Shown: in pieces, positions 1-64,000 of the stretch | How positions within the stretch are numbered: the first letter of the stretch is position 1 | Layout: each line of letters starts with the position of its first letter | IMG/VR virus record: IMGVR_UViG_2928611649_000001 | Span: 1-64,000 of that record | Length of the DNA: 64,000 nucleotides | Reading direction: 5' to 3' (one strand) | DNA from: a virus | The notes under the pieces: generated by a model | The model's database searches: none | What the model was told of the DNA's origin: nothing | Seen by the model: only the letters and a program-made list of their open reading frames with translations | Program-made: the position numbers and the translations under genes

Positions 1-1110
1 TCATTTCGCACTTACTTTCTGCCATCCCTGTCCTCGCAGGTCGTCGTATCTCTCCGTCATGCTCGCTGATTTATGCCCAAGAATTGCCTGCGCGAAATCC
101 TTCCCGTATTGCTCACGATAAAGCCGTTCAGCCAAACTCCGTATTTCGTGGAACGTTGGCGCACTCCGACCCTCTTCAGGAACAATGCCAGCGGCGACGC
201 GCGCCGCGGTGAACGCGTTCGACAGGCTGTTGCTGTTGATGCGATCGCCGGGCTTAGCCTTTGCTACGTGACGCGTGTGGTGCACGAGGTATCGGCTCAG
301 GATATTGTCCCGACAGTCCTTGACCGCATCGTCGAGCGAGATGCCCAACGCGTCTATCCGAATCGACAGGTCAAGCGCCAGCCGCACCCGACCTTGGCCC
401 TTTCCCTGGATCACGTGCAGGAAGCCATCCCGCTTGTCGGCGGTTTTCATTTCAGCGATATCATCGCGGCGCTGGCCAGAGAGTAGGGCGAGGTTCATCG
501 CGCGCCGCAGCCAGATAGGCCCGAGGTCTCGTATCAGGAGGAACTGCTCCAGGCTTAGCCGCTCGCGCTTCACCACTCGGCTCGGCGTGTATGTGGCGGT
601 GACCGGGTTCCTGCCTTGCTCGATCAGCCCTTGCGTCTCCGCCATCCGAAACACGTCACTCAGGCGCGCGCGCAGGTTCATCGCGGTGGCAGCGCCAACA
701 CTCTGCTCGATCTCGATCAGGTATGGCGCCAGATGCGCGGTTGTCACCTCGGATATCCGCATCCAGGCGAAAGGCGCCTCAGTGATCCGCTTCAGGTACA
801 TGGTACAGCTGCGCAGGGTATTGTCGGCCGGCGGCAGCTTCGACTGCGACAGCCATAAATCCTTATACAGTGGCAGCCATTCGACCAGTTTATAGTCGGT
901 CTTCCCCAGCACCCAGTCAACGAGCGAGGATGGCTTCTTTGCCGCCAGTGCCGCATTTGCTGACCTGGCTTCAGCGAACGCGCGTGACTTTTCCTTTCCG
1001 AGCCCTTTCACCTTGCGGCTTTCTGGATTCATGAAATAGAAATATCCGGCCGTGTTCTGATAGAGATTCGGGGGAAACCCCCGATTCTTGGCCAGTCTGG
1101 TACGCCCCAT
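1..1110 (-). CDS. int: Tyrosine site-specific integrase (P4-like)
   Basis: 369 aa. The C-terminal catalytic region HxxR...Y (HEIRSLAERLY..MTERY) is present. The N-terminal arm-binding region looks P4-like. Confidence 0.85.
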   Translation of the reverse strand: MGRTRLAKNRGFPPNLYQNTAGYFYFMNPESRKVKGLGKEKSRAFAEARSANAALAAKKPSSLVDWVLGKTDYKLVEWLPLYKDLWLSQSKLPPADNTLRSCTMYLKRITEAPFAWMRISEVTTAHLAPYLIEIEQSVGAATAMNLRARLSDVFRMAETQGLIEQGRNPVTATYTPSRVVKRERLSLEQFLLIRDLGPIWLRRAMNLALLSGQRRDDIAEMKTADKRDGFLHVIQGKGQGRVRLALDLSIRIDALGISLDDAVKDCRDNILSRYLVHHTRHVAKAKPGDRINSNSLSNAFTAARVAAGIVPEEGRSAPTFHEIRSLAERLYREQYGKDFAQAILGHKSASMTERYDDLRGQGWQKVSAK

Positions 1111-1368
1111 TTAGTCTGCCTTGTAGACGGCCGCCGGCTTCACGCGCCAGATGCGGCCAATTTTCTCCGGCTGCGGATGGATCCGCCCTTCGTGAACCCA
1201 GCGCAGCAGCGTATTGTTGTGCGGCACCTTCGAGAAGGTCGTAGCAGCCCATTCCTGCAGAGTGATGAAGCGCGGCTTGATTCCGGTGCGTGCCTGGGCG
1301 ACTGGCTGACGCTCCAGTTCAAGCATCAATTCGGCAAGCCGCCGCTGTTCTTCTTTGCTGTACATCAT
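1111..1368 (-). CDS. Excisionase / AlpA-like small DNA-binding protein
   Basis: 85 aa, immediately upstream of int, with a winged-HTH-like sequence (IHPQPEKIGRIWRV). Confidence 0.5.
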   Translation of the reverse strand: MMYSKEEQRRLAELMLELERQPVAQARTGIKPRFITLQEWAATTFSKVPHNNTLLRWVHEGRIHPQPEKIGRIWRVKPAAVYKAD

Positions 1369-1691
1369 GGTGGCGTCTCCCGCACCGGCACCTGGCCAGG
1401 CGCATCGCTCGCTGCGAGAAGATCCCGGCGCGCTTTCCAGATCGCAGCTGATGCTGCGCGGTCGAGTGGCACTGCACCGCGCGCTATGGCGTCAGCGCGG
1501 CGGCTGGCGACGAGGTCGTAGTGCGGCGCCGCGCGCTTATCCTGAAACCAAGATCGGCGCATGCCTATCGCGGCGGCCATGGCGTGGAGATCGAACAGGT
1601 CGACCTGATCCGTGAACATGTGGCAGCTATCTACCTTCCGTCCGCGCAGTACCCAGCCCCATGGCTCCAGGTTGTCAACGTAGATAGCCAT
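1365..1691 (-). CDS. DUF4031-like phage protein
   Basis: 108 aa with an MAIYVDNL... N-terminus typical of DUF4031. Translationally coupled to neighbours. Confidence 0.45.
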   Translation of the reverse strand: MAIYVDNLEPWGWVLRGRKVDSCHMFTDQVDLFDLHAMAAAIGMRRSWFQDKRAAPHYDLVASRRADAIARGAVPLDRAASAAIWKARRDLLAASDAPGQVPVRETPP

Positions 1692-2008
1692 TACGCACCA
1701 CCTTTCAGTTCAACCCGCTTGCCGCAGTGATGGCAAAAGCTGACCCGGTTTTCTTTTGGGTCGCCATCAATGAAAGACCACAGTTCACCGCAGGAGCTTG
1801 CCCAGGTGCTTTCAATATTGGCGTCTGGCGACCATGCGCAGATGACTTGCTTCGCTTCAAGCAAATCGGCGACCTCCCGTTCCATCTGACGCGCCAAGGG
1901 CGTGATGTACTGGTGCACTTCCTGGAAGTACGTGGTCGACGTCAAGCTCGGGAACCGCATCGAGACTGCCTCGATGCACGCGTCGACGCGCGGCGTGCCG
2001 GCGCTCAT
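1691..2008 (-). CDS. Hypothetical protein with a C-terminal Cys/His cluster
   Basis: 105 aa. The CHHCGKR motif suggests a zinc ribbon. Confidence 0.4.
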   Translation of the reverse strand: MSAGTPRVDACIEAVSMRFPSLTSTTYFQEVHQYITPLARQMEREVADLLEAKQVICAWSPDANIESTWASSCGELWSFIDGDPKENRVSFCHHCGKRVELKGGA

Positions 2009-3732
2009 GCTGCACCCCCCCCAGTCTTGCCCTGCGAGCTTTTTAGCGCATCCAGCGCCTCGCCCGCGATCACCTGCGCCGGCGTGTCGCCGCTCACGTT
2101 CAATGCGATTCGGCGCAAGGCCTGCACCAACTCCGAATCTCCCTGAGCGGCATCGGCTCCTGGCGCTGGCTGTGCTGGCGATGGGTACAACGCAATGCGT
2201 TTTTCAAAGGCAAATTGAGTGACCGACTGGAATTGAATCATCATCGCTCTCAGCGCCATGATCGTTCCGAAAGTGATTTCCCCTCTGTCGTTCTCCCGTG
2301 CGCCCACATGCTCAGCCCACTGTGTCACAGTCCAGTTGATCCGCTCGGTCAACTTCTGCTCAAGCGCTGTTGGCTCGGCGTCTTCCGCCGCCACCTGTGC
2401 TGCTGACACAGCAGCAAGTAGTTCAAGTGATGCTTGCGTGATTGCCGCGTAAGCATCTTCGCCTTCAGGATCGCGCTGGTGCAGCATCATGCAGAAATTG
2501 GCGATGTCTACAGGATCACCCTTCATCACATGTTGGCAAAGCATAGCCGCCAAGTTTTCGATGCTGCATTGCTCCGGGTCATCCCATCCACTGCGGCCCT
2601 TTGCGCGGCTGGATAACATCTTCTCGCTCATAGCCTTAGCAAACTGCTCGATATGGTAGTCGTCACCGGACTTCGATCCATCTGACCGATGCCCTATAGC
2701 TGGCGCGCTCGGTGCTGAGGCTGGCTGCTGGCGGCTGGATAAATCGCCCATCGTGTAACGGCGCAGTTCAGCCAGCACCTTGGGTGCGTCTCTCTTCCTG
2801 TCGATGGACGAGCAAGCAGCGCCAATTAGACCGCGAGGCACGATTATCGGGTCTTCTATAGCGATCAGCGCCGCTTTCGCCTGTTCCTTGATACCAGCGA
2901 GATTCCGCGCAAACTGATGCAGCCATGCTGCGTTGACAGTGATCTGCCCGTCATCATGAACTTTCCCGCCCTTGGGGAAGGCGTCCTCGATAGTGTCGAA
3001 GGACGGTGCAGCTTGCGCATGCTGCTGTGGGGCGGCTGCGCGATCAGCCACTTCCAAATTGCGCCCGGCAGTGATGCCGTTTGCGTAAGCTTGCTGAACT
3101 GCCGTCGCCACTACTTGTGCGGTGTGTGCTTTTGCATCATGCAGGATAACTACGACTATCTCTGGAGATAAATCGCCTGCGTAGTACGTTTTATCGAGCG
3201 CTGACATATCCACCGTCACCACTGCCGCAGCAGGTACTGCTGGCACACCAACCGGCTTCGGCCACGCGAACTCGACGTGATCGCGGTTGTGCATCAGCCA
3301 ATTCCATTCGTCGCGCGTGAACCAGGCAACTGCGCCCATGTCCGACACACAGATACGCGCCGCCGGATCGTCCGTCATCATGACGTAGCCCGTCTTCGCA
3401 TAGCCATCGCGCTGCATGATGTCGTCGGTCTTGCGCTCGCACATCGGGCTGGTCGTCGCCACAGTGGCAGCGCGGCGCACCGCATGCACTTCCATCGCCT
3501 GGCTGCGTACGGTAGCGATCAGCTCCAGCACAGCGGCAGGGTTGGCGGCGGCGATGTAGTTGGCGTCCTTGCTGCTTGGCGCATGGTCCTCGTCGGAGAT
3601 CGGGTCCTTCGCGCCGTCGGCGTGGATCGACAGGCCGCGCGCGTACAGGTCGTCGTCGGTGATCTGCCGGGTGTACCAGGGGCCTGGCGTCGCAGCTTTT
3701 GCGTGCACTTCCAAATTTTCAATATCCAGCAT
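2005..3732 (-). CDS. Ead/Ea22-like early protein
   Basis: 575 aa. The N-terminus has ATPGPWY and IAAANPAAVLELI motifs characteristic of Ea22-like proteins. Confidence 0.45.
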   Translation of the reverse strand: MLDIENLEVHAKAATPGPWYTRQITDDDLYARGLSIHADGAKDPISDEDHAPSSKDANYIAAANPAAVLELIATVRSQAMEVHAVRRAATVATTSPMCERKTDDIMQRDGYAKTGYVMMTDDPAARICVSDMGAVAWFTRDEWNWLMHNRDHVEFAWPKPVGVPAVPAAAVVTVDMSALDKTYYAGDLSPEIVVVILHDAKAHTAQVVATAVQQAYANGITAGRNLEVADRAAAPQQHAQAAPSFDTIEDAFPKGGKVHDDGQITVNAAWLHQFARNLAGIKEQAKAALIAIEDPIIVPRGLIGAACSSIDRKRDAPKVLAELRRYTMGDLSSRQQPASAPSAPAIGHRSDGSKSGDDYHIEQFAKAMSEKMLSSRAKGRSGWDDPEQCSIENLAAMLCQHVMKGDPVDIANFCMMLHQRDPEGEDAYAAITQASLELLAAVSAAQVAAEDAEPTALEQKLTERINWTVTQWAEHVGARENDRGEITFGTIMALRAMMIQFQSVTQFAFEKRIALYPSPAQPAPGADAAQGDSELVQALRRIALNVSGDTPAQVIAGEALDALKSSQGKTGGGAA

Positions 3733-3733
3733 C

Positions 3734-3961
3734 TCAATTCTCCAAAACAGTTATGTCGCATGGGCGAACCGGCCCGGCGATGCCTTCCAGGTAGACGATC
3801 ATTTCCTCGTCACCCTTGTGCCAGCAGAAGCCGGCGATGAAGTACTTCAGGCCGCGGTACAAGACAGGCCGGCATTTCTGCTTGGCGCGGTGGATGCGCA
3901 TGTCGTGCTGCTCGACCAGGTCGCGCGGCGTCTCGACCGGCACCTGGTCGCGGGCGCTCAT
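3734..3961 (-). CDS. Hypothetical protein
   Basis: 75-aa ORF coupled to upstream and downstream genes. Confidence 0.3.
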   Translation of the reverse strand: MSARDQVPVETPRDLVEQHDMRIHRAKQKCRPVLYRGLKYFIAGFCWHKGDEEMIVYLEGIAGPVRPCDITVLEN

Positions 3962-4077
3962 GCCGCAGCCCAGATGCCGGCCACCATGCCGACAATGAAC
4001 ATCACGATCAGGGCGAGGGCGATGCGGGCCGCGTCAGGGCTGCGCTCGGCGTTCGGTACTTCGTCGTTGTCGGTCAT
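3958..4077 (-). CDS. Small membrane protein (39 aa, MTDNDEVPNAERSPDAARIALALIVMFIVGMVAGIWAAA)
   Basis: ATGA overlaps at both ends and a single hydrophobic helix. Not in the ORF track (<60 aa). Confidence 0.3.
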   Translation of the reverse strand: MTDNDEVPNAERSPDAARIALALIVMFIVGMVAGIWAAA

Positions 4078-4784
4078 GGTGTCACCCGACGAAATTCCAC
4101 GCACCAGACCCATGGGTTGTCCGCCCAACTACCCTCGCCGTTGATCTGCTCCCACAGCTGGCGGTAGGCGTTCACCGCCATCGACTCGCTCGGCGGGAAC
4201 GTCAGCTTCATACCGATGGCGACCGGTGTCAGGCCAATTCCCTCGGCCACTGCATCGATGTCGCTGATGTCATTCAGCCGCTCCGCGCGCACGCTGATGA
4301 TCTCCAGCAGGATGCGGCTGGCCCAGCGGGGCATGTGAATGCTTGGCGTCACCTTTGCGCTTGCACTAAGCAGCGCTGCGGCGCGCGAACATCCTTCCAC
4401 ACTGTAGCTGGCGCCGGGTGCGCGGGTGCGCTCAACCCAGTATTGGCCGGTTTCCGGTGTGACTGGCACGTCATGTCGGAACAGGCCACGCTGGTCACCA
4501 CTGCCGGCGAGCATTGAGCGAATACCGCTTTCACGCACCCATAGGCGATCGCCAGGCTGGCCGTATGGGAACTTACGCCCCTGAATCTCATCCGACGCGC
4601 CGAAAATCTCCGAGCCCGGCGCTTCATACCCGCCGTTTTTGATGACGGTAGGATTGTAGAGCCCGACGGTAGGGTTCCAGTATGGCCCAGGGTCTGGCTT
4701 GACGATTCGCCGCGTCTGCGTCTTGCTGCCGTCGAGCAGTGCGCGGACCATCGGCGAGGAGAACAAAATTGGCCGCTCTTTCAT
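4074..4784 (-). CDS. Conserved phage protein (MKERPILFSSPMVRALLDGSKTQTRR family, ASCH-like)
   Basis: 236 aa. The N-terminus matches a widespread prophage protein family. Confidence 0.45.
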   Translation of the reverse strand: MKERPILFSSPMVRALLDGSKTQTRRIVKPDPGPYWNPTVGLYNPTVIKNGGYEAPGSEIFGASDEIQGRKFPYGQPGDRLWVRESGIRSMLAGSGDQRGLFRHDVPVTPETGQYWVERTRAPGASYSVEGCSRAAALLSASAKVTPSIHMPRWASRILLEIISVRAERLNDISDIDAVAEGIGLTPVAIGMKLTFPPSESMAVNAYRQLWEQINGEGSWADNPWVWCVEFRRVTP

Positions 4785-5155
4785 GCCGCCACCTCGATCA
4801 GTTCCATCCGGATGCTGACCTCGTTATCGAAGTCTATCCGGTCGGCGCTCACCAGCTTGATGCCGTCCGATCCGTCCAGCAGCGGCCAACCTTCAACACC
4901 TTGCACGGCGAACTCGTGCACCGCGCCAAGGCCGCTGGAGATTTCTTCCGCCAGCGCCCGGCGGCAAAGCATGTTGAGCACAGCGACCACAACATCGTCG
5001 TCTGCTTCCGCCAGCCGGTCGTCGGCGCCGCTCCAAAACTCGTTAATCAGCGTGCACAGGGCGATCATCTCGTCGCTCTCAGGCGCGCGCACGTCGACGA
5101 CGACATCGCTACAGGTATCGTCGAAGGTAAGGGTGTATCGGGCCCAGGTAATCAT
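4781..5155 (-). CDS. Acidic hypothetical protein
   Basis: 124 aa, in-operon coupling. Confidence 0.4.
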   Translation of the reverse strand: MITWARYTLTFDDTCSDVVVDVRAPESDEMIALCTLINEFWSGADDRLAEADDDVVVAVLNMLCRRALAEEISSGLGAVHEFAVQGVEGWPLLDGSDGIKLVSADRIDFDNEVSIRMELIEVAA

Positions 5156-6330
5156 GCTGCCACCCCGGCCACGTTCGCCACCACGTAGACGCCCTGCGTG
5201 CTGCCGACCACGTCGGCGGCTTCCATGGCCTGCAGCAGGCTGGAGGCCCGGTTGTAGGTAATCCGCAGCACGCGCTGCACCAGCGATATCGACGCGCGGT
5301 CCTGCTCTCGCACCAGCGCCACGGCGGCCGGGTACAGTGGGTCGGTGGCACTGCCATCGCCATCCGGGATACCACCCAGCCGCATCACTGCGCGCTGCGG
5401 CTGCACCGGCTCGTCGCCGGCCGCCGGCCGCGTCACCGGAGGCTCGCCCTCAGCCACGCCGCCCAGCGCCTCGACCAGGTCCGCCAGCAGCTTGGCCAGC
5501 TCGCCGCTGACCAGCGCGAAGTCGCCATCGAAGCGCTCAGCGTCGTCCTTGGCGTAGTTTTTCTCCGTCAGCACATCCAACAGCTTCACCGACTTGACGG
5601 CCAGGCTCTGGTCCAGCACGAAGCTGATCTTGCTATCCCATGTCATGGCCAGGCGGATGCACTGCTTCCCGGCGGCGATGTGGCGGCGCAACTCGTCCGC
5701 CTCGAGCGTGTGGCGCTTCCACTGCACCTGGGCCTTGCTCTCGCCGGTCGCCTGCAGGGTGGCGTCCATGTCGACCGTGAAGCCGGCTGGCGCATCGTCC
5801 GCCTGCAGCCACTCGGTCATCACGCCCACCGGTGAGCGCTGCACGCGCAAGCTCTCGACCGGGAACTTGTCGACGGCCTTGAGCAGCAACCTGATGACCT
5901 GGTCCGCCTTCGCCGGGCTGGCCGCGCCCACCACCAGCCATCCGTTGACCGGGTCGATCCAGACCCAAGTGCTGTCGCGCTTGGGGAATGCGCGCGGCAG
6001 CAGTTCGTCGGCGACGCGCTCGCGCAACTCCTTCATCGCCTTCTTGCCGGGCGCGAAGCCTTGCGCTTCTTCCATCTCGGCGGCGCGCGCCTTCGTCACC
6101 TGGTTGATGACGGCCGCCGGAAGCACCTTGGACTCGGTCGTGAGCTTCAGCAGGAACTGGCCGTTGATGACGTGGACCAGCTCGCCGGCCGGGCGCGGCG
6201 GCTCCCAGCCCTCGCGCAGCAGTTCGTTGCTGCCGGCCGGCGCGAAGGCCTGCTGCGCCAGCATGCGGTTGAGGGACTCGGCCGAAGTCAGGAAGCCGGG
6301 CAGGCGGTACATCTGAAGATTCTTAAACAT
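5152..6330 (-). CDS. rdgC: RdgC-like recombination-associated protein fused to a C-terminal FtsK-gamma winged-helix domain
   Basis: The N-terminus MFKNLQMYRL... is RdgC-like over ~300 aa. The C-terminal ~60 aa (DPLYPAAVALVREQDRASISLVQRVLRITYNRASSLLQAMEAADVVG) matches the FtsK gamma KOPS-binding domain. Confidence 0.6.
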   Translation of the reverse strand: MFKNLQMYRLPGFLTSAESLNRMLAQQAFAPAGSNELLREGWEPPRPAGELVHVINGQFLLKLTTESKVLPAAVINQVTKARAAEMEEAQGFAPGKKAMKELRERVADELLPRAFPKRDSTWVWIDPVNGWLVVGAASPAKADQVIRLLLKAVDKFPVESLRVQRSPVGVMTEWLQADDAPAGFTVDMDATLQATGESKAQVQWKRHTLEADELRRHIAAGKQCIRLAMTWDSKISFVLDQSLAVKSVKLLDVLTEKNYAKDDAERFDGDFALVSGELAKLLADLVEALGGVAEGEPPVTRPAAGDEPVQPQRAVMRLGGIPDGDGSATDPLYPAAVALVREQDRASISLVQRVLRITYNRASSLLQAMEAADVVGSTQGVYVVANVAGVAA

Positions 6331-7513
6331 GGTCAGCCTTTTGTTGGGTTGGGGAAGGGCGGCGATAGGTTTTGGTTAGGCCGCCGTTGACGCTGTGGCC
6401 GCGCCGGAGTACTGCGCGCGCCAGCGCCGCCCGGTCGCTGCGGCTGCTGAGCGACTGTCCGAGCAGGCCGAAGTAGCTGTTGGCGGATGCGAACACCTCG
6501 TCGGCGTCGATGCGAAGCACGCGGTTGACGGCCTGGCGGACGGTGCGGCGCCGGGTGCGCGTGTTCCATGGCTTGATGACGTGGCCGACGAAGTCGATCC
6601 CGCGCGCGACCGGCTGCAAGATGGTCTTGGTCGGGTTCAGGTTCGCGTGCAGCACGCCGGGCAGGAAGGTGTTGATGTCCGTCAGCGCGGCGTTCAGCCA
6701 CTGCGGCGACTCGTGCAGCAGCACGAAGTCATCCACGTAGCGGATGTAGTGCTGGGCGCGCACGCGGTGCTTCACGTGCTGGTCCAGCGCATCGAGGTAG
6801 ACGTTCGCGAAGAACTGTGATGACAAATTCCCGATGGGAAGTCCGCGGTGGGCCGGGTGGTTGGCCAGCCGCTTGTGCGCCGGAACCAGCGCCAGCAACT
6901 CCGGCGCGCCGCGCAGTTCGAAGTTCTCACGAGGGTCATGGAACAGAATGGTTTCGGCCAAGGCCAGCCACCAGGGCTCCGTGATCCGCGCCGCCAGCTG
7001 GCCGTGCAGCACTGCCTTGTCGATGGCGACGAAGAAGTTGGCGAGGTCGCATTTCAGATACCAGACTGGCTTCGACCAGTTCTGGCTGATGCTGCGCACT
7101 TTCGCCTCCAGGCGGCCGGCGGCGTACAGCGTGCCACGGCCCGGGATGCATGCGCAGGTATCTGGAATGAATGAGGCGTAGAAGCGCGGCGCCACGTGGT
7201 TGTACAGCACATGGTGCACGATACGGTCGGGGAAGTCAGCAGCCCAGACCTCGCGCGGCTTGGGGCGGGTGACGATAAAGCAGACCGAGGTGCCGGGCTT
7301 GTACGAGCCGTCGATCAGTTCGTCGTACAGCTGGATCAGGTTGCGCTCAAGGTCCTGCTCGAACACGAGAGCGCTGGGGGTATTGCGCTTGTGGCGCCGG
7401 CAGTCGAAGTACGCGACTACCAGCTCCTCAAAAGAGAAGTCTGCATCGGGTTGATCTGCGGACGGCGCGCGCGGCGCCGGCATACGACTTGTGGTTGTTG
7501 TTCTGGTTGCCAT
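6323..7513 (-). CDS. Diversity-generating retroelement reverse transcriptase
   Basis: 396 aa. It has the YVDDFV catalytic box and LPIGNLSSQFFANVYL (the DGR-specific SQ in place of QG in motif 4). It lies directly downstream of avd and the TR. The annotated start overlaps the TR 3' end. Confidence 0.85.
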   Translation of the reverse strand: MATRTTTTSRMPAPRAPSADQPDADFSFEELVVAYFDCRRHKRNTPSALVFEQDLERNLIQLYDELIDGSYKPGTSVCFIVTRPKPREVWAADFPDRIVHHVLYNHVAPRFYASFIPDTCACIPGRGTLYAAGRLEAKVRSISQNWSKPVWYLKCDLANFFVAIDKAVLHGQLAARITEPWWLALAETILFHDPRENFELRGAPELLALVPAHKRLANHPAHRGLPIGNLSSQFFANVYLDALDQHVKHRVRAQHYIRYVDDFVLLHESPQWLNAALTDINTFLPGVLHANLNPTKTILQPVARGIDFVGHVIKPWNTRTRRRTVRQAVNRVLRIDADEVFASANSYFGLLGQSLSSRSDRAALARAVLRRGHSVNGGLTKTYRRPSPTQQKADHV

Positions 7514-7562
7514 TGTCGAAGTTCTGGTTCCAAGCGTTAGTCGGGTAGTCGGCGTGCTGCGT
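7454..7562 (-). repeat. DGR template repeat (TR), ~107-109 bp, AAC-rich on the coding strand
   Basis: The coding strand reads CAGCACGCCGACTACCCGACTAACGCTTGGAACCAGAACTTCGACAATGGCAACCAGAACAACAACCACAAGTCGTATGCCGGCGCCGCGCGCGCCGTCCGCAGAT. It matches three VRs, with mismatches almost exclusively at TR adenines. Confidence 0.85.
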
Positions 7563-7733
7563 CAATTCGTACTATCTACGTCGCCCCGGAGAAGGCTCTC
7601 GGCCGATCAGCGGGGTAACTGCGCCAGGCCTTCCCGAACACCGTCGGGCGGTTCCTGTGATGCGCGTGGCGGTGGCCTCGTGAGCCAGCGGTACGACCAG
7701 ATTAAAATTGCACAGACCTGAATGCCGTAGCGG

Positions 7734-8093
7734 TCAGGTAGCGGGCAACGATGCGGGCTTCTTCCCACGCCATCCATTGGCCTGCCGGCCGATGCTGCTG
7801 GTGATCGCGATTGCCGCGGCATACTGCGCAAGCGAGATCAGCTTCAGGTCCGTCGCCAGCCTGAACAGCAACTCCGTTACCTGGACGTGCTCGATGAGCT
7901 TGTTCAGGTAGGGCACCTTGTCGATCGCCACGTTTGCGCGATAGACGAGGGTGGAGAGCTCCAGGCATTCGGCGTTGATCTTCTGGCCGACCGTCGTTTT
8001 GAAATCTCGGCGCATGTTCTTGATGAGATTCATCGCCAGGAGCATCAGCTCGTAGGTCGCCTTGTAGATCGGCAGGTCTTTGTGGAGGGCCAT
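7734..8093 (-). CDS. avd: DGR accessory variability determinant (Avd)
   Basis: 119 aa, helical and basic at the C-terminus. Position is canonical: between the target gene/VR and the TR-RT. Confidence 0.7.
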   Translation of the reverse strand: MALHKDLPIYKATYELMLLAMNLIKNMRRDFKTTVGQKINAECLELSTLVYRANVAIDKVPYLNKLIEHVQVTELLFRLATDLKLISLAQYAAAIAITSSIGRQANGWRGKKPASLPAT

Positions 8094-8113
8094 GGGTTCC
8101 TTAAATTACTAAA

Positions 8114-8524
8114 TTACTGAATTGGCAATCTGCGGACGGCGCGCGCGGCGCCGGCATACGACTTGCGGAGGTAGTTCTGGTAGCCATCGTAGAAGTACTG
8201 GAGCCAAGCGTTAGTCGGGTAGTCGGCGTGCTGCTCGCAGGACCAGTAGTAACGTGGCTTGAAGTGCGACTTCAGGTTGGCGATCAGCAGGCTCTGCTGA
8301 CGACGAGTGGGCAGTACGCCGCCGTTCTTCTCGGCCCACGCCATCGACTTGTCCCAGTCCGCATCCAGCAACTCGCCCGGCAGCAGGAAGACATGCTCAT
8401 CTGGTGCGCCGTTCTCGCCCAGCAGCAGACCGGAGTAGGTCTCGCCCGGTTTCAGGTTCTCTACCAGAAACTGGCGCTTGCTCGCCGCCATCAGCGATTC
8501 GATTTCTGCGGTATTCGATTGCAT
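8114..8524 (-). CDS. DGR target protein 1 (C-type lectin / DUF1566-like fold), VR at its 3' end
   Basis: Start trimmed to MQSNTAEIESL, which has an AGGAGA RBS; the ORF track gives 8114..8713. The C-terminus LPTRRQQSLLIANL...YWSCEQHADYPTNAWLQYFYDGYQNYLRKSYAGAARAVRRLPIQ is encoded by VR1. Confidence 0.7.
   Translation of the reverse strand: MQSNTAEIESLMAASKRQFLVENLKPGETYSGLLLGENGAPDEHVFLLPGELLDADWDKSMAWAEKNGGVLPTRRQQSLLIANLKSHFKPRYYWSCEQHADYPTNAWLQYFYDGYQNYLRKSYAGAARAVRRLPIQ
8128..8234 (-). repeat. DGR variable repeat VR1
   Basis: 10 mismatches to TR. 9 are at TR adenines; 1 is a G-to-T (GAC to TAC). Confidence 0.8.
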
Positions 8525-8541
8525 TGCTTCTCCTTGGTGAT

Positions 8542-9003
8542 TTAGCCGCGTGGCGGCGATTCGTGAAATTCGACGCCCATCTGGCCGCCAAACGCGTGAA
8601 TCTGTTCCATGTACTGGGCGAAGCCCTTGACCGTCAGGTCGGTCGAACTGCCGATCAGCACCGGCTGGCCGCCCGGGTCGAAGTCCCACTTGCGGTACTT
8701 CTCGTCCTTGCACAGCTCCGGGTCATATTCATCCGGCAGGAACTGCTGCTTGAAGTACTCGTGCCAGATTTCGGCGCTGTACTGGCGCTCGTCGCTCCAG
8801 CACTGCTCGGCGATGTCCTTTAGCGGCCCAGCCCACATACGGGCATTCTGGTCAAGCTTCCGCGCCTTCACTTCCTCGCGCACCAGCAACTCCAGCGGGC
8901 GCTCAGCATCCAGCGGCACGTTGCGGAGCAGGGCGATTGCGCGATCAACCTGCTCCTGGCCGCGCAGCAGCAACTTGCGCTGCTCGAACTTCTGGCGGGT
9001 CAA
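8542..9003 (-). CDS. ninB: NinB/Orf-family recombination mediator
   Basis: LDQNARMWAGPLKDI and IHAFGGQMGVEF align with lambda NinB (LDQNRKLWA ... IQAFGTERGVKW). Confidence 0.7.
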   Translation of the reverse strand: MTRQKFEQRKLLLRGQEQVDRAIALLRNVPLDAERPLELLVREEVKARKLDQNARMWAGPLKDIAEQCWSDERQYSAEIWHEYFKQQFLPDEYDPELCKDEKYRKWDFDPGGQPVLIGSSTDLTVKGFAQYMEQIHAFGGQMGVEFHESPPRG

Positions 9004-9031
9004 GGCGGTACTCCCGCTGTGCTGTGCGCGG

Positions 9032-9661
9032 TCATGCTGGCACCGCCTCGGCCGCCGGCTGCTTGGCCGCGTCGTACTTCTCGATGCCCCAGGCTAGTGC
9101 GTAGCAGCACCAGACGATGCTGTGCGTGTACTCGGTCATGTCGTTCTCGAACAGATCGGTGAACGTCCAGCCATACGGGCGCTTCGGGTTGCTGCGCGGA
9201 TCGTGGCAGAAGTCGTAGGCAGCGTATTGAGCGCGGTCGCCGCCGTCCTCCAGCATGCGTAATACCTCATCGTCCACCGCTTCCCAAAGTTCACGGCGCC
9301 CAGCCTTGTCGAGTGCGCCGCTTTCCTTCGCGCTGCGCATCCAGCCGATGCGGTAATCATTGATGACGCGCTTGAACTTGGCCTCATCGAACTGCTTGAC
9401 CTTGCCTCCACCCCGATTGCCATCGACAGCGATCAGCTTCTCGGTCCAGTAGCCCAGGTTGATGCTCAGCGATCCATCAGCGCGGCGCGGCTTGCGGAAG
9501 AACTCGAACATGTCCGCCGTGCGCTCGAACACGTAGGTACCCATGTCGCCTGTGTAGCAGAGGTGGCCGGGCCAGGTGATCAGGTCGAAGTACTGGTTGC
9601 TCGTGCCCGGCTCCTTGAAGCGGACGTGGCGGCCCACACCGTCGTCGCGGATCACGATCAT
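9032..9661 (-). CDS. Hypothetical phage protein
   Basis: Start trimmed to MIVIRDDG. The upstream part of the track ORF is an Arg-rich GC artefact. Confidence 0.4.
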   Translation of the reverse strand: MIVIRDDGVGRHVRFKEPGTSNQYFDLITWPGHLCYTGDMGTYVFERTADMFEFFRKPRRADGSLSINLGYWTEKLIAVDGNRGGGKVKQFDEAKFKRVINDYRIGWMRSAKESGALDKAGRRELWEAVDDEVLRMLEDGGDRAQYAAYDFCHDPRSNPKRPYGWTFTDLFENDMTEYTHSIVWCCYALAWGIEKYDAAKQPAAEAVPA

Positions 9662-9711
9662 TTCGTGCTTGGCGACGTCGCCCAGGAACTGCTCTTCGGT
9701 GCAGGCGGCGC

Positions 9712-10437
9712 TCACGGTGCCACCGGCGCCAAGTCGGCCACGTCGATCACGATGCCACGGCAGTACGGCGTGCCGTCCTCGATGATCTCGAAGGTGGCAT
9801 GCGGCACGTCGGTATGGTAGGTCCAGCTGTAGCCCGGCTCGGCCGCCCACATCGCCTCGACCTTGCGGGTCGCCGGCTCGCGCGCGAAGTAGTCCTTGAG
9901 CTCTGCGTCCTCCTCGATGTTCTCGCGCTCCGGCAGCACGCCCTTGGCGTCGATCAGCGCGGTGCCGCCGCCGTAGCAATCGAACTCGCTGTTGGTCGCT
10001 CCTCGGAACTCCATCAGGTCGTCGCTGGCGCCGAAGATCACCAGCAGGCCGGCCGCTTTGGCCTGGCCCTGCTCGTCCTTCGTCAGGCCGAACGGATATT
10101 CGCGGCCGGACAGCGATGCAGCGAGCTGGTCGCGGTACGGGCGGTGTGTGGGCGCGGCGGCTACCGGCGCCGCCAGCGCCGCCGCATCCAACTTCACGAA
10201 CGGGAACAGATCCGGAAACTTCTTGATGCGCTGGATGAAGAACGAGCCCGCCGATTCGGCAGCCTGGAACTCGGCGAACATCGCGGCGTCGACGTTCTGG
10301 TAGTGGTAGGTGTCCACCACGCCGGTTTTCTTCGGGTGGAACTGGATGGCCAGCAGGTTCAGTTCTGGCGAGTGGCCGTAGGCCGCAAACTGCGAACTGT
10401 TGACCGGCTGCATGGTGATGGATGGGGTGGCGCTCAT
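9712..10437 (-). CDS. KTSC-domain-containing phage protein
   Basis: N-terminus KTGVVDTYHYQNVDAAMFAEFQAAESAGSFFIQRIK is KTSC-like. Confidence 0.45.
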   Translation of the reverse strand: MSATPSITMQPVNSSQFAAYGHSPELNLLAIQFHPKKTGVVDTYHYQNVDAAMFAEFQAAESAGSFFIQRIKKFPDLFPFVKLDAAALAAPVAAAPTHRPYRDQLAASLSGREYPFGLTKDEQGQAKAAGLLVIFGASDDLMEFRGATNSEFDCYGGGTALIDAKGVLPERENIEEDAELKDYFAREPATRKVEAMWAAEPGYSWTYHTDVPHATFEIIEDGTPYCRGIVIDVADLAPVAP

Positions 10438-10461
10438 GGTGATCTCCTGGTGGTGGGCGGA

Positions 10462-11919
10462 TTAGGCGGCGTACTTGACGCGGACAGTGTCGACGTGGCG
10501 TTGGATGGCAGCGCAGATGCGCGGGAAGTCGGCGTCGTGATACAACTTGGCGGCCCTGTCGGTGTCCGCTGGCGCGAAGCCGAGCGACAGCAGGCCGTCG
10601 GCGCTGATTGCCAGCGGAGCGATGCGCTCGTTGATCTGGCCGAGGCGCAGCGTGGGCGGCGTGTACTCGGCATCGACCACGTCATCAGCCGGGGCTACAT
10701 CAGCGAACAGGCCGGCGGACACTAAATCAGTGGCGAGGTCAGCCAGGCGGCCATGATCGGCCAGCGCTGCGGCCTGGCCATCGGCAACCACGTTCGCCGC
10801 TGCCGCGCTGGCGGCGCTCGCGTTCGCCGCGGCAATCGCTGCTTCGCGGGTGGCGGCCTGCTGCTGGCCGGCGGCGCGCTCGTTGGCTTGGCGCTCGGCG
10901 GTGATGGTGGCCTGCTGCGCTTCCATCTGGCGTTTCGTCTCGGCAGCGACGCGGGCCTGCTCAGTGGCTTCGCGCTCGGCTTGGGCTGCGGCCTGCTGGG
11001 TGGCCAGTTCGGCGCGCTGGCGGTCGATCTCAGCTTGCGCCAGACGATTGGCCTCGGCCTGGGCGTCAGCCTCAGCCTTCAGCTTTGCGGCTGCGGCCTC
11101 ACGTTCCCGCAGTGCTGCGGCTTCCTGTTCGGCGGCCAGCGCGGCCAGACGGTCAGCTTCGGATTTCTGCTCGGCGGCGACGCGGTCGGCCTCCACTTGT
11201 GTCAGGCGGGCACGTTCGGCGGCGGCTTCGCGCAACTGGGCCAACTCGGCGCGCTCGGCCGCGATGCGGGCCGCTTCTTCTTCGCTACCCAGCGCGGCGG
11301 CGCGGGCGGCAGCCAACTTGGTCATCACCTCGGTGCGCGCCGTCAGCGCTGCATCCAACATGGTGCCGAACGACTCGCCCGGCACGTCGGTTTCTAATTC
11401 GGCGATCATGGCGGCTATGTCGGCAGAGGACTTGCCGACGGCTTCCAGCGGCAGCTCGCGGATGGCGACGATGCGCAGGCGGATGCGCTCCTGGCGCTCG
11501 ACTTCGGCCTTCTTCAGGTCATCCTTGCGCTTCTCCTCGGCCTTGATGGCGGCGTCGAACTTGGCTTCGTACGGCAAGACTGCGGTTTTCAGCTCGGCGT
11601 ATGAGGTGTCCAGGAGCTTGCCGATTTCCAGAATCGGGGCCTTGCGGACTACACGGGCCTTCTCGCCAGCTACCCGCACATCGTCGCGGAAGGCGGCGCG
11701 GTACTTGACCGCGATCTCCATGCCGGCCGTGGTGCTGGCGTCCGGCGTGATCGTGTCGGCCTCGGCCTTCAGGATGGCGAACTTTTCGTTGAAGGGCTTG
11801 AAGACCTCGGCGACGTACTTGGCCGGGTCCAGGGTGATCAGCTGGCTGGTCGCCGGTACGACGCCGGATTGGGTTGCGACGGCGCCGACTGCTTCGTTTT
11901 CTGCGGGATGGTTGTTCAT
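10462..11919 (-). CDS. Coiled-coil phage protein (Ala/Glu/Gln-rich central region)
   Basis: 485 aa. Globular N- and C-terminal regions flank a ~200-aa AEQ-rich coiled coil. It is adjacent to the RecT/exonuclease module. Confidence 0.45.
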   Translation of the reverse strand: MNNHPAENEAVGAVATQSGVVPATSQLITLDPAKYVAEVFKPFNEKFAILKAEADTITPDASTTAGMEIAVKYRAAFRDDVRVAGEKARVVRKAPILEIGKLLDTSYAELKTAVLPYEAKFDAAIKAEEKRKDDLKKAEVERQERIRLRIVAIRELPLEAVGKSSADIAAMIAELETDVPGESFGTMLDAALTARTEVMTKLAAARAAALGSEEEAARIAAERAELAQLREAAAERARLTQVEADRVAAEQKSEADRLAALAAEQEAAALREREAAAAKLKAEADAQAEANRLAQAEIDRQRAELATQQAAAQAEREATEQARVAAETKRQMEAQQATITAERQANERAAGQQQAATREAAIAAANASAASAAAANVVADGQAAALADHGRLADLATDLVSAGLFADVAPADDVVDAEYTPPTLRLGQINERIAPLAISADGLLSLGFAPADTDRAAKLYHDADFPRICAAIQRHVDTVRVKYAA

Positions 11920-12686
11920 GCTGCTTCCTTCATTCGTAAGAGCGTTTCGTTGTAGGTAACCAATTTTTCAAACTCGGCCAGTTCTTCGACCATCTGGTCG
12001 ATGTACTCGTCGTCGCGCTGGAAGGTGCGCAGCCAGAGGTGCTTGTCGATGATTTCCAGGGCGGGGCAGTACAGGCAGAAGTCCCACCACCGGCGCCCGG
12101 TGATCCACATGCAGCCCTGCACCTGGTCCATGAACTCGCTGGCGTCGTTCTCGATGTATATCCGCTGCAGCCGCTCCGGTGAGATCAGGCACTTATATTC
12201 GCTGCCACCGTCGCGCCCGACCAGCCCGTCGGCGCTGGCGCCGAACAGTCGATCCTCGGTGATGACGAATCCGGCGCGCTCCACCATGTGACCACTGGCA
12301 ATCTCGTGTTCCCGGCGCGCCGCTGGCTCCAGTTCGTGGCCGCGCCGCATGGCGTAGGTTTCGAAGCTCTCATCCAGGGGCATGCCACTGATCCGCTCGA
12401 TGGCCAGGCGGAATGCGTAGGCCTTGGCTGCTTCCGAGAAATCGCCGACCGGCAGCCCCTCGATGGCGCGCTGAATACACTCGGCCTTCGGTGTTGCGCG
12501 GTAGCCGGCAATCTCACGTGCGTAGCCCTCGCTCATGCCTTGCCGGATCGCCGTGACGTACGCCTGCTGCTTTTCGTCCAGGCCGCCGGTACGCGAGCGG
12601 GCCACCACGAACATGCTGGCGGTGATCACGCCGGCGCGGGCCTGGTGCCATTCAGCTGAACCCTGGTCGCAGTTCAGGACGATCAT
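11916..12686 (-). CDS. YqaJ-type viral recombination exonuclease (PD-(D/E)xK)
   Basis: CDQGSAEWHQARAGVITASMF matches the YqaJ domain signature. Directly downstream of recT. Confidence 0.7.
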   Translation of the reverse strand: MIVLNCDQGSAEWHQARAGVITASMFVVARSRTGGLDEKQQAYVTAIRQGMSEGYAREIAGYRATPKAECIQRAIEGLPVGDFSEAAKAYAFRLAIERISGMPLDESFETYAMRRGHELEPAARREHEIASGHMVERAGFVITEDRLFGASADGLVGRDGGSEYKCLISPERLQRIYIENDASEFMDQVQGCMWITGRRWWDFCLYCPALEIIDKHLWLRTFQRDDEYIDQMVEELAEFEKLVTYNETLLRMKEAA

Positions 12687-13819
12687 TGGGCGGCTCCGGC
12701 GGCCTCGGCGCGCGCCTTCAGGGTTGGGTAGTGCTCAGCCAGGCCATCCTGCGTGGCCGGCGACAGGCGGCCCCATGCATCATTGAACAGGTCCAGCCCT
12801 TCGTCGGCCAGCGCGCTGAAGTCCGCCAAGATCGCTTGCATGTCCTCCGACAGTGGACGGGCGGCGCCGGCGGTTGGCTCGGCGTCGAAGGTGCGCGCTT
12901 GGTCGGCGGCGTTGGCGTCAGCCTTCCATCCGTCGTGGAATGCGGCCAGGGCCTTGCGGTTCGGCGTGCCGGCCTCGGTCCAGAATTTCTGGTATGCGGC
13001 GACGCCCTTGGAGGCGGCCATCTTTGCCTGCTTGATCAATTCATCTGATGCTTCTGGCGCTGGCGCGGCGCTGGCGATTTGTTTGGCTGCCGGCGTGATA
13101 TCGCGGATTTCCCGGTTGACTTCTTCCAACTCGTCAGGGGTGTAGACGCCCAGAATCACGTCCGGCGCATACAGGCGACTCCAGCGCTTGACCGCCAGAT
13201 ATCCCAGTTGCTGCTTCGGGTCGGTCGCCCACAACGGAGAGTTGCGCACGCTGGCCTGCACCAGCAGCAACTCCAGGTAGCGTGGCTCGGTCTCGCCGCG
13301 CAGGGTTGCCCACACGCGCACGCCGCAGCCGTCCTCGGCGCGCATGTCGTAGTCGGGCACACGGTACTGGTAGGCTTTTTTATAATCCTTGTCGCCGTAT
13401 TTACCCTTGGCTGGCGCGTCCATGACCTTGGTTTTGCCGATGATCTTTTCCCATGGGCCATACCACTCGTAATTGAAGCGATCGAGTGTGACGCCGCTGG
13501 CTTGAATCGCAGCATTCACCAGCTGCGCCTCGTAGCCCAGCGTGCCGTTGACCAGGTGGGTTTTCTGCGCCACGGCGTATGGATTCATGCGCCATTGCAT
13601 TGCCTGCATGACGATGGCGGCGCAGTCGGCTGGACTGCCTTTCAAGTGGTCTGGTATGGTCGTGCGCGCCTTGGCCATGTGGTCGCCCAGACGCATAATG
13701 CTGTCCATGCTGGCGCCGTCGAGGATCAGCGACGCGCTGCTGGTGGCGACCATCGGCATATCGGCTGCCGGCGGCGCCAACTGCATGGCGGACTGCGATT
13801 CTTTGGTGACTGCATTCAT
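12683..13819 (-). CDS. recT: RecT-family ssDNA annealing recombinase
   Basis: QAMQWRMNPYAVAQKTHLVNGTLGYEAQL is a RecT core motif. Paired with the YqaJ exonuclease. Confidence 0.75.
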   Translation of the reverse strand: MNAVTKESQSAMQLAPPAADMPMVATSSASLILDGASMDSIMRLGDHMAKARTTIPDHLKGSPADCAAIVMQAMQWRMNPYAVAQKTHLVNGTLGYEAQLVNAAIQASGVTLDRFNYEWYGPWEKIIGKTKVMDAPAKGKYGDKDYKKAYQYRVPDYDMRAEDGCGVRVWATLRGETEPRYLELLLVQASVRNSPLWATDPKQQLGYLAVKRWSRLYAPDVILGVYTPDELEEVNREIRDITPAAKQIASAAPAPEASDELIKQAKMAASKGVAAYQKFWTEAGTPNRKALAAFHDGWKADANAADQARTFDAEPTAGAARPLSEDMQAILADFSALADEGLDLFNDAWGRLSPATQDGLAEHYPTLKARAEAAGAAQ

Positions 13820-13932
13820 CGTATTCTCCGTTGGAACTTCGTTATTTCTGCATCGAGCAGGGCAAGTCGTAAAGCGTGTTGCGGGCGGTGGCCGGCACGC
13901 AGGTTGCGCAGCGTGGCGCCGGCCAGTTGGGC

Positions 13933-14052
13933 GATGGCTGCTGTCAAGGCGGCACCTGCGCGTCGCGGCAGGCGCTCTCGGCGTCCGCGTGGGCCATGTA
14001 GGCGTAGCTGGCGCCGACGAACAGCAGCATCGCGGCGACGGTCAACCAATCA
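13933..14052 (-). CDS. Small membrane protein (39 aa MRLRDWLTVAAMLLFVGASYAYMAHADAESACRDAQVPP)
   Basis: GGAGG RBS 7 nt upstream. Not in the ORF track. Confidence 0.3.
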
Positions 14053-14274
14053 CGTAGCCGCATGGTCACCTCCTTGATCGGCCTGCTGGTGTTGCCCTGC
14101 GCGGTCGCGGCGCGCCTGCATCACCTTCCCCAGTTCGATATCACGCTGGACGCGGCCGACACCCAGGCCCTCCAGCGCGATCTCCATCAGGCGCAGTTGG
14201 CGCGTCACGCGGTGGTTTGGTTCGCGGCAGAGACGGATGATCTTGTACAGAGCTTTTTGGGCATTGGTGGTCAT
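14050..14274 (-). CDS. Small hypothetical protein (MTTNAQKALYKIIRLCREPNHRVTRQL...)
   Basis: C-terminal 74 aa of the track ORF 14050..14595. GGAG RBS before the internal ATG. The upstream part is a GC artefact. Confidence 0.35.
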   Translation of the reverse strand: MTTNAQKALYKIIRLCREPNHRVTRQLRLMEIALEGLGVGRVQRDIELGKVMQARRDRAGQHQQADQGGDHAAT

Positions 14275-14407
14275 GGCATCTCCACTGGTGGGATTGCAAG
14301 GTCGACCAGCCACTGGGCCAGCAGGACCAGCAGGCAGACGGAGCCCAGCATCAGGCGAGGGTGGCGGCTGGTCCAGCAGCCTGGCGCGCCGAAGAGGAGG
14401 CGGGCGA

Positions 14408-14641
14408 TCACGGCGCAACTCCTTCACGGCTGACCAGCTTCGGCGCCGGCGCGTTGCGGTTCGTGCGCTCGATCTCGCGCAGGGCGTAGGTGCTGCCCGT
14501 GGCGATGCGGTCGCTGGCGTCCAGGTTGCCGCCGGTGATTGCGCCCAGCAGGCCGCTGTCCTGGTACTCGTAGTCCATCGCGGCGAAGACGGCAAGGCGC
14601 GAGTCGCGGCCGGCGGTCATGTGGTTGGCGGCGGTGTTCAT
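14408..14641 (-). CDS. Hypothetical protein (MNTAANHMTAGRDSRLAVFAAMDYEYQDSGLLGAITGG...)
   Basis: ATGA start overlaps the stop of the radical SAM gene. Confidence 0.35.
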   Translation of the reverse strand: MNTAANHMTAGRDSRLAVFAAMDYEYQDSGLLGAITGGNLDASDRIATGSTYALREIERTNRNAPAPKLVSREGVAP

Positions 14642-15579
14642 GCGGCGCTTTCCACTTCGCGAGGCGCATGCACGATTGGGAATGTGCGGCCGACGCTCGG
14701 GCGGGCCAGTTCCGGGTTGTTGCGCATCCAATCCTGTACAAACCACAGTTGACCGCAACCGCCGCCGATGTCGTCCTGGCCGGCCGGATCAAAGCAGCGG
14801 GTCGAGTAGCCGTAGGCGCCGAGCTTGCCCATGAAGTCGGTGGCCAGTTGGCGCTGGCGCACGTTCGCCGCCGCAACCGATTCATCGCGCTCACAGACCA
14901 CGGAGATGGTCGCCTGCCAGACATCCGGATCGAACATCGCATAGATGCGGTCGGCGTCGGCCTGAACCGTGTTGCCTTCGTGCGCGCGGTAGTTGAAGAA
15001 TGGCTGGCGCCCAGTAGCTACGAACCAGGCTTCGCCGGCCGCCGCGATCTGATGCAGGTTCAGCTTTGCCTTGAACGGCACCAGTGCGTCACGCGCAGCA
15101 TCGGTGCTTTCGTGCACGGAGAACTGGAGGCCAACAGCAGGCACCTCGACCGACAGTGCATTCACGCGCTCATAGTCCACGGCCGGCGCCGAGGTGCTGA
15201 TCAACAGCGAGAAGCGCGGGTACAACGCATGCAGCTGGCGGATGGCGTCGGCCAGGTGACCGAAGTTCAGCAGCGGCTCACCCATCGACATGAACATGAT
15301 CTGGCATTTCTCAACCTTGGCTGGGTCGATGTCGCGGTCGGCGAACAGGTGCTGAACCTGGCCAACGATCTCGTCGGCGGTCAGACTGCGCACGAACGCA
15401 TCGCCAGCGCCACAGAAACGGCAGCCGACAGGACAGCCGCTTTGCGTCGAGCAGCAGATGACGGTGCGTGCCTCGTAGGTCGGGTATTTGTACAGCACGG
15501 CTTCGGCGACGGCATTGCCGAAATCGAACACGTACTTGCTGACGTTCTGGTCGGTGGAATCGATGCGCTTCACTGCCAT
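14638..15579 (-). CDS. Radical SAM enzyme, RlmN/Cfr-like RNA methyltransferase family
   Basis: CSTQSGCPVGCRFC is a CX3CX2C cluster. IMFMSMGEPLLN matches the RlmN (V/I)FMGMGEPL block. The C-terminal GGGCGQL matches the RlmN second catalytic Cys (AACGQL). Start trimmed to MAVKRIDS with a GGAGA RBS. Confidence 0.65.
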   Translation of the reverse strand: MAVKRIDSTDQNVSKYVFDFGNAVAEAVLYKYPTYEARTVICCSTQSGCPVGCRFCGAGDAFVRSLTADEIVGQVQHLFADRDIDPAKVEKCQIMFMSMGEPLLNFGHLADAIRQLHALYPRFSLLISTSAPAVDYERVNALSVEVPAVGLQFSVHESTDAARDALVPFKAKLNLHQIAAAGEAWFVATGRQPFFNYRAHEGNTVQADADRIYAMFDPDVWQATISVVCERDESVAAANVRQRQLATDFMGKLGAYGYSTRCFDPAGQDDIGGGCGQLWFVQDWMRNNPELARPSVGRTFPIVHAPREVESAA

Positions 15580-15939
15580 GATGATCTCCTGTTGACTTCG
15601 TTGTTGGGGAGCGCGTAGGCCGCTCGCTGCCTGTGGTGTCCGGGCTACTTTCACTTTTACAGACTTGCCCGCTCAGCTTCACGGGGATTTCCGGGTCCGG
15701 GATCAGCTGGCCAGATTCAGTCATGCGGAAACCAACAGGGGAGGCGGCTAGCATGTGCGGTGCCGTATGTACGGCGCTGGCTCTGCGCTTTTGCTCGACC
15801 AGCTACAACCGGCCGCCTCCACTCTTGGCCCTGCGCTCACCTGGCGCAGCTCAGGGACCATGCTGATGTCTCAGGGCGCTTTTCGGGACGCCATTCCTGT
15901 ACCGGCTTGCCTACGGCGCCGGCCGACCGCTGTTTCTCG

Positions 15940-16323
15940 TTACGCGCCGCCGCGCATCCACTCGACGGCGATCATCTGCCGGCGGTTGCGCGCCCGGCAC
16001 TGCTCCGGATCAGCGCTGGCCGCGCGCTGCGCTGCCACGACCTGGGCCTCGGCCTCCTCGTCAGCCTGGCGCCGGGCCACCGCCAGCACTGCGTCACGGA
16101 AGGCGAGGCCGGTCAATTCCGCCGACGAGGTGAATGCTGCAATCAGCAGGGCGGCCAGTTGGCCGTTGTTCGCCAACTCCTCCAGCAGCCCGTTGGACAG
16201 GTCGCGGGTTGCGTCCTTGTCGCCGGCGATGACCGCGGCGCGGCGGCGCTGGAAGATGCTGGTGGACAGCTGCACCACGTAGCCGGCACAAACTTCCGCG
16301 CGCTCTTGAGCGTCCTGTTTCAT
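15940..16323 (-). CDS. Hypothetical protein
   Basis: 127-aa ORF. Its ATG overlaps the stop of the upstream small ORF (ATGA). Confidence 0.4.
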   Translation of the reverse strand: MKQDAQERAEVCAGYVVQLSTSIFQRRRAAVIAGDKDATRDLSNGLLEELANNGQLAALLIAAFTSSAELTGLAFRDAVLAVARRQADEEAEAQVVAAQRAASADPEQCRARNRRQMIAVEWMRGGA

Positions 16324-16470
16324 AGCTTGCTAACTGCGTTGTTGGGCAGAAGCTTCCAGCCAAGTTGGCTGCGGATTTCGGCCAACTCTGGCGGCGGCAG
16401 GCGCGACAGCGTGCGCTGCTGAAGCCACAGGCGGGTCTGTTGCTTGCTCGGGTGTGTGGTATGCGTCATG
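16320..16470 (-). CDS. Small conserved protein (49 aa, MTHTTHPSKQQTRLWLQQRTLSRLPPPELAEIRSQLGWKLLPNNAVSKL), paralog of 38572..38733
   Basis: GGAG RBS. It is homologous to a second copy elsewhere in the prophage. It lies immediately downstream of VR2. Confidence 0.45.
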
Positions 16471-16501
16471 ACTGGCTCCGGATCAGTTTTAAATTACTGA
16501 A

Positions 16502-17134
16502 TTACTGAATTGGCAATCTGCGGACGGCGCGCGCGGCGCCGGCATACGACTTGTGGTCGTTGCCCTGGCCGCCATTGTCGAAGACCTGGCCCCAAGCGCC
16601 AGCCGGGTAGTCGGCGTGCTGCGTGCTCGACCAGTACCACTCGTCGTCATCGAAGGCATCAGCGCCGCCGGCGCGGAAATTCTCGACCGTGGTCTGCATC
16701 GGTGATTCATCGGTGTAGGCGGTGCCCACTGGCAGGCTGCCCGGGTTCACGCCATCGATGCCATCGGCGTAGTTCTCGCGGTCGGTCGGTTTCAGGTGGC
16801 GGTATTGCAGCTCCTGCTGGTCGCGCGCCGGGATTGACCAGTCGCTGAAGCCGTTAGTCGTCAGCGCCAGGACGGCCAGCGCCAGTTCGCTGCCGGCGGC
16901 GGCCATGGCTTGGGTGTTCGACAGGCCGTCGGTGCGGCTCATGGCGCCAGCAACCAGGTCCAGCGACTCGTTCCATTTGCCGCGCAGCTCACCGGTAGCG
17001 CCGGCCGTGACGTTCGCGAACATCTGCCCGTTCTCGATCGTGATGCCGGTGAAGTAGCCGCCTTCGAGCGGTGCGCCGATGGCGGGGAGGGCGGAAGCTG
17101 CGAAGACTGGTGCTGCGGCGAGTGCTTGGTTCAT
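16502..17134 (-). CDS. DGR target protein 2 (DUF1566/C-type-lectin-like), VR at its 3' end
   Basis: 210 aa. WSIPARDQQELQY...EWYWSSTQHADYPAGAWGQVFDNGGQGNDHKSYAGAARAVRRLPIQ shares the C-terminal scaffold with target 1. Confidence 0.65.
   Translation of the reverse strand: MNQALAAAPVFAASALPAIGAPLEGGYFTGITIENGQMFANVTAGATGELRGKWNESLDLVAGAMSRTDGLSNTQAMAAAGSELALAVLALTTNGFSDWSIPARDQQELQYRHLKPTDRENYADGIDGVNPGSLPVGTAYTDESPMQTTVENFRAGGADAFDDDEWYWSSTQHADYPAGAWGQVFDNGGQGNDHKSYAGAARAVRRLPIQ
16516..16624 (-). repeat. DGR variable repeat VR2 (remote, ~9 kb from the TR)
   Basis: 12 mismatches to TR, all at TR adenines. Confidence 0.8.
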
Positions 17135-17856
17135 GAACGGCTCCTGTGGGTTATGGGGTGCTTCAGTGGCAAAGCCCGCTCGTGGCGGGCAGGGATCAGT
17201 CTTGCGGCGGGGTTCGCTCGGCGGTCCAGACGGAGTGGACGATGAGCGCGATGCCGGCAGCGGCGATCAAGGCAAGGGCGTAACCCATGGCGATCAGCCC
17301 AACGAAGCCGGAACGGCCACGGTCGAGAAGTCGAAGGCTGGTGCTGGACCGGCTACTGCTGCGAGTGCTGCGAGTTCTGCTGGGTTCATCGTGTTCTCCG
17401 TCGTGGTTGGTGTGTCGATGGAAAACAGTTTAGCAAACACTAAATCAGAACGTCAAGCAAATACTAAACTTTGTGATAAAATAATTTCGTCGTGTGAATT
17501 TTGCGACCGCCCACCGGGAAGATCAGAAACCGGCGGTGCTTTTTTCTCGCGCGTTTGCGTGGGTAGAGTTGACTTGTAGTGCTGTGTGGTAATAGTTTGC
17601 TGTGGTTGTATAAAAAACATAAAACCAAGCAGGGGATAAAAACACAGTTCATTGCGAAGCAATGGACGCCGCGCGGCGAGCGCATGTGTGATTGATTAGA
17701 TAAATGATGAGTCGTCGTGTAAGCAACCAACTTCAAGCTTTAGCTACTACGCGGGCGAATACCATAAAACAGAGTTTGCGTGGAAAAAGATACGACGTTT
17801 TGTAGACGATTTTTGAAGTGAAAGGCCGCTTGGCGGTCGCCCATCCTGGGCAAAAA

Positions 17857-17885
17857 AAATGCCTCGACTGGCGAGGCTGGAAGGA
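17857..17885 (-). terminator. Rho-independent terminator (GCCTCGCCAGTCGAGGC + T8), minus strand
   Basis: Perfect 6-bp stem followed by ATTTTTTTTG on the minus strand. Confidence 0.5.
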
Positions 17886-17891
17886 GTTGAT

Positions 17892-18116
17892 ATGCACCAA
17901 CTACATCAGGAAGATCGTCCTGGCGATGTGATGATCACGAGAACGTGTATTCCTTCCAAGGAATCCGGGACGCATCGATTGACGCAAGGAAATTTACCAG
18001 ATCCGTCCGGCCCTGGTATTGAAACCGGCCACGCCCATCTTGCGACGCCAGAACAACTGAAAGCCCTGGAAAAAGTGGTTGCGCGTCTGCCCGAGTCCTA
18101 TCTGAGTCCGAGCTAG
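17892..18116 (+). CDS. Hypothetical protein (MHQLHQEDRPGDVMITRTCIPSKESGTHRL...). Conflicts with the overlapping antisense ORF.
   Basis: Perfect GGAGG RBS 7 nt upstream. Low GC3. Overlaps 17935..18195 on the opposite strand. Confidence 0.3.
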   Translation: MHQLHQEDRPGDVMITRTCIPSKESGTHRLTQGNLPDPSGPGIETGHAHLATPEQLKALEKVVARLPESYLSPS

Positions 18117-18195
18117 TATTCATCGCAGAGGGTTTGACGATGACAATCGCAAAGGTCACCCCTTGCTCTTTGATAACCGCACCTTGAAATTTCAT
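17935..18195 (-). CDS. Hypothetical protein (MKFQGAVIKEQGVTFAIVIVKPSAM...). Conflicts with the overlapping antisense ORF.
   Basis: The minus-strand terminator lies just downstream. Low GC3. Confidence 0.3.
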   Translation of the reverse strand: MKFQGAVIKEQGVTFAIVIVKPSAMNTSSDSDRTRADAQPLFPGLSVVLASQDGRGRFQYQGRTDLVNFLASIDASRIPWKEYTFS

Positions 18196-18807
18196 GTTTT
18201 TCTTTCGTAGTTTTGGAATGCGCCCGCCGCCGGGAAGCAATCGGGCGCGTTTCATTGTAGCGAAATTGACAAGCTAAAATATCACCAATAGTCATTGGCT
18301 CCGCCGTAGCCGCACCGACTGCAGACGTAAAAAAAGCCAGCGCTGTGCGAGCCTGAGAAGGGGTTGTAAACCGTGGGGAAGAAGAGTAAATTCCGTCAGT
18401 GATGGCGGGCCGGCGCTAACCGACCCGCTTCCCACTAGGAAAGAATTCGATCAACGAGCACGTGCAAAATTGCTGCAAGCGCCCAGAGATTGATTTCCAC
18501 CTTTACTGCTTTGATCGTCAGTTTAAACATGGCAGAAGCCCTGTTTGCGCTGGCGGTACCGCCAACTGGTTGAGGGTTGGCTTATTTTTTAAAGTGCGGT
18601 TGCTTGCACTTCGCCTTGGCGCGCTGCAGCGTGCTTCGGCACCATGCTAGCGAAGTGATCCGCCCGCATGGCTCAGCTCAGTGGGTTCGATTATCCGGAA
18701 TCCACCGGGCTCTACCACCACGTCACCTTCCGCACCTTGCTGGATGCGGACATGGCTTGCGACCATGCTCTTTCGGCCCGCGCATCGGATGGCGCGCGGG
18801 CTATTCT

Positions 18808-19029
18808 TTACCCCAACTCAGCGTCGTCGCCCGCCAGACCGCCGCGCGTGCCGCCCTTGGCCAGCAGCTCGCCATCGACAAGGCCGCCCTTCGTGCCACT
18901 GGTGGCTAGCAGTTCATCGTCGACCAAGCCGCCAGTCCTTTTCGTGCCTCCGTTATCCGCCAGTTTTTTACCGTCAGGCTTGGCGACCGCGGGCGATTTC
19001 TTTGCTGGGACGTGGGATTTTTTGATCAT
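18808..19029 (-). CDS. Small protein with three KGGLVDxELLA tandem repeats
   Basis: GGAG RBS. 73 aa. Confidence 0.4.
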   Translation of the reverse strand: MIKKSHVPAKKSPAVAKPDGKKLADNGGTKRTGGLVDDELLATSGTKGGLVDGELLAKGGTRGGLAGDDAELG

Positions 19030-19147
19030 AGGCCACTCCTGCTAGTTGGATTCAAGGGGGAGTTTGTGCATTGCTCAGCTGCTGAACCCGCCAGCCAAGC
19101 GCTTGTGTAGCTGGCCGTGGCGCACCGGATGGTGCGCGGGCTATTTC

Positions 19148-19705
19148 TTATTTGGGACAATTTTCACGGATAAAGTCTACGGATTCTCTGAACCCCTTCA
19201 GGTCGATGTCCTCGCCCAGCATGCCGCCAATAATTGTTCCAATTTGAACTCGAAGTCTTTTCCCGTCATACAGCTGGTCAAAGTAAGGCTCCAGGATTAA
19301 CGAGCCCAAATCGCTTTCACTTTCGGTAGCCCTCTGCTGCCCTTGAGCAGGTTCATCATTGATCCGAACAGTGTAGTATTTCACTCCACCTCGGCCTCTC
19401 ATCGAAATGAAGAAATATCGCAACCCTCCCTGAATGTTCCAATCGCCCTTATACAACGCGACACACGACTTCTTGTCCGTCATTGCGTTGATGCTTTGGT
19501 CTACTGTCCAGAATCCGGAACGAAAGGCGGTCTTGGCTGTTGGAGTTGCCGCTTTGTTACTGGTAGAAGGCTTTTCTGTTGCAGCGCCGGTGTCATAACA
19601 AGCCAAGCGAGCCTTGTCAGCTTTAATGGATGCACAGTCTGCGCCAAAAGCGAGCACTGGCAGTGCGACGGTCGCCGTCAGAGTTAAGCGGAGAATGGGA
19701 TTCAT
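19148..19705 (-). CDS. Secreted protein (Sec signal peptide MNPILRLTLTATVALPVLAFGADC)
   Basis: 185 aa with an N-terminal signal peptide. Located in the low-GC island. Confidence 0.5.
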   Translation of the reverse strand: MNPILRLTLTATVALPVLAFGADCASIKADKARLACYDTGAATEKPSTSNKAATPTAKTAFRSGFWTVDQSINAMTDKKSCVALYKGDWNIQGGLRYFFISMRGRGGVKYYTVRINDEPAQGQQRATESESDLGSLILEPYFDQLYDGKRLRVQIGTIIGGMLGEDIDLKGFRESVDFIRENCPK

Positions 19706-19785
19706 CGAGTTCCTTGAGGCGGCAGATGCGTGCCGGGTCGCCCTGCAATTATAGGAAAATTGACAACTGGAAATCTATCGAATTG

Positions 19786-20478
19786 TCACGATCGATTTAC
19801 CATGTCCAGCACGGACTCATCGCGGCCTGCGGTGATCTCGGCGCACCTGGTGCGCAGCTTGTGTAGGACGGCCGGACCGATGCCTTTGAACGCGAGCAAC
19901 TGCTCGTCGCTGGCTTGGTCGATTCGCGCGGGCGTGTCGAGAGCCACATCCCACATCGCCAAAGCCGCATGATGGGGCAGGGTGGGCACGGTCGCCAAGA
20001 AGGTAGGGAAATAATGTTCGCATATTTCATCGACATAGTGTCCACTCAGTCCGCTGTATTTTGCCCATTCCGGCCGAGTGACTTCCGCACGCAATAAGCG
20101 GAGTCGCTCCCTTGCTGGAAGTCTCAACTCCACTACTTTGCGTAGAGCGATGAGAAATTGGGGATAGATCAGATCATAGCCATTTCTAATTGCCATCTCG
20201 AACGTCTGCCACCCAATGCCAGGATCATCCATATCTATGCCGATTTCACGCAGCGTCTTGAGCTTAGTCGACCAGTGGCCTTGATGTGAATTATCTGCAA
20301 ATTGCGGCGGGCAATAATTCAGGTCGTAGTGGCGGTACCCATGCCATTGCAGTACCGCTAGCGGGGTATCGAAGTGCAATGCGGCACGGAACTCAACGCC
20401 ATTGCATATTTCTGAATTGAGCCGTATTCCCTCAGCGCCGCCAGGCGAAATCTTGCTCCAGCATCTCCAAACCTTCAC
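19786..20478 (-). CDS. Hypothetical protein with a C-terminal helix-hairpin-helix (LLAFKGIGPAVLHKL)
   Basis: 230 aa. Confidence 0.4.
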   Translation of the reverse strand: MKVWRCWSKISPGGAEGIRLNSEICNGVEFRAALHFDTPLAVLQWHGYRHYDLNYCPPQFADNSHQGHWSTKLKTLREIGIDMDDPGIGWQTFEMAIRNGYDLIYPQFLIALRKVVELRLPARERLRLLRAEVTRPEWAKYSGLSGHYVDEICEHYFPTFLATVPTLPHHAALAMWDVALDTPARIDQASDEQLLAFKGIGPAVLHKLRTRCAEITAGRDESVLDMVNRS

Positions 20479-20496
20479 TCAACCCTCCGCGCAGCG

Positions 20497-20739
20497 TTAC
20501 TTGCTGGCCAGGTCGTGCATCTCCTTGACCAATGCTTTTGTCTCCGCACTGTCGCGCGCTAAAACGCGTAGCAAGTCGTAGATCGGGCCTGCTTGGAGCC
20601 GGTCGATAATCTCCGCGTTGAGCGTGCGGCCGTTGTACTCGGCGATCTCCATCAACTTGGCATGCAATTCTCTCGGGATTCGCAGCGATGTCTTAATGTA
20701 GTCGTCTTGCGTCGGCTTCTTGATGGGCGATTTGTTCAT
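20497..20739 (-). CDS. Arc/MetJ-type ribbon-helix-helix DNA-binding protein
   Basis: KTSLRIPRELHAKLMEIAEYNGRTLNAEIIDRL is a typical RHH. Confidence 0.5.
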   Translation of the reverse strand: MNKSPIKKPTQDDYIKTSLRIPRELHAKLMEIAEYNGRTLNAEIIDRLQAGPIYDLLRVLARDSAETKALVKEMHDLASK

Positions 20740-21049
20740 CGCCCAATTGTTTCTGACCCGCCAAGTTTTAGGCTAAAAACTCCTTCATAATGAAGGGTGA
20801 TTGTGAGAATCTGTTACTTTTCATTTCACAAGTAAAGGTTAAAAACCCCTCTACTTTTGATATGCAATCAAGGCAAACCTGTAATATAGTTAACACACTG
20901 TAAACATTTGATAGCAGAGTATTATGGAAAACTTACCCCGGATAGTTGCTGCATACGAGAAGATGGATAAGCAGGCACGCGACAAGTATGTATTGCGTAT
21001 GGAGCAGTCCGCCATCCGATACCCGATGCAGGTCCAGCAGCGTGCAAAT

Positions 21050-21436
21050 CTACGACTTGTTACTAATGAGAACCGGTGACTGAATTAGGCGCTCTGTTGC
21101 CTCGGCCTCATCTAAGATATCCCTCTGCCCCCGTTCACTAGTCGTTCGGAAGAGAGTTACCAAGTGCATTTCTTCTTCGTTCAACCAAGCGTAGAAAGGC
21201 GCGCGCGATGCGGGCGACTCGCGTGGCGGCTCAACTGGGCGCACATACTCCACGCCATCCGGCGTATCGAGATAACCGGCGCCCATCTTATATTTTTCCT
21301 CTAAGCGACGAGCGACCTTCTCCCCGAAGGAGCCATCCCCGCGCAATTGCGAAAAAAGACTCTTCTCTTGTTTTGGTATGCCGTTGTCGGCAACCCACTT
21401 GGCAAGGTTCGCTCTGCGAGTGTCAGTGATGTTCAT
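21050..21436 (-). CDS. CI-like phage repressor (HTH, no S24 peptidase domain)
   Basis: ANLAKWV..KSLFSQLRG..FGEKVARRLEEKYKMGAGYLD is a lambda/P22-type repressor HTH. Divergent from the cro-like gene. Confidence 0.55.
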   Translation of the reverse strand: MNITDTRRANLAKWVADNGIPKQEKSLFSQLRGDGSFGEKVARRLEEKYKMGAGYLDTPDGVEYVRPVEPPRESPASRAPFYAWLNEEEMHLVTLFRTTSERGQRDILDEAEATERLIQSPVLISNKS

Positions 21437-21507
21437 GCGCGCAGTTTAGTGTTTATTAAAGTAGTAATCACTTGACAGGTGGTTTAGCATTCACTAAACT
21501 CGCCTGC
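21437..21507. promoter_or_regulatory. Immunity-region divergent promoter/operator region with GTTTAG half-sites
   Basis: gtttagtg at ~21446. gtttagCATTCActaaac is an 18-bp palindrome at ~21489-21506. agtttagtg and cactaaact form an inverted pair. Confidence 0.45.
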
Positions 21508-21783
21508 ATGGACCTGAAAAAATACATCTCCGCCGAGCGCGGACGCGCCAAATCGCTTGCTGCCCACCTGGGCATCTCGCCTTCATTCCTTTCGCAAATC
21601 GCGGCAGGAACAGCGCCAGCTTCGCCATCCAGGTGCTTGGAGATCGAGAAGGGCACCGGCGGCCAAGTCACACGCAAGGACCTGCGCGAAGACTGGCGCG
21701 AAATCTGGCCCGAGCTCAAGCAATCCAACGCCAATCCCCAGCGCGCCACCACCCCGCGCAAGCCTGCGAAGGAAGTCGCATGA
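21508..21783 (+). CDS. Cro/YdaS-like HTH regulator
   Basis: LAAHLGISPSFLSQIAAG...CLEIEKGTGGQVTRKDLRED matches the YdaS/Cro family. Confidence 0.55.
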   Translation: MDLKKYISAERGRAKSLAAHLGISPSFLSQIAAGTAPASPSRCLEIEKGTGGQVTRKDLREDWREIWPELKQSNANPQRATTPRKPAKEVA

Positions 21784-21992
21784 AAACCGCTACCCAAGAT
21801 CACTTTTTGTGCGTCGTCATAGTCGCCGCTATCGCGGAAGCACGCCGCGCAGGCGATGACGTGAAAGTCGCCAGCGAGGCTGCCGCCAAGGCGTATGTGG
21901 CTGGACTAGTAGCGGCGGATGCGCCCGGCGAAAACAGCGGCGAGCGGGTTATCAGCGCTACGGGCCAGGTGGAATATCGCCCTCCGTCGTGA
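21780..21992 (+). CDS. Hypothetical protein
   Basis: 70 aa. ATGA overlaps the cro-like stop. Confidence 0.35.
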   Translation: MKTATQDHFLCVVIVAAIAEARRAGDDVKVASEAAAKAYVAGLVAADAPGENSGERVISATGQVEYRPPS

Positions 21993-22265
21993 GTAGTTTT
22001 TGCAGTTCCGCAATGGCTGTTCGAATCGGTATCTCCTGCAGCTTGGTGGAGTCCATTGGACCCTCAAGTGTCATTGGCCCCGTTATGTCGATTCTCACGT
22101 TGAGCCAGCCGAAGTCGTATGTGCCCGAAGTTTTGACTTTCCCGTTGATGAAAGTCGCAGTCATTTCTTTTTTGCAGTCCATGGGAGATCCCTTTGCAAG
22201 TTGTTGTGTGAGAACTGCAACTGTAACGCATTGGAATCTCCCGCCCATATTTTGGAAAGCACCAC

Positions 22266-22604
22266 ATGAGCAACCACGCCAATCTCGCCGCTGCACTGCT
22301 TGCTGCCTTCAGCCTCGACACAGACAAGGCCGACCCTGTCGCCATCGCCGATGCGCTGGCAACCGTGCTTGTCGCGTTCGCCGACCTGGTGCGCGGCCCA
22401 GCGCCGGTGTTTGCTGAGCTGGCCGCCGTCGAGCTGGCGCCGCTGCCAGGCCAGGCCGAACTGATCGCCGAGGTGCGCAATCTGATCTGCGAAATCCGCG
22501 CAGACCGCCAGGCGTTTGCCGAAGAGCGCAAGACCAACAACCGGCTGTTCCGTTCCTTCGTCGGCGGCATGCCAGGCGCCGAACACAGCGGCCTGCCGGG
22601 CTGA
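22266..22604 (+). CDS. Hypothetical protein
   Basis: 112-aa ORF. Confidence 0.3.
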   Translation: MSNHANLAAALLAAFSLDTDKADPVAIADALATVLVAFADLVRGPAPVFAELAAVELAPLPGQAELIAEVRNLICEIRADRQAFAEERKTNNRLFRSFVGGMPGAEHSGLPG

Positions 22605-22686
22605 CGCCGCTCACCGAATTCCGTATCACTGCCGGCCAGACCGCCGGCCTAAATCCTGAAATCCGCATCACTAAAGGAGCTGCATC

Positions 22687-22974
22687 ATGAACCACACCAT
22701 CAACCGCAAGCCCGACCCCCGCCTGCATCCCGTCAAGGTCTACCTTGGCGAGGAGGAGTTGGCGACCCTGCAAAGCCACTGCCATGCGATCGACACCACT
22801 TGCAGCGCTTTCCTCCGCAAGGTCGGCCTTCGTATCGCGTCAGCACACCAGCAGGTTATCCGCTACCCCGGGCGCCGTGAAGGTCCGAGTGCAGGCCTGG
22901 GCAGGGCCTTCTCGTTCCCGGGGCAGGGCGCCCGGCGCGTGCAGCGCGGCGCGTTGCGGCCGATGCGTTCCTGA
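22687..22974 (+). CDS. Ribbon-helix-helix-like regulator (VYLGEEELATLQSHCHAIDTTCSAFLRKVG)
   Basis: GGAG RBS. MobC/TraJ-like RHH pattern. Confidence 0.4.
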   Translation: MNHTINRKPDPRLHPVKVYLGEEELATLQSHCHAIDTTCSAFLRKVGLRIASAHQQVIRYPGRREGPSAGLGRAFSFPGQGARRVQRGALRPMRS

Positions 22975-23020
22975 AATAACCCGATCCGTACCGACCGGGC
23001 CACCAATCGATAGGGCTTCC

Positions 23021-23752
23021 ATGCGCCACCTGATTTCCACCGCAGCACTGATCATGACCAGCCGTGAAATTTCTGATCTTGTTGAATCACGCCACGACAA
23101 CGTGAAAATTGCCATTGAGCGGCTTGCTCACCGTGGCGTGATTCAACTTCCTGCAATGCAGGACGTCAAAAACGGCCAAGGCCAGACGGTGACTGAATAC
23201 CACATCGGAAAGCGCGACAGCTACGTCATCGTCGCGCAGTTATCGCCGGAGTTCACAGCGCGGCTAGTCGATCGCTGGCAGGAACTGGAGGCGGCGGTCA
23301 TCGCGCCGGCGGCGCCGGCCGAGCTGTCGCGCATGGAGTTGATCGAGCTGGCCATGGCCGCCGAGCGTGAGCGCCTGATGCTGGTGGCGCAGGTCGCCGC
23401 CGACGCGCCAAAGGTTGCCTTCGCTGAAGCGGTGCGCAACGTCGATGGCCTGTGCAGCTTGGAGAAGATCGCCAAGACGCTGGGCTGGGGCCGCAACCGC
23501 TTCATCGCGGCGCTGAAGGAGGCTAAGGTTTTGCAGGCCTCGCGTATCCCGTACCAGAAATACATCGAGCGCGGCTACTTCGAAGTAGTCGAGCAAACGC
23601 CGTGGGAGGACTCGAAGGGCGATTCGCACGCGTCGTTCACCACGATGGTCACCGGCGCCGGCCAGGTCTGGCTGGCGAAGAACTTCCAGCATGAGCGCCA
23701 CGTTGCGGCGCAGATGGCCGCCATCGGTACCACGCTCGTCGCCGCCCACTGA
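23021..23752 (+). CDS. Antirepressor (Rha N-terminal domain + KilA-C domain)
   Basis: LIMTSREISDLVESRHDNVKIAIERL is Rha-like. DGLCSLEKIAKTLGWGRNRFIAALKEAKVL is KilAC-like. Confidence 0.65.
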   Translation: MRHLISTAALIMTSREISDLVESRHDNVKIAIERLAHRGVIQLPAMQDVKNGQGQTVTEYHIGKRDSYVIVAQLSPEFTARLVDRWQELEAAVIAPAAPAELSRMELIELAMAAERERLMLVAQVAADAPKVAFAEAVRNVDGLCSLEKIAKTLGWGRNRFIAALKEAKVLQASRIPYQKYIERGYFEVVEQTPWEDSKGDSHASFTTMVTGAGQVWLAKNFQHERHVAAQMAAIGTTLVAAH

Positions 23753-23757
23753 AAGCA

Positions 23758-24053
23758 TGAACATGACAGATTTCAACCGCATCCCGGTTGGGCCGCTGCT
23801 TTCCCTGGCCCAGCTCTCGATCTCCCTGCACAAGGCGCAGAACGCCGTGGCTGTTGCTCGGTTCGACTATCTCGACCGCCTGAAGAAGTTCGAGCGCAAG
23901 CGCGGCGCTGTCGGCCGGCTCGACAAGAACAACGCCGCGCACGCCGCCGCCATCGCGTACACCGCTGATGAATACGAGGCGCTGCTGGCCGCGCGGCGCA
24001 ACGCCTACAACATCAAGCGCCGCTGGCAGAACGCCTGCCGCAAGTTCAACTGA
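23758..24053 (+). CDS. Hypothetical protein
   Basis: 98 aa. Confidence 0.35.
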
Positions 24054-24075
24054 AGCACCCAACCCGGAGACACGC

Positions 24076-24591
24076 ATGGATCACGCAGACGTACTACACA
24101 TCATCGAAGACCGCACCTTCACCGCGAAGATGGGCGAGCGCACCATCACCGGCCTGATGGTCGAAAGCACCTGGAACGGGCTGACGAACTACACCGCCGC
24201 CAACGGTGCGAACCTGGTGGTGCTGGACGCCGAGCGGCGCGTGGTCACCGGCAGCGCCGCGCTGCTGGTCCACTTGGGCCTGGGCGAGCCGCAGATCGGC
24301 GCCGAGTTCAGCGGCGGCATCTACGCCGGCCTGACCGAGGTTGACGGCAAGCCGGCGCGCCTGATCATGTTGCTTCCGCACGCCGTCGATGTGTCGTGGG
24401 ATACCGCGATGGACTGGGCGAAGCTGCAAGGCGGCCACCTGCCTACGCGCGCCGAGCAGCGCACTCTCATCGAGAACGTGAAGAGTCACTTTGAGCCCCG
24501 TTGGTATTGGTCCTGCGACCAGCACGCCGACTTCCCGTCTTACGCTTGGCTCCAGCTCTTCGGCAATGGCTACCAGGTCAGCTACCACTAG
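24076..24591 (+). CDS. DGR target protein 3 (DUF1566/C-type-lectin-like), truncated by a TAG stop inside VR3
   Basis: Start at MDHADVLHII with a GGAGA RBS. C-terminus LPTRAEQRTLIENVKSHFEPRWYWSCDQHADFPSYAWLQLFGNGYQVSYH*. The downstream frame continues SYAGAARAVRRLPI. Confidence 0.65.
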   Translation: MDHADVLHIIEDRTFTAKMGERTITGLMVESTWNGLTNYTAANGANLVVLDAERRVVTGSAALLVHLGLGEPQIGAEFSGGIYAGLTEVDGKPARLIMLLPHAVDVSWDTAMDWAKLQGGHLPTRAEQRTLIENVKSHFEPRWYWSCDQHADFPSYAWLQLFGNGYQVSYH

Positions 24592-24625
24592 TCGTATGCC
24601 GGCGCCGCGCGCGCCGTCCGCAGAT
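24520..24625 (+). repeat. DGR variable repeat VR3 (remote, ~17 kb from the TR, opposite strand)
   Basis: About 14 mismatches to TR, all at TR adenines, including AAG to TAG (Lys to stop). Confidence 0.8.
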
Positions 24626-24660
24626 TGCCAATTTAATCATTCAGTAATTTAGAGGACAAG

Positions 24661-25425
24661 ATGGCAAACGAAAACAACACCGGCGCCGCGCCCGGCGCAC
24701 TGCCGCCGCTGCCGAACCTGGCAAGGATGGCGCCACATGAACTGAATTCCGCGCTACTTGAGTTCGGCAGCGCCGCGTGGCACATGGGTCTCGACGTCGG
24801 GCTGGAGCATGCGCCAGCCGTCACCGACACCGGCTTGCTTGAGCTGCGCGACCACCTGGCCGCTGCAGCGCAAGACAACCAGGCGATCACGCTATCGCCT
24901 GTAGCTGCCAGCGCGCTGCATCACGCGATGACTACGCCGTCGGCAGCATCCAGCCCAGCCGGCGAGGCGATGCAAGAGGCGCGCGCGTCGCTGGATGAGG
25001 CCCTGGCCAGCGATGAGCTTCGCCAGTTGAAGGCTGAGGCGCAAGCGCTGGCCGCCGACGGCGCCAACTGGAGCATGCACGTCGGCTGCATGTTCTTTCT
25101 TGCCCTGATCGAGCGCATCGAATCGTTGGACACCAAGCCGGCCGGCTACATCGCCAGCCAGGACATGGTCAAGCTCGGCAACTGCCGCGCTGAGCTGTGG
25201 GCCGCGCCGCCAGCCGCCGATGCTGTGCCGGTATTCCTCGGCGCTCCAGCGGCGCCAGAAGGCTGGCAACTAGTGCCAAAGGTTCCGACGCCAGAAATGA
25301 TCATGGCTCTGGCCGTGCTGCCGGACATGGTCGACGGACGAATCATCCGGTACAGCATCGACAAGCTGCCAGATGCGTACGCCGCCATGCTCGCGGTTGC
25401 GCCAGCCGCCGGAACTCCGCCCTGA
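24661..25425 (+). CDS. Hypothetical protein
   Basis: 254 aa. Its RBS overlaps the conserved VR-downstream flank. Confidence 0.4.
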   Translation: MANENNTGAAPGALPPLPNLARMAPHELNSALLEFGSAAWHMGLDVGLEHAPAVTDTGLLELRDHLAAAAQDNQAITLSPVAASALHHAMTTPSAASSPAGEAMQEARASLDEALASDELRQLKAEAQALAADGANWSMHVGCMFFLALIERIESLDTKPAGYIASQDMVKLGNCRAELWAAPPAADAVPVFLGAPAAPEGWQLVPKVPTPEMIMALAVLPDMVDGRIIRYSIDKLPDAYAAMLAVAPAAGTPP

Positions 25426-25480
25426 CCGAATTTACCGGGCCGCCGCGCCCCGATCTGCGCGGCAATATATCGGAGAAATC

Positions 25481-26365
25481 ATGAATTTACCCAATCTGTC
25501 CGGCAAGCAAATCCGCAACATCGTAGTCGGCGCCGTCGTCGGCATCCTGTTGCTGTCGTTCTGGCCACTGAAGTCGGTCCCGACTGGCTCGCGTGGCGTA
25601 ATTACGCAGTTCGGCGCAATTAAAGGCGTCGAGCAGGAGGGGCTGGCCTTCGTGCCGCCTTGGCAGCGCCTGTCGATCTTCAGTATCCGCGCCGAAGAGG
25701 CGAGCATCGAGAATGCCGACGGCAGCACCGCCGACACCCAGCCAGTCAAGGTCAGCATGACGGTGCGCTACAGCATCGCCACCGACCGCGTCGCCGAGGT
25801 CTACGAGAAATACAGCCACGATGGCAACCTGGCCAGCTACGTGCAGACGGCGGCGGCCGAGGTATTCAAGGCAGTGACCGCACGCTACACGGCGCCGGAC
25901 CTGATCAGCAAGCGGTCCCAGGTCTCGGGCGACATCAGCGCCGCCCTGCGCGAGAAGTTGCGCCTGTACGGCGCCAGCGTGATCAATATCGACATGCGAA
26001 ATTTCTCGTTCGGCGGTAGCTACATGGCGGCCATCAACGAGAAGGTCACGCAAGAGCAGCTGCGCTTGGGCGCCGAGAATAAGCTGAAGACCGTCGAGGC
26101 CGAGCAAAAGCAGAAGGTGGCGATCGCCGAGGCTGAAGCCAAGGCGCTGTCAGCAAAGGCAGACGGCGAGGCCTACGCCAACCTGACGGTGGCCAAGGCC
26201 CAGGCCGAAGCCTTGCGAGTTCAAAACGCCGCGCTGGCGCAGAACAAAGACGTGCTGGAACTGCGCCGCATCGAGGTGGAGCAGACGAAGGCCAATCGCT
26301 GGGACGGCGTGTTGCCGACGACGATGTACGGCTCCGCCCCGATCCCGTTCCTGAATGCCAAGTAG
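25481..26365 (+). CDS. SPFH/band-7 (prohibitin/HflC-like) membrane protein
   Basis: N-terminal TM helix. SPFH core with a C-terminal coiled coil (EAEQKQKVAIAEAEAKA..). GGAGA RBS. Confidence 0.65.
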   Translation: MNLPNLSGKQIRNIVVGAVVGILLLSFWPLKSVPTGSRGVITQFGAIKGVEQEGLAFVPPWQRLSIFSIRAEEASIENADGSTADTQPVKVSMTVRYSIATDRVAEVYEKYSHDGNLASYVQTAAAEVFKAVTARYTAPDLISKRSQVSGDISAALREKLRLYGASVINIDMRNFSFGGSYMAAINEKVTQEQLRLGAENKLKTVEAEQKQKVAIAEAEAKALSAKADGEAYANLTVAKAQAEALRVQNAALAQNKDVLELRRIEVEQTKANRWDGVLPTTMYGSAPIPFLNAK

Positions 26366-26614
26366 ATGGGCAGCGAATCGCCCGAACGCGGCACGGTCGC
26401 CAAGTTGCTCGACTTCGTCAAGGCCGAGCGCGGCCTTATGAGTGACGCCGAGCTGGCGCGTGAGATGGGCTGCGACACGGCCTACGTGTGCAACCTGCGC
26501 AAGGAACGGATCGCCTTGTCTTCAAACACGATCCTGAACCTGCACATCAATTTCGGTATTGGCGTGCAGGAGATCTTCGACCGCTCCGGCCAGCAATTCC
26601 GCTGGGGCAAATAG
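26366..26614 (+). CDS. Small HTH protein
   Basis: LMSDAELAREMGCDTAYVCNLRKER. A terminator-like hairpin follows at ~26617-26640. Confidence 0.4.
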   Translation: MGSESPERGTVAKLLDFVKAERGLMSDAELAREMGCDTAYVCNLRKERIALSSNTILNLHINFGIGVQEIFDRSGQQFRWGK

Positions 26615-26697
26615 AAAAGCCGGCGTCCAGGCCGGCTTTGTACAGCAACTACAGAGGCAATGATGATACCACAAGAAAAAATCACGGCGGTGAATCC

Positions 26698-26880
26698 ATG
26701 ACGACCGCGAACTACCAAAGCACCAAGGTCGTCGAGGCCGCCAAGGACTGGCGCGTCACCGACAAAGCGGAGGCCGGTGCACCGCCGGCGGCGAAAGAGC
26801 AGGCGCGCAAGGAGCACCGTTTCAGCAAGCAGAAGCTGCGCGCCGCCGTCGACGAGCTGGCGAAGAAAGGTCAGCCATGA
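26698..26880 (+). CDS. Small hypothetical protein
   Basis: 60 aa, internal start of the track ORF 26488..26880. Confidence 0.3.
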   Translation: MTTANYQSTKVVEAAKDWRVTDKAEAGAPPAAKEQARKEHRFSKQKLRAAVDELAKKGQP

Positions 26881-27224
26881 CGCGCATCGTAAAAATATTC
26901 CCTCCGGCCGGTAGCCGCTCGCGCGCGTTGCTCATCGCACTTCAGCAAGGCCCTGGCACCTTCTACCAGGTGTGCGAGCGCGCCAACTTCGACATCGAGG
27001 ACTCCCGCCTTGAACTGGCCCTGCGCCACATCTTCGACCACATGATCGGCGGGAACGTGAGCTTGCGCGGCCTGACCTATTCGCTGACCGAAGATGCACG
27101 GATCTCGTTGGGCGAAGCGCCACCCGCGCCGTACGTTGGTCAGGTGGCCGGCCCAGCCTATCGAGGCACCGCCTATACCGCGCCCGTCAAGATTGCGCGC
27201 CGCGCTGCTGGAGCACACGCATGA
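26877..27224 (+). CDS. Hypothetical protein
   Basis: 115 aa, coupled to the methyltransferase gene. Confidence 0.4.
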   Translation: MTRIVKIFPPAGSRSRALLIALQQGPGTFYQVCERANFDIEDSRLELALRHIFDHMIGGNVSLRGLTYSLTEDARISLGEAPPAPYVGQVAGPAYRGTAYTAPVKIARRAAGAHA

Positions 27225-29617
27225 AGCGCGACGACTTCAATTTCGATCTGCTGCTGGGCGACCTTGCGGCGGGCGCGTCGACGCCGGTTCCAACGTCTCG
27301 GCCAGCAGGACCTCGTTCGCCGCGGCGCGTGAAGCGCGACTTCCTGACGCCGCAACTGGACCTGGGTCATGAGTTAATCATAGACAACTTTGCAGGCGGT
27401 GGCGGGACCAGCACCGGCCTGGAAGAAGCATTCGGCCGCCCGGTGGACATTGCGATCAATCACGACCCCGAAGCCCTGGCGCTGCACGCCATGAACCACC
27501 CGCTCACGAAGCACCTATGCGAGAGCGTTTGGGACGTCGACCCGATCAAGGTGACGAACAACCAGCCGGTCGGCTTGGTCTGGTTGTCGCCGGACTGCAA
27601 GCACTTCAGCAAGGCCAAGGGCGGCACACCAGTGGCAAAGAACATTCGCGGCCTGGCCTGGGTGACGCTGCGTTGGGCGGCGAAGTGCAAGCCGAGGGTG
27701 ATCATGCTGGAGAACGTCGAGGAGTTCAAAACTTGGGGGCCGCTGCTGGTGGACGCCGAGGGCAACTTCCGTCCAGACCCCTCGAAGAAGGGCAGGACGT
27801 TCGAAAGCTTCCTGCGCCAGCTGCGCGGCCACGGCTATACAGTCGACCACAAAGAGATGCGCGCCAGCGACTACGACACCCCGACGATCCGCAAGCGATT
27901 CTTCCTGGTTGCGCGGCGCGATGGCCTGCCGATCCGTTGGCCCGTGCCGACGAATGGCGCACCGACGTCCGCCGGCGTCCTGGCCGGTAACCTCGCGCCC
28001 TGGCGCACGGCCGCCGAGTGCATCGACTGGACCATCCCGTGCCCTAGTATCTTCGAACGCAAGCGGCCGCTGGCCGACGCCACACTGCGCCGCATCGCCA
28101 AGGGCATCCAGCGCTACGTGGTGGACGCGGAGACGCCGTTCATCATCGGGCAGGGCGGTCCGATCTATTCCGGCAAGCCGGTATCGGCCGATCAGCCGTT
28201 CGGCACGCTGACAACCGAGAATCACCGCGCCCTGGTCGTGCCCAGCATCGTACCGGTCACGCACCAGGGCGGCGACCGCAGCGAATCGGTTCATGAGCCG
28301 TTCCGCACAATCACCAGCGCCCAGCGGGGCGAGAAAGCGCTGGCCGTGGCCACGCTGGTGGATGCCGCGCACGGCGAGGTTTCGCCGAGCGGCGTCAAGC
28401 GCTGGGGGCCCGGCTGCAAGGATATTTCTACGCCACTCGGGACGGTGACGGCATCTGGCGGCAACGCAGCGCTGGTGACGGCATTCTTGAACGAACACGC
28501 CAATTCCAGCAATCAGCGCACGATGCCCGCCGACGAGCCGTTGCGCACCATCTGCGCCCAGGTCAAGGGTGGTCACTTCAGCGCCGTCTCCGCGACGCTA
28601 GTGGGCGTGGGCGGCCGTGCTGGGGAAAGCCGACCACGTGGCGCTAACGAGCCGGCGGCGACGATCACTGCGAAGGGCGATACCGCGATCGCCACTGCCT
28701 TCTTGGCGAAGCACTACACCGGTGTCGTTGGCTCTGATCTGGAAGACCCTCTCGGTACTGTGACCAGCTGCGACCACCACAGCCTGATAACTACACACAT
28801 CCAGCGCGACATGGGGCGAAGCGTCGGGCACCCTGCTGATGTACCGTTGGCAACCGTGACAGCTGGGGGCGGCGGAAAGGCGGCGTTGGTATCCGCTCAC
28901 ATTACCAAGTTCCGTACCGGCGCCACCGGCAGCGACATGAACTTGCCAGTGCCGACGATCACGGCGGGGCCCAAGGAGAACCCGGCCGGCGCACCGCACG
29001 CGCTGGGCATCGTCACCGCGCACATCGAGGCGATGTATTCGCAGAAGGGCGACGAATCACGCGGCCAGGACGCGCGCGAGCCGATCAAGACCGTCACGGC
29101 CAGCGCCCAGCACGCGGTGATGACCAGTAGCCTTGTGAAGCTGCGTGGCACCAGCAGCACGGCCAGTATGGATGAGCCGCTGCACACGGTCAGCGCCGGC
29201 GGCCAGCACCACGCCGAGGTGCGTGCCTTCTTGCTTGCGTACTACGGTACCGATCAGGACCAGTCGCCGAATTCGCCGCTGGCCACCGTGACGAGCCGCG
29301 ACCGCTTCGGCCTGGTTACCATCCAGGGCGTCGACTACCAGATCGTCGATATCGGTCTGCGCATGCTGGAGCCGGCCGAACTGTACCGCGCCCAAGGCTT
29401 CCCTGCCGCCTACGTGATCCGCGAAATCCCGGACCCGAAGCTGCTGTTCAAGGATGGGCATCAGGCCGATGGTAACCCATTGGATCTGCCGCGCGTGCCG
29501 CTGACGAAATCAGCCCAGGTGCGGATGTGCGGCAACAGCGTTTGTCCGCCGATGGCGCGGGCGCTGATCCAGGCGAACTTCATGCACGAGCGCGAGATGG
29601 GGACGGTCGCAGCATGA
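27221..29617 (+). CDS. DNA (cytosine-5)-methyltransferase with a greatly expanded target-recognition region (11 tandem TRD-like repeats)
   Basis: Motif I DNFAGGGGTSTG. PC motif PDCKHFSKAKG. ENVEEF is present. The C-terminal RMLEPAELYRAQGFPAAYVI matches the motif IX/X region. Between them are ~500 aa of repeats of the form (D/E)xPLxTVTAxGGxxALV. Confidence 0.8.
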   Translation: MKRDDFNFDLLLGDLAAGASTPVPTSRPAGPRSPRRVKRDFLTPQLDLGHELIIDNFAGGGGTSTGLEEAFGRPVDIAINHDPEALALHAMNHPLTKHLCESVWDVDPIKVTNNQPVGLVWLSPDCKHFSKAKGGTPVAKNIRGLAWVTLRWAAKCKPRVIMLENVEEFKTWGPLLVDAEGNFRPDPSKKGRTFESFLRQLRGHGYTVDHKEMRASDYDTPTIRKRFFLVARRDGLPIRWPVPTNGAPTSAGVLAGNLAPWRTAAECIDWTIPCPSIFERKRPLADATLRRIAKGIQRYVVDAETPFIIGQGGPIYSGKPVSADQPFGTLTTENHRALVVPSIVPVTHQGGDRSESVHEPFRTITSAQRGEKALAVATLVDAAHGEVSPSGVKRWGPGCKDISTPLGTVTASGGNAALVTAFLNEHANSSNQRTMPADEPLRTICAQVKGGHFSAVSATLVGVGGRAGESRPRGANEPAATITAKGDTAIATAFLAKHYTGVVGSDLEDPLGTVTSCDHHSLITTHIQRDMGRSVGHPADVPLATVTAGGGGKAALVSAHITKFRTGATGSDMNLPVPTITAGPKENPAGAPHALGIVTAHIEAMYSQKGDESRGQDAREPIKTVTASAQHAVMTSSLVKLRGTSSTASMDEPLHTVSAGGQHHAEVRAFLLAYYGTDQDQSPNSPLATVTSRDRFGLVTIQGVDYQIVDIGLRMLEPAELYRAQGFPAAYVIREIPDPKLLFKDGHQADGNPLDLPRVPLTKSAQVRMCGNSVCPPMARALIQANFMHEREMGTVAA

Positions 29618-29628
29618 CGCTCGCTTCG

Positions 29629-30210
29629 TCAATTACTCTGCGGCGGAAGGTTTGTGACTTCCATCTTAATTGCTTGGCGGCCGGAGAGCACCGCTTCAAT
29701 ACCGGATCTGATTGCATTTGCCTGATTCTCCAGGTTGTTGTGGGCTTCGGGGTTGTACCTACGCTCTCGCAATTCGAGTGCTTCAAAGTCGTAGCCCTGA
29801 GCGACTGCTATCGCAATAAGCAGTTCGTTGAATTTGTCGTCCCGACGCCGGAAGAGTCGATTGTGCTCATCCGGGGATGCATCTGTACCGAGATTTTCAG
29901 CGAGGGTCGCGAAGTATTCGTGCCATGCGCGCGTGACGTTCTTTTCGTCTTTGGTTTGATGACGCTCACCAGGCACAAGTCGGCCATAGAAGGCGATATC
30001 AATCATGTTGAGGGCCTGCACGTGCTCAGGCGAAAGGCGCGTTGCTCGTGTAGCCATGAGCGACCGGAAAATTCCTTCCTTCATCGAATTTTTTGCCTGG
30101 CTTCGTTCTATCCACTTTTGCGCCTGAACGGCTGCGACAGGGCCAATTACCGTTGCTAGGACTACGAGCCATTCGCCGAGTCGAACGGCTGGTTCAACTG
30201 CATCACTCAT
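29629..30210 (-). CDS. Membrane-anchored protein of unknown function (reverse-strand moron, low GC)
   Basis: Start at MSDAVEPAVRLGEWLVVLATVIGPVAAV with a GGAGGG RBS. One N-terminal TM helix. Opposite strand to its neighbours, with a local GC drop. Confidence 0.45.
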   Translation of the reverse strand: MSDAVEPAVRLGEWLVVLATVIGPVAAVQAQKWIERSQAKNSMKEGIFRSLMATRATRLSPEHVQALNMIDIAFYGRLVPGERHQTKDEKNVTRAWHEYFATLAENLGTDASPDEHNRLFRRRDDKFNELLIAIAVAQGYDFEALELRERRYNPEAHNNLENQANAIRSGIEAVLSGRQAIKMEVTNLPPQSN

Positions 30211-30243
30211 GTTGCCCTCCATTAATAGAAAGGCAAATATACC

Positions 30244-30690
30244 ATGCACTACACCCTGAACGAGGTCGACCGCCACCACCAGGTCAACATCAATGAATCC
30301 GCGCCACCGGTGTTGATCCCGAAGCGCTGCGTCTGCGGCAAGGCGGCTACTGCCAAGCAACTGGACCAGCACAGCAAGTGCGTCGCCTGCCAGCTGGCCG
30401 ACCGCGTCGCCACGCTGCAGCCGGAAGACTTGGCGATCCTGCGCCATATGGTGGGCGCGACGGATCACCACCCGCGTTCGCGCTGGGGCTTCCGCAACGA
30501 GTACTTGTGCAATCACCGCGACAAGCCGTCGATGGGGCGACTGATGTTGGCTGGCTTCGTCATCGCCGGCGATGCGATGCTTGTGTTGTCGCCATCGGAC
30601 CTGCGCTACTTCCACGCCACGGCGGCCGGATGTAAGTTGGCGGGCCTGCCGACGAAGCGCGCTTCCGTGGCGCTGGGAGCGCGGCCATGA
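30244..30690 (+). CDS. Hypothetical Cys-rich protein
   Basis: 148 aa. Confidence 0.35.
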   Translation: MHYTLNEVDRHHQVNINESAPPVLIPKRCVCGKAATAKQLDQHSKCVACQLADRVATLQPEDLAILRHMVGATDHHPRSRWGFRNEYLCNHRDKPSMGRLMLAGFVIAGDAMLVLSPSDLRYFHATAAGCKLAGLPTKRASVALGARP

Positions 30691-31091
30691 CGACCCTCTA
30701 CCTGGCCGGGCCGATGAGCGGAATCGTCGACGCTGACGGCGTTCCAAATTTGAACTTCCCACTGTTCAACGCCGAGGCCGCCCGCCTGCGCGCGCTGGGC
30801 TACACGGTCGTGAACCCGGCCGAGATCAACGGCGGCGCGGCCGAACTGGTGGCCTGCGCAGCCATGACGCCGGCCGAGCTCAAGGCCCACTGGCGCAAGT
30901 GCATGCGCCGCGACATCCCGGCCATGATGGAGTGCGACGCCATCGCGCTGCTGCCGAACTGGTTCAAGTCGAAGGGCGCCAAGCTGGAGGTGCGCATCGG
31001 CTCGGACCTCGATATGCCGATCAACATGGCGGCGGACCTGGTCGACCGGGTGTGGGATTTCTCGGATTTGGATTACGAGGAGGTGGCGTGA
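30687..31091 (+). CDS. DUF4406 (nucleoside 2-deoxyribosyltransferase-like) protein
   Basis: MTTLYLAGPMSGI...FPLFNAEAARLRALGYTVVNPAE. Confidence 0.55.
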   Translation: MTTLYLAGPMSGIVDADGVPNLNFPLFNAEAARLRALGYTVVNPAEINGGAAELVACAAMTPAELKAHWRKCMRRDIPAMMECDAIALLPNWFKSKGAKLEVRIGSDLDMPINMAADLVDRVWDFSDLDYEEVA

Positions 31092-31306
31092 TGCATTTCG
31101 ACGACACAATCCCCAGCCGCGCCGAAGCACGCCAAGATGCCCGCAAGCAGGCCCAGGCCGGCGCTGAGCGTGCACTGGCTGACGCCGACCGCCGCAACGG
31201 CGCGCTGATGCGCAAGGACTCGCGGATGGTGCGCCTGCTGAAGGCGTATTGCGCGGTGCCGGATGACGGGCGTGATGCATTCGTGGATCGGGCGGTGTCG
31301 CCGTGA
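31091..31306 (+). CDS. Hypothetical protein
   Basis: 71 aa, ATGA-coupled. Confidence 0.3.
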   Translation: MHFDDTIPSRAEARQDARKQAQAGAERALADADRRNGALMRKDSRMVRLLKAYCAVPDDGRDAFVDRAVSP

Positions 31307-31692
31307 AGCTCACAAAAGCTGAGCGTGCCACACTGGCCAGCATGTTCGTCGGCCGCTGCGCCTATTGCGGCGATCCGCTGGGCGGACGCTGGCACGCTGA
31401 CCACAAAGACCCAGTCCTGCGCGGTTATGCCGAGCCCAGCGCCGAAAATCCGACAGGCATCCTCCACACGCACCGTGATGTGATCGACAACATGATGCCG
31501 TCCTGCGCCCCCTGCAATCTGGACAAGGCCAGCTACACGCTGGAGCAGTGGCGAACGAAACTGGAAGGCTCGGCCGCATCGCTGACGCGCTACAGCTCGA
31601 CGTACCGGCATGCCTTCCGCTTCGGACTGGTGAGGCCGGTGGCCGAGCGCGTGACGTTCCACTTCGAGCGTGCCACCGAGGTGCAGCCTTGA
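31303..31692 (+). CDS. HNH endonuclease
   Basis: CAYCG...HADHKDP...CAPCN. Confidence 0.6.
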   Translation: MKLTKAERATLASMFVGRCAYCGDPLGGRWHADHKDPVLRGYAEPSAENPTGILHTHRDVIDNMMPSCAPCNLDKASYTLEQWRTKLEGSAASLTRYSSTYRHAFRFGLVRPVAERVTFHFERATEVQP

Positions 31693-32372
31693 TGCGTCGC
31701 AGCCCACTCAAGCCCGGTACCGGTTTTAAGAGCCAAGGTTTCGCGCGCGGCGAGCGCATCGAAGCCCGCGAGGTGACGAAGGTCAAGGTGGCGCGCGAGA
31801 AGAAGCACAAGTGCGCTGTGCGGACTTGCCGCGCCGAGTTCGTCCGGCCGCAGCCGTTCGTGACCTGGTGTTCGCCGGAATGCGGCGCCGCGCTGGCCAT
31901 GGCGAAGATCGAGAAGCAGCGCGCAGGCGCCGCGAAGGCGGAGCGCAAGGCCGACAAAGAGAAGCTGGCCAAGTTCAAGCGCAAGGCCGACCACGTCGCC
32001 GACTGCCAGAAGGCATTCAACGCCTGGGTGAGGTTCCGCGACCGGTTGGAGCCGTGCATCGATTGCGGCCGCCGCGCCGGCGCCGGCTCGCTCACCGGTG
32101 GCGCCTGGGACGCCGCTCACTACCTGTCGCGCGGCAGCCACCCGCACCTGCGCTTCGACGAGAGGAATGTGTTCGCCCAGCTCAAGGGCTGCAACCGGCC
32201 CGGCGGCACCACTGCGGCATCGTTTCGCGCCGGCGTCATCGCGCGCATCGGCCTGGCCGCCGTTGAGGCGCTGGAAGCCGACAACGATCCGCGCAAGTAC
32301 TCGGTCGACCAGCTGATCGCCATGACCGCGCACTACAAACAATTACTGAAAAACCTGAAAGCCGCTGCCTGA
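31692..32372 (+). CDS. ninG: NinG/Rap-like recombination endonuclease
   Basis: Multiple CxxC pairs (CAVRTC, WCSPEC, CIDCG). Position in the nin-like region. Confidence 0.5.
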   Translation: MRRSPLKPGTGFKSQGFARGERIEAREVTKVKVAREKKHKCAVRTCRAEFVRPQPFVTWCSPECGAALAMAKIEKQRAGAAKAERKADKEKLAKFKRKADHVADCQKAFNAWVRFRDRLEPCIDCGRRAGAGSLTGGAWDAAHYLSRGSHPHLRFDERNVFAQLKGCNRPGGTTAASFRAGVIARIGLAAVEALEADNDPRKYSVDQLIAMTAHYKQLLKNLKAAA

Positions 32373-32404
32373 CGGCGCCGGCATAACCATTGAACGGATG
32401 AGAC

Positions 32405-35044
32405 ATGAGTGCATTTAGCCCTGAAGAACAAAAATTGCTGATCCAGGCCGAGTACGGCCAGTTCTTGCGCGAGAAAATCAAGATGGCCCCGCTGAAGGGG
32501 TTCGACGTTCCGCTCGAGCAGATCAATCCTACTCTGAAGCCGCATACCCGTGACCTGGTGCGCTGGGGCCTGGCGGGCGGGCAGCGCGGCATCTTCGCCA
32601 GCTTCGGCCTACACAAGACCGCCACCAACATCGAAATCATGCGCCTGATCGGCGTTCACCGTCCGGGCCTGCGTCTGATCGTGCTGCCGCTGGGCGTACG
32701 CCAGGAGTTCGTGCGCGAGGCCGCGAAGCGCTTCACCGGCGAATACGCGGTCAAGCTGCAATTCATCCGGACGACCGCTGAAATGGTCGACCCGGGCGTG
32801 ATCTACATGACGAACTACGAGTCCGTCCGCGAAGGCAAGATCGATGTCGCGCTGTGCCGCGCGGTGGCGCTGGACGAGGCGGCCGTGCTGCGCAGCTACG
32901 GCAGCAAGACGTTCCAAGAGTTCCTGCCGATGTTCGAAAGCGTCGAGTTCAAGTTCGTGTTCACGGCCACGCCAAGCCCGAACCGCCTGAAGGAACTGAT
33001 CCACTACGCCGGGTTCCTGGGCGTGATGGACACCGGCCAGGCGCTGACCCGCTTCTTCCAGCGCGACAGCGAAAAGGCAGGGAACTTGACCCTCTACCCG
33101 CACAAGGAGCAGGAATTTTGGCTGTGGGTCGCCAGCTGGGCGGCCTACCTGCAAAAGCCGAGCGACCTGGGCCACTCCGACGAGGGTTATGCGCTGCCGC
33201 CGCTGGACCTGCGGGTGCACGAGCTGGCCAGCAACTACGACGCCGCTGGCGCCGAGAAGAACGGCCAGGGCCTGCTGATCCCGAATGTCGCCATGGGCCT
33301 GTCGGCCGCCGCCGGCGAGAAGCGCGAAAGCATGGCTGACCGCGTGGCCAAGGCCGTCGAGTTGGTGCTTGCGCGCGCCCCCGGCGAGCAGGCCATTGTC
33401 TGGTGCGACTTGAACGACGAGCAGCGCGCGTTGGAGAAGGCGCTGGCCGCCGCCGGCGTCACGGTTTCATCGCTGGATGGCAGCCAAGACCCGGACCACC
33501 GCGAGCAGCTGATGGACGACTGGCGCGAGCGGCGCACCGACGTGTTCCTGTCGAAGCCGGTGATGTACGGCGCCGGCCCGAACCTGCAGCAGTGCCAACT
33601 GATGATTTTCACGGGCATCGGCTTCAAGTTCGCGGACTTCATCCAGGCGATCCACCGCATCTTTCGCTTCGGCCAGGACGGCACCTGCCGTGTGCACATC
33701 CTGCATACCGAGGTTGAGCGCGCTGTGCTGGCCAGCCTGATGGAGAAGTGGCGCCTACACGACGACGCCCAGGCCATGATGGGCAATATCATCCGCACGT
33801 ACGGCCTGGACAAGCTGTCCATGCAGGACACGCTGGCGCGCACCATCGGCGTGCAGCGCCAGGTTGCCGTCGGCGAGCACTTCACCGTCGCGAACAACGA
33901 CTGCGTGCTGGAAGCGCTGGAACAGGCGGACAACTCGATGGGGATGATTCTGACTTCGATTCCATTCGGAAACATGTACGAATATTCACCGAGCTACAAC
34001 GATTTCGGCCACACACAGGACAATGCGCAGTTCTGGCGCCAGATGGATTTCCTGACCCCGCAGTTGCTACGCATCCTGCAGCCGGGCCGCATCTACGCTT
34101 GCCACGTGAAGGATCGCATCCTGTTCGGCAACGTCACCGGTGCCGGCATCCCGACGGTGAGCCCATTCCACGCTGAGGCGATCTTCCACGGGCTGAAGCA
34201 CCGCTTCGACTACATGGGCATGATCACGGTCGTGACCGACGTGGTGCGCGAGAACAATCAGACCTACCGCCTGGGCTATTCCGAGGTCTGCAAGGACGGC
34301 ACGAAGATGGGCGTCGGCATGCCCGAGTACATCCTGCTGTTCCACAAGCCGCAGACCGACCGCTCGCGCGGCTACGCCGATACGCCAGTCACCAAGGCAA
34401 AGCCGCTGTGCCAGGGAGATGACGGCACGCCGGTGGACTTCGATCGCACGCTGCCGCCAATTCCCGGCACCGGCTACACCGTCGCGCGCTGGCAGGTCGA
34501 CGCGCATGCGTTCTGGCGATCGGGCGGCAACCGCCTGCTGGGCGCGGCGGAGCTGGCCTCCTATGGGCCGGCAAAACTGGCGAAGATGTTCACCGAGCTG
34601 TCGCTGACCAATGTCTACGACTACGAACTGCATGTCGGCGTCGGCGAGCACATGCTGGCCAACAAGGCGCTGCCGGCCACCTATATGAGCCTGGCGCCCG
34701 GCAGCAGCGATCCGATGGTATGGCATGACATTGTCCGCATGCGCACCTTGAACGGCGAGCAGTCGGCGCGCGCGGTCGAGAAGCATGTTTGCCCATTCCA
34801 GGTTGATGTCGTCGACCGCCTGATCCTGCGCTACACGAACCCGGGCGAGAAGGTCTATGACCCGTTCAGCGGCCTCGGCACGGTACCGGTGCGTGCGGTG
34901 AAGCTGCGCCGCTACGGCGGCGGGTCCGAGCTCAGCACCAGCTACTTCGCCGACCAGGTGCACTATTGCCAGGCGGCCGAGCGCGAAATCAGCATCCCGA
35001 CGTTGTTCGACCTGGTGGCGCTCGACCAGAAGAACGCATCGTGA
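32405..35044 (+). CDS. Fusion protein: SNF2/superfamily-2 helicase N-terminal half plus beta-class N6-adenine/N4-cytosine DNA methyltransferase C-terminal half
   Basis: The C-terminal half has MILTSIPFG (a DPPY-like motif IV) followed by DPFSGLGTVP (motif I FxGxG). The N-terminal ~450 aa is helicase-like. Confidence 0.65.
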   Translation: MSAFSPEEQKLLIQAEYGQFLREKIKMAPLKGFDVPLEQINPTLKPHTRDLVRWGLAGGQRGIFASFGLHKTATNIEIMRLIGVHRPGLRLIVLPLGVRQEFVREAAKRFTGEYAVKLQFIRTTAEMVDPGVIYMTNYESVREGKIDVALCRAVALDEAAVLRSYGSKTFQEFLPMFESVEFKFVFTATPSPNRLKELIHYAGFLGVMDTGQALTRFFQRDSEKAGNLTLYPHKEQEFWLWVASWAAYLQKPSDLGHSDEGYALPPLDLRVHELASNYDAAGAEKNGQGLLIPNVAMGLSAAAGEKRESMADRVAKAVELVLARAPGEQAIVWCDLNDEQRALEKALAAAGVTVSSLDGSQDPDHREQLMDDWRERRTDVFLSKPVMYGAGPNLQQCQLMIFTGIGFKFADFIQAIHRIFRFGQDGTCRVHILHTEVERAVLASLMEKWRLHDDAQAMMGNIIRTYGLDKLSMQDTLARTIGVQRQVAVGEHFTVANNDCVLEALEQADNSMGMILTSIPFGNMYEYSPSYNDFGHTQDNAQFWRQMDFLTPQLLRILQPGRIYACHVKDRILFGNVTGAGIPTVSPFHAEAIFHGLKHRFDYMGMITVVTDVVRENNQTYRLGYSEVCKDGTKMGVGMPEYILLFHKPQTDRSRGYADTPVTKAKPLCQGDDGTPVDFDRTLPPIPGTGYTVARWQVDAHAFWRSGGNRLLGAAELASYGPAKLAKMFTELSLTNVYDYELHVGVGEHMLANKALPATYMSLAPGSSDPMVWHDIVRMRTLNGEQSARAVEKHVCPFQVDVVDRLILRYTNPGEKVYDPFSGLGTVPVRAVKLRRYGGGSELSTSYFADQVHYCQAAEREISIPTLFDLVALDQKNAS

Positions 35045-35256
35045 CCCGCCGCCACGCACTCACTGATACCCAGGTGCGCGAAGTCTTCGCCGCCCACCAG
35101 TCCGGTGTGCGCGGCGCCGGCTACCAGTCGCTGGCGCGCCGGTTCGGCGTCGGGGTGTCCACCATCCGCGACATTTTGACCTGCCGTTCGGCCTACGCCA
35201 CGGGCAGATGCGCGCCGTCTGCACGCGCCACCGCGCAAGGAGCCGCCCATGCTTGA
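35041..35256 (+). CDS. Small HTH protein (GTG start)
   Basis: RRFGVGVSTIRDIL is an HTH. Confidence 0.3.
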   Translation: MTRRHALTDTQVREVFAAHQSGVRGAGYQSLARRFGVGVSTIRDILTCRSAYATGRCAPSARATAQGAAHA

Positions 35257-35782
35257 CCAGAGTTTTCAAGTGGCGACGCTGACCCCATTCCAGCAGGTGA
35301 CCGCGCAGCTGAAGGAGGCGCTGCGCGAGAACGCCGAGCTGAAGGCGCAGATCAAGGTGCTGACGGCGGCGCCGGCCGGCGGCAAGCCGAAGCGCGCGCC
35401 CAAGGCCCTCAAGGCATCTGGCGACTACCCGCCCGAGTTCCTTGCCGCCTACGACGCCGGCCGCAAGTGGCGCACAGGCTCGACCCTGCCGGCCGCATTC
35501 ACTGCGTGGAGCGCGCGCATCAAAAAGGGCGACGCCGACACAGCTGCGACGATCATCGCCCGCACCGCCGAGTACGCGGCCTTTTGCATCGCCACCGGTA
35601 CCGAAAAGAAAATGGCGCAGACCTTCTTCGGGCCGGGTGAGTATTGCCTGGCTGAGTGGCCCATACCGTCGGCGCCGGCCGCGCGCGGCGGCAAGTTCGA
35701 CCCAGTAGCGCACGTCAACCAAGGCAGCATGCCGCCACAAGGAGACTGGTTCGATGGAATTATCGACATCACACCACGCTGA
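35249..35782 (+). CDS. Hypothetical protein
   Basis: 177 aa. Confidence 0.4.
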   Translation: MLDQSFQVATLTPFQQVTAQLKEALRENAELKAQIKVLTAAPAGGKPKRAPKALKASGDYPPEFLAAYDAGRKWRTGSTLPAAFTAWSARIKKGDADTAATIIARTAEYAAFCIATGTEKKMAQTFFGPGEYCLAEWPIPSAPAARGGKFDPVAHVNQGSMPPQGDWFDGIIDITPR

Positions 35783-36515
35783 CGGGCCGTCCGTTTGGCT
35801 GATGCCGCGCCCGAAGCTGGGAGGGAGAACGATTCTCGACGAACTGTTCAACCGGTTCGATGGGTCGTACGCTGGGACGTGGAAGGCCAAATTCAGCGGC
35901 CCGCAATCGATCCAGAACTGGAAGGACGCATGCGCGCGGGTATTTGACAGGGAAGGCCTGACGCTGTCGCAGGTCGCGGCCGGATTTGAGGCGTACGAGC
36001 GCCTGTACCCGACTTGGCCGCCGACGGCGCAGGAGTTCGCCAACATCTGCAATCCGCCGGTCGACCCAGTGGCCGCCTACCACGAAGCACTGTCCGGCCT
36101 GGAGGCGCGCGGTAAGGGTGAGCAAGGCGCTTGGTCGCACCCGGCGATCTTCTGGGCCGCGTCCGGCATGCGCATCGAGTTGGCCAGCCAGCCCGGCCAG
36201 TTCATGAAGGAGCGCTGGGCGGCAGCCCTGAAGGCGCAGCTGGCGCGCGGCACGTGGGAGCCGATCCCGGAGCCGCGCGTGCTGCTGCCGGCGCCCGGCA
36301 AGTCGCCGACGTCGCAGGAGGACGCGCAGCGCATGCTGGCCAAGCTCGGCGCCCAAGGCATCACGAAGACGGCCAAGAGCGACATCGACGGCAAGCGCTG
36401 GGCGAAACGGATCATGGAGCGGTTCGAGCGCGGCGACCGGTCGCTGAAGGCTTTTCAGATCAAGGAGGCGCGGATTGCGCTGGGCATCAAGACCGATAAC
36501 GAGGAGGAATCGTGA
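35754..36515 (+). CDS. Hypothetical protein (possibly replication-associated)
   Basis: 253 aa. Confidence 0.35.
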   Translation: MELSTSHHADGPSVWLMPRPKLGGRTILDELFNRFDGSYAGTWKAKFSGPQSIQNWKDACARVFDREGLTLSQVAAGFEAYERLYPTWPPTAQEFANICNPPVDPVAAYHEALSGLEARGKGEQGAWSHPAIFWAASGMRIELASQPGQFMKERWAAALKAQLARGTWEPIPEPRVLLPAPGKSPTSQEDAQRMLAKLGAQGITKTAKSDIDGKRWAKRIMERFERGDRSLKAFQIKEARIALGIKTDNEEES

Positions 36516-36928
36516 AAAAGCCACGCAAATACCAAGGCGCCGCCGTCTCGCCGCTGATCGTATTGGCCTCCAAGCAGTTGGTAGGGCAGGGCGATACCGA
36601 CCAAATCGCGCTACCGCTCCTGATCCACTTCGACGGCGCCAAGCGCGGGCGCGGCTCGGTGGCCGCACACCGGTTCTTGACGACGCACCTGATCATCGCG
36701 TCAGCCATCGCCACCGGTACTGGGCTCAAAGCCATGCATGCCCAGGTGGTCGCCGCCTATGCCGCGCTGACGAAGGCGGCCGAGCGCCCCACGAAAGAGC
36801 TCGACCTGACGACCAGCGAATACGCGACGATCCGCAAGGCCATCGCCTCCTACCTGCACGTGCTGCCGCAAATCGAAGTGGGGCTGATGATGTTTGCGAC
36901 CGGGCACGCCGCCAAGGTGCTGGCGTGA
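36512..36928 (+). CDS. Hypothetical protein
   Basis: 138 aa. Confidence 0.35.
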   Translation: MKKPRKYQGAAVSPLIVLASKQLVGQGDTDQIALPLLIHFDGAKRGRGSVAAHRFLTTHLIIASAIATGTGLKAMHAQVVAAYAALTKAAERPTKELDLTTSEYATIRKAIASYLHVLPQIEVGLMMFATGHAAKVLA

Positions 36929-37119
36929 ACGCGCCACTCAGCCGAGACGAGCTCCTGGCCGTGCTACTCGCGCCGGCGCGCCGCGATCCCGAACCGAGCC
37001 GCGCGCTGCCAGCAGCAGCCTACCGCGACCCGGCGCAGAGCGTGCAACTGGAGGCCGAGAAAGCGAAGCCGGCGCGAAAGAAACCCAGACCGCCAAAGGT
37101 GAATAAGAAATGGCGATAG
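36925..37119 (+). CDS. Small basic protein (GTG start)
   Basis: 64 aa with a Lys/Arg-rich C-terminus. Confidence 0.25.
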   Translation: MNAPLSRDELLAVLLAPARRDPEPSRALPAAAYRDPAQSVQLEAEKAKPARKKPRPPKVNKKWR

Positions 37120-37190
37120 TTGTAGGTTTCACCAATTACATTTCGATTTTGCTGTGTTAACCTTTGGCATTCTTCCCCGGAGCAACTCAC

Positions 37191-37748
37191 ATGGGCTTTG
37201 CCGATAAGTACGTTTGGGCCTTGGGCGCCAGCACATTGCAGGACGACGAGACACACCACGCGACCGAGCCGCTGTTTGCCGCGGCAGTCGCTGACACCGT
37301 CGGCATCGGCATCGGGGCGCTGCTGTCGCGCGTCAAGTTCGCCGACGGCTCGATCAGCAAGGTCTTCGAGTCCGGCACGCAGAACCTGCCGCACTTGATC
37401 CGCACATGGTCGGCGCTGGTGGCGCAAAAGGGCGAGGAGCGCAAGTGGGTGAAGATTCGCGCCGAGTGGGATGTCGCCGCCGCGTCCGCGCTCTATGCGC
37501 GCGTGGCTCAGCGCTCGCTGGCGCACTGGCTCGACGGCAAGTGCAAGGCATGCTGCGGCACCGGCGTGACGGCCGAGCGGCGCATCTGTCAGACCTGCAA
37601 GGGCAACCGCGCCGAGGAAATCACTGGGCAGGGCTTCGAGGCCAACCTGGTCAAGGACATGATCAGCGAGCTGGATGGCCTGCTTCAAGCGCACAACGCG
37701 CGCGCCGCCGCCCGGTTGCGCCGCGAGCCCGCCGGGTCGATTCTCTGA
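37191..37748 (+). CDS. Q-like late-gene antiterminator candidate (zinc finger CKACCGTG...CQTCKG)
   Basis: GGAG RBS. Position is between the nin-like genes and the packaging genes. Has a four-Cys zinc finger. Confidence 0.4.
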   Translation: MGFADKYVWALGASTLQDDETHHATEPLFAAAVADTVGIGIGALLSRVKFADGSISKVFESGTQNLPHLIRTWSALVAQKGEERKWVKIRAEWDVAAASALYARVAQRSLAHWLDGKCKACCGTGVTAERRICQTCKGNRAEEITGQGFEANLVKDMISELDGLLQAHNARAAARLRREPAGSIL

Positions 37749-37792
37749 CCCTCGACATTATCACGAAGTTCTATCTCTAGAGGCCTCGCGCA

Positions 37793-38308
37793 ATGAGCAT
37801 CAGCCAGTCCCGATTCGAAGCCATTTTCAGCGGCCAGAGCTCCGTCGCAAAGAAGGTCTATGACGCCGTCCCGATTTCCGAAAGCTGGAACGTGAAGCGG
37901 ATCACCGCCGAACTGATTCGCCAAGGCACCGGCCAGGACCCACGCACCATCGCCGGCTGCCTCGACACGCTGAAGCGGTCCGGGCTAATTAATGAACTGC
38001 TGCGCGGTGAATTTCGCCGCGAGTCGGTCAAGGAAGTGACTGTCAAGAAAGTGGAGGTCGAAGTGAACTCGAAGCCTGTAGGTGTTCCAACCCCTGAGGC
38101 GCCCGCGCCGGTCTTGCAACCAGGCGTATCGCCGATGGATGTCCTAGGCCATCTGGCCGCACGTGCCGCCGCGTTGTCGCAGATGGCGCGCAACCTGTGC
38201 GCCGACATCGAGAATGCAGCCGTCGAGATTCAGCAGCACGTGGAGAGCGTCGAGCAAGATACGCAAAAGTTCAAGCAGTTGCAGTCGCTCCTGAAAAGCA
38301 TGAGCTGA
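37793..38308 (+). CDS. Hypothetical protein
   Basis: 171 aa. Confidence 0.4.
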   Translation: MSISQSRFEAIFSGQSSVAKKVYDAVPISESWNVKRITAELIRQGTGQDPRTIAGCLDTLKRSGLINELLRGEFRRESVKEVTVKKVEVEVNSKPVGVPTPEAPAPVLQPGVSPMDVLGHLAARAAALSQMARNLCADIENAAVEIQQHVESVEQDTQKFKQLQSLLKSMS

Positions 38309-38513
38309 TTTTATTTTCGAAAGTTGTAGATTTCTACATTGCGCGGCGTTGATATGCGTTGATATGATGGAGGCCTTAAATACTTTCTGCGTGTCGTAAT
38401 GCGGGCTCACAAGCCCCACCGCTAGCAGGGATTTGCGAGTTGTGTCAGCCGTGATGCTGCCGCTCGCCTGTACGACCCGCCCACTTCGCAGATAGCGCTG
38501 GGGCAAAAATCCA

Positions 38514-38546
38514 AAGCCCGCGCCGCAAGGTTCGCGGGCTTTTTCA
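38514..38546 (+). terminator. Rho-independent terminator (GCCCGCG..CGCGGGC + T5)
   Basis: aaagcccgcgccgcaaggttcgcgggcttttt. Confidence 0.55.
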
Positions 38547-38571
38547 TTCGGCGCCACACCGCAAGGCTGCC

Positions 38572-38733
38572 ATGACGAACACGACGCACCCGAGTAAGCA
38601 ACTGGTCCGCGACTATCTCGACGCGCGCACGCGCTCCACGGAGCCGCCGCCCACGCCCGCCGAGGTGCGGCGTGAGCTCGGCTGGGATCTAATCCCCGCG
38701 AACCGCCAGCCGGACCGCGCCGACGAACCGTAA
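38572..38733 (+). CDS. Small conserved protein (53 aa MTNTTHPSKQLVRDYLDARTRSTEPPPTPAEVRRELGWDLIPANRQPDRADEP), paralog of 16320..16470
   Basis: Shares MT(H/N)TTHPSKQ...PP..AE(I/V)R..LGW.L(L/I)P.N with the copy downstream of VR2. Confidence 0.45.
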   Translation: MTNTTHPSKQLVRDYLDARTRSTEPPPTPAEVRRELGWDLIPANRQPDRADEP

Positions 38734-38768
38734 GCCGCCCGGCCAGCGCGGCACCCGAGAGGATTCAC

Positions 38769-39056
38769 ATGATTACCCCAACCGTGGGCCGCAAGGTCTG
38801 GTACCGCCCGAACGCATACGACAAACTGGGCCCGGGCGGCATGCAAGCCTATGGCGAGCAGCCGTGCGATGCAACCATCGTCGCCGTGCATTCGAATGCG
38901 CTGGTCAACTTGGCAATCTTCGACCACAACGGCAATCTGCATAAGCGCACCTCCGTGACGCTGCTGCAGGACGATGCCAAGGCGAACGAGGGAGCATCGT
39001 ACGCCGAATGGATGCCGTACCAAACGACCCAGGCCGCGAAGCACGCAGCCGAATAG
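38769..39056 (+). CDS. Hypothetical protein
   Basis: 95 aa, GAGAGG RBS. Confidence 0.45.
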   Translation: MITPTVGRKVWYRPNAYDKLGPGGMQAYGEQPCDATIVAVHSNALVNLAIFDHNGNLHKRTSVTLLQDDAKANEGASYAEWMPYQTTQAAKHAAE

Positions 39057-39288
39057 AACTGGCCGGCCGCGTGAGCACACCGCGCCACCCAGCAACGGAG
39101 GTGCGCCATGAAGTAGCCTCGCCCAAGACATTTTAGAAAGAGCACCCAGCCGGGCGCCGCCTTCGGGCCGCGCGCCAAACCGGCCGCCAGGACGCTGTAA
39201 CCAGGCACCCAATTCGCTGTACCTGCGGTAGCCCCGACGTTACGACAACGGGCGAGAGCGCAGGGCGGCAAGTAGCACCAGTGTCACC

Positions 39289-39376
39289 GGAAGCATGGCT
39301 GAGAGGCCGAAAGCAACGGCTTGCTAAGCCGCACGCTCGCAAGGGCGCCCAGGTTCGAATCCTGGTGCTTCCGCCA
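39289..39376 (+). tRNA. tRNA-Ser (anticodon GCU), type II with a long variable arm
   Basis: GGAAGCA...TGCTTCC acceptor stem. CCAGG-TTCGAAT-CCTGG T arm. Anticodon loop TTGCTAA. 3' GCCA. Confidence 0.7.
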
Positions 39377-39381
39377 GTTTT

Positions 39382-39455
39382 GCGGGTGTAGCTCAATGGC
39401 AGAGCTGACGCTTTCCAAGCCTATGACCAGGGTTCGATTCCCTGTACCCGCTCCA
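39382..39455 (+). tRNA. tRNA-like, probable tRNA-Gly (UCC) with an imperfect anticodon stem (possibly degenerate)
   Basis: GCGGGTG...TACCCGC acceptor stem. CAGGG-TTCGATT-CCCTG T arm. Loop TTTCCAA. The anticodon stem GACGC/GCCTA pairs at only 3 of 5 positions. Confidence 0.45.
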
Positions 39456-39530
39456 GTGTCTCCCGCCCAGCTCGCGCTGGTCGTTCGCCGCCGCGCGCCA
39501 GTCGCCGGTGGCTTTTTTATTTGAGGTGGC

Positions 39531-39668
39531 CATGGGCCTTGATTTCGACTTGCGTGGCTTCGTGATCTTCTGCGTGCTGGCCGGCGCCGCTGTCGCGACT
39601 GCGCTCATCTACGGCCTGCCGTGGCTGTGGTCAGCCATCAAACCGCTGCTGCACGCGGCATCGGCATG
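39531..39668 (+). CDS. Small membrane protein (45 aa), first of three ATGA-coupled small ORFs
   Basis: GAGGTGG RBS. One TM helix (FVIFCVLAGAAVATALIYGLPWLW). Confidence 0.35.
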
Positions 39669-40072
39669 AGTCTCCTCGCCGCCATGATGATCCTGTGGAG
39701 CGTTGACCGCCCCGCACCGGTGCCGGCCGCTCCGGCCTCGCCGAACGCATCCTGGCCGTACCGGGCGCCGGCATGAGTGCCGCCGAGAACTGGGCGAACC
39801 AGAAGGTGAACACCGTCATCTGGCGCGCCGACATCGACACTTCCCGTCGGTGGATTTCGATCTGCTGCCAGCTGCTGCGCATGCAGCGCGACATCGTGCA
39901 ACGCAGGATTCAAGGGCCCGGCTCCGGCAAGGCGAGATAGATCACGTGCTGCCGCCAGCGCGCTTCCAGTGGCGGTCAATAACGGGCGCAGTCGTCGTCG
40001 AGCAAGAGCCGGAAGTCCTCCGCAGAACACCGCGGTCTGTTACGGACCGGGCGGCGACAACAAGGACTCACA

Positions 40073-40318
40073 TGAACCAGCACCAGCACCCTTCGAACAA
40101 CGACGTCCTCGGCGCACCGAAAGGCTGGGACCAGGATGAAGTTCCATGCCGGGCCCTGCCGATCACCCGCGTCAGCTACGACGGCATCGCTGCCGTGATG
40201 TCCTACTGGAAGCCGACCGCCGACGAACTGGCCATGCTCAACGCCGGCGGCTCGGTCGCGCTGTCGATCATCGGCACCACGATGCCGCCGGTGATGCTGG
40301 CGGTCGACCCGGCGTAAG
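40073..40318 (+). CDS. Hypothetical protein
   Basis: 81 aa. Confidence 0.3.
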
Positions 40319-40470
40319 CGCATGGAATTCGTCCACTTCAAGGTATTCGAGGGAAGAGACGCCAAAGGCCGCCCGATCAGCGCATGGTCGTTCTATGCAC
40401 GCAGGACGGAATGGAGGCGCGGCTTCGTTGTAGCGCTTGGCCCATACCGGTTCGCGCTGCTCGCCGGCTG

Positions 40471-41109
40471 ATGGCTGCGAAGAAGCCCGTCGCGCCCGGC
40501 CAGACCAGGCCGATGCCGCCCGAAAGCTTCACCGACGCACTGAGCGCCCGCTACATGCCGGCGCCCGAAGTGCTCAAGTGGGTCCGCGCCGAGATCCTGA
40601 CCGAAGGCGGCCAACTGCACAATCCCGACCACGAGCACCTTGAGTACGCCGACATCCAGTTCCTCTGGGCGCCGGAAGGCTTCAACAAGCAGGGCCGCAC
40701 GGTGCTGGGCCAGTGCGAAGAGGTCACATTTCGCTGCGGGCCATGGCAGAAGGGCCGCCAGCAACAACAGATGGCCGACTGGTTCGGCATGGTGCCGCAG
40801 TTCCTGATCACCCTGGACGCGAGCTACTGCCTCACCTGCAGCGACGTCGAGTTCTGCGCGCTTGTCGACCACGAGCTCTACCACGCAGCGCAAGAGCTGG
40901 ACGAGTTCGGGCAACCGGCGTTCAACAAGTACGGGCTGCCTAAGCTCTGCATGCGAGGACATGATGTCGAAGAGTTCATCGGCGTGGTCCGCCGCTACGG
41001 CCCAGGCGTCGATGTGCAGCGCCTGATCGATGCCGCCAAGGGCGCGCCGGAGGTGGCGAAACTTAATATTGCGAGGGCTTGCGGTACGTGTCTGCTGAGA
41101 GCGGCTTGA
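40471..41109 (+). CDS. Putative phage metallopeptidase (HExxH: DHELYHAAQ)
   Basis: HELYH motif. Typical location upstream of the terminase. Confidence 0.5.
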   Translation: MAAKKPVAPGQTRPMPPESFTDALSARYMPAPEVLKWVRAEILTEGGQLHNPDHEHLEYADIQFLWAPEGFNKQGRTVLGQCEEVTFRCGPWQKGRQQQQMADWFGMVPQFLITLDASYCLTCSDVEFCALVDHELYHAAQELDEFGQPAFNKYGLPKLCMRGHDVEEFIGVVRRYGPGVDVQRLIDAAKGAPEVAKLNIARACGTCLLRAA

Positions 41110-41141
41110 CCTTGACATGCCCTTGACGGAAGGCAACTCCC

Positions 41142-41621
41142 ATGGCGGCACTCAAGGATGACGTGAAAGCCTTCATCGTGCAGGCCCTGGCGTGCTTCGA
41201 TAAGCCTACACAGGTTGTCGCGTCGGTCAAAGAGCAGTTTAAGCTCGATGTCACACGTCAGCAGGTGGAGGCTTACGACCCGACCAAATACGCTGGCCGG
41301 ACGCTGAATCTCAAGTGGAGCACGCTGTTTAACGACACGCGCAAGCGCTTCCGTGAGGATACCGCGGACATTGGCATTGCCAGCCGCGCCGGCCGTCTGC
41401 GCGCACTTGACCGCATGGCAGGAAAGGCTGAGGACAAGGGCAACATCCCGCTGGCGATCCAGATCATCAAGCTGGCCGCCGAGGAAGTGGGCGACGTCTA
41501 CGTGAATCGCCGCCTGGACGCGCCCAAAGCACCCGTCGGTACGCAAGAGGGCGGAATTCCGGCCGCTGCCGAGTATGTGCTGAAGCCTGACGAAGATGTC
41601 CCAGAACAGCCCGTACTCTGA
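41142..41621 (+). CDS. terS: Terminase small subunit (DUF2280-like)
   Basis: KAFIVQALACFDKPTQVVASVKEQFKLDVTRQQVEAYDP. Immediately precedes terL. Confidence 0.6.
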   Translation: MAALKDDVKAFIVQALACFDKPTQVVASVKEQFKLDVTRQQVEAYDPTKYAGRTLNLKWSTLFNDTRKRFREDTADIGIASRAGRLRALDRMAGKAEDKGNIPLAIQIIKLAAEEVGDVYVNRRLDAPKAPVGTQEGGIPAAAEYVLKPDEDVPEQPVL

Positions 41622-42915
41622 TCCGCCGATAGCGCTGACGCCGAAGCAGGCGAACATCTACTGCTGGGGCTGGCAGAAAAAGGCGCGCTTCCGCGATGCG
41701 GTTTGCGGCCGTCGCTTCGGCAAGACGTTCCTGGGCAAGGCTGAGATTCGCCGCGCTGTGCGTCTGGCCGCGAGTTGGGGCGTCAGCGTTGAAGATGAGA
41801 TCTGGTATTGCGCGCCGACGTTCAAGCAGGCGAAGCGCGTGTTCTGGCGCCGCCTCAAGCAGGCGATCCCGGCCAGCTGGCGAGCAAGCAAGCCGAACGA
41901 TACCGAGTGCTCGATCACCACCAAGGCCGGTCACGTCGTTCGCATCGTCGGCCTGGATGCTTACGACAACCTGCGCGGCTCTGGCCTGTTCTTCGCGCTG
42001 GTCGATGAGTGGGCGGATTGCCCATATGCGGCCTGGGAAGAAGTGCTACGCCCGATGCTCTCCACCTGCAAGTTCACCATCAACGGTGAGCAGCGGGTCG
42101 GCGGCCACGCGCTGCGCATCGGAACGCCGAAGGGCTTCAACCACTGCTACGACAGCTACCTGGACGGACAGGGCCGTGAGCCCGACCACAAGAGTTGGCT
42201 GTACACCTCGGTCGACGGCGGCAACGTGCCGGCGGAAGAGATCGAAGCCGCGCGCCGGAAGATGGACCCGCGCACGTTCCGCCAGGAGTACTTGGCGAGC
42301 TTCGAGAACTACCAGGGCGTCATCTACTACTGCTTCGACCGCCGGAAGAATCACACGGACGATACGGTCAAGGCTGGCGATGCGCTGCACATCGGCATGG
42401 ACTTCAACGTCGGGAAAATGGCCGCGGTGGTCTACGTGATCCGCGACGACCTGCCGCGTGCGGTGGACGAGTTTGCCGACGTGTTCGACACGCCGGCGAT
42501 GATCCAAAAGATCAAAGACCGCTACCAGCAGGCAGGCCAGCTGCATACCATCGCGGTGTACCCGGATGCCTCCGGCCAGAATCGTAAAACCAGCGGCGCG
42601 AGCGAGTCGGACCTGTCGCTGCTGCGCACGGCTAAATTTACCGTGGTCGTCGACCCGACCAATCCGGCAGTCAAGGATCGCATCAACAGCATGAACGCCA
42701 TGCTGTGCAACACCTACGACGAGCGCCGCTTCCTGGTCAACACGAACAAGTGCCAGAAATACACGCTCTGCCTTGAGCGCCAGATCTACGACGACAAGGG
42801 GGAGCCGGACAAGAAGGGTGGCTTCGACCACATGAACGACGCAGGCGGCTACTTCATCACGAAGCGCTGGCCGGTCGTCAAACGCACCGCATCGGTGAGT
42901 GCGATGCCAAAATAG
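41596..42915 (+). CDS. terL: Terminase large subunit
   Basis: Walker A VCGRRFGKT. 439 aa. Confidence 0.85.
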   Translation: MSQNSPYSDPPIALTPKQANIYCWGWQKKARFRDAVCGRRFGKTFLGKAEIRRAVRLAASWGVSVEDEIWYCAPTFKQAKRVFWRRLKQAIPASWRASKPNDTECSITTKAGHVVRIVGLDAYDNLRGSGLFFALVDEWADCPYAAWEEVLRPMLSTCKFTINGEQRVGGHALRIGTPKGFNHCYDSYLDGQGREPDHKSWLYTSVDGGNVPAEEIEAARRKMDPRTFRQEYLASFENYQGVIYYCFDRRKNHTDDTVKAGDALHIGMDFNVGKMAAVVYVIRDDLPRAVDEFADVFDTPAMIQKIKDRYQQAGQLHTIAVYPDASGQNRKTSGASESDLSLLRTAKFTVVVDPTNPAVKDRINSMNAMLCNTYDERRFLVNTNKCQKYTLCLERQIYDDKGEPDKKGGFDHMNDAGGYFITKRWPVVKRTASVSAMPK

Positions 42916-42937
42916 TTATGCAGAAAAAGAGGGCTCC

Positions 42938-44377
42938 ATGAGCGATGTGCGCACACAATCGGATGAGGCGGCAGAGCTGAACGCCGGCACTCCGCTGGTC
43001 AAGGCGCTGCTCGGCGGGACGAAGGCGATGCACGCCGCTGGCAGTAAGTACATGCCACGCCAGCCTCGCGAGGACCAGGAAGACTGGCAATACCGCCTGG
43101 ACACGGCCACACTGTACCCAGCCTTTGAGCGCACCGTCGAAGTCTTGGCCGCCAAGCCATTTAGCAAGCCGCTGAAGCCTGCGGACGATACCCCGGCGCG
43201 CATGAAGCCGTGGGTGGATAGTATCGATGTCGTGGGCAAGAAGGGGCGGAATCTCCATACATTCGCGTCCGCCATCTGCCAGGATGCTATCGCATATGGT
43301 TTCTGCGGCATTCTGGTCGACTATCCGAAAGTCCAGAACATCCGGACCAAGGCCGACGAGATCGCATCAGGCGCCCGTCCATACTTCGTGCACGTCCGCA
43401 GTGAATCCATTCTCGGCTGGCTGCCTGCCGACGCGCAAAGCGTGGAAGAACTGACGCAGCTGCGCCTTCTGGAATCAGCCTCGGTTGCTGACGGTGAGTT
43501 CAACAGCAAATGCATCGAGCAGGTGCGCGTCCTCGGTCGCGGAACCTGGCAGGTGTGGCGCAAGGCTGAAACTGGAAACAAGGAGTGGGCAGTCCACGAC
43601 GAGGGAACAACGACGATCAGCACCATTCCATTCGTGCCCGTCTACGGAAAGCGCAAGGGCTTCATGTGTGCGACGCCACCAATGATGCCGCTCGCCGAGC
43701 AGAATAAGGACCACTGGCGCGAATCGAGCGATCAGCGTGACAGCGTGCGGTTCTGCCGCAAGCGCATGCTGGTCTTCATCGGCGCCGAGCCGGAAGGCGA
43801 AGTCACTGCCGCGTCGAACTACTTTGTGAAGCTGCCACAGGGGTCGGACGCGAAGATCCTGCAAGGGTCCGCCGAGGCTGTGAAGATTGGCCGTGACGAG
43901 ATCAATACGATCGAAGAGCAGATGCGCCAGTCCGGATCGGAGATGCTTGTCATCCGGCCCGGCAAGGTCACAGCGACGCAAACGACATCTGAAAATCAAG
44001 GCAACCTTTGCGCGCTGCAACAGATTGCCTTCGATCTCGACGATTCGCTGAATACAGCCCTGCAGCTGATGGCTGAATGGGTGGGGGAATCGCAAGGCGG
44101 GCACGTCGCGGTATTCAAGGACTTCGGCGCGGCGACATTGGCCGAGGCAAGCGCTGATCTGCTGCTTAAGGCGACGTTGGCCGGCGAGATGTCAAAGGAA
44201 TCGCTGCACGAGGAACTGCAGCGGCGCGGTATTCGCTCGGGAGAAATCACCTGGGAGGAAGAGAAGAAGCGCATCGAGGCTGACCGTGAACTGGACGGCA
44301 TGCCGCAGTTTTCGGTGCCGATGCCTGGAGCTCCGGCGCCGACCCCTTCGCCAACGCCAGCCGCAGCGGCTGAATAA
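42938..44377 (+). CDS. Portal protein
   Basis: Position after terL. ~480 aa. Pro-rich C-terminal tail. Confidence 0.7.
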   Translation: MSDVRTQSDEAAELNAGTPLVKALLGGTKAMHAAGSKYMPRQPREDQEDWQYRLDTATLYPAFERTVEVLAAKPFSKPLKPADDTPARMKPWVDSIDVVGKKGRNLHTFASAICQDAIAYGFCGILVDYPKVQNIRTKADEIASGARPYFVHVRSESILGWLPADAQSVEELTQLRLLESASVADGEFNSKCIEQVRVLGRGTWQVWRKAETGNKEWAVHDEGTTTISTIPFVPVYGKRKGFMCATPPMMPLAEQNKDHWRESSDQRDSVRFCRKRMLVFIGAEPEGEVTAASNYFVKLPQGSDAKILQGSAEAVKIGRDEINTIEEQMRQSGSEMLVIRPGKVTATQTTSENQGNLCALQQIAFDLDDSLNTALQLMAEWVGESQGGHVAVFKDFGAATLAEASADLLLKATLAGEMSKESLHEELQRRGIRSGEITWEEEKKRIEADRELDGMPQFSVPMPGAPAPTPSPTPAAAAE

Positions 44378-45519
44378 TGAGCGCCCTCGAAGAGTGGCTG
44401 CTTGAGGCGCTGCTCGGCAACGGCATAAAGATGCTGCGCGTCGAGGCCGAGATCAAGGCCAAGGTGCTGGCCCTGCTGATCCTGATGCAGAAGGATCTGG
44501 TCGGGGCGCTGGCCAACGCTGGCGAGCTGTCCGAGATGGGCAAGGCCGCCAAGGCGACGGTGCTGCGCGAGTCCAACGCGCTGATCGCCGACTACTACGG
44601 CCGGGCGCAGCTGCAGGTCGACCTGTACGGCATCGCCGAGGTCGAATCGCTGGGCGTGAAGAAGGCGCTGGCCAGCGTGATCGAGCGCGCGGCCGGGCCG
44701 GCTGGCGTCGAGGTGCGGCTGGGCATCGGCATCCCGAGCGAAGGCTACCTGCGCAAGCTGGCCAGCGACGTGCTGATCCAGGGCGCGCCGTCGAAACAGT
44801 GGTGGTTGCGCCAGCAGCTGGACACGCAGTTCAAGGTGACGAACGAGATCCGCATCGGCGCCGCCCAGGGCGAGACGAACGCGCAGATCATCAAGCGCAT
44901 CGTCGGTCAGGAGGTAACGGTCAAGCCGGCCGCGCCGACGGCCAAGGGGCCTGCGGTACCGGAATTGGTGCCGGGTGTGCCGGGTGTGATGCCGCTGGCG
45001 CGCAAGAACGCCGCCGCCATCGTGCAGACGAGCATGGCGACCGTCTCCGCCGCCGCGCGCCGCGCCACGCTGGAGCTGAATAAGGACATCACTAACGGCA
45101 TCATGCAGGTGAGCGTTCTCGATTCGCATACTTCGACGACCTGCATCGCCTACAGCGGCGCGTGCTGGGACTGGGACTATCAGCCAATCAACGGCAACGA
45201 CCTGCCATACCTGTCGGGCGTGCCGCGACACTGGAATTGCAGGAGTATAGAAATTGCAATTCTTAAGACACTGCGCCAGATGGGCATCGACATGGATGAG
45301 CCAGACCCCGGTCAGCGCGCCTCGGCCGCCGGCCCGATCAGCGCCAAGACGACGTTTGCGGAGTTCCTCAAGGCGATGGGCCCGGCCTACCAGAATGAAA
45401 CGCTGGGACCGGGCCGCGCAGAACTGTTCCGCGCCGGCAAGCTGACGCCGCGCGACTTGGTGAACATGGACGGCCGCCCGATGAAGCTGTCGGAACTCAA
45501 GGTGCTGCACTCGAACTGA
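44377..45519 (+). CDS. Head morphogenesis / minor capsid protein (SPP1 gp7 / Mu F-like)
   Basis: Position after the portal. 380 aa. Confidence 0.6.
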   Translation: MSALEEWLLEALLGNGIKMLRVEAEIKAKVLALLILMQKDLVGALANAGELSEMGKAAKATVLRESNALIADYYGRAQLQVDLYGIAEVESLGVKKALASVIERAAGPAGVEVRLGIGIPSEGYLRKLASDVLIQGAPSKQWWLRQQLDTQFKVTNEIRIGAAQGETNAQIIKRIVGQEVTVKPAAPTAKGPAVPELVPGVPGVMPLARKNAAAIVQTSMATVSAAARRATLELNKDITNGIMQVSVLDSHTSTTCIAYSGACWDWDYQPINGNDLPYLSGVPRHWNCRSIEIAILKTLRQMGIDMDEPDPGQRASAAGPISAKTTFAEFLKAMGPAYQNETLGPGRAELFRAGKLTPRDLVNMDGRPMKLSELKVLHSN

Positions 45520-45533
45520 TGTAGAATCGCCGG

Positions 45534-45743
45534 ATGACATTCGATGCCAAAACCCTGCTGGCCGCGCCGCTGGTCGACCTCACTGTCGACGGGCTGGCCG
45601 CTGCGCTGGCGACGCTCCAGGCGGCCGGCTTCGGCGGTGCTGGCGTGAAGCTGCCGGGCGGCGCGCCGGTCCGCAAGCTGAACCTGGCTGCGCACGGCGA
45701 GCAGGCCGCGCATTTCGTACTGACCGATGGAGCTCTAAAATGA
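45534..45743 (+). CDS. Hypothetical protein
   Basis: 69 aa. Confidence 0.3.
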   Translation: MTFDAKTLLAAPLVDLTVDGLAAALATLQAAGFGGAGVKLPGGAPVRKLNLAAHGEQAAHFVLTDGALK

Positions 45744-45931
45744 AAATGACCGTCGACGAACTAATCGCGAAGCTGCAGGAGATTTCTGCTGCCGGCGCTG
45801 GACAGTTGCCCGTGGAAGTGCACAAGAATGAGGCGTACGGCTCTTTTGATGTTGAAGTCTCGGTCCAGCCTCCTCGCATCGGTGTGCACGGCCCAATCCC
45901 GGCACGCGTCTGTATCGACCCCGCTGATTAA
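45740..45931 (+). CDS. Hypothetical protein
   Basis: 63 aa. A terminator follows. Confidence 0.3.
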   Translation: MKMTVDELIAKLQEISAAGAGQLPVEVHKNEAYGSFDVEVSVQPPRIGVHGPIPARVCIDPAD

Positions 45932-45949
45932 AGCCAGTCATCAATAAAC

Positions 45950-45985
45950 CCAACCCGCTCCGGCGGGTTTTTTTACGCCCACAGA
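45950..45985 (+). terminator. Rho-independent terminator (CCCGCTCCGGCGGG + T7). A second hairpin with a T-run lies ~30 nt downstream.
   Basis: cccgctccggcgggttttttt. Confidence 0.55.
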
Positions 45986-46090
45986 TTTATCTGACCGCCC
46001 TCGAGGTGGTTTTTTTATGCCGCAAGCGGACGCGACGCGGTGCACGGCCGGAAGGCCATTCGATAGGGCGGATGCCCGGAAAGCTCTCAA

Positions 46091-46885
46091 ATGAAACTGA
46101 AACTCGACGCAAATGGCAATGTGGTGGTACAGGACGGCAAACCAGTGTACGTGCTGGACGACGGGCGCGAGATCGCGCATGACGCCGCTGCAACCGTAGC
46201 GAAGATTTCCAGCCTGAACGGCGAGGCAATGAGCCACCGCCAGGCCAAAGAGGCTGCCGAAGCCGCCCTGAAGCCATTCAAGGATGCGGGCATCGAAGAC
46301 CCTGCCGCCGCTGCGGCTGCGCTGCAGACCGTCGCGAACATCGCCTCGGGCGACCTGACGACCGCAGCTAAAGTGCAAGAGATTCGCGACGCCGCAACCC
46401 GCTCGGCGAACGAAGCTGTCGCCACTGCCACCCGCGCGGCTGAAGAGAAGCAGCGCGCGCTGACCGAGCAGAACACCAAGCTGACGCAGGACCTGAACAA
46501 TCACATCGTAGGTGGCAGCTTCACCGGCTCGAAATTCATCGCCGACAAGATGGCCATCCCCGCCGACATTGCCCAGAAGGTGTTCGGCGACCGGTTCAAG
46601 GTCGACAACGGCAAGCTGGTCCCTCTCGATGCTGCTGGCAACCCTATATTTTCGGCTACCAACCACGGCAACCATGCCGACTTCGATGAAGCCATCCAGG
46701 TGATGGTCGCCCAATACCCGAACAAAGACATGATCCTGAAGGGCTCCGGCGCTTCCGGCGGTGGCGCTTCCGGTGGTGGCGCCGGTGCTGCCGGCGGCAA
46801 GTCCATCAGCCGCGCTCAGTTCGACGCCATGGACGGCGCCTCCCGCGCTGCCGCAATGAAGGGCGGCGCCACGATCAGCGACTAA
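46091..46885 (+). CDS. Scaffolding protein candidate
   Basis: 264 aa, helical, Gly-rich C-terminus. Precedes the major capsid gene. Confidence 0.5.
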   Translation: MKLKLDANGNVVVQDGKPVYVLDDGREIAHDAAATVAKISSLNGEAMSHRQAKEAAEAALKPFKDAGIEDPAAAAAALQTVANIASGDLTTAAKVQEIRDAATRSANEAVATATRAAEEKQRALTEQNTKLTQDLNNHIVGGSFTGSKFIADKMAIPADIAQKVFGDRFKVDNGKLVPLDAAGNPIFSATNHGNHADFDEAIQVMVAQYPNKDMILKGSGASGGGASGGGAGAAGGKSISRAQFDAMDGASRAAAMKGGATISD

Positions 46886-47042
46886 GTCGCAACACCTGCT
46901 TCATCAGGCCCGCTACGCGCGGGCTTTGTTGTATCTGCATCACTGCAATTCCTTTGCCGGCGCCTGGATGGGCAAGCCGGTGCTTTGGGCTGGATGGCCT
47001 GTCTGCTTTGAAACCCCAAACCACCAACTGAAAGGCAATACC

Positions 47043-48398
47043 ATGAAGATGATCCTCTTCGCAGTCGCCGCCATCATCGCGCTGGCCCTGGTCCCCGTTG
47101 TTCAACTGTTCGCTGACGTTACCGGCGTCGGCCATGGTGCTGCGCTGACCACCAGCCTGCACGGCAAGGCGTTCGCCGAGATCGCACGCGCCCACTTCCA
47201 AAACTACATGGCTAACACCGGCATGCAGATGGGTATACTGACCCTGAACGGCCTGATTCCAACCATTTACGAAGCGATGGACACGGTATCCCGTGAACTC
47301 GTCGGCTTCATTCCTGCTGTATCCCGAGATTCCACGGCAGCTCAGGCCGCCGTCGGTCAGGTGGTGATGTCGCCGGTTGTCGGTGCTTTGCCAGCTGAAG
47401 ACCTGGTAGCCGCCGCATATGCTGACGTCGCACCGTCGCGCACCATCGGCAACGTGCAGATGACCATCAGCAAGGCACGCTCCGTTCCGTTCGGTATCAC
47501 CGGCGAAGAAACGCGCGGCTTGCAAAGCTCCGGCACGCTGGGCACTATCAATCGTGACAGCATCGTCCAGGCGTTTCGCACCCTGACGAACGAAGTCGAG
47601 ACCGACCTGGCTGCGCTGCACATTTACGCATCCCGCGCATACGGCACGTTCAACGTCACCCCGTTCGGCACTGCTGCCGACCTGAGCGACTTCGCCCAGT
47701 CCCGTAAGATCCTGGACGATAATGGCGTGCCGCAGTCGGACCTGCACATGGTGATGGGTTCGTCGGCTGTGGCCAACATTCGCGGTAAGCAATCGGGCCT
47801 GTTCAAGGTGAACGAGGCCGGCAGCGACGACCTGCTGCGTCGCGGCGCGCTGGGTTCGGTGGAAGGTTTCGACCTGCATAATTCCGGCCAGGTGAAGAAA
47901 GCCGTCACCGCTGGTACTGGCGCCTCCGCCACGACCAATGCCGCAGGCTATGCCGTCGGCGCGACGACCATCACACTGGCCTCGGCCGGAACTGGCGCGG
48001 CGATCGCAGGCGACATCATGACCGTGGCGGGCGACACCGAGAAGTATGTGATCGTCACCGGTGACACTGACGTGTCGAACGGCGGCACCATCGTTATCGC
48101 TGAACCAGGTCTGCAAAAGGCAATCCCGGCCTCTGCCACCGCCCTGACCCTGATCGCGGCCACCACTCGCAACATGTTCTTCCATCGCTCGGCCATCCAA
48201 CTGGCAACCCGGGCGCCGGCCATGCCGGAAGGCGGCGACTCGGCGGATGACGTGGTGCTGATCACCGATCCTTATTCGGGTATCACCTACGAGTTCTGCC
48301 TGTACCGCGGCAAGCGCTCGGTCCGCTGGGAGGTCAATCTGGCCTGGGGCGTGAAAGCTGTAGCGCCTCGCCACATCGGCCTGCTGATCGGCGCGTAA
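47043..48398 (+). CDS. Major capsid protein
   Basis: 451 aa. Position after the scaffold. Confidence 0.6.
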   Translation: MKMILFAVAAIIALALVPVVQLFADVTGVGHGAALTTSLHGKAFAEIARAHFQNYMANTGMQMGILTLNGLIPTIYEAMDTVSRELVGFIPAVSRDSTAAQAAVGQVVMSPVVGALPAEDLVAAAYADVAPSRTIGNVQMTISKARSVPFGITGEETRGLQSSGTLGTINRDSIVQAFRTLTNEVETDLAALHIYASRAYGTFNVTPFGTAADLSDFAQSRKILDDNGVPQSDLHMVMGSSAVANIRGKQSGLFKVNEAGSDDLLRRGALGSVEGFDLHNSGQVKKAVTAGTGASATTNAAGYAVGATTITLASAGTGAAIAGDIMTVAGDTEKYVIVTGDTDVSNGGTIVIAEPGLQKAIPASATALTLIAATTRNMFFHRSAIQLATRAPAMPEGGDSADDVVLITDPYSGITYEFCLYRGKRSVRWEVNLAWGVKAVAPRHIGLLIGA

Positions 48399-48465
48399 GC
48401 GCGACCTGCGCTCACATCAACCTGCTCAGCGGCCAGCGCCGTTGAGCATCTACCGCGAGAACAAC

Positions 48466-48885
48466 ATGTCCACCACGATAAAAATCAAATCCACCCATCC
48501 AGCATCGCAAGGCCCGTTCGTCATCATCGAGCGCGCCAACTTCAATCCCGAGTTGCACGAAAAGTACGACGACGGCAGCGACGATGGCGACCTGCCTGAG
48601 CACGTGCCGACCATGGCTGAACTGCTGGCCGCCCGCGATCAGCTGCAAGCTCGCGCACGCGAGCTGGACGCCGAGGCTCAGCGTGTCGCGGACCAGACTG
48701 TTGCAAACGAAGCCGAGGCCCAGCGCCTGGCTGACTTGGCCGCCGCCGCTGCCGCCGCATCCACCGTGCCGGCCGAGATCGCCGCCATGAGCAAAGACCA
48801 ACTGCAAGCCGCGCTGACCGAGAAGGGTGTCGCGTTCCCGGCAGCCGCCAACAAAGCCGACCTGATCGCGCTGCTGACCGCGTAA
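48466..48885 (+). CDS. Hypothetical head-associated protein with a C-terminal HeH/Rho-N-like motif
   Basis: MSKDQLQAALTEKGVAFPAAANKADLIALL. Confidence 0.4.
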   Translation: MSTTIKIKSTHPASQGPFVIIERANFNPELHEKYDDGSDDGDLPEHVPTMAELLAARDQLQARARELDAEAQRVADQTVANEAEAQRLADLAAAAAAASTVPAEIAAMSKDQLQAALTEKGVAFPAAANKADLIALLTA

Positions 48886-48910
48886 TCCACGCCGTCCCAA
48901 TCGTCTGCCC

Positions 48911-48940
48911 GCCGTGCGCGGGCTTTTTTCGCCCCAACGC
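48911..48940 (+). terminator. Rho-independent terminator (GCCCGCCGTGCGCGGGC + T6)
   Basis: Follows the highly expressed capsid region. Confidence 0.55.
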
Positions 48941-48951
48941 CGAGAGCATCC

Positions 48952-50712
48952 ATGACCATCACCACCACGATCAAAGCAGGCGACTCGCCGCAGACCATCA
49001 CGCTGCACGAGGGCAAGGCGCTGACGCTGACCGGCGCAGCTGGCGCCGTCGGTGTCGCGTACCAGCTCGACCTGGTGCTCGGCGGCACGAACTCGGTGAA
49101 GTCATGGGCGGTCGGCACTGGCGCACTGCCGCAGATCGGCCCCTACTCCGGCACGCAGAATATCCTGATCACCTGCACCGCAGGTAGTATTAATGCGACG
49201 GTGGGGGATGCGGCAGTGACGAATTCAGCCACCATCGCAAATCTCGGGAATACCTCGATCGTGCACGCTCCGCGCACCCTGCTGCTGGCTAGCGATTCCA
49301 TCGGCGCCATTTCCGAGGTCATTCTCGGCGCCACGTCGGTGGTGGACAATGGTGACGGTACCGGCACTGCGACCAAGGGGAGCACTTGGGGCGCCAGCGT
49401 CGGTGAGCCGATCCGCATCTGCTCCGCGACTACCAAGACTTTGAATGTGATGGACAGCTACATCTCGGCGATCACCAACGGCGGTAACTCGCTGGTGTTC
49501 CCACTGGGCGGCCGTACATCAACCGTGACATCGCCGTCCACACCGAGCGTGGTGTTCCCAAACCGACGTGGCTCACGCGGCTACCTGAACGCCATGGAGA
49601 TGTTCCTGGGCATTTCGTTCAAGACGACGTGGTGCGGCGTGGCGGGCGCTACGTCCACACAGATCAACACGCTGCTCAACGAGACGCCTCAGACCGGCCT
49701 GTACGATGTTGGTGTTTTTGAGCTCGGCATGAATGACGTCTACTCGGCGCTGCTGGACACGGTTACAGCCTGGCCTCTGCTGAAAGCAGCCATCGACAAC
49801 GTGCGCGGCCGGTGCGGAACGCTGCTGGCCCTCCCTATTCCCCCGCGCGACAGCAGCAGTGGGCAGTGGACGGCGCAACGCCAGACCTATCATACCCAGC
49901 TGAATCGCCTGATCTACGACTACGTGCTGTCCATCGGTGGTTACTTCATCGACACCTGGAAAGCGATGCAGAACGGCGTGACCTATGTGAATCCCGCCGC
50001 GACCAACCCGGACCCATTGACGGCATTCATGTTTGACACGACCCATCCGGCATGGCCAGGCGCATTGGCGATAGGCCGAGCTATGGCCACTCCGCTATTA
50101 CCTCGCATGGGCGCGCCAGGCTGGCAGCCATCGCACGCCAACATGCTGCTGGCGGACAGTGGAAACCTGCTGACCGATGCGGCATTCGCGGTTGATACCA
50201 ACGCCGATGGTGTCTCTGATGGCTGGGCCTTAGTCAGCACCACGGCCAATATGAGCGTCGTTCCCAGTCGCGTACAGCGCACCATCGCCACGGATGGTGA
50301 TGGTGTGGGTTACAACCAGAAACTGCTGTGCAACTACGGAACTGCTACCGGCACTGCTTCTACCAAATTCAGTAAGGCCGGCATGCAAGCGCTGGTTGCT
50401 TCGTATGTTGGGCAAAAGGTGCAGTTCAAGCTGCCATTCTCGCTCACTGGCGCTGTCGGCCTGATCGGTCTGGAGCTGACGATTATGGGTACACTCCCGA
50501 ACAGCCAGAGCTGGCAGATCTACGGGAATGCGCTCGACAGCAGCGCCAAGGCCATCACCGGATCGTTGGCCGGAACGCTGATGACGCCAGAGGCAATTGT
50601 TCCGGCGGGGCTTACGAATCTCGATATATGGGTTCGCCCCTACTTCAATTCGACGCAGACAGCAGACATGACGCTGTTGCTGTGGCAGCCGGATCTGCGC
50701 ATAGCCAGCTAG
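48952..50712 (+). CDS. SGNH/GDSL-family hydrolase domain protein (putative virion-associated esterase)
   Basis: LLLASDSIG is block I GDSx. GMNDV is block III. DTTHPA is block V DxxH. Confidence 0.55.
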   Translation: MTITTTIKAGDSPQTITLHEGKALTLTGAAGAVGVAYQLDLVLGGTNSVKSWAVGTGALPQIGPYSGTQNILITCTAGSINATVGDAAVTNSATIANLGNTSIVHAPRTLLLASDSIGAISEVILGATSVVDNGDGTGTATKGSTWGASVGEPIRICSATTKTLNVMDSYISAITNGGNSLVFPLGGRTSTVTSPSTPSVVFPNRRGSRGYLNAMEMFLGISFKTTWCGVAGATSTQINTLLNETPQTGLYDVGVFELGMNDVYSALLDTVTAWPLLKAAIDNVRGRCGTLLALPIPPRDSSSGQWTAQRQTYHTQLNRLIYDYVLSIGGYFIDTWKAMQNGVTYVNPAATNPDPLTAFMFDTTHPAWPGALAIGRAMATPLLPRMGAPGWQPSHANMLLADSGNLLTDAAFAVDTNADGVSDGWALVSTTANMSVVPSRVQRTIATDGDGVGYNQKLLCNYGTATGTASTKFSKAGMQALVASYVGQKVQFKLPFSLTGAVGLIGLELTIMGTLPNSQSWQIYGNALDSSAKAITGSLAGTLMTPEAIVPAGLTNLDIWVRPYFNSTQTADMTLLLWQPDLRIAS

Positions 50713-51899
50713 TCATCCCCACCTGCTAGCTTTCCTTTGCCTCGTTTATGTTTATTTAAGAATGGTCGGATTTCTGCCCACGCTGCCTTAAGTATTCGGT
50801 CGTATTCCAGGGCACGTTGCTGCTGCTCAAGAGTAGAAAGTATGGCCGTGACATCGGCTTTGCTATCAAGTACTTCCCCAAATTTCTGCTCAACGTTTGC
50901 AACAACTTCAATCGCAAGCGGAAGTACGTCGTCGATTGTAAGCGGCGGATGATTTCCTTCCATGGCAAGCGTTTGCATCATTACGAGAACCCAGCTCATC
51001 CTAATCGGGAGCGGAGGATGGGTCTTACCAATTGCAATCTCTCCGTCCCATGGGGATGGGTTCAGCATCCGGAAAAAGGTATATCCAGCGATAACGGTGG
51101 AGGAAACAACAGCCTGCACCGTGCCATATAGGCAGTGCTGTGCGAGCGATCTGAAATAAGTATTCAAATCTGCAACACTAGCGTTTGCGTTGAGTATAGG
51201 TAACTCAGCATCTTGGTATTCGGCCAATCTGCTTAGGCCCCATTGGAGTTGGATTAACACTGCATTGCAGTCCGCGTCCATTTCTAGGGCCTGGCGGTAC
51301 AACCAATCCGGCGCTTCTTCGGTGTTAATCATTTCAATCATTTGTGTTTGCCGGAAAGTATTAACGAGTTCTAGATGACCGTTCTTCACATGGGCGAATT
51401 CATGGCGGATCAGAAATTCCATAGATGCAATTGCCATTTGATGGGCACAAAAATATCTAAGAATATCGGAACAGGTTAGTCCATCAGCGCTGACGTACCG
51501 TGGATCGATTTGTATACTTTTCCAGTTTTCGCCCGGTAGATCAGGGATAGACCCGACATCGAGAGAATCGGGCGAGGCATATAGCGCTACAAACCAACTG
51601 AATGCAGTAATTATTGAGCCTGAATAGATTCCAATGAGATCGGTCTCGCTTGGCCCAGCTTTAGTGGCGTAACAGGTTGCGTTTGAATTCTCGTTTGATA
51701 TCACCTCTAGCACGAGAGGACGTTGACCGTCGAGATAAAAGTGCCTTCGCATAGTCTCGCATGAATTGCGAAAGATCGGAATGCTCTGACTTATTGCCGC
51801 CACGTGCCCGGCTGGCATCCAGTCTGCGGGTTCGAACCTGCCGCCCTTGCTGGCAATAAAGCGCTCGAGTTCTTCATTGTAGGTTTCTTCAATTGCCAT
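50709..51899 (-). CDS. Reverse-strand moron: 396-aa protein with an HExxH motif (LIRHEFAHVKNGH), low GC
   Basis: Opposite strand within the head-tail operon. AT-rich relative to flanks. HEFAH resembles ImmA/IrrE-type zinc peptidase motifs. Confidence 0.5.
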   Translation of the reverse strand: MAIEETYNEELERFIASKGGRFEPADWMPAGHVAAISQSIPIFRNSCETMRRHFYLDGQRPLVLEVISNENSNATCYATKAGPSETDLIGIYSGSIITAFSWFVALYASPDSLDVGSIPDLPGENWKSIQIDPRYVSADGLTCSDILRYFCAHQMAIASMEFLIRHEFAHVKNGHLELVNTFRQTQMIEMINTEEAPDWLYRQALEMDADCNAVLIQLQWGLSRLAEYQDAELPILNANASVADLNTYFRSLAQHCLYGTVQAVVSSTVIAGYTFFRMLNPSPWDGEIAIGKTHPPLPIRMSWVLVMMQTLAMEGNHPPLTIDDVLPLAIEVVANVEQKFGEVLDSKADVTAILSTLEQQQRALEYDRILKAAWAEIRPFLNKHKRGKGKLAGGDD

Positions 51900-51937
51900 C
51901 GTCGCCTCTAATAAACTTGACCATTGGGAATATTATT

Positions 51938-52459
51938 ATGGCACTAAATGTCGAAACCGGCGCCGGCCTGGCGAATGCCGAGAGCTACATCTCGGTCGCG
52001 GACGCGACGACTTACCACGCGAACCTCGGCAACTCCGCATGGGCGGCGCTGGCGTCCGACACCGTGCGCGAGCAGCTCTTGCGCCAAGCGACCGAGTACA
52101 TGGTTGGCCAGTACCGCGACAACTGGAAGGGTCAGCGCACGAGCGCCACGCAGGCGCTGGACTGGCCGCGCTACAACGTGCAACTTCCCGATGTCGGCAT
52201 TGGCCGATATCCCGCCTACGTCCAGCCCAACGTCGTCCCGGTCGAGGTGGCGAACGCCTGCGCCGTTCTGGCGCTGCAAGCCATCAGCGGCCCGCTGGCG
52301 CCGAACCTGGAACGCACCATCAAGCAGGACACGGTCGGCCCGCTGACGACAATCTACGCTGATGGGGCTCCAGAGCGGCCGCGCTACACGGCCGTCGACA
52401 ACATGCTGAAGGTGTACTTGGCCGGATCGGGCACGTCGGGAAGGTTGGTACGCGGATGA
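51938..52459 (+). CDS. Head-tail connector / adaptor candidate
   Basis: Position only. 173 aa. Confidence 0.4.
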   Translation: MALNVETGAGLANAESYISVADATTYHANLGNSAWAALASDTVREQLLRQATEYMVGQYRDNWKGQRTSATQALDWPRYNVQLPDVGIGRYPAYVQPNVVPVEVANACAVLALQAISGPLAPNLERTIKQDTVGPLTTIYADGAPERPRYTAVDNMLKVYLAGSGTSGRLVRG

Positions 52460-52896
52460 GCGCCAGCCCGAACATGCACCGCGAGGCCTTCAACCTTCTG
52501 TGCGAAGACCTGATCTACCAAGGCATGTCGCGTGCGGTCTGGTCCAGTTTGGTCTTTCCGGATTGTGTGGTCAAGGTGGAAGATCGCCGGGGCTATTTCC
52601 AAAACGTCGTTGAATGGGAAACCTGGCAGCGCGTCAAGGATACACCGATGGCGCGATGGTTTGCCCCCTGCCGGTGGATCAGCCCAAACGGGGCAATTCT
52701 GGTAATGGAGCGCACGCGCGCGGCCGGCGATGCCCAATATCCCGAAAAGATGCCGGCCTTCCTGTGTGACTTCAAGCGTCGCAATTATGGAATGCTGGGC
52801 GCCGATCTGGTTTGCCACGACTACGGGACGAATATGTTGTTCGAGAACGGCATGACGAAACGCATGGTTGGCGCCAACTGGAGTGACGGTGCATGA
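52456..52896 (+). CDS. Hypothetical structural protein
   Basis: 146 aa. Confidence 0.35.
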   Translation: MSASPNMHREAFNLLCEDLIYQGMSRAVWSSLVFPDCVVKVEDRRGYFQNVVEWETWQRVKDTPMARWFAPCRWISPNGAILVMERTRAAGDAQYPEKMPAFLCDFKRRNYGMLGADLVCHDYGTNMLFENGMTKRMVGANWSDGA

Positions 52897-53276
52897 GCGA
52901 CTACGCCACCAAAGCCAAGAATGCCGACGCGACGTTCCGCCGCAGCGGCCAGCTGCTGACACTGACCTACAAGCAGCCCGGCACCTACGTCGGCGGCGCG
53001 CAGATTCCGGGTGTGCCCATCGTGAAACAGGCCTGGGGAATCGAAACCGGCGTCACCGCGCGCGACCTTGGCGTGGGCGTCATCAACGGCACGCTGATCA
53101 AGTCCGGTGACCGCAAGATCATGATGTCCGCGCTGGATAGCGCCGGCGCAGCATTGCCACAGATGAAGAACGAGGACCTGGTGCTGGCCGGCGGCGTGAC
53201 CTACTCGGTCAAGAACGTCGACAAGGTGGCGCCCGGCGGCGTGGTCGTCATGTGGCAGCTGGTCGGCCGCGTCTGA
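52893..53276 (+). CDS. Hypothetical structural protein
   Basis: 127 aa. Confidence 0.35.
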   Translation: MSDYATKAKNADATFRRSGQLLTLTYKQPGTYVGGAQIPGVPIVKQAWGIETGVTARDLGVGVINGTLIKSGDRKIMMSALDSAGAALPQMKNEDLVLAGGVTYSVKNVDKVAPGGVVVMWQLVGRV

Positions 53277-53866
53277 TGGGCACGTTTGCGCTGCAGATTC
53301 GCGCATGGGTGGACAAGACCAAGGGCGATCTGGACACCGCTGTGCGCTACTGTGCGATGGCGGTCGACGGAAAGCTGATGTACCGCTCACCGGTTGGCGA
53401 CCCGACAAAATGGAAGGTGAACCCCAATAAGCCGAAGGTCTTCGGCAAGTTCAGCGCCGTAGGACCAAAGGCGAACTGGCAGATGGGCTTCATGAGCGGA
53501 GGAGCGTCAACATACCGCACATCCGGTGCCGGCTATGTTGGCGGGCGCTTTCGTGGCGCGTGGATGGTTTCCATTGGCACGCCAGATAATTCCGTCGGCA
53601 CTGCACTGGACACGGAGGGCAGAGCAACACTGGAGGCCCACAAGGTGATCATCGCCGCGGCAAAGGCTGGCGATGTTATCCATTTCCGCAACAACATGCC
53701 CTATGCGGATCGCCTGGAAAAGGGGTGGTCCCAACAGGCTCCTCTTGGCATGGTCGCGTTGACCGTGGTCGAGTGGCAAACGATCGTCGATAACGTCGTC
53801 AACGGCATACGCGCCGGCACCAGTGCAGCAGAATTCGCGCAAGGCTTCGAGACCTATTCCCTATGA
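53276..53866 (+). CDS. Head-tail joining / neck protein candidate
   Basis: 196 aa, ATGA-coupled. Confidence 0.4.
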   Translation: MGTFALQIRAWVDKTKGDLDTAVRYCAMAVDGKLMYRSPVGDPTKWKVNPNKPKVFGKFSAVGPKANWQMGFMSGGASTYRTSGAGYVGGRFRGAWMVSIGTPDNSVGTALDTEGRATLEAHKVIIAAAKAGDVIHFRNNMPYADRLEKGWSQQAPLGMVALTVVEWQTIVDNVVNGIRAGTSAAEFAQGFETYSL

Positions 53867-54276
53867 GTATTCCAAATATCCGCAACGCGTTGGAGCAGGC
53901 GCTGGCCAGCATCTCGCCGGCGATCGACATCGTGCACGAGAACGGCGAGCGGTACGAGCCTCAGGAAGGCGTGCCGTACTGCGAGGCCTACCTGATGCTG
54001 GCCGAGCCGAGCAACCCAACGGTTGGCGAGCACTTCTACCAGGAGAGAGGCATTCTGCAGGTCAACCTGCAATACCCACCTCTGGCGGGCACCTTGGCAT
54101 GTGCTCAGCAGGCTGAGTTGATCCGGGCGCTCTTCAAGCGCGGGGCTGCCTTCACCGACGGCGGCGTAACCGTGCAGATCGACCGTACCGCCGAGATCGG
54201 CGCTGGCGATCAAGTTGAAGGGCGCTGGAAGCAGATCGTCAGGGTCCGCTGGCACGCCGACATCTTTACCTCATAA
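53863..54276 (+). CDS. Tail terminator / completion protein candidate
   Basis: 137 aa, immediately before the major tail gene. A terminator-like hairpin with a T-run lies at ~54281-54305. Confidence 0.4.
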   Translation: MSIPNIRNALEQALASISPAIDIVHENGERYEPQEGVPYCEAYLMLAEPSNPTVGEHFYQERGILQVNLQYPPLAGTLACAQQAELIRALFKRGAAFTDGGVTVQIDRTAEIGAGDQVEGRWKQIVRVRWHADIFTS

Positions 54277-54355
54277 ATCACCGAAGCCGCCGCAAGGCGG
54301 TTTTTTCATTCCGGCTCGCCATGTGCGGGCCTTTTTCATTTCTGAAAGGCTTCAC

Positions 54356-55561
54356 ATGTCCGCTACTGCAAATGGCATCAACACCCTGCTGGTGATCGGC
54401 AAGCAATCCGCCGAGGGCACTAAGGCCCTGGTCGGCAGCGGCCAACTCTACCCACGCGTGACCGCGTCGTTCGACACCGACGCCGACAAATACTCGTCCA
54501 ACGAGATCGACCCGAGTCAACAGCAGGGCGACACCCGCCTGGGTAACTTCCGCACCAGTGGTGATATCAAGGGCGAGGCCTCCTGCGGCTCCTACGCGAT
54601 CCTGATGGCTGCGCTGATGCGCCGCGACTTCACCGCCGGCGGAGTCACCACCGCGCAGGTCACCATCTCCTCGGCGGCTGGCGGCTTCGTTCGCTCGGCG
54701 GGCTCCTGGTTGTCCGATGGTCACCGCGCCGGCACAGTGGTGCGCGCCGCCGGCTTTGCAACCACCGGCGTGCCGAACAACGCGAAGAACTTCTTCGTCA
54801 CCAGCGTCACCGCGCTGAACCTGAACGGCCAGTTCCTGGACGGCTCGACCTGCGCCGTGAAGGCGGCCGGCGACACCGTGACCATCACCGCCACCGGCAA
54901 GCGCACCTATACGCCGCTGACCGGCCACACCACCGACTGGTTCACCGCTGAAATCCAGAGCCCTGACATCACTGTTTTCCGCAGCTTCGTCGACCAGCTG
55001 GTGAGCAAGATGGACATGGCCGTGCAGCCGAACGGCATGACCAGCTGCGACTTCACCTTCATGGGCAAGCGCGAAGACCCAACCCTCGGCGCCGCCTACT
55101 TCACCTCCCCGGCGGCCACGCCTAGCACCGGTAAGTTCTCCGGGGCCACGGCCATGCTGTCGGTCGCTGGCGTTCCCTCGCTGATCTGCACCGGCATGTC
55201 CGTCTCGATGGATGGCCAGGTGAAAATCGACCCGGTCATCGGTTCGAAGTTCGCCACTGCGGCATCGCGCGGCAAGGTCGTTGGCACCGGTCAGTTCACC
55301 GTCCTGATGCAGGACAGCACCTACCTCGACTACTTCAAGGCCGAGACCGAAGTATCGCTGGCCTACGCCATGGCCGCGAGCAATGCGGCGCTCGCCGATG
55401 TCATGACGCTGGCCGCTGGTCGCATCAAGATCACTTCGGCCAAGGTCGACGACGGCGAGAAGAACAAGATCGTCACCTGCCAGTTCGACATCTTGCGCTA
55501 CAAGGGCAGCGACCTGCAGCACGAGCTGACCACCCTGGCGATCCAAGACACCACTCTGTAA
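54356..55561 (+). CDS. Major tail (tube) protein
   Basis: 401 aa. Position before the chaperone and tape measure. Confidence 0.55.
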   Translation: MSATANGINTLLVIGKQSAEGTKALVGSGQLYPRVTASFDTDADKYSSNEIDPSQQQGDTRLGNFRTSGDIKGEASCGSYAILMAALMRRDFTAGGVTTAQVTISSAAGGFVRSAGSWLSDGHRAGTVVRAAGFATTGVPNNAKNFFVTSVTALNLNGQFLDGSTCAVKAAGDTVTITATGKRTYTPLTGHTTDWFTAEIQSPDITVFRSFVDQLVSKMDMAVQPNGMTSCDFTFMGKREDPTLGAAYFTSPAATPSTGKFSGATAMLSVAGVPSLICTGMSVSMDGQVKIDPVIGSKFATAASRGKVVGTGQFTVLMQDSTYLDYFKAETEVSLAYAMAASNAALADVMTLAAGRIKITSAKVDDGEKNKIVTCQFDILRYKGSDLQHELTTLAIQDTTL

Positions 55562-55679
55562 TCCGGCCGTTCGGCCACCACTCACGGCGCAAGCCATCCC
55601 CAGCACCGACCGGTCGCTGTCGCCTTCGCGGGCGCGGCGGCCGGCACGGGCACATATTTCCCCGCGAAAGGTACTACCC

Positions 55680-56180
55680 ATGAACGCTGCTCAAACCATC
55701 GCCGCTGTCGGCTTCGATATCCTGAACTTGACCACTCCTGTTGATCTGGCCGCGCCGGTCACTTTCGACGTGAACGTGCTGTTCAACGACGACGGCGACG
55801 CGATCGCCAGCCTGGTCATCGTCGGCAAGAATAGCCCCGAATACCAGGCCGAAAGCCATGCCCTGCGCGCCGAGGGTCACAAGCGCGCGGCGAAGCGCCA
55901 AACCGCCATCGATGCCAAGACCGACGAGGGTGCTGTGAAGCTGGTCGACCTGATCGACGGCAATCAAGAGCGCCTGGCGCTGGCCGTTGTTGTGGGCTGG
56001 AAGGGCTTCACCAGCGCCGGCGTCGAAGTGCCGTTCGATAAGGCGCTCGTAAAACAGGGCTTCGCCAAGTATCCAACCTGGGTTGATCTGATCTCCGCCG
56101 CGCTGGCTGTGGACGCAAATTTTATGAAGCTCTCGTCGCCAACCTCCTTGCCTTCGCCAAACACCAGTTCGAACGAATAA
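55680..56180 (+). CDS. Tail assembly chaperone (gpG-like)
   Basis: 166 aa. Followed by an overlapping -1 frame ORF. Confidence 0.6.
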   Translation: MNAAQTIAAVGFDILNLTTPVDLAAPVTFDVNVLFNDDGDAIASLVIVGKNSPEYQAESHALRAEGHKRAAKRQTAIDAKTDEGAVKLVDLIDGNQERLALAVVVGWKGFTSAGVEVPFDKALVKQGFAKYPTWVDLISAALAVDANFMKLSSPTSLPSPNTSSNE

Positions 56181-56482
56181 GCAAGGCCGCCGACGGCAAC
56201 GCAGTCGGTGATCACGTTGATGCCGCTAAGCGTCACCCGCTCTACAAGGCGGATGACGCGCCGGCGGCGCCTGAGGTGCCGCTGGAGCTTGAATACCTCT
56301 GGCTGCTGTTCCTCAAGCTCAGCCGCAAGAGGCAGAACGGTATGGGGCCAAACCCCATCACCAGCGAGGAAGTTCTCGCCTGGTGCACCCGCCAGCAGGT
56401 CGTGCTCACCCCATCCGAACACACGGTCATCGACCAAATCGATGACCTGTTCCTGTCGCAACAATACAAGAAGGAAAAGTGA
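55680..56482 (+). CDS. Tail assembly chaperone G-T fusion produced by a programmed -1 ribosomal frameshift at A_AAT_TTT (~56117-56123)
   Basis: The -1 frame is open from the slippery heptamer to 56482. The frame-2 ORF 56276..56482 encodes a T-like domain (LEYLWLLFLKLSRKRQNGMGPNPITSEEVLAW). Confidence 0.5.
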
Positions 56483-59400
56483 TGCCTGATATCGCCTCAA
56501 TCGGACTCGGCATGGATTCGCGGCCTGTTGTGGAAGGCACTAAGGCACTTGATGCCCTTGGTGCGTCCGCAACAGCTGTAGAGCCGAAGATCGATAAGGT
56601 CGCCAAGGCGGCGGATGGAATGAGCGAGGCGAGCGCCAAGGTCTGGCGTTACGGCACCGATGCGGCTAAGGCGGTTGAGGCGCTGGGCGCGGCGAGTGCG
56701 CGCACCGGAGAGCGCACCCAGGCCACCAATGGCCAGATGTCCGACACGGCCAAGATCATGCAAGCCCAGGCCACCGAGGCGCGCGCAGCAGCCCAGGCCA
56801 ACGTCGCGCTGGGGGCCTCCTCTCAGCAGATGACCATCGGCTCCCAGCTCTTCATCGAGAAGCTACGCGAGCAGGCCGCCACAGTGGGCATGAGCCGCTC
56901 GCAGCTGGCCGCCTATCAAGCGGCGCAGCTGGGCGTCTCGCGGGAGGCTGAGGCCTCCGTGGCAAAGCTGAAGGCCTACGAGGAAGCGATCAAAGGGGCG
57001 GCCGATGCTAAAGCTCAGGCGGCGAAGCAGACCAACGTACTGACCGACGCCATCAAGATCCTGGCGGCTGGCTACGGCGCACTGAAGCTGACCGAATACA
57101 TCAAGGACGCCGCGCTGCTGGCCGCGCGTTACGAGACGCTGGGCATCGTGTCGACCGTCGTCGGCAAGAACGCTGGCTACACCAAGACGCAGATGGACAC
57201 GGCCACCGACGCCATCGCGCGTCAAGGCATCACCATGATCGAGTCGCGCCAGTCGGCAATCAAGCTGGTGCAGGCACACGTCGACCTGACCAATGCGACC
57301 GGCCTGGCCCGAATCGCGCAGGATGCCGCGGTGATCGGCAACATCAATTCGTCCGAGGCCTTCGACCGCCTGGTCAACGGCGTCGCTCGCGGCAACACCC
57401 TGATCCTGCGCAACATCGGCATCAACGTGAACCTGCAGGCGGCGTATCAGCAGATGGCGGCCGAGCTTGGCAAGAGCACGAAAGAGCTGACCGAGAACGA
57501 GCGGGTGCAGGCGCGCCTGAACGCCGTGCTCGAACGCGGGACCGACATCGCCGGCACCTACGAGGCCTCGATGGACACGGCCGGCAAGCAGCTGAAGTCC
57601 ATGCAGCGCTACACCGAGGACCTGAAGACCGTCATCGGCGAGACCTTCACCGAGGTGCTGACCATCGGCGTCATGGCGCTGACCGACCACCTCAAGGACG
57701 CGAACAAGGAAGTCAACGAGCTCTCAAAGAATCAGCAACTGCACGAGTGGGGCCGCTCCTTGGCTGACGTGTTCATCTGGGTTGCGAACAAAGTCGGCAA
57801 TGCCACGACACTGCTGCAGCAAGCATCGGCATGGGCTGACCACAAGTCCGCGCGCGATGACATCGACTCGAAGTACAAAGGCCTGGCTAACGACAACGCC
57901 AAGAACTCCAGTTTCTGGGATATCGGCTTCTCCGATTCCGGGAAGCGCCTGGCTGCCGCAAAGGCCGCCGAAATGGCGGAGGAGAACGTCGCTTACGTGA
58001 CCCAGCAGGCAAAGCTTGCCGGGCAATACGACGCCTTCGCAAAGGCGGGCGCCGAGCGCGAAACCGTGATGACGGCCAAGCACAAGGCCGAGGCAGACGC
58101 ACGCCTGAAGGTCGATACCGATTATGCGGAGAAGTCGCGTGCGGTGCAGGTTGCATACGCCGGGTACAGCCTGAAAATCCAACAGGATGCCCAGATGGCG
58201 CTGGCCAAGTCCGTGTACGTCGGCACTCCAACGTTCCGTGATACCGAAGGCCGTGAGCCGAAGGCAAAGGTCAATCAGGTCGAGAGTACCGAGTTGGCGG
58301 ACCGGCTCGCCCGCATCCAGGACCTGGTCGGCGCCGAGAAGCAGATGTACGACACCATGTCGAAGATGGACGACATGTTCCATGCCGCCGGAAAGATGGG
58401 TGACGCCGAGTATTACCAGAACAAGCGCGACTACGCGGCCGCCGCGGCGAAGGACCAGATCGACGGCTACACCAAGCAGATCGCTGACCTGCGGGCGTAC
58501 CACAACGCGACCGCTGCTGAGGCGGCGAAGCATGCCAAGCAGATCAACGACATCGAGGCGAAGCGCGCGGCCGCCGGCGTGAATGCGCAGGATGAGCAGA
58601 ACCTCCTGACCGCCAAGGAATCCCTGCGCCTGGATGCGATTGCATCCGCATCCGAGGATGCCACAAATAAATACCTCGCCGGCCTGGATCAAGAGGCTAA
58701 AAAACTGGAAGAGTCGAACGCCGCGCACGAAACATCGAAGGGTGCCGTCGAGCGCGAGAACATCGCCCGCCTGGATGCTGCCATCGCGGCCCAGCAGCAG
58801 TTCATGGCCGAGCAGGTGCTGTTCGGCGCCACCGACGCCGAGTTGGCGCAGGCGCCAGTCATCCTGAAATATCTGGAGGACGTGCGCGCCGCGCGTGCGC
58901 GCATTGCCGCAGGCATGGATCAGCAGCAGGCCGGCCAGTTCAAGGACAAGATGGCCGACCAGGCGATCAAGGATTGGCAGCGCGCTGGCCAGAGCATCGC
59001 CGATAGCCTGACGTCCGCCTTCGGCGCCGGCGGCAAGGCACTGGGCGGCATGTTCCAGGCATATGCCAAGGGCATGGAAGGGCAGCTGCGCGCGCAGAAG
59101 GACCTGGCCCTCGCCAAGAAGCAGGCCGATGACGATCCGGCAAAGATCGAGGCGATCAACCGCGCCCAGCTGGCCGGTGCCCAATCGCAGATCCAAGGCT
59201 ACGCCGGCATGACGTCCGCTGCCCAGGGATTCTTCGCTGAGGGCTCGCGCGGCTACCAGGCCATGCACGCAGCGACCGTGGCGTTGCAGGGCGCCGAGAT
59301 TGCGCTCAGCCTGATCAAAGGCGTCAACGCGGTGCTGACGCAGGGTGAGGGTGATCCCTACTCGGCGTTCGTTCGCATGGCCGCCATGGCCGCCATCGTG

Positions 59401-62400
59401 ACTGGCCTGGGCGTTGCGCTCAGCGGCGGTGGTGGCGGTGGTGGCGGGCAGTCGGCCGCCGACGTCCAGAAAGCACAAGGCACCGGTTCGGTGTTCGGCG
59501 ACAGCTCCGCGAAGTCGGACTCGGTGCGCCATTCGATCGAGCAGATGTCGGCGAATACCGACCTGCTGGTCCCGATCAACCAGGGCATGCTGACGTCGCT
59601 CAAGGCGATCGAGGCGTCGATGGTTGGCCTGACCAACCTGGTGGTGCGCACGCCGGGCGTCACCGACGGCACCAACATGGGCATCCAGACCGGCACAATC
59701 GGCAAGTCGACTGGGGCATCCATCGCCGCCGGCGCGCAGGTTGGCTCGATGATCGGCGGTTATATCGCTGGCCCCGTAGGCATGATGGTCGGCGCCATCG
59801 GTGGGGCAATCGTCGGCGGCCTCAAAAGCATCTGGGGCAAGACGACTCAGAACATTGTTGATTCCGGCCTTCAGTATGGCGGCAGTGTGCGTAGTCTCCA
59901 GGACGGGAAGGGCTTCGACCAGTACGCCAGCGTGGATACCACGAAGTCGAGCTTCTTTGGCCTGTCGAAGAGCACCAGCAACTCCGTGCAGACCCAGGGC
60001 TTGAATGATGAGCTGTCGAAGCAATTTGGCCTGATCTTCACGAACCTGGACAAGTCCCTGCAGGCCGCATCGGTGGCACTGGGCGGCTCGGCCGCCGACG
60101 TGACCAAGGTGCTGGACGGCCTGACGCTGGAAAGCACCAAGGTCTCGCTCAAGGGGCTGACCGGCACGGCGCTGACCGATGCGCTGAACTCGGTCATTTC
60201 GAAATCGATGGACGACATCGCGTCGGCCGCCTTCCCGCAGATGGACCAGTTCCGCAAGGTGGGCGAGGGTTATGCCGAGACCGTCATGCGTATCGCCGGC
60301 GACTACGCCAAGCTCGACTCGATCCTGGCTGCTACCGGCACGACGTTCGGCCCGGTAGGCATGGCCAGCCTCGCTGCGCGCGAGCACCTGATCGAGCTGG
60401 CCGGCGGCATCGACCAGCTGAACAGCCAGACGAACTCGTTCTCGCAGAACTTCCTGTCGAAGGCCGAGCAGCTGGCGCCGGTGCAGAAGTACGTCACCGA
60501 CCAGCTGGCCGCCATGGGCCTGCAGAGCCTGACCACGCGCGACCAGTTCAAGGACTACGCGCTGGGCCTAGCCAACTCCGGCGCTCTCGCCACCGACGCC
60601 GGCGCGCAGCAGTACGCCTCGCTGATGGCTCTGTCTGAAGCCTTCGCCAAGACCCATGCCGCCACGGTCGACCTGACTAAGTCGGAGCAGGAAGTTGCTG
60701 ACGAGCGCACCGACCTGCAGAACAAGCTCGACGATCTGACGATGTCGCAGGCGCAGTTGGCGGAGAAAGCTGAGAAGGCGATTTCATCCCACAACCTGGC
60801 GCTATACCAGCAGGTACAGGCTGCCGAATTGCTGGAGAAGAAACGCGCGATGGAAATCACGCTCATGGAGCTGACGGGCGACAAGGCTGGCGCGCTGGCG
60901 GCGAACCGCGCAACTGAACTCGCCGGCATGTCGGCGGCGTTGCGTCCGACGCAAGAGCTGATCTACGCCCAGCAGGATTTGGCCGCGGCAACACAGGAAA
61001 CGGCCACCATCCTCGGCCTACAAGCTCAAATGTACGCTGCCAACGGCGACAAAGTCAGCGCGGCAGCGGTTCTGGAACAGCAGCATGCAGCATCGCTGGT
61101 TGGCCTCACTCCGGCGGTGGCGGCCGCAACGCAGGCCACCTGGGCTGCGCAGGCTGCTGAGAAGGCGAAAAAGGATGCTCTGGACGAGTCGAACGCGATC
61201 CTCGGATTGCAAGCCCAGTTGCTTGCATCCACCGGTGATAAGGCCGGCGCCGCCGCAGTGCTGGAGCAGCAACACATCAACGCCTTGACCGGCCTGACAC
61301 CCGCCGTCGCTCAAGCCACCAAGGAACTGTGGGCAGCGCAGGCGGCCGAGAAATTCCATGCGGACGCCATGGCAAATCGTTCGGCGGTACTCACGCAGCA
61401 GGCCGCCTACTACACGACCATCAACGACAAGGCCAGCCTGGCCCGCGTCACCGAAGATCAGCGCACCGCGTCGCTTGTCGGTCAGACCGCCGAGGTTGCG
61501 AACTGGACGCGCATGGCATGGGCTGCAGCGGATGCCGAGAAGGCGCGCACCAACGCGCTGGCGGAATCGAACGCGATATTGCAGCTGCAGGCGCAAACTG
61601 CCGCCGCAACCGGTGACCAGGCTGCCGCGGCTGCGGTTCTTGAGCAGCAACATACCAATGCCATGATTGGCTTGTCGCCGGCCGTAGCGGATGCTACTCG
61701 GACGATGTGGGCCGCCGAGCAGGCTGCGAAGGCCAAGGCCAGTGTTGATAGCTTGACCGTCGAACTCCTCAACGCTCAAGGGTTGTCGCAGGAGGCTGTC
61801 AACCTGCAGCGCCGGGCGGAGATTGCCGCCCTCTCGGACACTGAGCGCGCGCTCAAGGAGTCCACTTATGCGGCGATCGACAAGGCCAAGACGGGCAGCC
61901 TGCAAGTTCAGCTTCTGCAAGCGCAGGGCAATGATGCGGCGGCCACCGTCCTTCAGCGTCAACAAGCGCTTGCCGCACTCGGCGTTCAGGATCGCGCCCT
62001 TCAGCAGGCAATTTACGACGCGCAAGACAAGCATGTAGCTGACCAACAGGCCGCTCAGGTTGCTGCGGCCATGGCTCAGGCCCAGCAGCAGGCGGCCGAG
62101 GAGTCGAAGCGCGCTGCCGAGGCGCTGAAATCCGCATGGCAGGGCCTGACCGATTCGATCACCGATGAGGTGAAGCGTATCCGCGGCCTGATCGATGGTG
62201 GTGGTGAGCAGTCCTACGCCAGTTCGCAGGCGGCATTTGCCATCGCGACGGGGCAGGCGCGCTCCGGCGATCAGGACGCGGCGAAGTTGCTGCCAAGCCT
62301 GTCGAAAGCGATGCTCGACCTGGCGGAAGCCAACGCCGTGACGTCGTTCGATCTGCGCCTGGCGCGCGCGCAGGCAGCAGCAAGCCTGACGCAGACCAAC

Positions 62401-62727
62401 AGCATCATTGCCGCGCAGTTCGGCTTGAAGGTGCCGAGCTTCGACGTCGGCACCGACTACATAAGCCAGACAGGCCTGGCCCTTGTGCATCAGGGCGAAT
62501 CGATCACGCCTGCTGCGTCCAACCGTCCGTACACGCAATCGAACGCCGGCGGCGGCAACGCCGAACTGGTGGCCGAGATTCGCGCGCTGCGTGCGGAAGT
62601 GGCTGCACTTCGCAGCGACAACTCGACATGGAGTGCGCCTATGGGGCGCGACATGAAGCGCGTGGCTGACACGCTGGAAATTGTCACCGATGGCGGCAAC
62701 GCCATGCGCACGAAAGAGGAGGCGTAA
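56479..62727 (+). CDS. Tail tape measure protein (2082 aa) with internal ~50-aa tandem repeats
   Basis: Size and position. Repeats of ILGLQAQ..GDK..AAAVLEQQH..L.GLTPAVA.AT...WAAQAAEK occur about 4-5 times around 61000-61700. Confidence 0.85.
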   Translation: MMPDIASIGLGMDSRPVVEGTKALDALGASATAVEPKIDKVAKAADGMSEASAKVWRYGTDAAKAVEALGAASARTGERTQATNGQMSDTAKIMQAQATEARAAAQANVALGASSQQMTIGSQLFIEKLREQAATVGMSRSQLAAYQAAQLGVSREAEASVAKLKAYEEAIKGAADAKAQAAKQTNVLTDAIKILAAGYGALKLTEYIKDAALLAARYETLGIVSTVVGKNAGYTKTQMDTATDAIARQGITMIESRQSAIKLVQAHVDLTNATGLARIAQDAAVIGNINSSEAFDRLVNGVARGNTLILRNIGINVNLQAAYQQMAAELGKSTKELTENERVQARLNAVLERGTDIAGTYEASMDTAGKQLKSMQRYTEDLKTVIGETFTEVLTIGVMALTDHLKDANKEVNELSKNQQLHEWGRSLADVFIWVANKVGNATTLLQQASAWADHKSARDDIDSKYKGLANDNAKNSSFWDIGFSDSGKRLAAAKAAEMAEENVAYVTQQAKLAGQYDAFAKAGAERETVMTAKHKAEADARLKVDTDYAEKSRAVQVAYAGYSLKIQQDAQMALAKSVYVGTPTFRDTEGREPKAKVNQVESTELADRLARIQDLVGAEKQMYDTMSKMDDMFHAAGKMGDAEYYQNKRDYAAAAAKDQIDGYTKQIADLRAYHNATAAEAAKHAKQINDIEAKRAAAGVNAQDEQNLLTAKESLRLDAIASASEDATNKYLAGLDQEAKKLEESNAAHETSKGAVERENIARLDAAIAAQQQFMAEQVLFGATDAELAQAPVILKYLEDVRAARARIAAGMDQQQAGQFKDKMADQAIKDWQRAGQSIADSLTSAFGAGGKALGGMFQAYAKGMEGQLRAQKDLALAKKQADDDPAKIEAINRAQLAGAQSQIQGYAGMTSAAQGFFAEGSRGYQAMHAATVALQGAEIALSLIKGVNAVLTQGEGDPYSAFVRMAAMAAIVTGLGVALSGGGGGGGGQSAADVQKAQGTGSVFGDSSAKSDSVRHSIEQMSANTDLLVPINQGMLTSLKAIEASMVGLTNLVVRTPGVTDGTNMGIQTGTIGKSTGASIAAGAQVGSMIGGYIAGPVGMMVGAIGGAIVGGLKSIWGKTTQNIVDSGLQYGGSVRSLQDGKGFDQYASVDTTKSSFFGLSKSTSNSVQTQGLNDELSKQFGLIFTNLDKSLQAASVALGGSAADVTKVLDGLTLESTKVSLKGLTGTALTDALNSVISKSMDDIASAAFPQMDQFRKVGEGYAETVMRIAGDYAKLDSILAATGTTFGPVGMASLAAREHLIELAGGIDQLNSQTNSFSQNFLSKAEQLAPVQKYVTDQLAAMGLQSLTTRDQFKDYALGLANSGALATDAGAQQYASLMALSEAFAKTHAATVDLTKSEQEVADERTDLQNKLDDLTMSQAQLAEKAEKAISSHNLALYQQVQAAELLEKKRAMEITLMELTGDKAGALAANRATELAGMSAALRPTQELIYAQQDLAAATQETATILGLQAQMYAANGDKVSAAAVLEQQHAASLVGLTPAVAAATQATWAAQAAEKAKKDALDESNAILGLQAQLLASTGDKAGAAAVLEQQHINALTGLTPAVAQATKELWAAQAAEKFHADAMANRSAVLTQQAAYYTTINDKASLARVTEDQRTASLVGQTAEVANWTRMAWAAADAEKARTNALAESNAILQLQAQTAAATGDQAAAAAVLEQQHTNAMIGLSPAVADATRTMWAAEQAAKAKASVDSLTVELLNAQGLSQEAVNLQRRAEIAALSDTERALKESTYAAIDKAKTGSLQVQLLQAQGNDAAATVLQRQQALAALGVQDRALQQAIYDAQDKHVADQQAAQVAAAMAQAQQQAAEESKRAAEALKSAWQGLTDSITDEVKRIRGLIDGGGEQSYASSQAAFAIATGQARSGDQDAAKLLPSLSKAMLDLAEANAVTSFDLRLARAQAAASLTQTNSIIAAQFGLKVPSFDVGTDYISQTGLALVHQGESITPAASNRPYTQSNAGGGNAELVAEIRALRAEVAALRSDNSTWSAPMGRDMKRVADTLEIVTDGGNAMRTKEEA

Positions 62728-63779
62728 TGCCAGTTGAATCGGACTTTCGCATCATCCGCCCGCTGTCGATGACGGATGCACTGCTGAGCAGCAGCACTGT
62801 CCCGGAGATCAAGGAGGTGGAATGGAGTAGCGGTTCCACGTATGGCCTTGGTGATGTGCGGGGCGTCTCCGGCGCAAACAACTCTCAGCAGGTATATCAG
62901 TCGCTGGCGGCAGCCAATACAAACCATGCACCAGCCAGCTCGCCGGCATGGTGGAAGCCCATGGGTCTGGTGTATGGGACCTACTCTTCGGGCGCCACCT
63001 ACGCGCTGGGCGACATCGTTACCGTGATCACAGCAAACTCCCATCTGCTGTACCAGTCGGTGATCGCCGCCAACGTCGGAAATCCTGTGTCGGACGTGAC
63101 GAAGTGGACGGTTGTTGGCGCGACCAACCGCTGGCTCATGTTCGATAAATCGGTGCAGAGCCAGACGGTTGCTCCACGGAGCATTACCCAGGTCATCACG
63201 CCGGGGGCGCTCGTCAACACCATCACGCTCCTCAATATCACCGGCGCCAGCGCCACCGTTTCCCAGGCGGTGAGCGGGTACAGCAAAACAAAGCGGTTGC
63301 TGAGCCATGACGTGCTGAACTGGTACGACTGGTACTACGAGGATCTGACCCAGCTGACAGACGTGGTTTTCGATGACGTCCCACCATACCCGGACAGCGC
63401 GCTCACCATCACCGTGGACAACGGCACCGTCGATGCGGGCCTGGGCTGCTGCTTCATCGGCAAGAGCCGAACCATTGGCAGCACGCAGTGGGAACTCACC
63501 GGTGGCGTCCTCAGCTATTCCACCAGCAAGGAGGAGTTGGGCGTCATCACGATGGTCAAGCGCGCAAACGCAAAGCGCCTGAATTTCGAAGTCCGAATCA
63601 ATCTTGGCTTCGAGGACGAGGCATACAGGCTGCTCACGCAATACACCGACGTGGAGATCGTGATCATCGCGACGTCTTCCTACGCCATGGGCTTGGCCTA
63701 CGGCTTCCTGGGGCAATGGAGCGTCCCTATTTCCAACAGCGGAAAAACCGCACCAATCGAATTCCGGGCCCTCACATGA
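62727..63779 (+). CDS. Distal tail / minor tail protein candidate
   Basis: 350 aa, immediately after the tape measure gene. Confidence 0.45.
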   Translation: MPVESDFRIIRPLSMTDALLSSSTVPEIKEVEWSSGSTYGLGDVRGVSGANNSQQVYQSLAAANTNHAPASSPAWWKPMGLVYGTYSSGATYALGDIVTVITANSHLLYQSVIAANVGNPVSDVTKWTVVGATNRWLMFDKSVQSQTVAPRSITQVITPGALVNTITLLNITGASATVSQAVSGYSKTKRLLSHDVLNWYDWYYEDLTQLTDVVFDDVPPYPDSALTITVDNGTVDAGLGCCFIGKSRTIGSTQWELTGGVLSYSTSKEELGVITMVKRANAKRLNFEVRINLGFEDEAYRLLTQYTDVEIVIIATSSYAMGLAYGFLGQWSVPISNSGKTAPIEFRALT

Positions 63780-64000
63780 CGATTACGCAAGTTATTACCC
63801 CGCTCCCGGCTAATCCGGATCCGGCTGTCGATGGCGCAGAGCAGTTCAGCATCAAGGCTGCTGCGAGCGTGCTCGCCCAGAAGGCCATGGTGCCCGAGCT
63901 GAACACGATGACCGCGCAGATGAATACGACCGCCAGCCAGGTCACTACTGACGCTGCCACGGCTACGGCCCTGGCGGCTGCGGCGGCCGCATCGGCCATG
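63776..64000 (+). CDS. Tail protein, 5' partial (continues beyond the window)
   Basis: ATGA-coupled start. Truncated by the window end. Confidence 0.4.
   Translation, partial: MTITQVITPLPANPDPAVDGAEQFSIKAAASVLAQKAMVPELNTMTAQMNTTASQVTTDAATATALAAAAAASAM

Follow-up and report, generated by a model that had tools for sequence, protein, structure and literature searches.

The diversity-generating retroelements (DGRs) of the Bordetella phages BPP-1 and BIP-1 (mtd-avd-TR-brt) are arranged in the order target gene with its VR, avd, template repeat (TR) and reverse transcriptase (RT) gene, with the VR at the C-terminal end of a protein with a C-type-lectin fold and with a GC-rich invariant segment at the 3′ end of the VR. 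BPP-1 has a single target, a tail-fibre receptor-binding protein; its IMH and IMH* are different, and it has a GC hairpin/cruciform. The structured RNA of BPP-1, the Sp spacer, is Rfam Phage_DGR (formerly RT-10) and is located 3′ of the TR, as is the Phage_DGR RNA of BIP-1.

We have analysed a stretch of viral DNA of 64,000 nucleotides (positions 1 to 64,000 of IMG/VR record IMGVR_UViG_2928611649_000001), referred to here as the window, and very probably it carries a DGR in a lambdoid prophage of Duganella violaceipulchra, in which one cassette (avd, RT-15 RNA, TR and RT) would serve three DUF1566 targets through an RNA mechanism inferred below. The gene order, the presence of Avd, the adenine-specific differences between TR and VR, the position of the VR in a C-type-lectin-fold protein, and its GC-rich invariant 3′ segment are all common to the window and the Bordetella elements, and the homologous RTs share their active-site and fingertip residues. 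An earlier sequence-only reading had described this as a textbook DGR layout, and while the target/VR-avd-TR-RT order stands, that description understates three departures: the targets are three and dispersed, the structured RNA lies 5′ of the TR with no spacer between TR and RT, and the sequence downstream of the VRs is non-canonical. The evidence supports the earlier interpretation in each of its components; it was incomplete, not wrong. The core of the element is as follows.

6323..7513, minus strand: DGR reverse transcriptase gene, ORF from ATG 7513, alternative start ATG 7483
7454..7560, minus strand: template repeat (TR), 107 nt, 30 adenines
7560..7750, minus strand: RT-15 structured RNA (Rfam RF03018), 190 nt, found with cmscan
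7734..8093, minus strand: avd accessory gene, 119 aa
8114..8524, minus strand: target gene 1, 136 aa, an N-terminal helix and then a C-type-lectin-like DUF1566/Lcl_C domain
8128-8234, minus strand: VR1, with nine adenine differences from the TR and one G>T

The RT contains the motifs IRYVDDFV and LPIGNLSSQFFANVYL, and matches both Pfam RVT_1 and the phage RT family phrog_1423 (E 7e-116), with phage homologues that include the known DGR phages Bordetella BIP-1 and Vibrio VHML. Its best match among solved structures is 8ub7 (a 328-aa chain, 136 bits, E 2e-38), with a group II maturase (39 bits) next. 8ub7 was deposited under the bare title 'Reverse transcriptase', and we identify it from the alignment as the probable Bordetella phage bRT, because the aligned residue numbers agree with those named in the bRT cryo-EM preprint. 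When the residues named there are compared, K29, F66, R74, I181, G182, Q187 and the catalytic aspartates are identical in the window RT, and I76 aligns to a valine. The earlier assignment of this ORF as a DGR RT is thereby borne out, as is that of the 119-aa ORF as Avd-like, which matches phrog_3206 ('Avd protein of DGR', E 7e-28), NCBIfam DivGenRetAVD (E 2e-15; its 57 bits are below the cut-off of 80), and Pfam bAvd (E 2e-9; 38.6 bits, just missing the cut-off of 40). No Shine-Dalgarno sequence is recognisable at either candidate RT start.

Target gene 1 had been read as a small lectin-fold gene with a repeat copy at its 3′ end, and structural comparison agrees with this; among PDB folds its AlphaFold model (pLDDT 95.8) comes closest to the C-terminal domain of Legionella Lcl (8q4e), and next to C-type lectin-like proteins, supporting a predicted C-type-lectin-like (DUF1566/Lcl_C) fold. 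For this gene the most likely start is ATG 8524, which has an AAGGAG Shine-Dalgarno and agrees with public annotation; GTG 8713 is only a mechanical ORF start that overlaps ninB. Inspection by eye reveals no evident signal peptide in target 1, and no signal or lipoprotein sequence in any of the three targets.

A direct-repeat search finds one 107-nt repeat, TR versus VR1, at 91% identity; the repeat had been put at about 107–109 bp at 7454..7562, and its presence is upheld but not the length of 109. The TR translates as QHADYPTNAWNQNFDNGNQNNNHKSYAGAARAVRRS, which includes the asparagine-rich string noted earlier, and its product in the frame of the targets is QHADYPTNAWNQNFDNGNQNNNHKSYAGAARAVRR; it overlaps the start of the RT gene as proposed, covering both ATG 7513 and ATG 7483. 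When mismatches with VR1 on the minus (coding) strand are tabulated by template base there are ten, nine at TR adenines and one a G>T at TR 7517, just as had been counted, including the GAC to TAC change singled out as an exception (P = 8e-5 for nine or more of ten at A, in this pair by itself).

The element had been given a span of 6323–8713, and although the core does lie there, it does not end at 8713, since an adenine-tolerant scan of the whole window reveals two more VRs beyond it, at 16516-16622 (minus strand) and 24519/20-24625 (plus strand).

16502..17134, minus strand: target gene 2, 210 aa, DUF1566-like
16516-16622, minus strand: VR2, 12 differences from the TR, 12 of 12 at adenines and 11 of them A>G
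24076..24591, plus strand (opposite to the cassette): target gene 3, 171 aa at present
24520-24625, plus strand: VR3, 14 adenine differences from the TR
24589..24591, plus strand: premature TAG in VR3, an A>T at the TR Lys codon AAG (TR 7490)

The divergence of all three VRs from the TR is adenine-specific, with 35 of the 37 pooled differences at adenine sites (P = 1.7e-17), and the same is seen more widely, in 661 of 710 differences among 56 VRs of 26 related elements; the proposal of adenine-specific mutagenesis is therefore well founded. One target adjoins the cassette, a second is on the same strand at a distance of about 8.4 kb and the third on the other strand at about 17 kb, and all lie in phage early operons, not in the tail module: target gene 2 opens the leftward early operon, beside a low-GC region taken to be the immunity region, and target gene 3 is in the rightward early operon, downstream of an Ant/Rha gene.

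Of the 56 VRs of the clade, VR3 alone contains a premature stop. This stop removes 14 codons (SYAGAARAVRRLPI), and with them the last two beta-strands and an invariant arginine, but the in-frame remainder downstream is still intact; the stop appears to be recent, because the 42 nt 3′ of it still match the other copies. The nonsense codon was most likely introduced by the DGR itself.

In a sister prophage of Duganella sp. BJB475, TR changes have been copied into the VRs. Its TR has three non-adenine changes relative to that of the window, and these three recur in each of its two VRs, while the adenine sites differ independently.

The RT-15 RNA is a full-length match to its model, scoring 163.3 bits where the gathering score is 82 (E 3e-39). 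It runs from within avd, whose final 17 nt it overlaps, to the first base of the TR; it is directly 5′ of the TR in every related locus that carries it, and the TR runs into the RT ORF. The segments of interest are these.

7698..7705, minus strand: RT-15 linker UUAAUCUG, which would be the primer strand of a long-range helix formed with the TR 3′ edge
7451..7458, minus strand: its partner CAGAUCAA, identified by covariation in 24 loci; CAGAU is the final 5 nt of TR/VR homology and CAA is specific to the TR
7459, minus strand: G directly 5′ of the linker partner, proposed first templated base
7691..7696, minus strand: 5′ strand UCGUAC of the RT-15 three-way-junction closing helix (Rfam structure line), proposed stop duplex, starting 1 nt after the primer strand
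7567..7572, minus strand: 3′ strand GUACGA of the closing helix, 6 nt upstream of the TR

Covariation, counted on hand-anchored segments from related sequences, argues for the linker:TR helix: it is paired at 80.8% in 24 related loci versus 68.8 +/- 1.3 in shuffles, with 30 double-change cells versus 9.1 +/- 2.3, and pairing drops to 28–49% when the partner is slid by one to three columns. One variable pair is GC in nine cases, UA in eight, CG in four, and AU and UG in one each. In a separate permutation test on the five distal pairs, 84 of 125 are paired where 61 +/- 3.6 are expected, a value reached in 0 of 10,000 permutations. The closing helix also has compensatory variants in relatives (UUGUGC:GCACAA and UCGAGC:GCUCGA, for example). 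In the window itself the linker:TR helix has seven of eight pairs, is AU-rich and contains one A.C mismatch; a single-sequence fold of the window does not predict it, and the stability of the region does not exceed that of shuffled sequence (z = 0.89). The helix ends exactly at the TR/VR homology boundary, beside a G that is invariant in 25 relatives. The order of primer strand, stop strand, accessory hairpins, stop partner and TR is cyclically the same as in BPP-1, and because of this the RNA resembles a circular permutation of the BPP-1 DGR RNA; by this analogy we infer that the helix may be a circularly permuted template:primer duplex.

The avd-RT-15-TR-RT transcript would then fold so that the linker (7705-7698) pairs with the TR 3′ edge (7458-7451), and G7459 would be the base opposite which RT-Avd begins cDNA, on the analogy of BPP-1, where the duplex is Sp53-56:TR118-121 and the first templated base is G117. 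RT-Avd would copy the TR, misincorporating opposite adenines, and synthesis might halt at the RT-15 closing helix, after which the cDNA would replace the VRs through homology. The RT would in this way rewrite the tips of three small lectin-like phage proteins, with a helper RNA on the opposite side of the template from that in the one well-studied example.

The VRs are distinguished from the TR by what follows them.

8099..8130, minus strand: tandem ~8-nt repeats at VR1, ATTGCCA ATTCAGTA ATTTAGTA ATTTAAGG
16487..16518, minus strand: tandem 8-nt repeats straddling the VR2 3′ edge and continuing downstream
24623..24654, plus strand: tandem 8-nt repeats straddling the VR3 3′ edge and continuing downstream

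These repeats cover the last 3 nt of each VR and extend downstream at all three, but are absent after the TR (lag-8 autocorrelation is 0.494 for sequence flanking the VRs, against 0.214 beside the TRs and 0.256 for background). No GC-rich hairpin, which is needed for efficient BPP-1 homing, follows VR1 or VR2; by analogy, the repeats are the likeliest candidate for a feature that would mark a VR as recipient.

Could the repeats simply be paralogous gene ends under gene conversion, with an RT of the retron, group II intron or defence type? Public records do call the RT or its 90% cluster 'retron-type reverse transcriptase' or 'RNA-directed DNA polymerase', and there are weak NCBIfam and PADLOC matches to group II, retron and DRT models. 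Those matches, however, are far under the curated equivalog cut-offs (77 versus 300, 40 versus 235 and 36 versus 200 bits), the window has no group II intron or retron RNA, it does have an avd gene and a non-coding template copy, and gene conversion cannot produce so strong a concentration of differences at template adenines; the adenine bias, the RT scores and the bRT match rule this explanation out, and we give it almost no credence. A DGR that has decayed, with VR differences that are relics and a cassette that now diversifies nothing in this strain, is a more serious prospect but quite an improbable one. The VR-encoded proteins are identical in the two public entries for the strain, the VR3 stop is unrepaired, the RT gene is without a Shine-Dalgarno and the non-adenine difference in VR1 resembles drift; against these, the RT ORF is intact with all catalytic and DGR-specific residues kept, the TR, RT-15, avd and the invariant 3′ segments of the three VRs are undamaged, the VR3 stop looks recent, and non-adenine TR changes have reached the VRs since the split from the BJB475 prophage.

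It is also possible, though unlikely, that RT-15 is a cis-regulatory leader acting on RT translation or transcript stability, such that the linker:TR pairing regulates, and priming comes from an unrecognised RNA inside the RT coding region similar to the BPP-1 spacer. The RT gene does start inside the TR, near the pairing site and with no Shine-Dalgarno, those who discovered RT-15 left its function open (PMC5737381), and the library search turned up no paper that pairs RT-15 with DGRs or names 'RT-15 RNA' at all. But the pairing would not mask the RT starts, because it is 25–55 nt downstream of them, and the helix stops at the TR/VR boundary beside an invariant G, mirroring the BPP-1 geometry; moreover, a gap of 1 nt separates the primer-like strand from a helix, the opposite strand of which adjoins the TR 5′ end, and the cyclic order is that of the BPP-1 primer and stop duplexes. 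We therefore favor a priming scaffold.

Compared with BPP-1, the window element thus has three small early-operon proteins, one on the opposite strand, in place of a tail-fibre target, RT-15 5′ of the TR in place of an RNA 3′ of it, identical IMH and IMH*, and tandem 8-nt AT-rich repeats where BPP-1 has its hairpin/cruciform. Closer relatives are the RT-15-type DGRs of temperate phages, Pseudomonas Cruim01, VB_PaD_phPA-G, Burkholderia vB_E192a and the Duganella sp. BJB475 prophage, whose RTs are 60–93% identical to that of the window. The cassette is in the early region in all four records, as here, and in Cruim01 and BJB475, for which the DNA was read, the order is likewise targets, avd, RT-15, TR and RT, with two VRs each; unlike these relatives, the window prophage has a third, distant target, and it alone has a premature in-VR stop. 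The targets are of the same DUF1566/Lcl_C-like class as Legionella pneumophila LdtA and the CLec2/DUF1566 'category d' targets, in which a short domain often stands alone (Wu et al. 2018, PMC5758913); LdtA, however, is a surface lipoprotein of a genomic island, whereas the window targets are in a prophage early region, and the Legionella element requires a hairpin downstream of the VR, of which there is none at the window VRs. Treponema denticola and other multi-target DGRs also have one TR and several non-adjacent VRs (PMC5758913), but their remote targets are chromosomal genes of non-phage elements, while those of the window are within about 17 kb in one prophage, in agreement with the published expectation for phage-borne DGRs (PMC5758913).

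The element is a bona fide diversity-generating retroelement (DGR), as the sequence-only reading had proposed, and the ORFs on which that proposal was based (6323–7513, 7734–8093 and one ending at 8114) are present together with the motifs quoted for them.

Features of the element in the window
6323–7513 (-), reverse transcriptase (RT), Pfam RVT_1
7454–7560 (-), template repeat (TR)
7560–7750 (-), RT-15 (RF03018) RNA, a full-length match to the Rfam model at 163.3 bits (gathering score 82)
7734–8093 (-), avd, accessory protein of 119 aa
8114–8524 (-), target 1, 136 aa, with variable repeat VR1 as the 3′ end of the ORF
16502–17134 (-), target 2, 210 aa, with VR2 as the 3′ end of the ORF
24076–24591 (+), target 3, 171 aa, with VR3 as the 3′ end of the ORF

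The RT carries the motif-4 signature [LIV]GxxxSQ of DGR-clade RTs in the form PIGNLSSQ, and it matches PHROG 1423 (phrog_1423) with an E-value of 7e-116. Its best match among solved structures is 8ub7 (136 bits, E 2e-38), with the next class, a group II maturase, at 39 bits. We take 8ub7, which is deposited merely as ‘Reverse transcriptase’, to be the Bordetella phage DGR enzyme bRT because the residue numbers in the alignment agree with those in the bRT-Avd cryo-EM preprint; K29, F66, R74, I181, G182, Q187, D138 and D215/216 are identical in the two proteins, and I76 is replaced by a valine. A tblastn search with the RT matched 107 phage records, including the known DGR phages Bordetella BIP-1 and Vibrio VHML as well as crAss-like, Bacteroides and Faecalibacterium DGR phages, and 11 phage isolates have RTs that are 60–80% identical; a megablast search of phage records with the region returned only one match, Cruim01, at 73%. 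The avd product, whose gene adjoins TR and RT, matches phrog_3206 (‘Avd protein of DGR’) with an E-value of 7e-28, and also matches NCBIfam DivGenRetAVD (E 2e-15) and Pfam bAvd (E 2e-9), both under the curated cut-offs. Other classes of RT have some similarity to this one, and all of them fail on score: the retron RT model NF038233 gives 40 bits against a cut-off of 235, with no retron RNA family in the window; the group II intron model TIGR04416 gives 77 bits against a cut-off of 300, with no group II intron RNA in the window; and for the defence RTs the Drt equivalog score is far under its cut-off and the PADLOC matches are to generic RT only. Motif 4, the fingertip residues, and the structure and profile matches all point to membership of the DGR clade, in agreement with the DGR-type assignment made earlier.

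A repeat search returned a single long direct repeat in this region, 7454–7560 against 8128–8234 (107 nt, 91% identity), and we compared the copies on the minus strand, where all of the genes around TR are encoded. Direct alignment bears out the pair as described, with 10 differences between TR and VR1, nine of which are at adenines of the 7454–7560 copy (P = 8e-5; 30 of the 107 nt in TR are A); the lone non-adenine difference is a G to T change at 7517. Scanning the whole window with the template, with adenine positions disregarded, revealed two more copies, VR2 at 16516–16622 (-) and VR3 at 24519–24625 (+); the DGR interpretation was correct, and its extent, which omitted two further targets in the window, was too small. 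VR2 departs from TR at 12 positions, all of which are adenines, and VR3 at 15 positions, 14 of which are adenines, the first-base difference in VR3 probably lying just beyond the homology. When tabulated by template base the mismatches are not evenly spread, adenine sites accounting for 35 of the 37 differences in the three VRs (P = 1.7e-17), and 20 of the 30 TR adenines are variable in at least one VR. We also note that 11 of the 12 adenine substitutions in VR2 are A to G, mostly converting AAC to GGC, a share above that in the clade as a whole (330/661; P = 0.003), which may reflect selection for glycine or one biased homing event.

A syntenic prophage of Duganella sp. BJB475 offers a view of transfer from TR to VR. 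Its TR differs from the window TR at three non-adenine positions, and both BJB475 VRs bear exactly those three changes while differing independently at adenine sites (11 and 15 positions). Indirectly, this is the pattern expected if TR periodically overwrites the VRs. The VR-encoded proteins are identical in two public entries for the window's own strain.

The targets match Pfam Lcl_C (DUF1566) weakly and under the cut-off, and the C-terminus of phrog_4245 is also matched. An AlphaFold model of target 1, built with 42 homologues, has a pLDDT of 95.8, and the top Foldseek match is the C-terminal domain of Legionella Lcl (8q4e, E 9.5e-5), with snake-venom and mammalian C-type lectin-like domains, Bdellovibrio Bd2740 and FGE-like EgtB domains at lower ranks. 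An N-terminal helix (residues 5–23), which could act as a trimerising neck, precedes the lectin domain in the model, and no signal peptide was seen in target 1 by eye. Target 3 is distinguished by a stop within its variable repeat, where TAG stands in place of the AAG lysine codon of TR, a change most likely made by the element itself; downstream of it, 14 codons (SYAGAARAVRRLPI, then a stop) are unchanged relative to the other copies. By alignment to target 1, the residues removed are the last two beta-strands of the model, and in the target 1 family alignment they include an invariant arginine and five nearly invariant positions. Because these strands and the arginine are lost, the truncated target 3 protein is probably non-functional. 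This is the sole premature stop in 56 VRs of 26 related elements, in which the lysine is kept almost always, and it provides a natural example of the cost paid by a template that keeps a non-AAY codon (AAG).

The window is a lambdoid prophage, and a Duganella violaceipulchra protein (the record names strain HSC-15S17) matches target 1 at 100% identity. Public labels for these proteins are generic only (DUF1566 protein; RNA-directed DNA polymerase or retron-type RT; four helix bundle protein), and the element is without DGR annotation in those records.

Gene organization of the prophage
Leftward early operon: RecT, exonuclease, KTSC-domain protein and NinB, leading to target 1, avd, RT-15, TR, RT and RdgC
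Rightward operon: Ant/Rha, target 3, SPFH protein
41.6–62.7 kb, late genes: terminase, portal, major head protein, tape measure

Target 2 opens the leftward operon as its first gene, and the whole-window template scan found no VR in the tail module. The cassette is likewise in the early region, near repressor and integrase genes, in the isolated temperate phages Cruim01, Burkholderia vB_E192a and phPA-G, a Pseudomonas Detrevirus phage. The immunity region is presumed to be the low-GC stretch at about 17–22 kb; GC content is 49–57% at 17000–22000 and at 50000–52000, compared with 62% window-wide, and the low-GC stretch at 50.7–52 kb falls between the head and tail genes. Several other genes deserve mention. 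The gene directly downstream of RT (5152–6330, (-), with an 8-nt overlap) codes for a fusion of RdgC and FtsK-gamma (KOPS-binding) domains, and the BJB475 prophage has the same neighbour. The leftward early operon includes, between the RecT and target 2 genes, one for a radical SAM protein (14638–15654, (-), CxxxCxxC, PF04055), and an SPFH/Band-7 (prohibitin-like) membrane protein (25373–26365, (+)) is encoded two genes past target 3 in the rightward early operon. Two large early genes, 27221–29617 (+) and 32405–35044 (+), code for a 798-aa DNA methyltransferase (phrog_116, phrog_23072) and an 879-aa helicase respectively, and tRNA-Ser(GCT) and tRNA-Gly(TCC) genes lie at 39289–39455 (+) between the replication and packaging genes of the prophage.

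The RT-15 RNA overlaps the final 17 nt of avd and reaches as far as the first base of TR, and TR itself extends into the start of the RT ORF, leaving no TR-RT spacer. An Rfam search of the window did not find RF03022 (Phage_DGR, formerly RT-10), the family that represents the spacer (Sp) RNA between TR and the RT gene in BPP-1-type DGRs. In Bordetella BIP-1, used as a control, RF03022 (2334–2466) lies directly 3′ of TR (2196–2329), whereas RT-15 lies 5′ of TR in the window. Among relatives found in genome contigs, in IMG/VR and in metagenomes, whose RTs are 57–93% identical, the position of RT-15 is the same in all of the loci having it, each with 1–3 VRs. The discoverers of the RT motifs tied RT-10 alone to a DGR and left the other motifs open (PMC5737381), and a literature search, including the term ‘RT-15 RNA’, found no paper linking RT-15 with DGRs.

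An RNA upstream of the template is not confined to RT-15, since a distant DGR (Ga0209541_10056935, our locus L039), whose RT shares just 38% identity, carries RT-16 at 2684–2844, directly 5′ of its TR (2844–2937; VR at 2386–2479). In Rhodoferax ferrireducens (L004/L023, 9086–10001) RT-15 and TR are about 800 nt upstream of the start of the RT match, possibly separated from RT by an insertion; RT-15 and TR adjoin RT in every other locus. The RT frame is open through TR and the entire RT-15, about 100 codons, in L002, L003, L005, L006, L007 and L009, which could be read as a longer RT protein; we judge this to be probably a chance effect of high GC, and dropped this reading, given that a stop codon is present at the start of TR in the window.

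The target-site architecture also departs from the BPP-1 pattern. In TR and all of the VRs a GC-rich 3′ segment is identical up to CAGAT, and the copies diverge only beyond it, so that the usual difference between the VR-end and TR-end elements (IMH and IMH*) appears to be missing; DGRs without this distinction exist (Wu et al., PMC5758913). The canonical downstream feature is a GC-rich hairpin or cruciform with a 4-nt loop, 4–34 bp past the VR, of the BPP-1/Legionella type (PMC3240598, PMC5758913). There is no stem of at least 5 bp within 80 nt after VR1 or VR2, and the only stem after VR3 is one of 6 bp, 57 nt downstream and within the next ORF. Such a feature is present in just 34% of DGRs, and the hairpin therefore does not define DGR membership. 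Each VR is instead followed by 3–4 tandem 8-nt units with the rough consensus TTnAnymm, the array in the window being ATTGCCA ATTCAGTA ATTTAGTA ATTTAAGG, and in many relatives a GC hairpin follows the 8-nt repeats. A strict chain of yTTnA at exact 8-nt spacing was a poor descriptor of the VR-flank repeats, with no match in the window, and it was replaced by an unbiased autocorrelation test. The lag-8 autocorrelation is 0.494 in 56 VR flanks and 0.214 in TR flanks, against a per-sequence background of 0.256 ± 0.086; GC content is 40% in the VR flanks and 52% in those of TR. We propose that the tandem 8-nt repeats mark the recipient VRs.

The conserved CAGAU that closes the TR/VR homology is complementary to AAUCUG in the RT-15 linker, a segment that is conserved and unpaired in the Rfam model. 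The adjoining 3–5 positions of the linker and of the TR edge covary, as the following pairs illustrate.

Covarying linker and TR 3′-edge sequences
linker GAAUCCG, TR 3′ edge CGGAUUC
linker GUUUCAAUCUG, TR 3′ edge CAGAUCGAAAC
linker UUGAAUCUG, TR 3′ edge CAGAUCCAA
linker GUCUU...CUG, TR 3′ edge CAU...AAGAC
linker CACUCUG, TR 3′ edge CAAAGUG

In an alignment of 24 distinct loci, 80.8% of the cells in this helix are paired, compared with 68.8 ± 1.3% when shuffled, and none of 500 shuffles reaches 80.8%; there are 30 double-change cells, compared with 9.1 ± 2.3 in the shuffled alignments, and sliding the partner by 1–3 columns reduces pairing to 28–49%. One pair, for example, is GC in nine loci, UA in eight, CG in four, AU in one and UG in one, with one non-pair. 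A permutation test of the five distal pairs gives 84/125 paired against 61 ± 3.6, with 0/10,000 permutations reaching 84. Coding constraint cannot explain this covariation, because the linker does not encode protein and the VRs lack the distal TR side. In the window the helix joins 7705–7698 with 7458–7451 in seven of eight possible pairs, with one A.C mismatch. Most VR flanks start with CAGATT, whose final T would add a sixth Watson-Crick pair to the linker; at that position many TRs, that of the window included, have A.C. No pairing of the linker with VR flanks past CAGATT was seen by eye, and the distal helix pairs are for this reason regarded as TR-specific. A single-sequence minimum free energy fold of avd-RT-15-TR was uninformative (z = 0.89), recovering neither the Rfam structure nor the long-range helix, and we therefore rely on the covariation. 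There is statistical support both for the difference in RNA position and for the covarying helix.

To our knowledge, the molecular detail of the DGR mechanism is known from one element alone, that of Bordetella phage BPP-1. In that phage, reverse transcription is both primed and halted by RNA located 3′ of the template: Sp53–56 pairs with TR118–121, Sp A56 is the primer and TR G117 is copied first, and the stop duplex is formed by Sp59–70 and an avd segment just upstream of TR (cryo-EM preprint). In the window the primer-like strand ends at G7698, and the base 5′ of the linker's partner is G7459, a G that is kept in 25 of the 25 relatives examined. The closing helix of RT-15 (7696–7691) begins one nt past the primer-like strand, with its other strand (7572–7567) 6 nt upstream of TR. 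From the RNA position and the helix we infer a mechanism by analogy, in which the linker strand ending at G7698 would act as the primer strand, cDNA would start at the conserved G7459 beside the linker:TR helix, as at G117 of BPP-1, and the RT-15 closing helix would take the part of the stop duplex. The cyclic order of primer strand, stop strand, accessory hairpins, stop partner and TR is the same in BPP-1 and here, so that the RT-15/TR RNA resembles a circularly permuted version of the DGR RNA of BPP-1.

These observations can be joined in one reading, to which we give somewhat less than an even chance, that DGRs of the RT-15 type, and probably of the RT-16 type, combine a circularly permuted RNA, 8-nt-repeat marks at the VRs and early-operon lectin-like cargo. 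The primer strand and stop helix would lie 5′ of the template, not 3′, with cDNA starting at the conserved G; the tandem repeats would stand in for a distinct IMH and GC hairpin; and the cargo would be a set of small lectin-like proteins lacking an evident export signal and made from phage early operons. If so, the phage diversifies binders that act inside the cell, directed for instance at host defence or at targets of takeover, and not a receptor-binding tail fibre. In any case, targets in early operons raise the question of what a phage gains from hypermutating non-structural lectin-like proteins. The 8-nt arrays are a concrete candidate for discriminating recipient from donor when IMH and IMH* are identical, and the orphan Rfam family RT-15 acquires a candidate function, which RT-16 may share given its same position in one distant locus. 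These loci allow the essential parts of the DGR ribonucleoprotein to be identified by direct experiment, and they supply another RNA scaffold on which DGR mutagenesis tools could be engineered. A structured RNA 5′ of the template is present in the window locus and in at least 25 relatives, including Pseudomonas phages that have been isolated and can be cultured (of these, Cruim01 was read directly), and further isolates have RTs that are 60–68% identical.

As a DGR the element is ordinary; as a variant, it is a testable extension of the mechanism. Its clade, with RT-15-type RNA, DUF1566 targets and an early-region site, departs from the characterised paradigm in defined ways in its RNA and target-site architecture, and the covarying helix in these loci would recreate the primer and stop geometry of BPP-1.

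Follow-up and report, generated by a model that had tools for sequence, protein, structure and literature searches.

The locus examined here raises the question of whether a single template repeat (TR) can serve three variable repeats (VRs), two of them remote and one on the opposite strand, and what kind of protein is diversified in this way. It lies in a window of 64,000 nucleotides (positions 1 to 64,000 of the IMG/VR virus record IMGVR_UViG_2928611649_000001), to which all coordinates refer. A repeat search of the 64-kb window returned four in-register copies, three direct (7427-7574, 8101-8248 and 16489-16636) and one inverted (24502-24651), and the whole window contains exactly one TR and three VRs. 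We read the element as a diversity-generating retroelement (DGR), carried by a lambdoid prophage of Duganella violaceipulchra, a soil bacterium, with a probability of roughly 0.88.

The original prediction of a single TR serving three VRs, of which VR2 and VR3 are remote (9.06 and 17.06 kb away) and VR3 is on the opposite strand, was borne out by an ungapped TR/VR comparison over a 107-nt core containing 30 adenines (Table 1). The TR is preceded by a stop codon just upstream in the target reading frame, and its 3' flank is unlike that of the VRs. Pooled over the three VRs, 35/36 mismatches fall on TR adenines (Fisher tests of A versus non-A positions, p = 3e-5, 3e-8 and 1.5e-8 for VR1, VR2 and VR3, respectively), with A>G accounting for 11/12 mismatches in VR2. 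The earlier claim that all mismatches lie at TR adenines held for VR2 and VR3 and failed at one position of VR1, a G>T change converting GAC to TAC; an extra G>C at the 5' boundary of VR3 was assigned outside the VR. The sequence GCCGGCGCCGCGCGCGCCGTCCGCAGAT, which forms the 28-nt 3' end of the TR, has exactly four mismatch-free copies in the 64 kb (0.00 expected, 100 shuffles), and the amino acid changes across the targets are confined to 13 codons, close to the 14 or so proposed initially.

Table 1. Features of the retroelement and its targets (window coordinates)
Feature	Position	Strand	Details
DGR reverse transcriptase (RT)	6323..7513	-	start ATG 7513 or ATG 7483, both within TR
TR	7454..7560	-	107 nt, 30 A; AAC-codon-rich; outside any target ORF
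RT-15 structured RNA (Rfam RF03018)	7560..7750	-	fills the Avd-TR gap; ends on first TR base
Avd accessory protein, 119 aa	7734..8093	-	PF22296 and phrog_3206
VR1 VR-specific 3' flank, TGCCAATTCAGTAATTTAGTAATTTA	8102..8127	-	IMH-like element; includes stop codon
Target 1, 136 aa	8114..8524	-	minimal DUF1566/C-type-lectin protein, N-terminal helix
VR1	8128..8234	-	10 TR mismatches: 9 at A, 1 G>T
VR2 VR-specific 3' flank	16490..16515	-	motif search and lineage comparison
Target 2, 210 aa	16502..17134	-	long DUF1566 subtype with insertion
VR2	16516..16622	-	9.06 kb from TR; 12 mismatches, 12/12 at TR adenines
Target 3, 171 aa as encoded	24076..24591	+	start ATG 24076, GGAGA before it
VR3	24520..24625	+	17.06 kb from TR, opposite strand; 14 mismatches, all at TR adenines
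VR3 VR-specific 3' flank	24626..24651	+	motif with 3 mismatches; conserved in BJB475 orthologue

The cassette lies in a leftward early operon in the order target 1, Avd, RT-15 RNA, TR and RT. The RT matches RVT_1 (E=7e-14) and phrog_1423 (E=7e-116) and carries the catalytic YVDD motif together with the DGR-type LPIGNLSSQ, IGxxxSQ being the signature of DGR RTs. Its DNA identity to the RTs of DGR-carrying phages is 68-72%, and the phage RTs most closely related to it belong to DGR cassettes; profile matches, motifs and nearest relatives thus place the predicted enzyme in the DGR clade. In the orthologue from Duganella sp. BJB475 the start was called at the ATG equivalent to 7483. The Avd protein matched phrog_3206 ('Avd protein of DGR', E=7e-28) and PF22296 (bAvd; E=1.6e-9), the latter with 38.6 bits, just below the cutoff of 40. 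The RT-15 covariance model matched over its full length (1-192) with 163.3 bits versus a gathering threshold of 82. This RNA, presumably part of the DGR RNA, occurs at the equivalent position in relatives L001, L002, L004 and L005 and was not found in L006, a locus without a nearby DGR. That the repeats are an ordinary paralogous family homogenised by gene conversion or homologous recombination, perhaps with RecT as the agent and without reverse transcription, is extremely improbable even with RecT, exonuclease, NinB and RdgC encoded beside them, since conversion would not limit the differences to the adenines of one copy, as is the case here and across the lineage (1513/1535 mismatches at A in 62 related loci with a TR), and the adenine-rich copy alone lies outside a target ORF, between Avd plus RT-15 and a DGR-type RT.

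The TR and VRs have in common a 24-nt A-free stretch, which is followed by an AT-rich element in the VRs only and not after the TR. The motif ATTCAGTAATTYAGTAATTTA was found solely after the three VRs (0 expected by chance), and across the lineage it is loosely conserved after VRs and absent after TRs. A GC-rich hairpin of the BPP-1 type, looked for downstream of the VRs, was not found (fold z-scores from -0.15 to -1.3), so that the target-recognition element is assumed rather than demonstrated; the VR-specific AT-rich flank is taken as the candidate for directing homing. By the established DGR mechanism, an RNA carrying RT-15 and the TR would be copied to cDNA by RT-Avd, with random bases placed opposite template adenines, and the cDNA would replace the homologous 107 nt at the 3' end of eligible genes. 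Eligibility would consist of the GC-rich repeat end followed by the VR-specific AT-rich flank, and would be shared by three genes. Target 1 lies beside the cassette and target 2 belongs to the same operon, 9 kb distant; target 3 is 17 kb distant and part of the rightward early operon, on the opposite strand. For targets that face against replication, DGR editing drops 7- to 44-fold (PMC12875486, 2026), and, the targets here having opposite orientations, one orientation would be disfavoured.

Evidence that all three targets have been served comes from a sister prophage in Duganella sp. BJB475, in which all three targets recur. The two TRs differ at core positions 6 (C/T), 90 (G/C) and 97 (G/A), and in each prophage all three VRs match their own TR at those 3 sites; otherwise, orthologous VRs differ almost solely at TR-A positions (15/18, 12/14 and 14/17). 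The mirroring of the TR substitutions in all VRs implies that, following the split, TR-to-VR transfer took place at each target in one lineage or both, and sequence comparison thus indicates that transfer has been directional at all three targets since the sister prophages diverged.

The state of target 3 is more complex. Its ORF is truncated by a TAG codon at 24589-24591, where the TR codon is AAG; the intact protein would have 186 aa and end at TAA 24634-24636, and truncation costs the last 15 residues and, with them, the last two strands of the fold. The shared scaffold originally described for the three targets is therefore complete at the DNA level only: the stretch SYAGAARAVRRLPI is present in target 3 at 24592-24633, yet it is left untranslated by the TAG. 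The BJB475 orthologue (P0058) is intact, with 186 aa, and the 171-aa product is recorded from two assemblies of the species. Without its last 15 residues target 3 is probably inactive, and it would probably stay off until re-homed, although the TAG could mark a copy that is decaying instead of being cycled. Both the DGR-made stop in target 3 and the RT-15 RNA beside the TR had been overlooked in the first reading of the sequence.

The stop raises the possibility that VR1 is the sole live target, with VR2 and VR3 as unedited relics of duplicated genes and target 3 becoming a pseudogene. In favour of such relics, in addition to the loss of two strands of the fold, are the position of target 3, 17 kb off and on the opposite strand, and the strong orientation-dependence of editing efficiency (PMC12875486). 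Nevertheless, relics are very unlikely, given that all three TR-specific substitutions are found in VR2 and VR3 of both Duganella prophages, that the between-prophage differences of these two VRs lie almost exclusively at TR-A positions, and that both keep the VR-specific 3' flank. An A>T substitution at a TR adenine, the kind of change that homing yields, created the stop, and the same AAG to TAG allele arose independently in two other lineage loci.

Multi-target remote DGRs of this kind had been called uncommon, which the lineage contradicts. One TR and three VRs were found in 5/5 relatives examined in detail (182/186 mismatches at A), and at least two VRs in 55/62 related loci with a recognisable TR, a sample comprising 140 VRs. 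In IMG/VR, 263 relatives represent the same type of protein, a minimal DUF1566 protein that has no leader and is encoded in a phage early operon, and two to four DGR-edited copies are the usual number. What is unusual in this element is only the opposite-strand target, a remote arrangement like that of VR3 accounting for 1/140 VRs in the sample, and the nonsense allele.

Comparable systems have been described. Burkholderia cenocepacia phage Magia (NC_070954; PMC7883833, 2021) has an RT/Avd of the same lineage (~69% DNA identity over 1.8 kb), an RT-15 RNA adjoining the TR, and one TR with three VRs, each with 8-15 mismatches, 100% of them at A; this phage is temperate, and its lectin-fold targets of 120-154 aa are encoded in the early region, one of them 7 kb away. 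The Magia record labels gp47 and gp57 as 'possible DGR target, contains IMH-like region'; the paper names only two targets and leaves gp46 unrecognised as one (PMC7883833). Magia is a myovirus whose three targets are all on the same strand, whereas those of Duganella span 17 kb and both early operons; moreover, its TR has CAG where the Duganella TR has AAG, so that adenine mutagenesis of that codon is unable to give the stop of target 3. Wu et al. 2018 (PMC5758913) defined category 'd' targets (CLec2, DUF1566/DUF823/Fib_succ_major), for example Legionella pneumophila LdtA, in which the VR likewise lies in a C-terminal DUF1566-type C-type-lectin domain and about half of which are short, DUF1566-only proteins; LdtA, however, has an export signal, being a surface lipoprotein. 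In the same study, targets were non-adjacent in 45/372 DGRs; examples within the same prophage were described, and the phage-associated ones lay within 50 kb. The Treponema denticola DGR (TvpA and remote targets) also uses one TR for several dispersed targets (PMC5758913), but it is chromosomal and its targets are FGE-sulfatase-type lectin-fold lipoproteins, up to hundreds of kb off. The element of Bordetella phage BPP-1 (Mtd/Avd/TR/bRT) resembles ours in gene order (target-Avd-TR-RT), in mutagenesis specific to adenines, in a repeat whose 3' end is GC-rich and in flanks that differ between TR and VR; in contrast, it has one tail-fibre target with a Mtd-type lectin fold and a structured RNA (Rfam RT-10, spacer) 3' of the TR (PMC5737381), whereas in Duganella RT-15 is 5' of the TR, the RT ORF begins within the TR, and the GC hairpin was not found after the VRs. 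Leaderless early-operon targets are already on record in Magia and in Wu et al. 2018, and, the three-target layout being normal for the phage lineage, the element is real and not new.

The coordinates and sizes initially given for the targets (136, 210 and 171 aa) proved correct, and so did their description as C-type-lectin/DUF1566-like. Target 1 is identical to WP_217942752.1, a 'DUF1566 domain-containing protein' of Duganella violaceipulchra, and its AlphaFold model (pLDDT 95.7) has a C-type-lectin fold, with 8q4e (the Legionella Lcl C-terminal domain) as the best solved Foldseek match and C-type lectins and intimin as further matches. The three proteins remain below the gathering score of PF07603 (DUF1566/Lcl_C), with 23.2, 29.8 and 17.6 bits versus a cutoff of 34.9. 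Target 2 matched Lcl_C (E=8e-7) and phrog_4245 (E=7e-29) and has orthologues in BJB475, Janthinobacterium and Collimonas prophages; a family profile hit the Lcl C-terminal domain of known structure (E=6e-6), and precomputed PF07603 hits exist for many close homologues. Profile match, homologues' hits and fold search support the treatment of all three as divergent DUF1566/Lcl_C members. In the target 1 model, variable residues 102-121 lie in strands 105-110 and 116-120 and the loops adjoining them; the ~13 variable codons are thus predicted to form the last beta-strands and loops of the lectin domain, the usual ligand-binding face. Neither lipobox, transmembrane segment nor conserved hydrophobic leader was found in the targets, in agreement with the expected absence of signal peptides; each protein has at most one Cys, and no attachment domain is recognisable in any of them.

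The prophage map confirmed the proposed early/recombination location: the genes for RdgC, NinB, exonuclease and RecT surround targets 1 and 2, Ant precedes target 3, and all three targets are 17-33 kb away from the terminase and tail genes. With low confidence, gene position and sequence suggest that the leaderless targets may be cytoplasmic proteins produced at an early stage of lytic growth and, equally tentatively, that they may be a variable set of binders against changeable host or rival-phage factors, not tail receptor-binding proteins. Alternatively, the DGR may be real and its targets adhesins, either accessory receptor-binding or decoration proteins of the virion or proteins released at lysis, that would alter host range as in BPP-1. 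In favour of a virion or adhesin role, surveyed phage DGR targets are mostly tail proteins (PMC8144416), and in other phages long tail-fibre-like proteins carry related DUF1566 domains as caps; the phrog_4245 profile extends over 583 positions, and the BFVD matches include an S74 protein of 594 aa and a tail fibre of 1417 aa. Target 1, moreover, has an N-terminal helix ahead of the lectin domain, and fold matches align it with both neck and lectin domain of trimeric collectins. We consider adhesins possible but doubtful, as all three genes lie in early operons with recombination and regulatory genes, far from the tail module, a placement repeated in Magia, Janthinobacterium and Collimonas phages, and lack a recognisable attachment domain. 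That the targets form an intracellular binder repertoire, re-randomised by the phage and neutralising, for example, variable host defence proteins or rival phages, is in turn rather unlikely as a specific function.

Because prophage DGRs with several non-adjacent lectin-fold targets are already documented, the element itself adds little. Its value is that of a clean natural example, in which sister prophages carry TR markers copied to targets of both orientations, and it complements the 2026 laboratory finding that orientation relative to replication alters editing efficiency. Beyond this one element, it draws attention to the minimal DUF1566 proteins without leader that phage early operons encode, a large and unstudied class. 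If these proteins did constitute an intracellular repertoire, several features would serve a function instead of being incidental: paralogues in both early operons and orientations would have different editing rates, in line with the replication-direction effect, the AAG codon of the TR would allow individual paralogues to be turned off and on, and the neighbouring RecT, NinB and RdgC genes might help cDNA integration; DGR biology would then be extended past surface recognition.

A repeat search over 6-26 kb of the window revealed a family of direct repeats at 7427-7574, 8101-8248 and 16489-16636 and, in inverted orientation, a further copy at 24502-24651. When the four were aligned, only scattered positions distinguished them within a block of about 107 nt. 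The final 28 nt of the block have exactly four mismatch-free occurrences in the 64-kb window and none in 100 shuffles. Many AAC codons appear in the copy at 7454-7560 when it is read in the coding direction, and this copy was assigned as the template repeat (TR) because a stop codon precedes it in the frame of the targets. The other three copies form the ends of open reading frames, and are the variable repeats VR1, VR2 and VR3 of targets 1, 2 and 3. Mismatches were scored against the TR across its 107-nt core (30 adenines), and adenine and non-adenine positions were compared by Fisher test (Table). The coordinates, mismatch counts and distances (9.06 and 17.06 kb) of the original prediction were reproduced by the repeat search and the comparison to the TR, and the alignment of VR2 and VR3 to the TR, proposed over about 100 bp, holds across the core, with all mismatches at A (12/12 and 14/14, respectively). 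The accompanying claim that every mismatch falls at a TR adenine stands for VR2 and VR3 and fails for VR1, owing to one G>T. In VR2, 11 of the 12 changes are A>G, resulting in several Gly codons, a moderate excess over the lineage-wide spectrum, in which A>G makes up about 52%, A>T 34% and changes to C 14%.

Table. Features of the retroelement and of the surrounding prophage.
Feature	Position	Strand	Details
NinB	9003-8542	-	first in the listed cassette order
Target 1	8524-8114	-	between NinB and Avd
Avd	8093-7734	-	matches to PF22296 and phrog_3206
RT-15 RNA	7560-7750	-	190-nt gap between Avd and TR; Rfam RF03018, full-length, 163 bits (threshold 82)
TR	7560-7454	-	after the Avd-TR gap, followed by the reverse transcriptase
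Reverse transcriptase	to 6323	-	matches to RVT_1 and phrog_1423; IGNLSSQ and YVDD present
RdgC-FtsK-gamma	6330-5152	-	after the reverse transcriptase
VR1	8128-8234	-	10 mismatches, 9 at TR adenines, one G>T; p 3e-5
VR2	16516-16622	-	12 mismatches, 12 at TR adenines, none elsewhere; p 3e-8
VR3	24520-24625	+	14 mismatches, 14 at TR adenines; boundary G>C placed outside the VR; p 1.5e-8
Integrase	1-1110	-	
Leftward early operon			RdgC, DGR, NinB, exonuclease, RecT, target 2
Lower-GC regulatory region	~17-22 kb		
Rightward operon			Ant/Rha, target 3, methyltransferases, NinG, helicase
Terminase	41.6 kb		
Tape-measure gene	56.5-62.7 kb		

A sister prophage of Duganella sp. BJB475 has the same layout, with a 210-aa target 2 and an intact target 3 of 186 aa, which follows Ant on the opposite strand; the flanks of its VRs are nearly identical to those of their orthologues in the window. 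The two TRs differ at three core positions, and at these positions every VR (three per prophage) carries the base of its own TR, while the other differences between orthologous VRs are confined to TR-A positions, save the G/T site of VR1 and the boundary site of VR3. Such mirroring of TR markers, together with adenine-only differences, is the pattern predicted by repeated TR-to-VR copying, and it speaks against a relic status of VR2 and VR3, since those of both prophages track the markers of their own TR and differ otherwise almost only at TR-A positions. Copying spans nearly the whole GC-rich end, because one of the transferred markers (position 97) is located 10 nt before the repeat end. Judging from these sequence comparisons, the element can with high confidence be regarded as a standard diversity-generating retroelement (DGR), editing of all three targets included; the prediction that one TR serves three VRs was real and correctly interpreted.

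The TR codon AAG reads TAG in VR3 (24589-24591, +), so that target 3 ends at 24591 and the downstream SYAGAARAVRRLPI, earlier taken as scaffold shared by all three targets, is untranslated in this protein. Records of the truncated product (171 aa) exist for two assemblies of Duganella violaceipulchra, which argues against a sequencing error. The stop deletes the last two strands, including residues invariant or nearly so in the family, and the truncated allele is very probably inactive. In-frame stops were found in 3 of 140 VRs of the lineage, all AAG-to-TAG and each truncating its target, and the change is independent in the three cases, namely VR3 of the window and VRs of two related loci, L005 (~14981-14983) and L010. 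Across the lineage VRs, the adenines of TR AAG codons are altered in 8% and 2% of cases, and those of AAC codons in 70% and 48%; the low alteration of AAG is compatible with selection for lysine, with an effect of sequence context on misincorporation, or with a combination of the two.

Both start candidates of the reverse transcriptase (in-frame ATG at 7513 and 7483, -) lie within the TR, and thus the template overlaps the 5' end of this open reading frame. The RT-15 RNA ends on the first base of the TR, a position kept in four related DGRs, and is missing at one related DGR-less locus, L006 of Massilia endophytica (CP088952.1). At 10001-10411, this locus encodes a homologue of target 1 (136 aa) with a VR-like 3' end and the AT-rich flank, a CI-like repressor being the gene that immediately precedes it; no reverse transcriptase, Avd or RT-15 RNA was found within 10 kb on either side of the homologue. 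RT-15 is one of 19 motifs described near reverse transcriptase genes, among which RT-10 was shown to be the spacer of the Bordetella phage BPP-1 and others were guessed to be DGR parts (Weinberg et al., 2017; PMC5737381). The BPP-1 spacer lies 3' of the TR, whereas the structured RNA of the window lies 5' of it, and by this comparison the cDNA priming site may differ from that of BPP-1.

Past the common GC-rich repeat end, each VR continues into the AT-rich element ATTCAGTAATTYAGTAATTTA, found in the window at the three VRs only and replaced 3' of the TR by unrelated sequence; it contains the stop codon and extends into the next gene's ribosome-binding site. The VR 3' flanks, when folded as DNA, gave no hairpin better than those of shuffled sequence, and the 36-nt VR end had no exact match in the genome-contig or viral-contig collections. 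The matches listed from a 16-mer scan of genome contigs (8-kb stretches) were mostly single chance ones in GC-rich genomes, with only a few true multi-copy loci among them. One of these, in Janthinobacterium sp. TND4EL3 (NZ_FTMV01000002.1, 2478-6986, -), harbors five same-strand copies of the 16-nt repeat end within 4.5 kb, probably one TR and four VRs.

The window is a lambdoid prophage, and target 1 is identical to a Duganella violaceipulchra 'DUF1566 domain-containing protein' encoded on a 1.03-Mb contig. It follows from the prophage map that all three targets are early-operon genes. A promoter and terminator scan round targets 2 and 3 gave counts near chance (6 vs 2.9 and 14 vs 10.1), and therefore the promoter-like (17456-17427, -) and terminator-like (17877-17861, -) sites upstream of target 2 are hints only. 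The lower-GC regulatory region contains two 41-nt direct repeats (18254-18294 and 19748-19788, +), 71% identical and each with TTGACA, which could be promoters or operators. Two stretches have a GC content of 0.488, compared with 0.62 window-wide: 20001-21000, in the immunity region, and 51001-52000, a possible moron that interrupts the run of structural genes. The rightward early operon encodes a 798-aa DNA methyltransferase (27221-29617, +) and a helicase of 879 aa, part of which is methyltransferase-like (32405-35044, +), and genes for tRNA-Ser(GCT) and tRNA-Gly(TCC) are located directly upstream of the packaging genes (39289-39455, +).

The Burkholderia cenocepacia phage Magia (NC_070954) shares the reverse transcriptase/Avd lineage of the window and likewise combines a single TR with three VRs; in its record, two small early genes of the lectin-fold type are already marked as possible DGR targets that have IMH-like regions. 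The same one-to-three ratio was seen in prophages of Janthinobacterium fluminis and Collimonas pratensis, and TR adenines account for 182 of the 186 mismatches over the five elements compared. Target 1 has 263 relatives in IMG/VR. The survey set comprised 62 loci with a recognisable TR (from IMG/VR, the related prophages, Magia and the window); seven, 34, 19 and two of them have one, two, three and four VRs per TR, respectively, with 1513/1535 mismatches at TR adenines. All 137 same-strand VRs lie upstream of the TR, at a median distance of 1.1 kb and at most 9.6 kb in the +-10 kb retrieved; of the 140 VRs of the set, one is on the opposite strand, namely VR3 of the window. Targets located non-adjacently within prophages, and short ones consisting of DUF1566 only, were already described (Wu et al., 2018; PMC5758913), phages with more than one target are little known (Baykov et al., 2023), and tail proteins make up most viral targets (Roux et al., 2021; PMC8144416).

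The AlphaFold model of target 1, built from a 57-sequence alignment (pLDDT 95.7), consists of an N-terminal helix (residues 5-23) and a compact alpha/beta domain; its variable residues (102-121) fall on two strands, 105-110 and 116-120, and on the loops next to them. Among solved structures the closest is the C-terminal domain of Legionella Lcl (8q4e), with C-type lectins and intimin coming next, so the C-type-lectin/DUF1566-like fold originally proposed is borne out for target 1, on which the check was run. The best viral matches of this protein are DUF1566 proteins, and all three targets match Pfam Lcl_C, each below threshold. A literature search on 'HbP1', the depositor's name for 8q4e, returned nothing relevant. 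Target 2 represents a longer subtype that carries an insertion; for target 3, no relatives were found when its N-terminal 86 residues were used as query, and this domain therefore gave no functional lead. Lipobox and transmembrane segments are absent from all three targets, and the Ala-rich N-terminus of target 2 (Kyte-Doolittle 1.65) was rejected as a signal peptide, having no charged n-region and not being conserved among orthologues, in agreement with the expected lack of signal peptides.

The early-operon location common to every relative, together with a single-domain build that lacks export signals, suggests that the proteins are binders which would be produced in the cytoplasm early in lytic growth. 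That the targets might instead be virion proteins or adhesins must be taken seriously, because tail fibres elsewhere are capped by related domains. The element belongs to an already documented kind of DGR, and its interest is modest. It lies in the opposite-strand target 3 with its evidence of transfer, on which bears the 7- to 44-fold gain in DGR editing found in 2026 for targets that are co-directional with replication (PMC12875486); in a nonsense allele made by the DGR and an RT-15 RNA 5' of the TR; and in a large family of early-operon lectin-fold targets, whose members may act as cytoplasmic binders.

What the first reader, a model, noticed from the sequence alone, without database searches (positions are those of the whole stretch)
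8095..8130. Conserved AT-rich element with tandem (C)AGTAATTT repeats immediately 3' of every VR, absent from the TR
TR and VR homology ends at ...CCGCAGAT. Each VR then continues TGCCAATT followed by CAGTAATTTAGTAATTTA (VR1), CAGTAATTCAGTAATTTA (VR2) or TAATCATTCAGTAATTTAG (VR3). The TR instead continues CAACCCGATGCAGAC. The GC-rich stretch CCGGCGCCGCGCGCGCCGTCCGCAGAT is shared by TR and VRs. It is IMH-like but not differentiated into IMH/IMH* here. The AT-rich repeat flank could therefore be the cis element that marks VRs as recipients. In all three cases it runs directly into the RBS and ATG of the next gene: avd, the TTHPSKQ small ORF, and ORF 24661.
Basis: seen in the sequence. Interest (0 to 1): 0.55.

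Follow-up and report, generated by a model that had tools for sequence, protein, structure and literature searches.

The report
Phased 8-bp repeats marking DGR targets
Each of the three variable regions of this phage-type diversity-generating retroelement is followed by three head-to-tail 8-bp units that the template repeat lacks, and the same array follows variable regions throughout this retroelement lineage, so it is probably the signal that marks a sequence as a recipient of mutagenised cDNA.

Summary
All three VRs in the window continue past the shared GC-rich end (...CCGCAGAT) with three phased 8-bp units: TGCCAATT CAGTAATT TAGTAATT or close variants. The TR continues into the RT gene instead.

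The element is a discrete conserved block. It is 85-96% identical among the three VRs. The target genes upstream are 62-70% identical, and the sequence downstream is at background.

It generalises. Among 68 unique VR flanks from 31 related DGR loci, 59 have at least 3 'TT' spaced exactly 8 bp (unit Y-A-N-Y-M-M-T-T). Only 2 of 33 TR flanks and about 1% of random windows do. A metagenome sample chosen without reference to the flank agrees.

AT-richness and the word AGTAATTT are local details. The phased pattern is what is conserved. The target stop codon lies inside the array, and an 8-bp period cannot be a coding repeat.

The BPP-1 lineage has no such array. A third lineage (RT-14 RNA type) has 3-4 phased RWAATCTG units. 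Flank type follows DGR lineage, not host.

Best reading: this is the lineage-specific counterpart of the distal 21-bp half of the BPP-1 IMH, a recipient-marking cis element. That function is inferred, not shown. I found no description of it in the literature I could search. I class it as a new variant of a known kind.

The parts
8104..8127 (-). VR1 array: TGCCAATT CAGTAATT TAGTAATT (3 x 8 bp). The target-1 stop TAA at 8116-8114 lies inside unit 2.
8128..8234 (-). VR1 (107 bp; 10 mismatches to the TR, 9 at TR adenines). Its last 28 bp (8128-8155) are the GC-rich core identical to the TR.
8114..8524 (-). Target gene 1 (about 136 aa, Lcl_C/DUF1566-type C-terminal domain), ending RRLPIQ*.
7734..8093 (-). 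avd (bAvd-like four-helix-bundle protein). Its RBS AAGGA (8102-8098) and ATG follow the array directly.
7560..7750 (-). RT-15 RNA motif (Rfam RF03018, 163 bits), abutting the 5' end of the TR.
7454..7562 (-). Template repeat (TR). Its 3' flank is CAACCCGATGCAGAC... (RT coding), with no array.
6323..7513 (-). DGR reverse transcriptase ORF (RVT_1). Both candidate ATGs (7513, 7483) lie inside the TR.
16492..16515 (-). VR2 array: TGCCAATT CAGTAATT CAGTAATT. The target-2 stop TAA is at 16504-16502.
16516..16624 (-). VR2 (109 bp; 12 of 12 mismatches at TR adenines), at the 3' end of target 2 (16502-17134, Lcl_C).
24626..24649 (+). VR3 array: TGCCAATT TAATCATT CAGTAATT.
24520..24625 (+). VR3 (106 bp; 14 of 14 mismatches at TR adenines). 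It carries an in-frame TAG at 24589-24591, derived from the TR codon AAG.

Best explanation
The element is the VR-specific half of this DGR's target site. It is an array of three phased 8-bp units (consensus Y-A-N-Y-M-M-T-T) placed directly 3' of the GC-rich block that VR and TR share. Mutagenised cDNA copied from the TR can pair with the shared block at both TR and VR. Only VRs carry the array, so only VRs are accepted as recipients. This gives the one-way TR-to-VR flow. It is the same job that the distal 21 bp of the IMH does in Bordetella phage BPP-1.

The unit sequence follows the DGR lineage and its RNA family rather than the host.

Shown here: the array is VR-specific, phased, conserved as a pattern and lineage-specific. 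Inferred: it is required for retrohoming, and the DGR's own machinery reads it.
For: Within the window:
- The array is 85-96% identical among the three VRs. Target coding sequence upstream is 62-70% identical. Sequence downstream is 53-58%, which is background.
- All differences between copies stay within the degenerate consensus.

Lineage-wide (RT 60-94% identical; phages of Burkholderia, Pseudomonas and Shewanella, IMG/VR contigs, Burkholderiales genomes):
- 68 unique VR flanks show lag-8 autocorrelation of 0.465, against 0.27 (sd 0.009) in shuffles and 0.224 in TR flanks.
- 59 of 68 have at least 3 TT spaced 8 bp, against 2 of 33 TR flanks and about 1% of random windows.
- Positions outside the selected TT carry information: A2 82%, Y4 95%, no G at position 6 and at most 10% G at positions 4-5.

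Specificity:
- The two-unit pattern hits 23 sites in 585 kb of lineage loci, all at VR 3' ends. It hits 0 sites in 674 kb of BPP-1-lineage loci.

Sample unbiased with respect to the flank:
- I scanned metagenomes with the GC core alone. Of about 25 VR flanks in DGR context, 19 carry arrays and 2 more carry near-arrays. None of the 10 flanks classed TR-like (9 genuine TR flanks) and none of about 96 non-DGR matches do.

Arguments from the anatomy:
- An 8-bp period is not a multiple of 3, and the array runs past the stop codon, so coding cannot explain it.
- The array is present whatever follows it: an RBS and gene, or a GC hairpin.
- Its orientation always follows the VR. VR3 is on the opposite strand.

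Lineage specificity:
- RT-15 RNA occurs in 12 of 12 lineage loci tested.
- The BPP-1 lineage (Phage_DGR RNA) has 0 of 53 flanks with an array.
- In the RT-14 lineage, 37 of 55 flanks have phased RWAATCTG units.
- P. aeruginosa phages Haboob (array) and Bise (no array) share a host species.

Precedent:
- In BPP-1 the distal 21 bp of the IMH determines directionality (PMC3240598).
- Wu et al. noted that where IMH equals IMH*, recognition must extend downstream (PMC5758913).
Against: - No experiment links the array to homing.
- 9 of 68 lineage VRs have fewer than 3 phased units. Eight of those nine still show 0-1 non-adenine mismatches, so the array may enhance homing rather than be essential.
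- The offset from the GC core varies. It is +4 in 25 of 59 cases and +5 to +13 in others.
- I found no complementarity between the array and the DGR RNA, and no reader protein was identified.
- Unit 1 is partly constrained by the target's C-terminal residues.
- The three VRs in the window lack the hairpin that BPP-1 needs for efficient homing. Direct analogy with BPP-1 is therefore incomplete.
Confidence: 0.55

Rival explanations
1. The array is a gene-expression device at the end of each target gene. It would place stop codons in all three frames and supply an unstructured, G-poor spacer. The spacer would insulate the next gene's RBS from the very GC-rich VR, or end spurious translation from the copy of the RT start codon that each VR carries.
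For: - Stop codons are enriched in the array. A mean of 2.19 frames are closed, against 1.26 in shuffles, and all three frames are closed in 27 of 59 arrays, including all three in the window.
- Each VR contains the RT's ATG, and that frame ends at the third unit junction (read from the sequence).
- In the window the next gene's RBS follows within 10-22 nt.
Against: - 16 of 59 arrays close only one frame.
- Many relatives place a GC hairpin and a T-run between the array and the next gene, so no RBS needs insulating.
- Stop enrichment follows automatically from the TT-Y-A-R junction.
- The model does not explain the strict 8-bp phasing, the preference for 3-4 copies, or the pyrimidine at position 4 and A/C at position 6.
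- It does not explain why another DGR lineage has a different phased unit, AATCTG.
Confidence: 0.12
2. The array acts through DNA mechanics or host replication rather than through a DGR-encoded reader. It would be an easily melted or slippage-prone tract beside the hard-to-melt GC block, or a signal to the host replisome. Either would expose the VR sense strand so that the cDNA can anneal.
For: - In the window the array is about 17% GC in a 62-65% GC genome.
- Reconstituted BPP-1 editing depends on replication direction. The authors propose that flanking structure prolongs the single-stranded state (PMC12875486).
- Tandem repeats can form slipped structures.
- In relatives, GNA-triloop hairpins often follow the array.
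Against: - AT-richness is not conserved. Units such as GACGCCTT are about 50% GC.
- The conserved features are position-specific.
- Folding the single strands of the window's elements gives no significant structure (z -0.4 to -1.5).
- Flank type follows DGR lineage within one host species (Haboob versus Bise), which argues against a host-generic signal.
Confidence: 0.15
3. The array has no present function. It travels with VR cassettes by descent (duplication of target 3' ends) or arises by slippage, and looks conserved only because the copies are young.
For: - Within a locus, the arrays of different VRs resemble each other, as in L023 and L028. This fits duplication.
- Short tandem repeats arise easily.
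Against: - Across loci whose RTs are only 60% identical, the unit sequences have diverged but the phasing, the copy number and the Y-A-N-Y-M-M-T-T pattern persist.
- Sequence immediately downstream is at background similarity even within the window.
- Target 2 of the window is only 62% identical to the others upstream of its VR, not far above the 56% seen for unrelated 60-mers (the 200-nt background was not measured), yet its array is 96% identical to that of VR1.
- A second lineage maintains its own phased unit.
Confidence: 0.08

Closest known systems
IMH (initiation of mutagenic homing) of Bordetella phage BPP-1, specifically its distal 21-bp element (Doulatov 2004; Guo 2011, PMC3240598)
   Same: Both lie directly 3' of a GC-only block that VR and TR share. 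Both are about 21-26 bp long and overlap the end of the target ORF and its stop codon. Both are VR-specific. In BPP-1 this element is the determinant that makes a VR a recipient.
   Different: In BPP-1 the TR carries a near-copy (IMH*, 5 mismatches in 21). Here the TR flank is unrelated: 7 of 26 positions are identical by my count. The BPP-1 lineage element is a single non-periodic word (GTGACCACCTGnnnnCTTGA; 0 of 53 flanks show phased TT). Here it is three phased 8-bp units. No experiment exists for this lineage.
Hairpin/cruciform element downstream of VR (Guo 2011, PMC3240598)
   Same: It is a VR-specific cis element 3' of the IMH that raises homing efficiency and is absent from the TR. Many relatives of this DGR have a GC hairpin right after the array.
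   Different: The window's three VRs have no such hairpin. The array consists of direct repeats, not inverted ones. In relatives the loops are GNA triloops (GCA, GTA, GAA) rather than the GRNA tetraloop. In this lineage the array is commoner than the hairpin.
Phased RWAATCTG arrays 3' of VRs in the RT-14-type DGR lineage (BalMu-1, FP_Lagaffe and phiARM81mr relatives), found here
   Same: They sit in the same position, between the IMH core and the hairpin. They have 3-4 copies at 7-8 bp spacing, and the target stop codon lies inside them.
   Different: The unit sequence is different and the period mixes 7 and 8 bp. The associated RNA (RT-14) lies 3' of the TR, whereas RT-15 lies 5' of it. I found no description of these arrays in the searchable literature either.
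Group IIC intron target recognition of terminator stem-loops (discussed in PMC3240598)
   Same: A retroelement related to DGR RTs uses a non-homologous DNA feature next to the insertion point as its address.
   Different: That feature is a stem-loop read in single-stranded DNA, not a direct-repeat array. The retroelement there is a mobile intron, not a cDNA replacement system.

Membership tests
Diversity-generating retroelement (DGR) | DGR-type reverse transcriptase next to a template repeat | tested here: met
   RVT_1 hit, E 6e-14. The RT is 60-94% identical to RTs of annotated DGR phages such as Magia. The TR at 7454-7562 overlaps the RT start.
Diversity-generating retroelement (DGR) | TR/VR pairs that differ almost only at TR adenines | tested here: met
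   Mismatches at TR adenines: VR1 9 of 10, VR2 12 of 12, VR3 14 of 14.
Diversity-generating retroelement (DGR) | Accessory Avd protein and a VR at the 3' end of a C-type-lectin-type target | tested here: met
   bAvd scores 38.6 bits, just under the curated cut-off of 40. Lcl_C (DUF1566) hits all three targets but below the cut-off. The gene order target-avd-TR-RT is the classic one.
BPP-1-type IMH | GC-rich block at the VR 3' end, identical in the TR | tested here: met
   The 28-bp block GCCGGCGCCGCGCGCGCCGTCCGCAGAT is identical in the TR and all three VRs.
BPP-1-type IMH | Distal ~21 bp present as a near-identical copy (IMH*) at the TR | tested here: not met
   Homology ends at ...CAGAT. The VR array and the TR flank match at 7 of 26 positions by my count (alignment).
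BPP-1-type IMH | Distal element determines that the VR, not the TR, is the recipient | not testable with these tools
   This needs a homing assay. Only the comparative VR-versus-TR asymmetry is available.
DGR hairpin/cruciform target element | 7-10 bp GC-rich inverted repeat with a 4-nt GRNA loop, 4-34 bp 3' of the VR | tested here: not met
   ssDNA folds of the three flanks show no significant structure (z -0.4 to -1.5). No terminator-like sites lie at the elements. Hairpins are present in many relatives.
Sigma-70 promoter or intrinsic terminator | Consensus hexamers with correct spacing, or a GC stem followed by a T-run | tested here: not met
   The scans found none at the three elements.
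RNA-guided target flank (array pairs with the DGR RNA) | Complementarity between the array and the RT-15/TR/downstream RNA beyond chance, or co-varying by locus | tested here: not met
   Own-locus and cross-locus scores are equal. Mean z against shuffles is 0.16 and -0.10. The test is ungapped and crude.

The most novel reading that the evidence does not exclude
Phased 7-8-nt repeat arrays between the IMH GC block and the hairpin may be a general DGR address label. Each DGR lineage would have its own unit: Y-A-N-Y-M-M-T-T with RT-15 RNA, RWAATCTG with RT-14 RNA, and a degenerate form in BPP-1. The label would be read on transiently single-stranded target DNA by an oligomeric DGR protein, for example the pentameric Avd ring or the RT-Avd RNP. 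Each subunit would contact one unit, in the way ring proteins such as TRAP or HutP bind phased short repeats. This would be the missing target-recognition step of mutagenic retrohoming.
Probability: 0.2. Interest if true: 0.85.

Novelty: new variant of a known kind. Interest (0 to 1): 0.6.

Why it matters
How DGR cDNA finds and enters the VR, and why the TR is spared, remains unresolved. PMC12875486 (2026) still calls the integration step incompletely understood. The only defined target-side elements come from a single phage, BPP-1.

A compact, phased, lineage-specific array that follows VRs in one large DGR lineage offers three things:
- A concrete determinant to mutate, since unit number, spacing and sequence can all be varied.
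- A bait for finding the factor that reads it.
- A simple sequence signature for locating remote VRs and for telling VR from TR in genome annotation.

An analogous array with a different unit exists in a second lineage. If the function holds, it would also give design rules for porting non-BPP-1 DGRs into directed-evolution systems.

Tried and rejected
- **Array pairs with the DGR RNA.** I scored ungapped complementarity of each locus's arrays against its own RT-15 + TR + 250 nt, compared with other loci and with shuffled arrays. There was no signal in the RT-15 lineage. The weak antisense signal in the RT-14 lineage is most simply residual IMH/IMH* similarity.
- **Array mimics the single-stranded AAUUUUGAAUC segment of RT-15.** It looked similar by eye. 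Local alignment scores equal those of shuffled flanks, 10.83 against 10.81, so I rejected it as a composition effect.
- **Hidden hairpin or cruciform in the window's flanks.** None was found.
- **Promoter or terminator.** None was found.
- **The RdgC-FtsK-gamma protein encoded just after the RT as the array reader.** FtsK gamma domains read 8-bp KOPS motifs, which made it attractive. RdgC is near the DGR in only 6 of 35 lineage loci, at varying positions, and the fusion occurs only in the window and L008. Rejected.
- **Three-frame stop module.** Stops are enriched, but this is not universal. Kept as a minor rival.
- **Array-less VRs as decaying VRs.** Non-adenine mismatches are 6.3% in array-less VRs against 2.0% in the rest. 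One VR (L004:3931) drives the difference, and my own filter biases the figure. Too weak to use.
- **Reading BPP-1's 21 bp as three phased TGA motifs, all broken in IMH*.** This is post hoc. The middle motif is not conserved in that lineage, and its flanks show no periodicity. Not claimed.

Full report
**What is in the window.**
The minus strand between about 6.3 and 8.5 kb carries a complete diversity-generating retroelement (DGR) in the classic order:
- a small target gene (8114-8524) with VR1 at its 3' end;
- avd (7734-8093);
- a structured RNA (Rfam RT-15, 7560-7750, 163 bits);
- the template repeat, TR (7454-7562);
- the reverse transcriptase (6323-7513), whose start codon lies inside the TR.

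Two further VRs lie far away. VR2 ends at 16516 on the minus strand and VR3 ends at 24625 on the plus strand. Each sits at the 3' end of another Lcl_C/DUF1566-type gene. TR/VR mismatches fall at TR adenines in 9 of 10, 12 of 12 and 14 of 14 cases. The GC-rich 3' core occurs exactly four times in the window: once in the TR and once in each VR.

**Checking the observation.**
It is correct. After ...CCGCAGAT each VR continues with three head-to-tail 8-bp units:
- VR1: TGCCAATT CAGTAATT TAGTAATT (8127-8104);
- VR2: TGCCAATT CAGTAATT CAGTAATT (16515-16492);
- VR3: TGCCAATT TAATCATT CAGTAATT (24626-24649).

The TR continues CAACCCGATGCAGAC, which encodes the RT N-terminus. AGTAATTT occurs four times in 64 kb, always at VRs, against 0.36 expected.

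The array is a sharply bounded conserved block. It is 85-96% identical among the three copies. The target genes upstream of the VRs are 62-70% identical. The 60 nt downstream are 53-58% identical, which is the level of unrelated sequence.

First, TGCCAATT is itself the first unit, so there are three units. Second, the target ORFs end inside the array (RRLPIQ* or RRLPI*), so its first third is coding. A period of 8 is not a multiple of 3, so a coding repeat cannot explain the pattern.

**Does it extend beyond this genome?**
I collected loci encoding RTs 60-94% identical to this one. They came from annotated phages (Burkholderia phage Magia, Shewanella phage QDWS, Pseudomonas phages Cruim01, SC_8_H2H8 and Haboob), from IMG/VR contigs and from Burkholderiales and Pseudomonas genomes. 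A script then found TR/VR pairs with adenine-specific mismatches. This gave 68 unique VR 3' flanks from 31 loci.

- Lag-8 autocorrelation of the first 40 nt is 0.465 and lag-16 is 0.409. Shuffles give 0.27 (sd 0.009), TR flanks 0.224, and the region 45-85 nt downstream 0.240.
- 59 of 68 flanks have at least three TT dinucleotides spaced exactly 8 bp. Only 2 of 33 TR flanks and about 1% of random windows from the same loci do.
- The unit logo is Y-A-N-Y-M-M-T-T. Apart from the TT used for phasing, A is 82% at position 2 and pyrimidine is 95% at position 4. G is absent from position 6 and at most 10% at positions 4 and 5.
- Most flanks have three units (41) or four (17).
- The unit sequence differs widely between loci (CAGTAATT, TAACCCTT, GACGCCTT, CAACCATT). 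The phased pattern is what is kept.
- The pattern TTYANYMMTTYANYMMTT hits 23 sites in 585 kb of these loci, all at VR 3' ends. It hits none in 674 kb of control loci. In the window it hits only the three VRs.

As a check free of my own selection, I scanned metagenome contigs with the GC core alone (CGCGCCGTCCGCAGAT). Most of the 131 matches are unrelated GC-rich DNA and none of those carries an array. Of about 25 VR-type flanks in DGR context, 19 carry arrays and 2 more carry near-arrays. Ten flanks were classed TR-like by my RT N-terminus motif, and none carries an array; nine of them are genuine TR flanks that run into an RT N-terminus, and the tenth (L295) is a chance match to the motif.

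**Lineage specificity.**
RT-15 RNA was found in 12 of 12 lineage loci tested, always abutting the 5' end of the TR.

In the BPP-1 lineage, 53 unique VR flanks show no 8-bp signal and none has three phased TT. They carry the single word GTGACCACCTGnnnnCTTGA followed by a GC hairpin with a GRNA loop. The RNA of that lineage (Rfam Phage_DGR) lies 3' of the TR.

A third lineage was unexpected. It includes BalMu-1, FP_Lagaffe and relatives of Aeromonas phage phiARM81mr. Their RTs are about 35-38% identical to the window's, and their RT-14 RNA lies between TR and RT. This lineage has its own arrays: 37 of 55 unique VR flanks carry three or more CTG at 7-8 bp spacing, with unit RWAATCTG, against 0.5% of random windows. 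A GRNA hairpin usually follows.

Cross-tests are clean. RT-15-lineage flanks contain no CTG chains, and RT-14-lineage flanks contain no TT-8 chains. Two P. aeruginosa phages differ: Haboob (RT-15 type) has an array and Bise (BPP-1-like flank) does not. Flank type therefore follows the DGR lineage rather than the host.

**What it most likely does.**
In BPP-1 the IMH has two parts. One is a GC-only block identical in the TR, within which cDNA integration is mapped. The other is a distal 21 bp that differs from the TR at five positions and determines the direction of transfer. A hairpin further 3' raises efficiency (PMC3240598). Wu et al. noted that some DGRs have identical IMH and IMH*, so that recognition would have to extend downstream (PMC5758913).

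The array here occupies exactly the position of that distal half. It is of similar length, overlaps the target stop codon in the same way, and is the only consistent difference between VR and TR ends. I therefore read it as this lineage's recipient-marking element (confidence 0.55).

Because the unit follows the DGR lineage and not the host, a DGR-encoded reader is the more likely one. Three to four phased units suggest repeated contacts by an oligomer. Both of these steps are inference.

**Rivals.**
- A gene-expression role (stops in all three frames, an insulating spacer) has some support. Stops are enriched, with 2.19 frames closed against 1.26 in shuffles. But 16 of 59 arrays close only one frame, and many relatives put a hairpin and a T-run after the array.
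- A purely physical or replication-linked role fits the window's AT-rich version and the replication-direction effect reported for BPP-1 (PMC12875486). It does not fit the 50%-GC units of relatives or the position-specific conservation. The single strands do not fold significantly.
- Hitch-hiking without function is contradicted by persistence of the pattern where the sequence has diverged, and by the background-level similarity immediately downstream.

**Ideas that failed.**
- Complementarity of the array to the DGR RNA.
- Similarity of the array to the single-stranded segment of RT-15.
- Promoter or terminator signals.
- The neighbouring RdgC-FtsK-gamma protein as a conserved partner.
- A link between missing arrays and decaying VRs; the trend is too weak to use.

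**Novelty.**
VR-specific cis elements are known, so the kind is not new. A phased direct-repeat architecture, its lineage-wide conservation and a second lineage with a different unit are not mentioned in the papers I could search or read. These were PMC3240598, PMC5758913, PMC12875486, PMC10743442, 10.1101/2024.11.15.621889 and PMC5737381, plus the searches. That library is incomplete. It lacks Doulatov 2004 and much of the subscription literature, so prior description cannot be excluded. I class the finding as a new variant of a known kind, with interest 0.6.

Noticed in passing
window 24589-24591 (+), inside VR3: VR3 carries an in-frame TAG where the TR has AAG, an adenine position. Target 3 (23968-24591) therefore loses its last 14 residues, SYAGAARAVRRLPI. 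The DGR seems to have knocked out its own target. The TR uses an AAG codon that can mutate to a stop, unlike the usual AAC.
   Followed up: partly
loci L124-L211, L123, L216, L212 (RT-14-type DGR lineage): VR 3' flanks in a different DGR lineage carry 3-4 phased RWAATCTG units at 7-8 bp spacing (37 of 55 unique flanks). A GC hairpin with a GRNA loop usually follows. FP_Lagaffe has four units, VHML has two TAACTG, and phiARM81mr has a 7-bp CTTGAGC-type repeat. Phased arrays may be a widespread, undescribed feature of DGR targets.
   Followed up: partly
window 7560-7750 (-) and 7454-7513 (-): The architecture differs from BPP-1. The structured RNA (RT-15) lies 5' of the TR, and the RT ORF starts inside the TR, so there is no TR-RT spacer. 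In BPP-1 (Phage_DGR RNA) and BalMu-1 (RT-14) the RNA lies 3' of the TR. Where cDNA priming occurs in RT-15-type DGRs is unclear.
   Followed up: partly
window 5152-6330 (-): The ORF overlapping the RT stop encodes an RdgC domain (E 2e-103) fused to a C-terminal FtsK-gamma DNA-binding domain (E 1e-16). The fusion also occurs in L008. RdgC alone is near the DGR in five other lineage loci, at varying positions.
   Followed up: yes
loci L005, L006, L013, L027, L028, L030, L033 and others: In many relatives the array is followed by a GC hairpin with a 3-nt GNA loop (GCA, GTA, GAA), not the GRNA tetraloop described for BPP-1-type DGRs. A conserved TTCGCG...ATTTTTT(C)AG(C)ATG tract then leads into the next gene. 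The window's three VRs lack this.
   Followed up: no
locus L004, VR ending at 3931: This VR has no phased array, and 5 of its 18 mismatches to the TR are not at adenines. It may be a decaying, no-longer-targeted VR. It is a possible natural control, but only a single case.
   Followed up: partly
window 39289-39452 (+); 18001-22000 and 50001-52000: Two adjacent tRNA genes lie at 39.3 kb. Two low-GC islands (0.52-0.55, against about 0.63 elsewhere) lie at 18-22 kb and 50-52 kb. The region looks like a prophage with the DGR in its early/recombination module rather than among tail genes.
   Followed up: no
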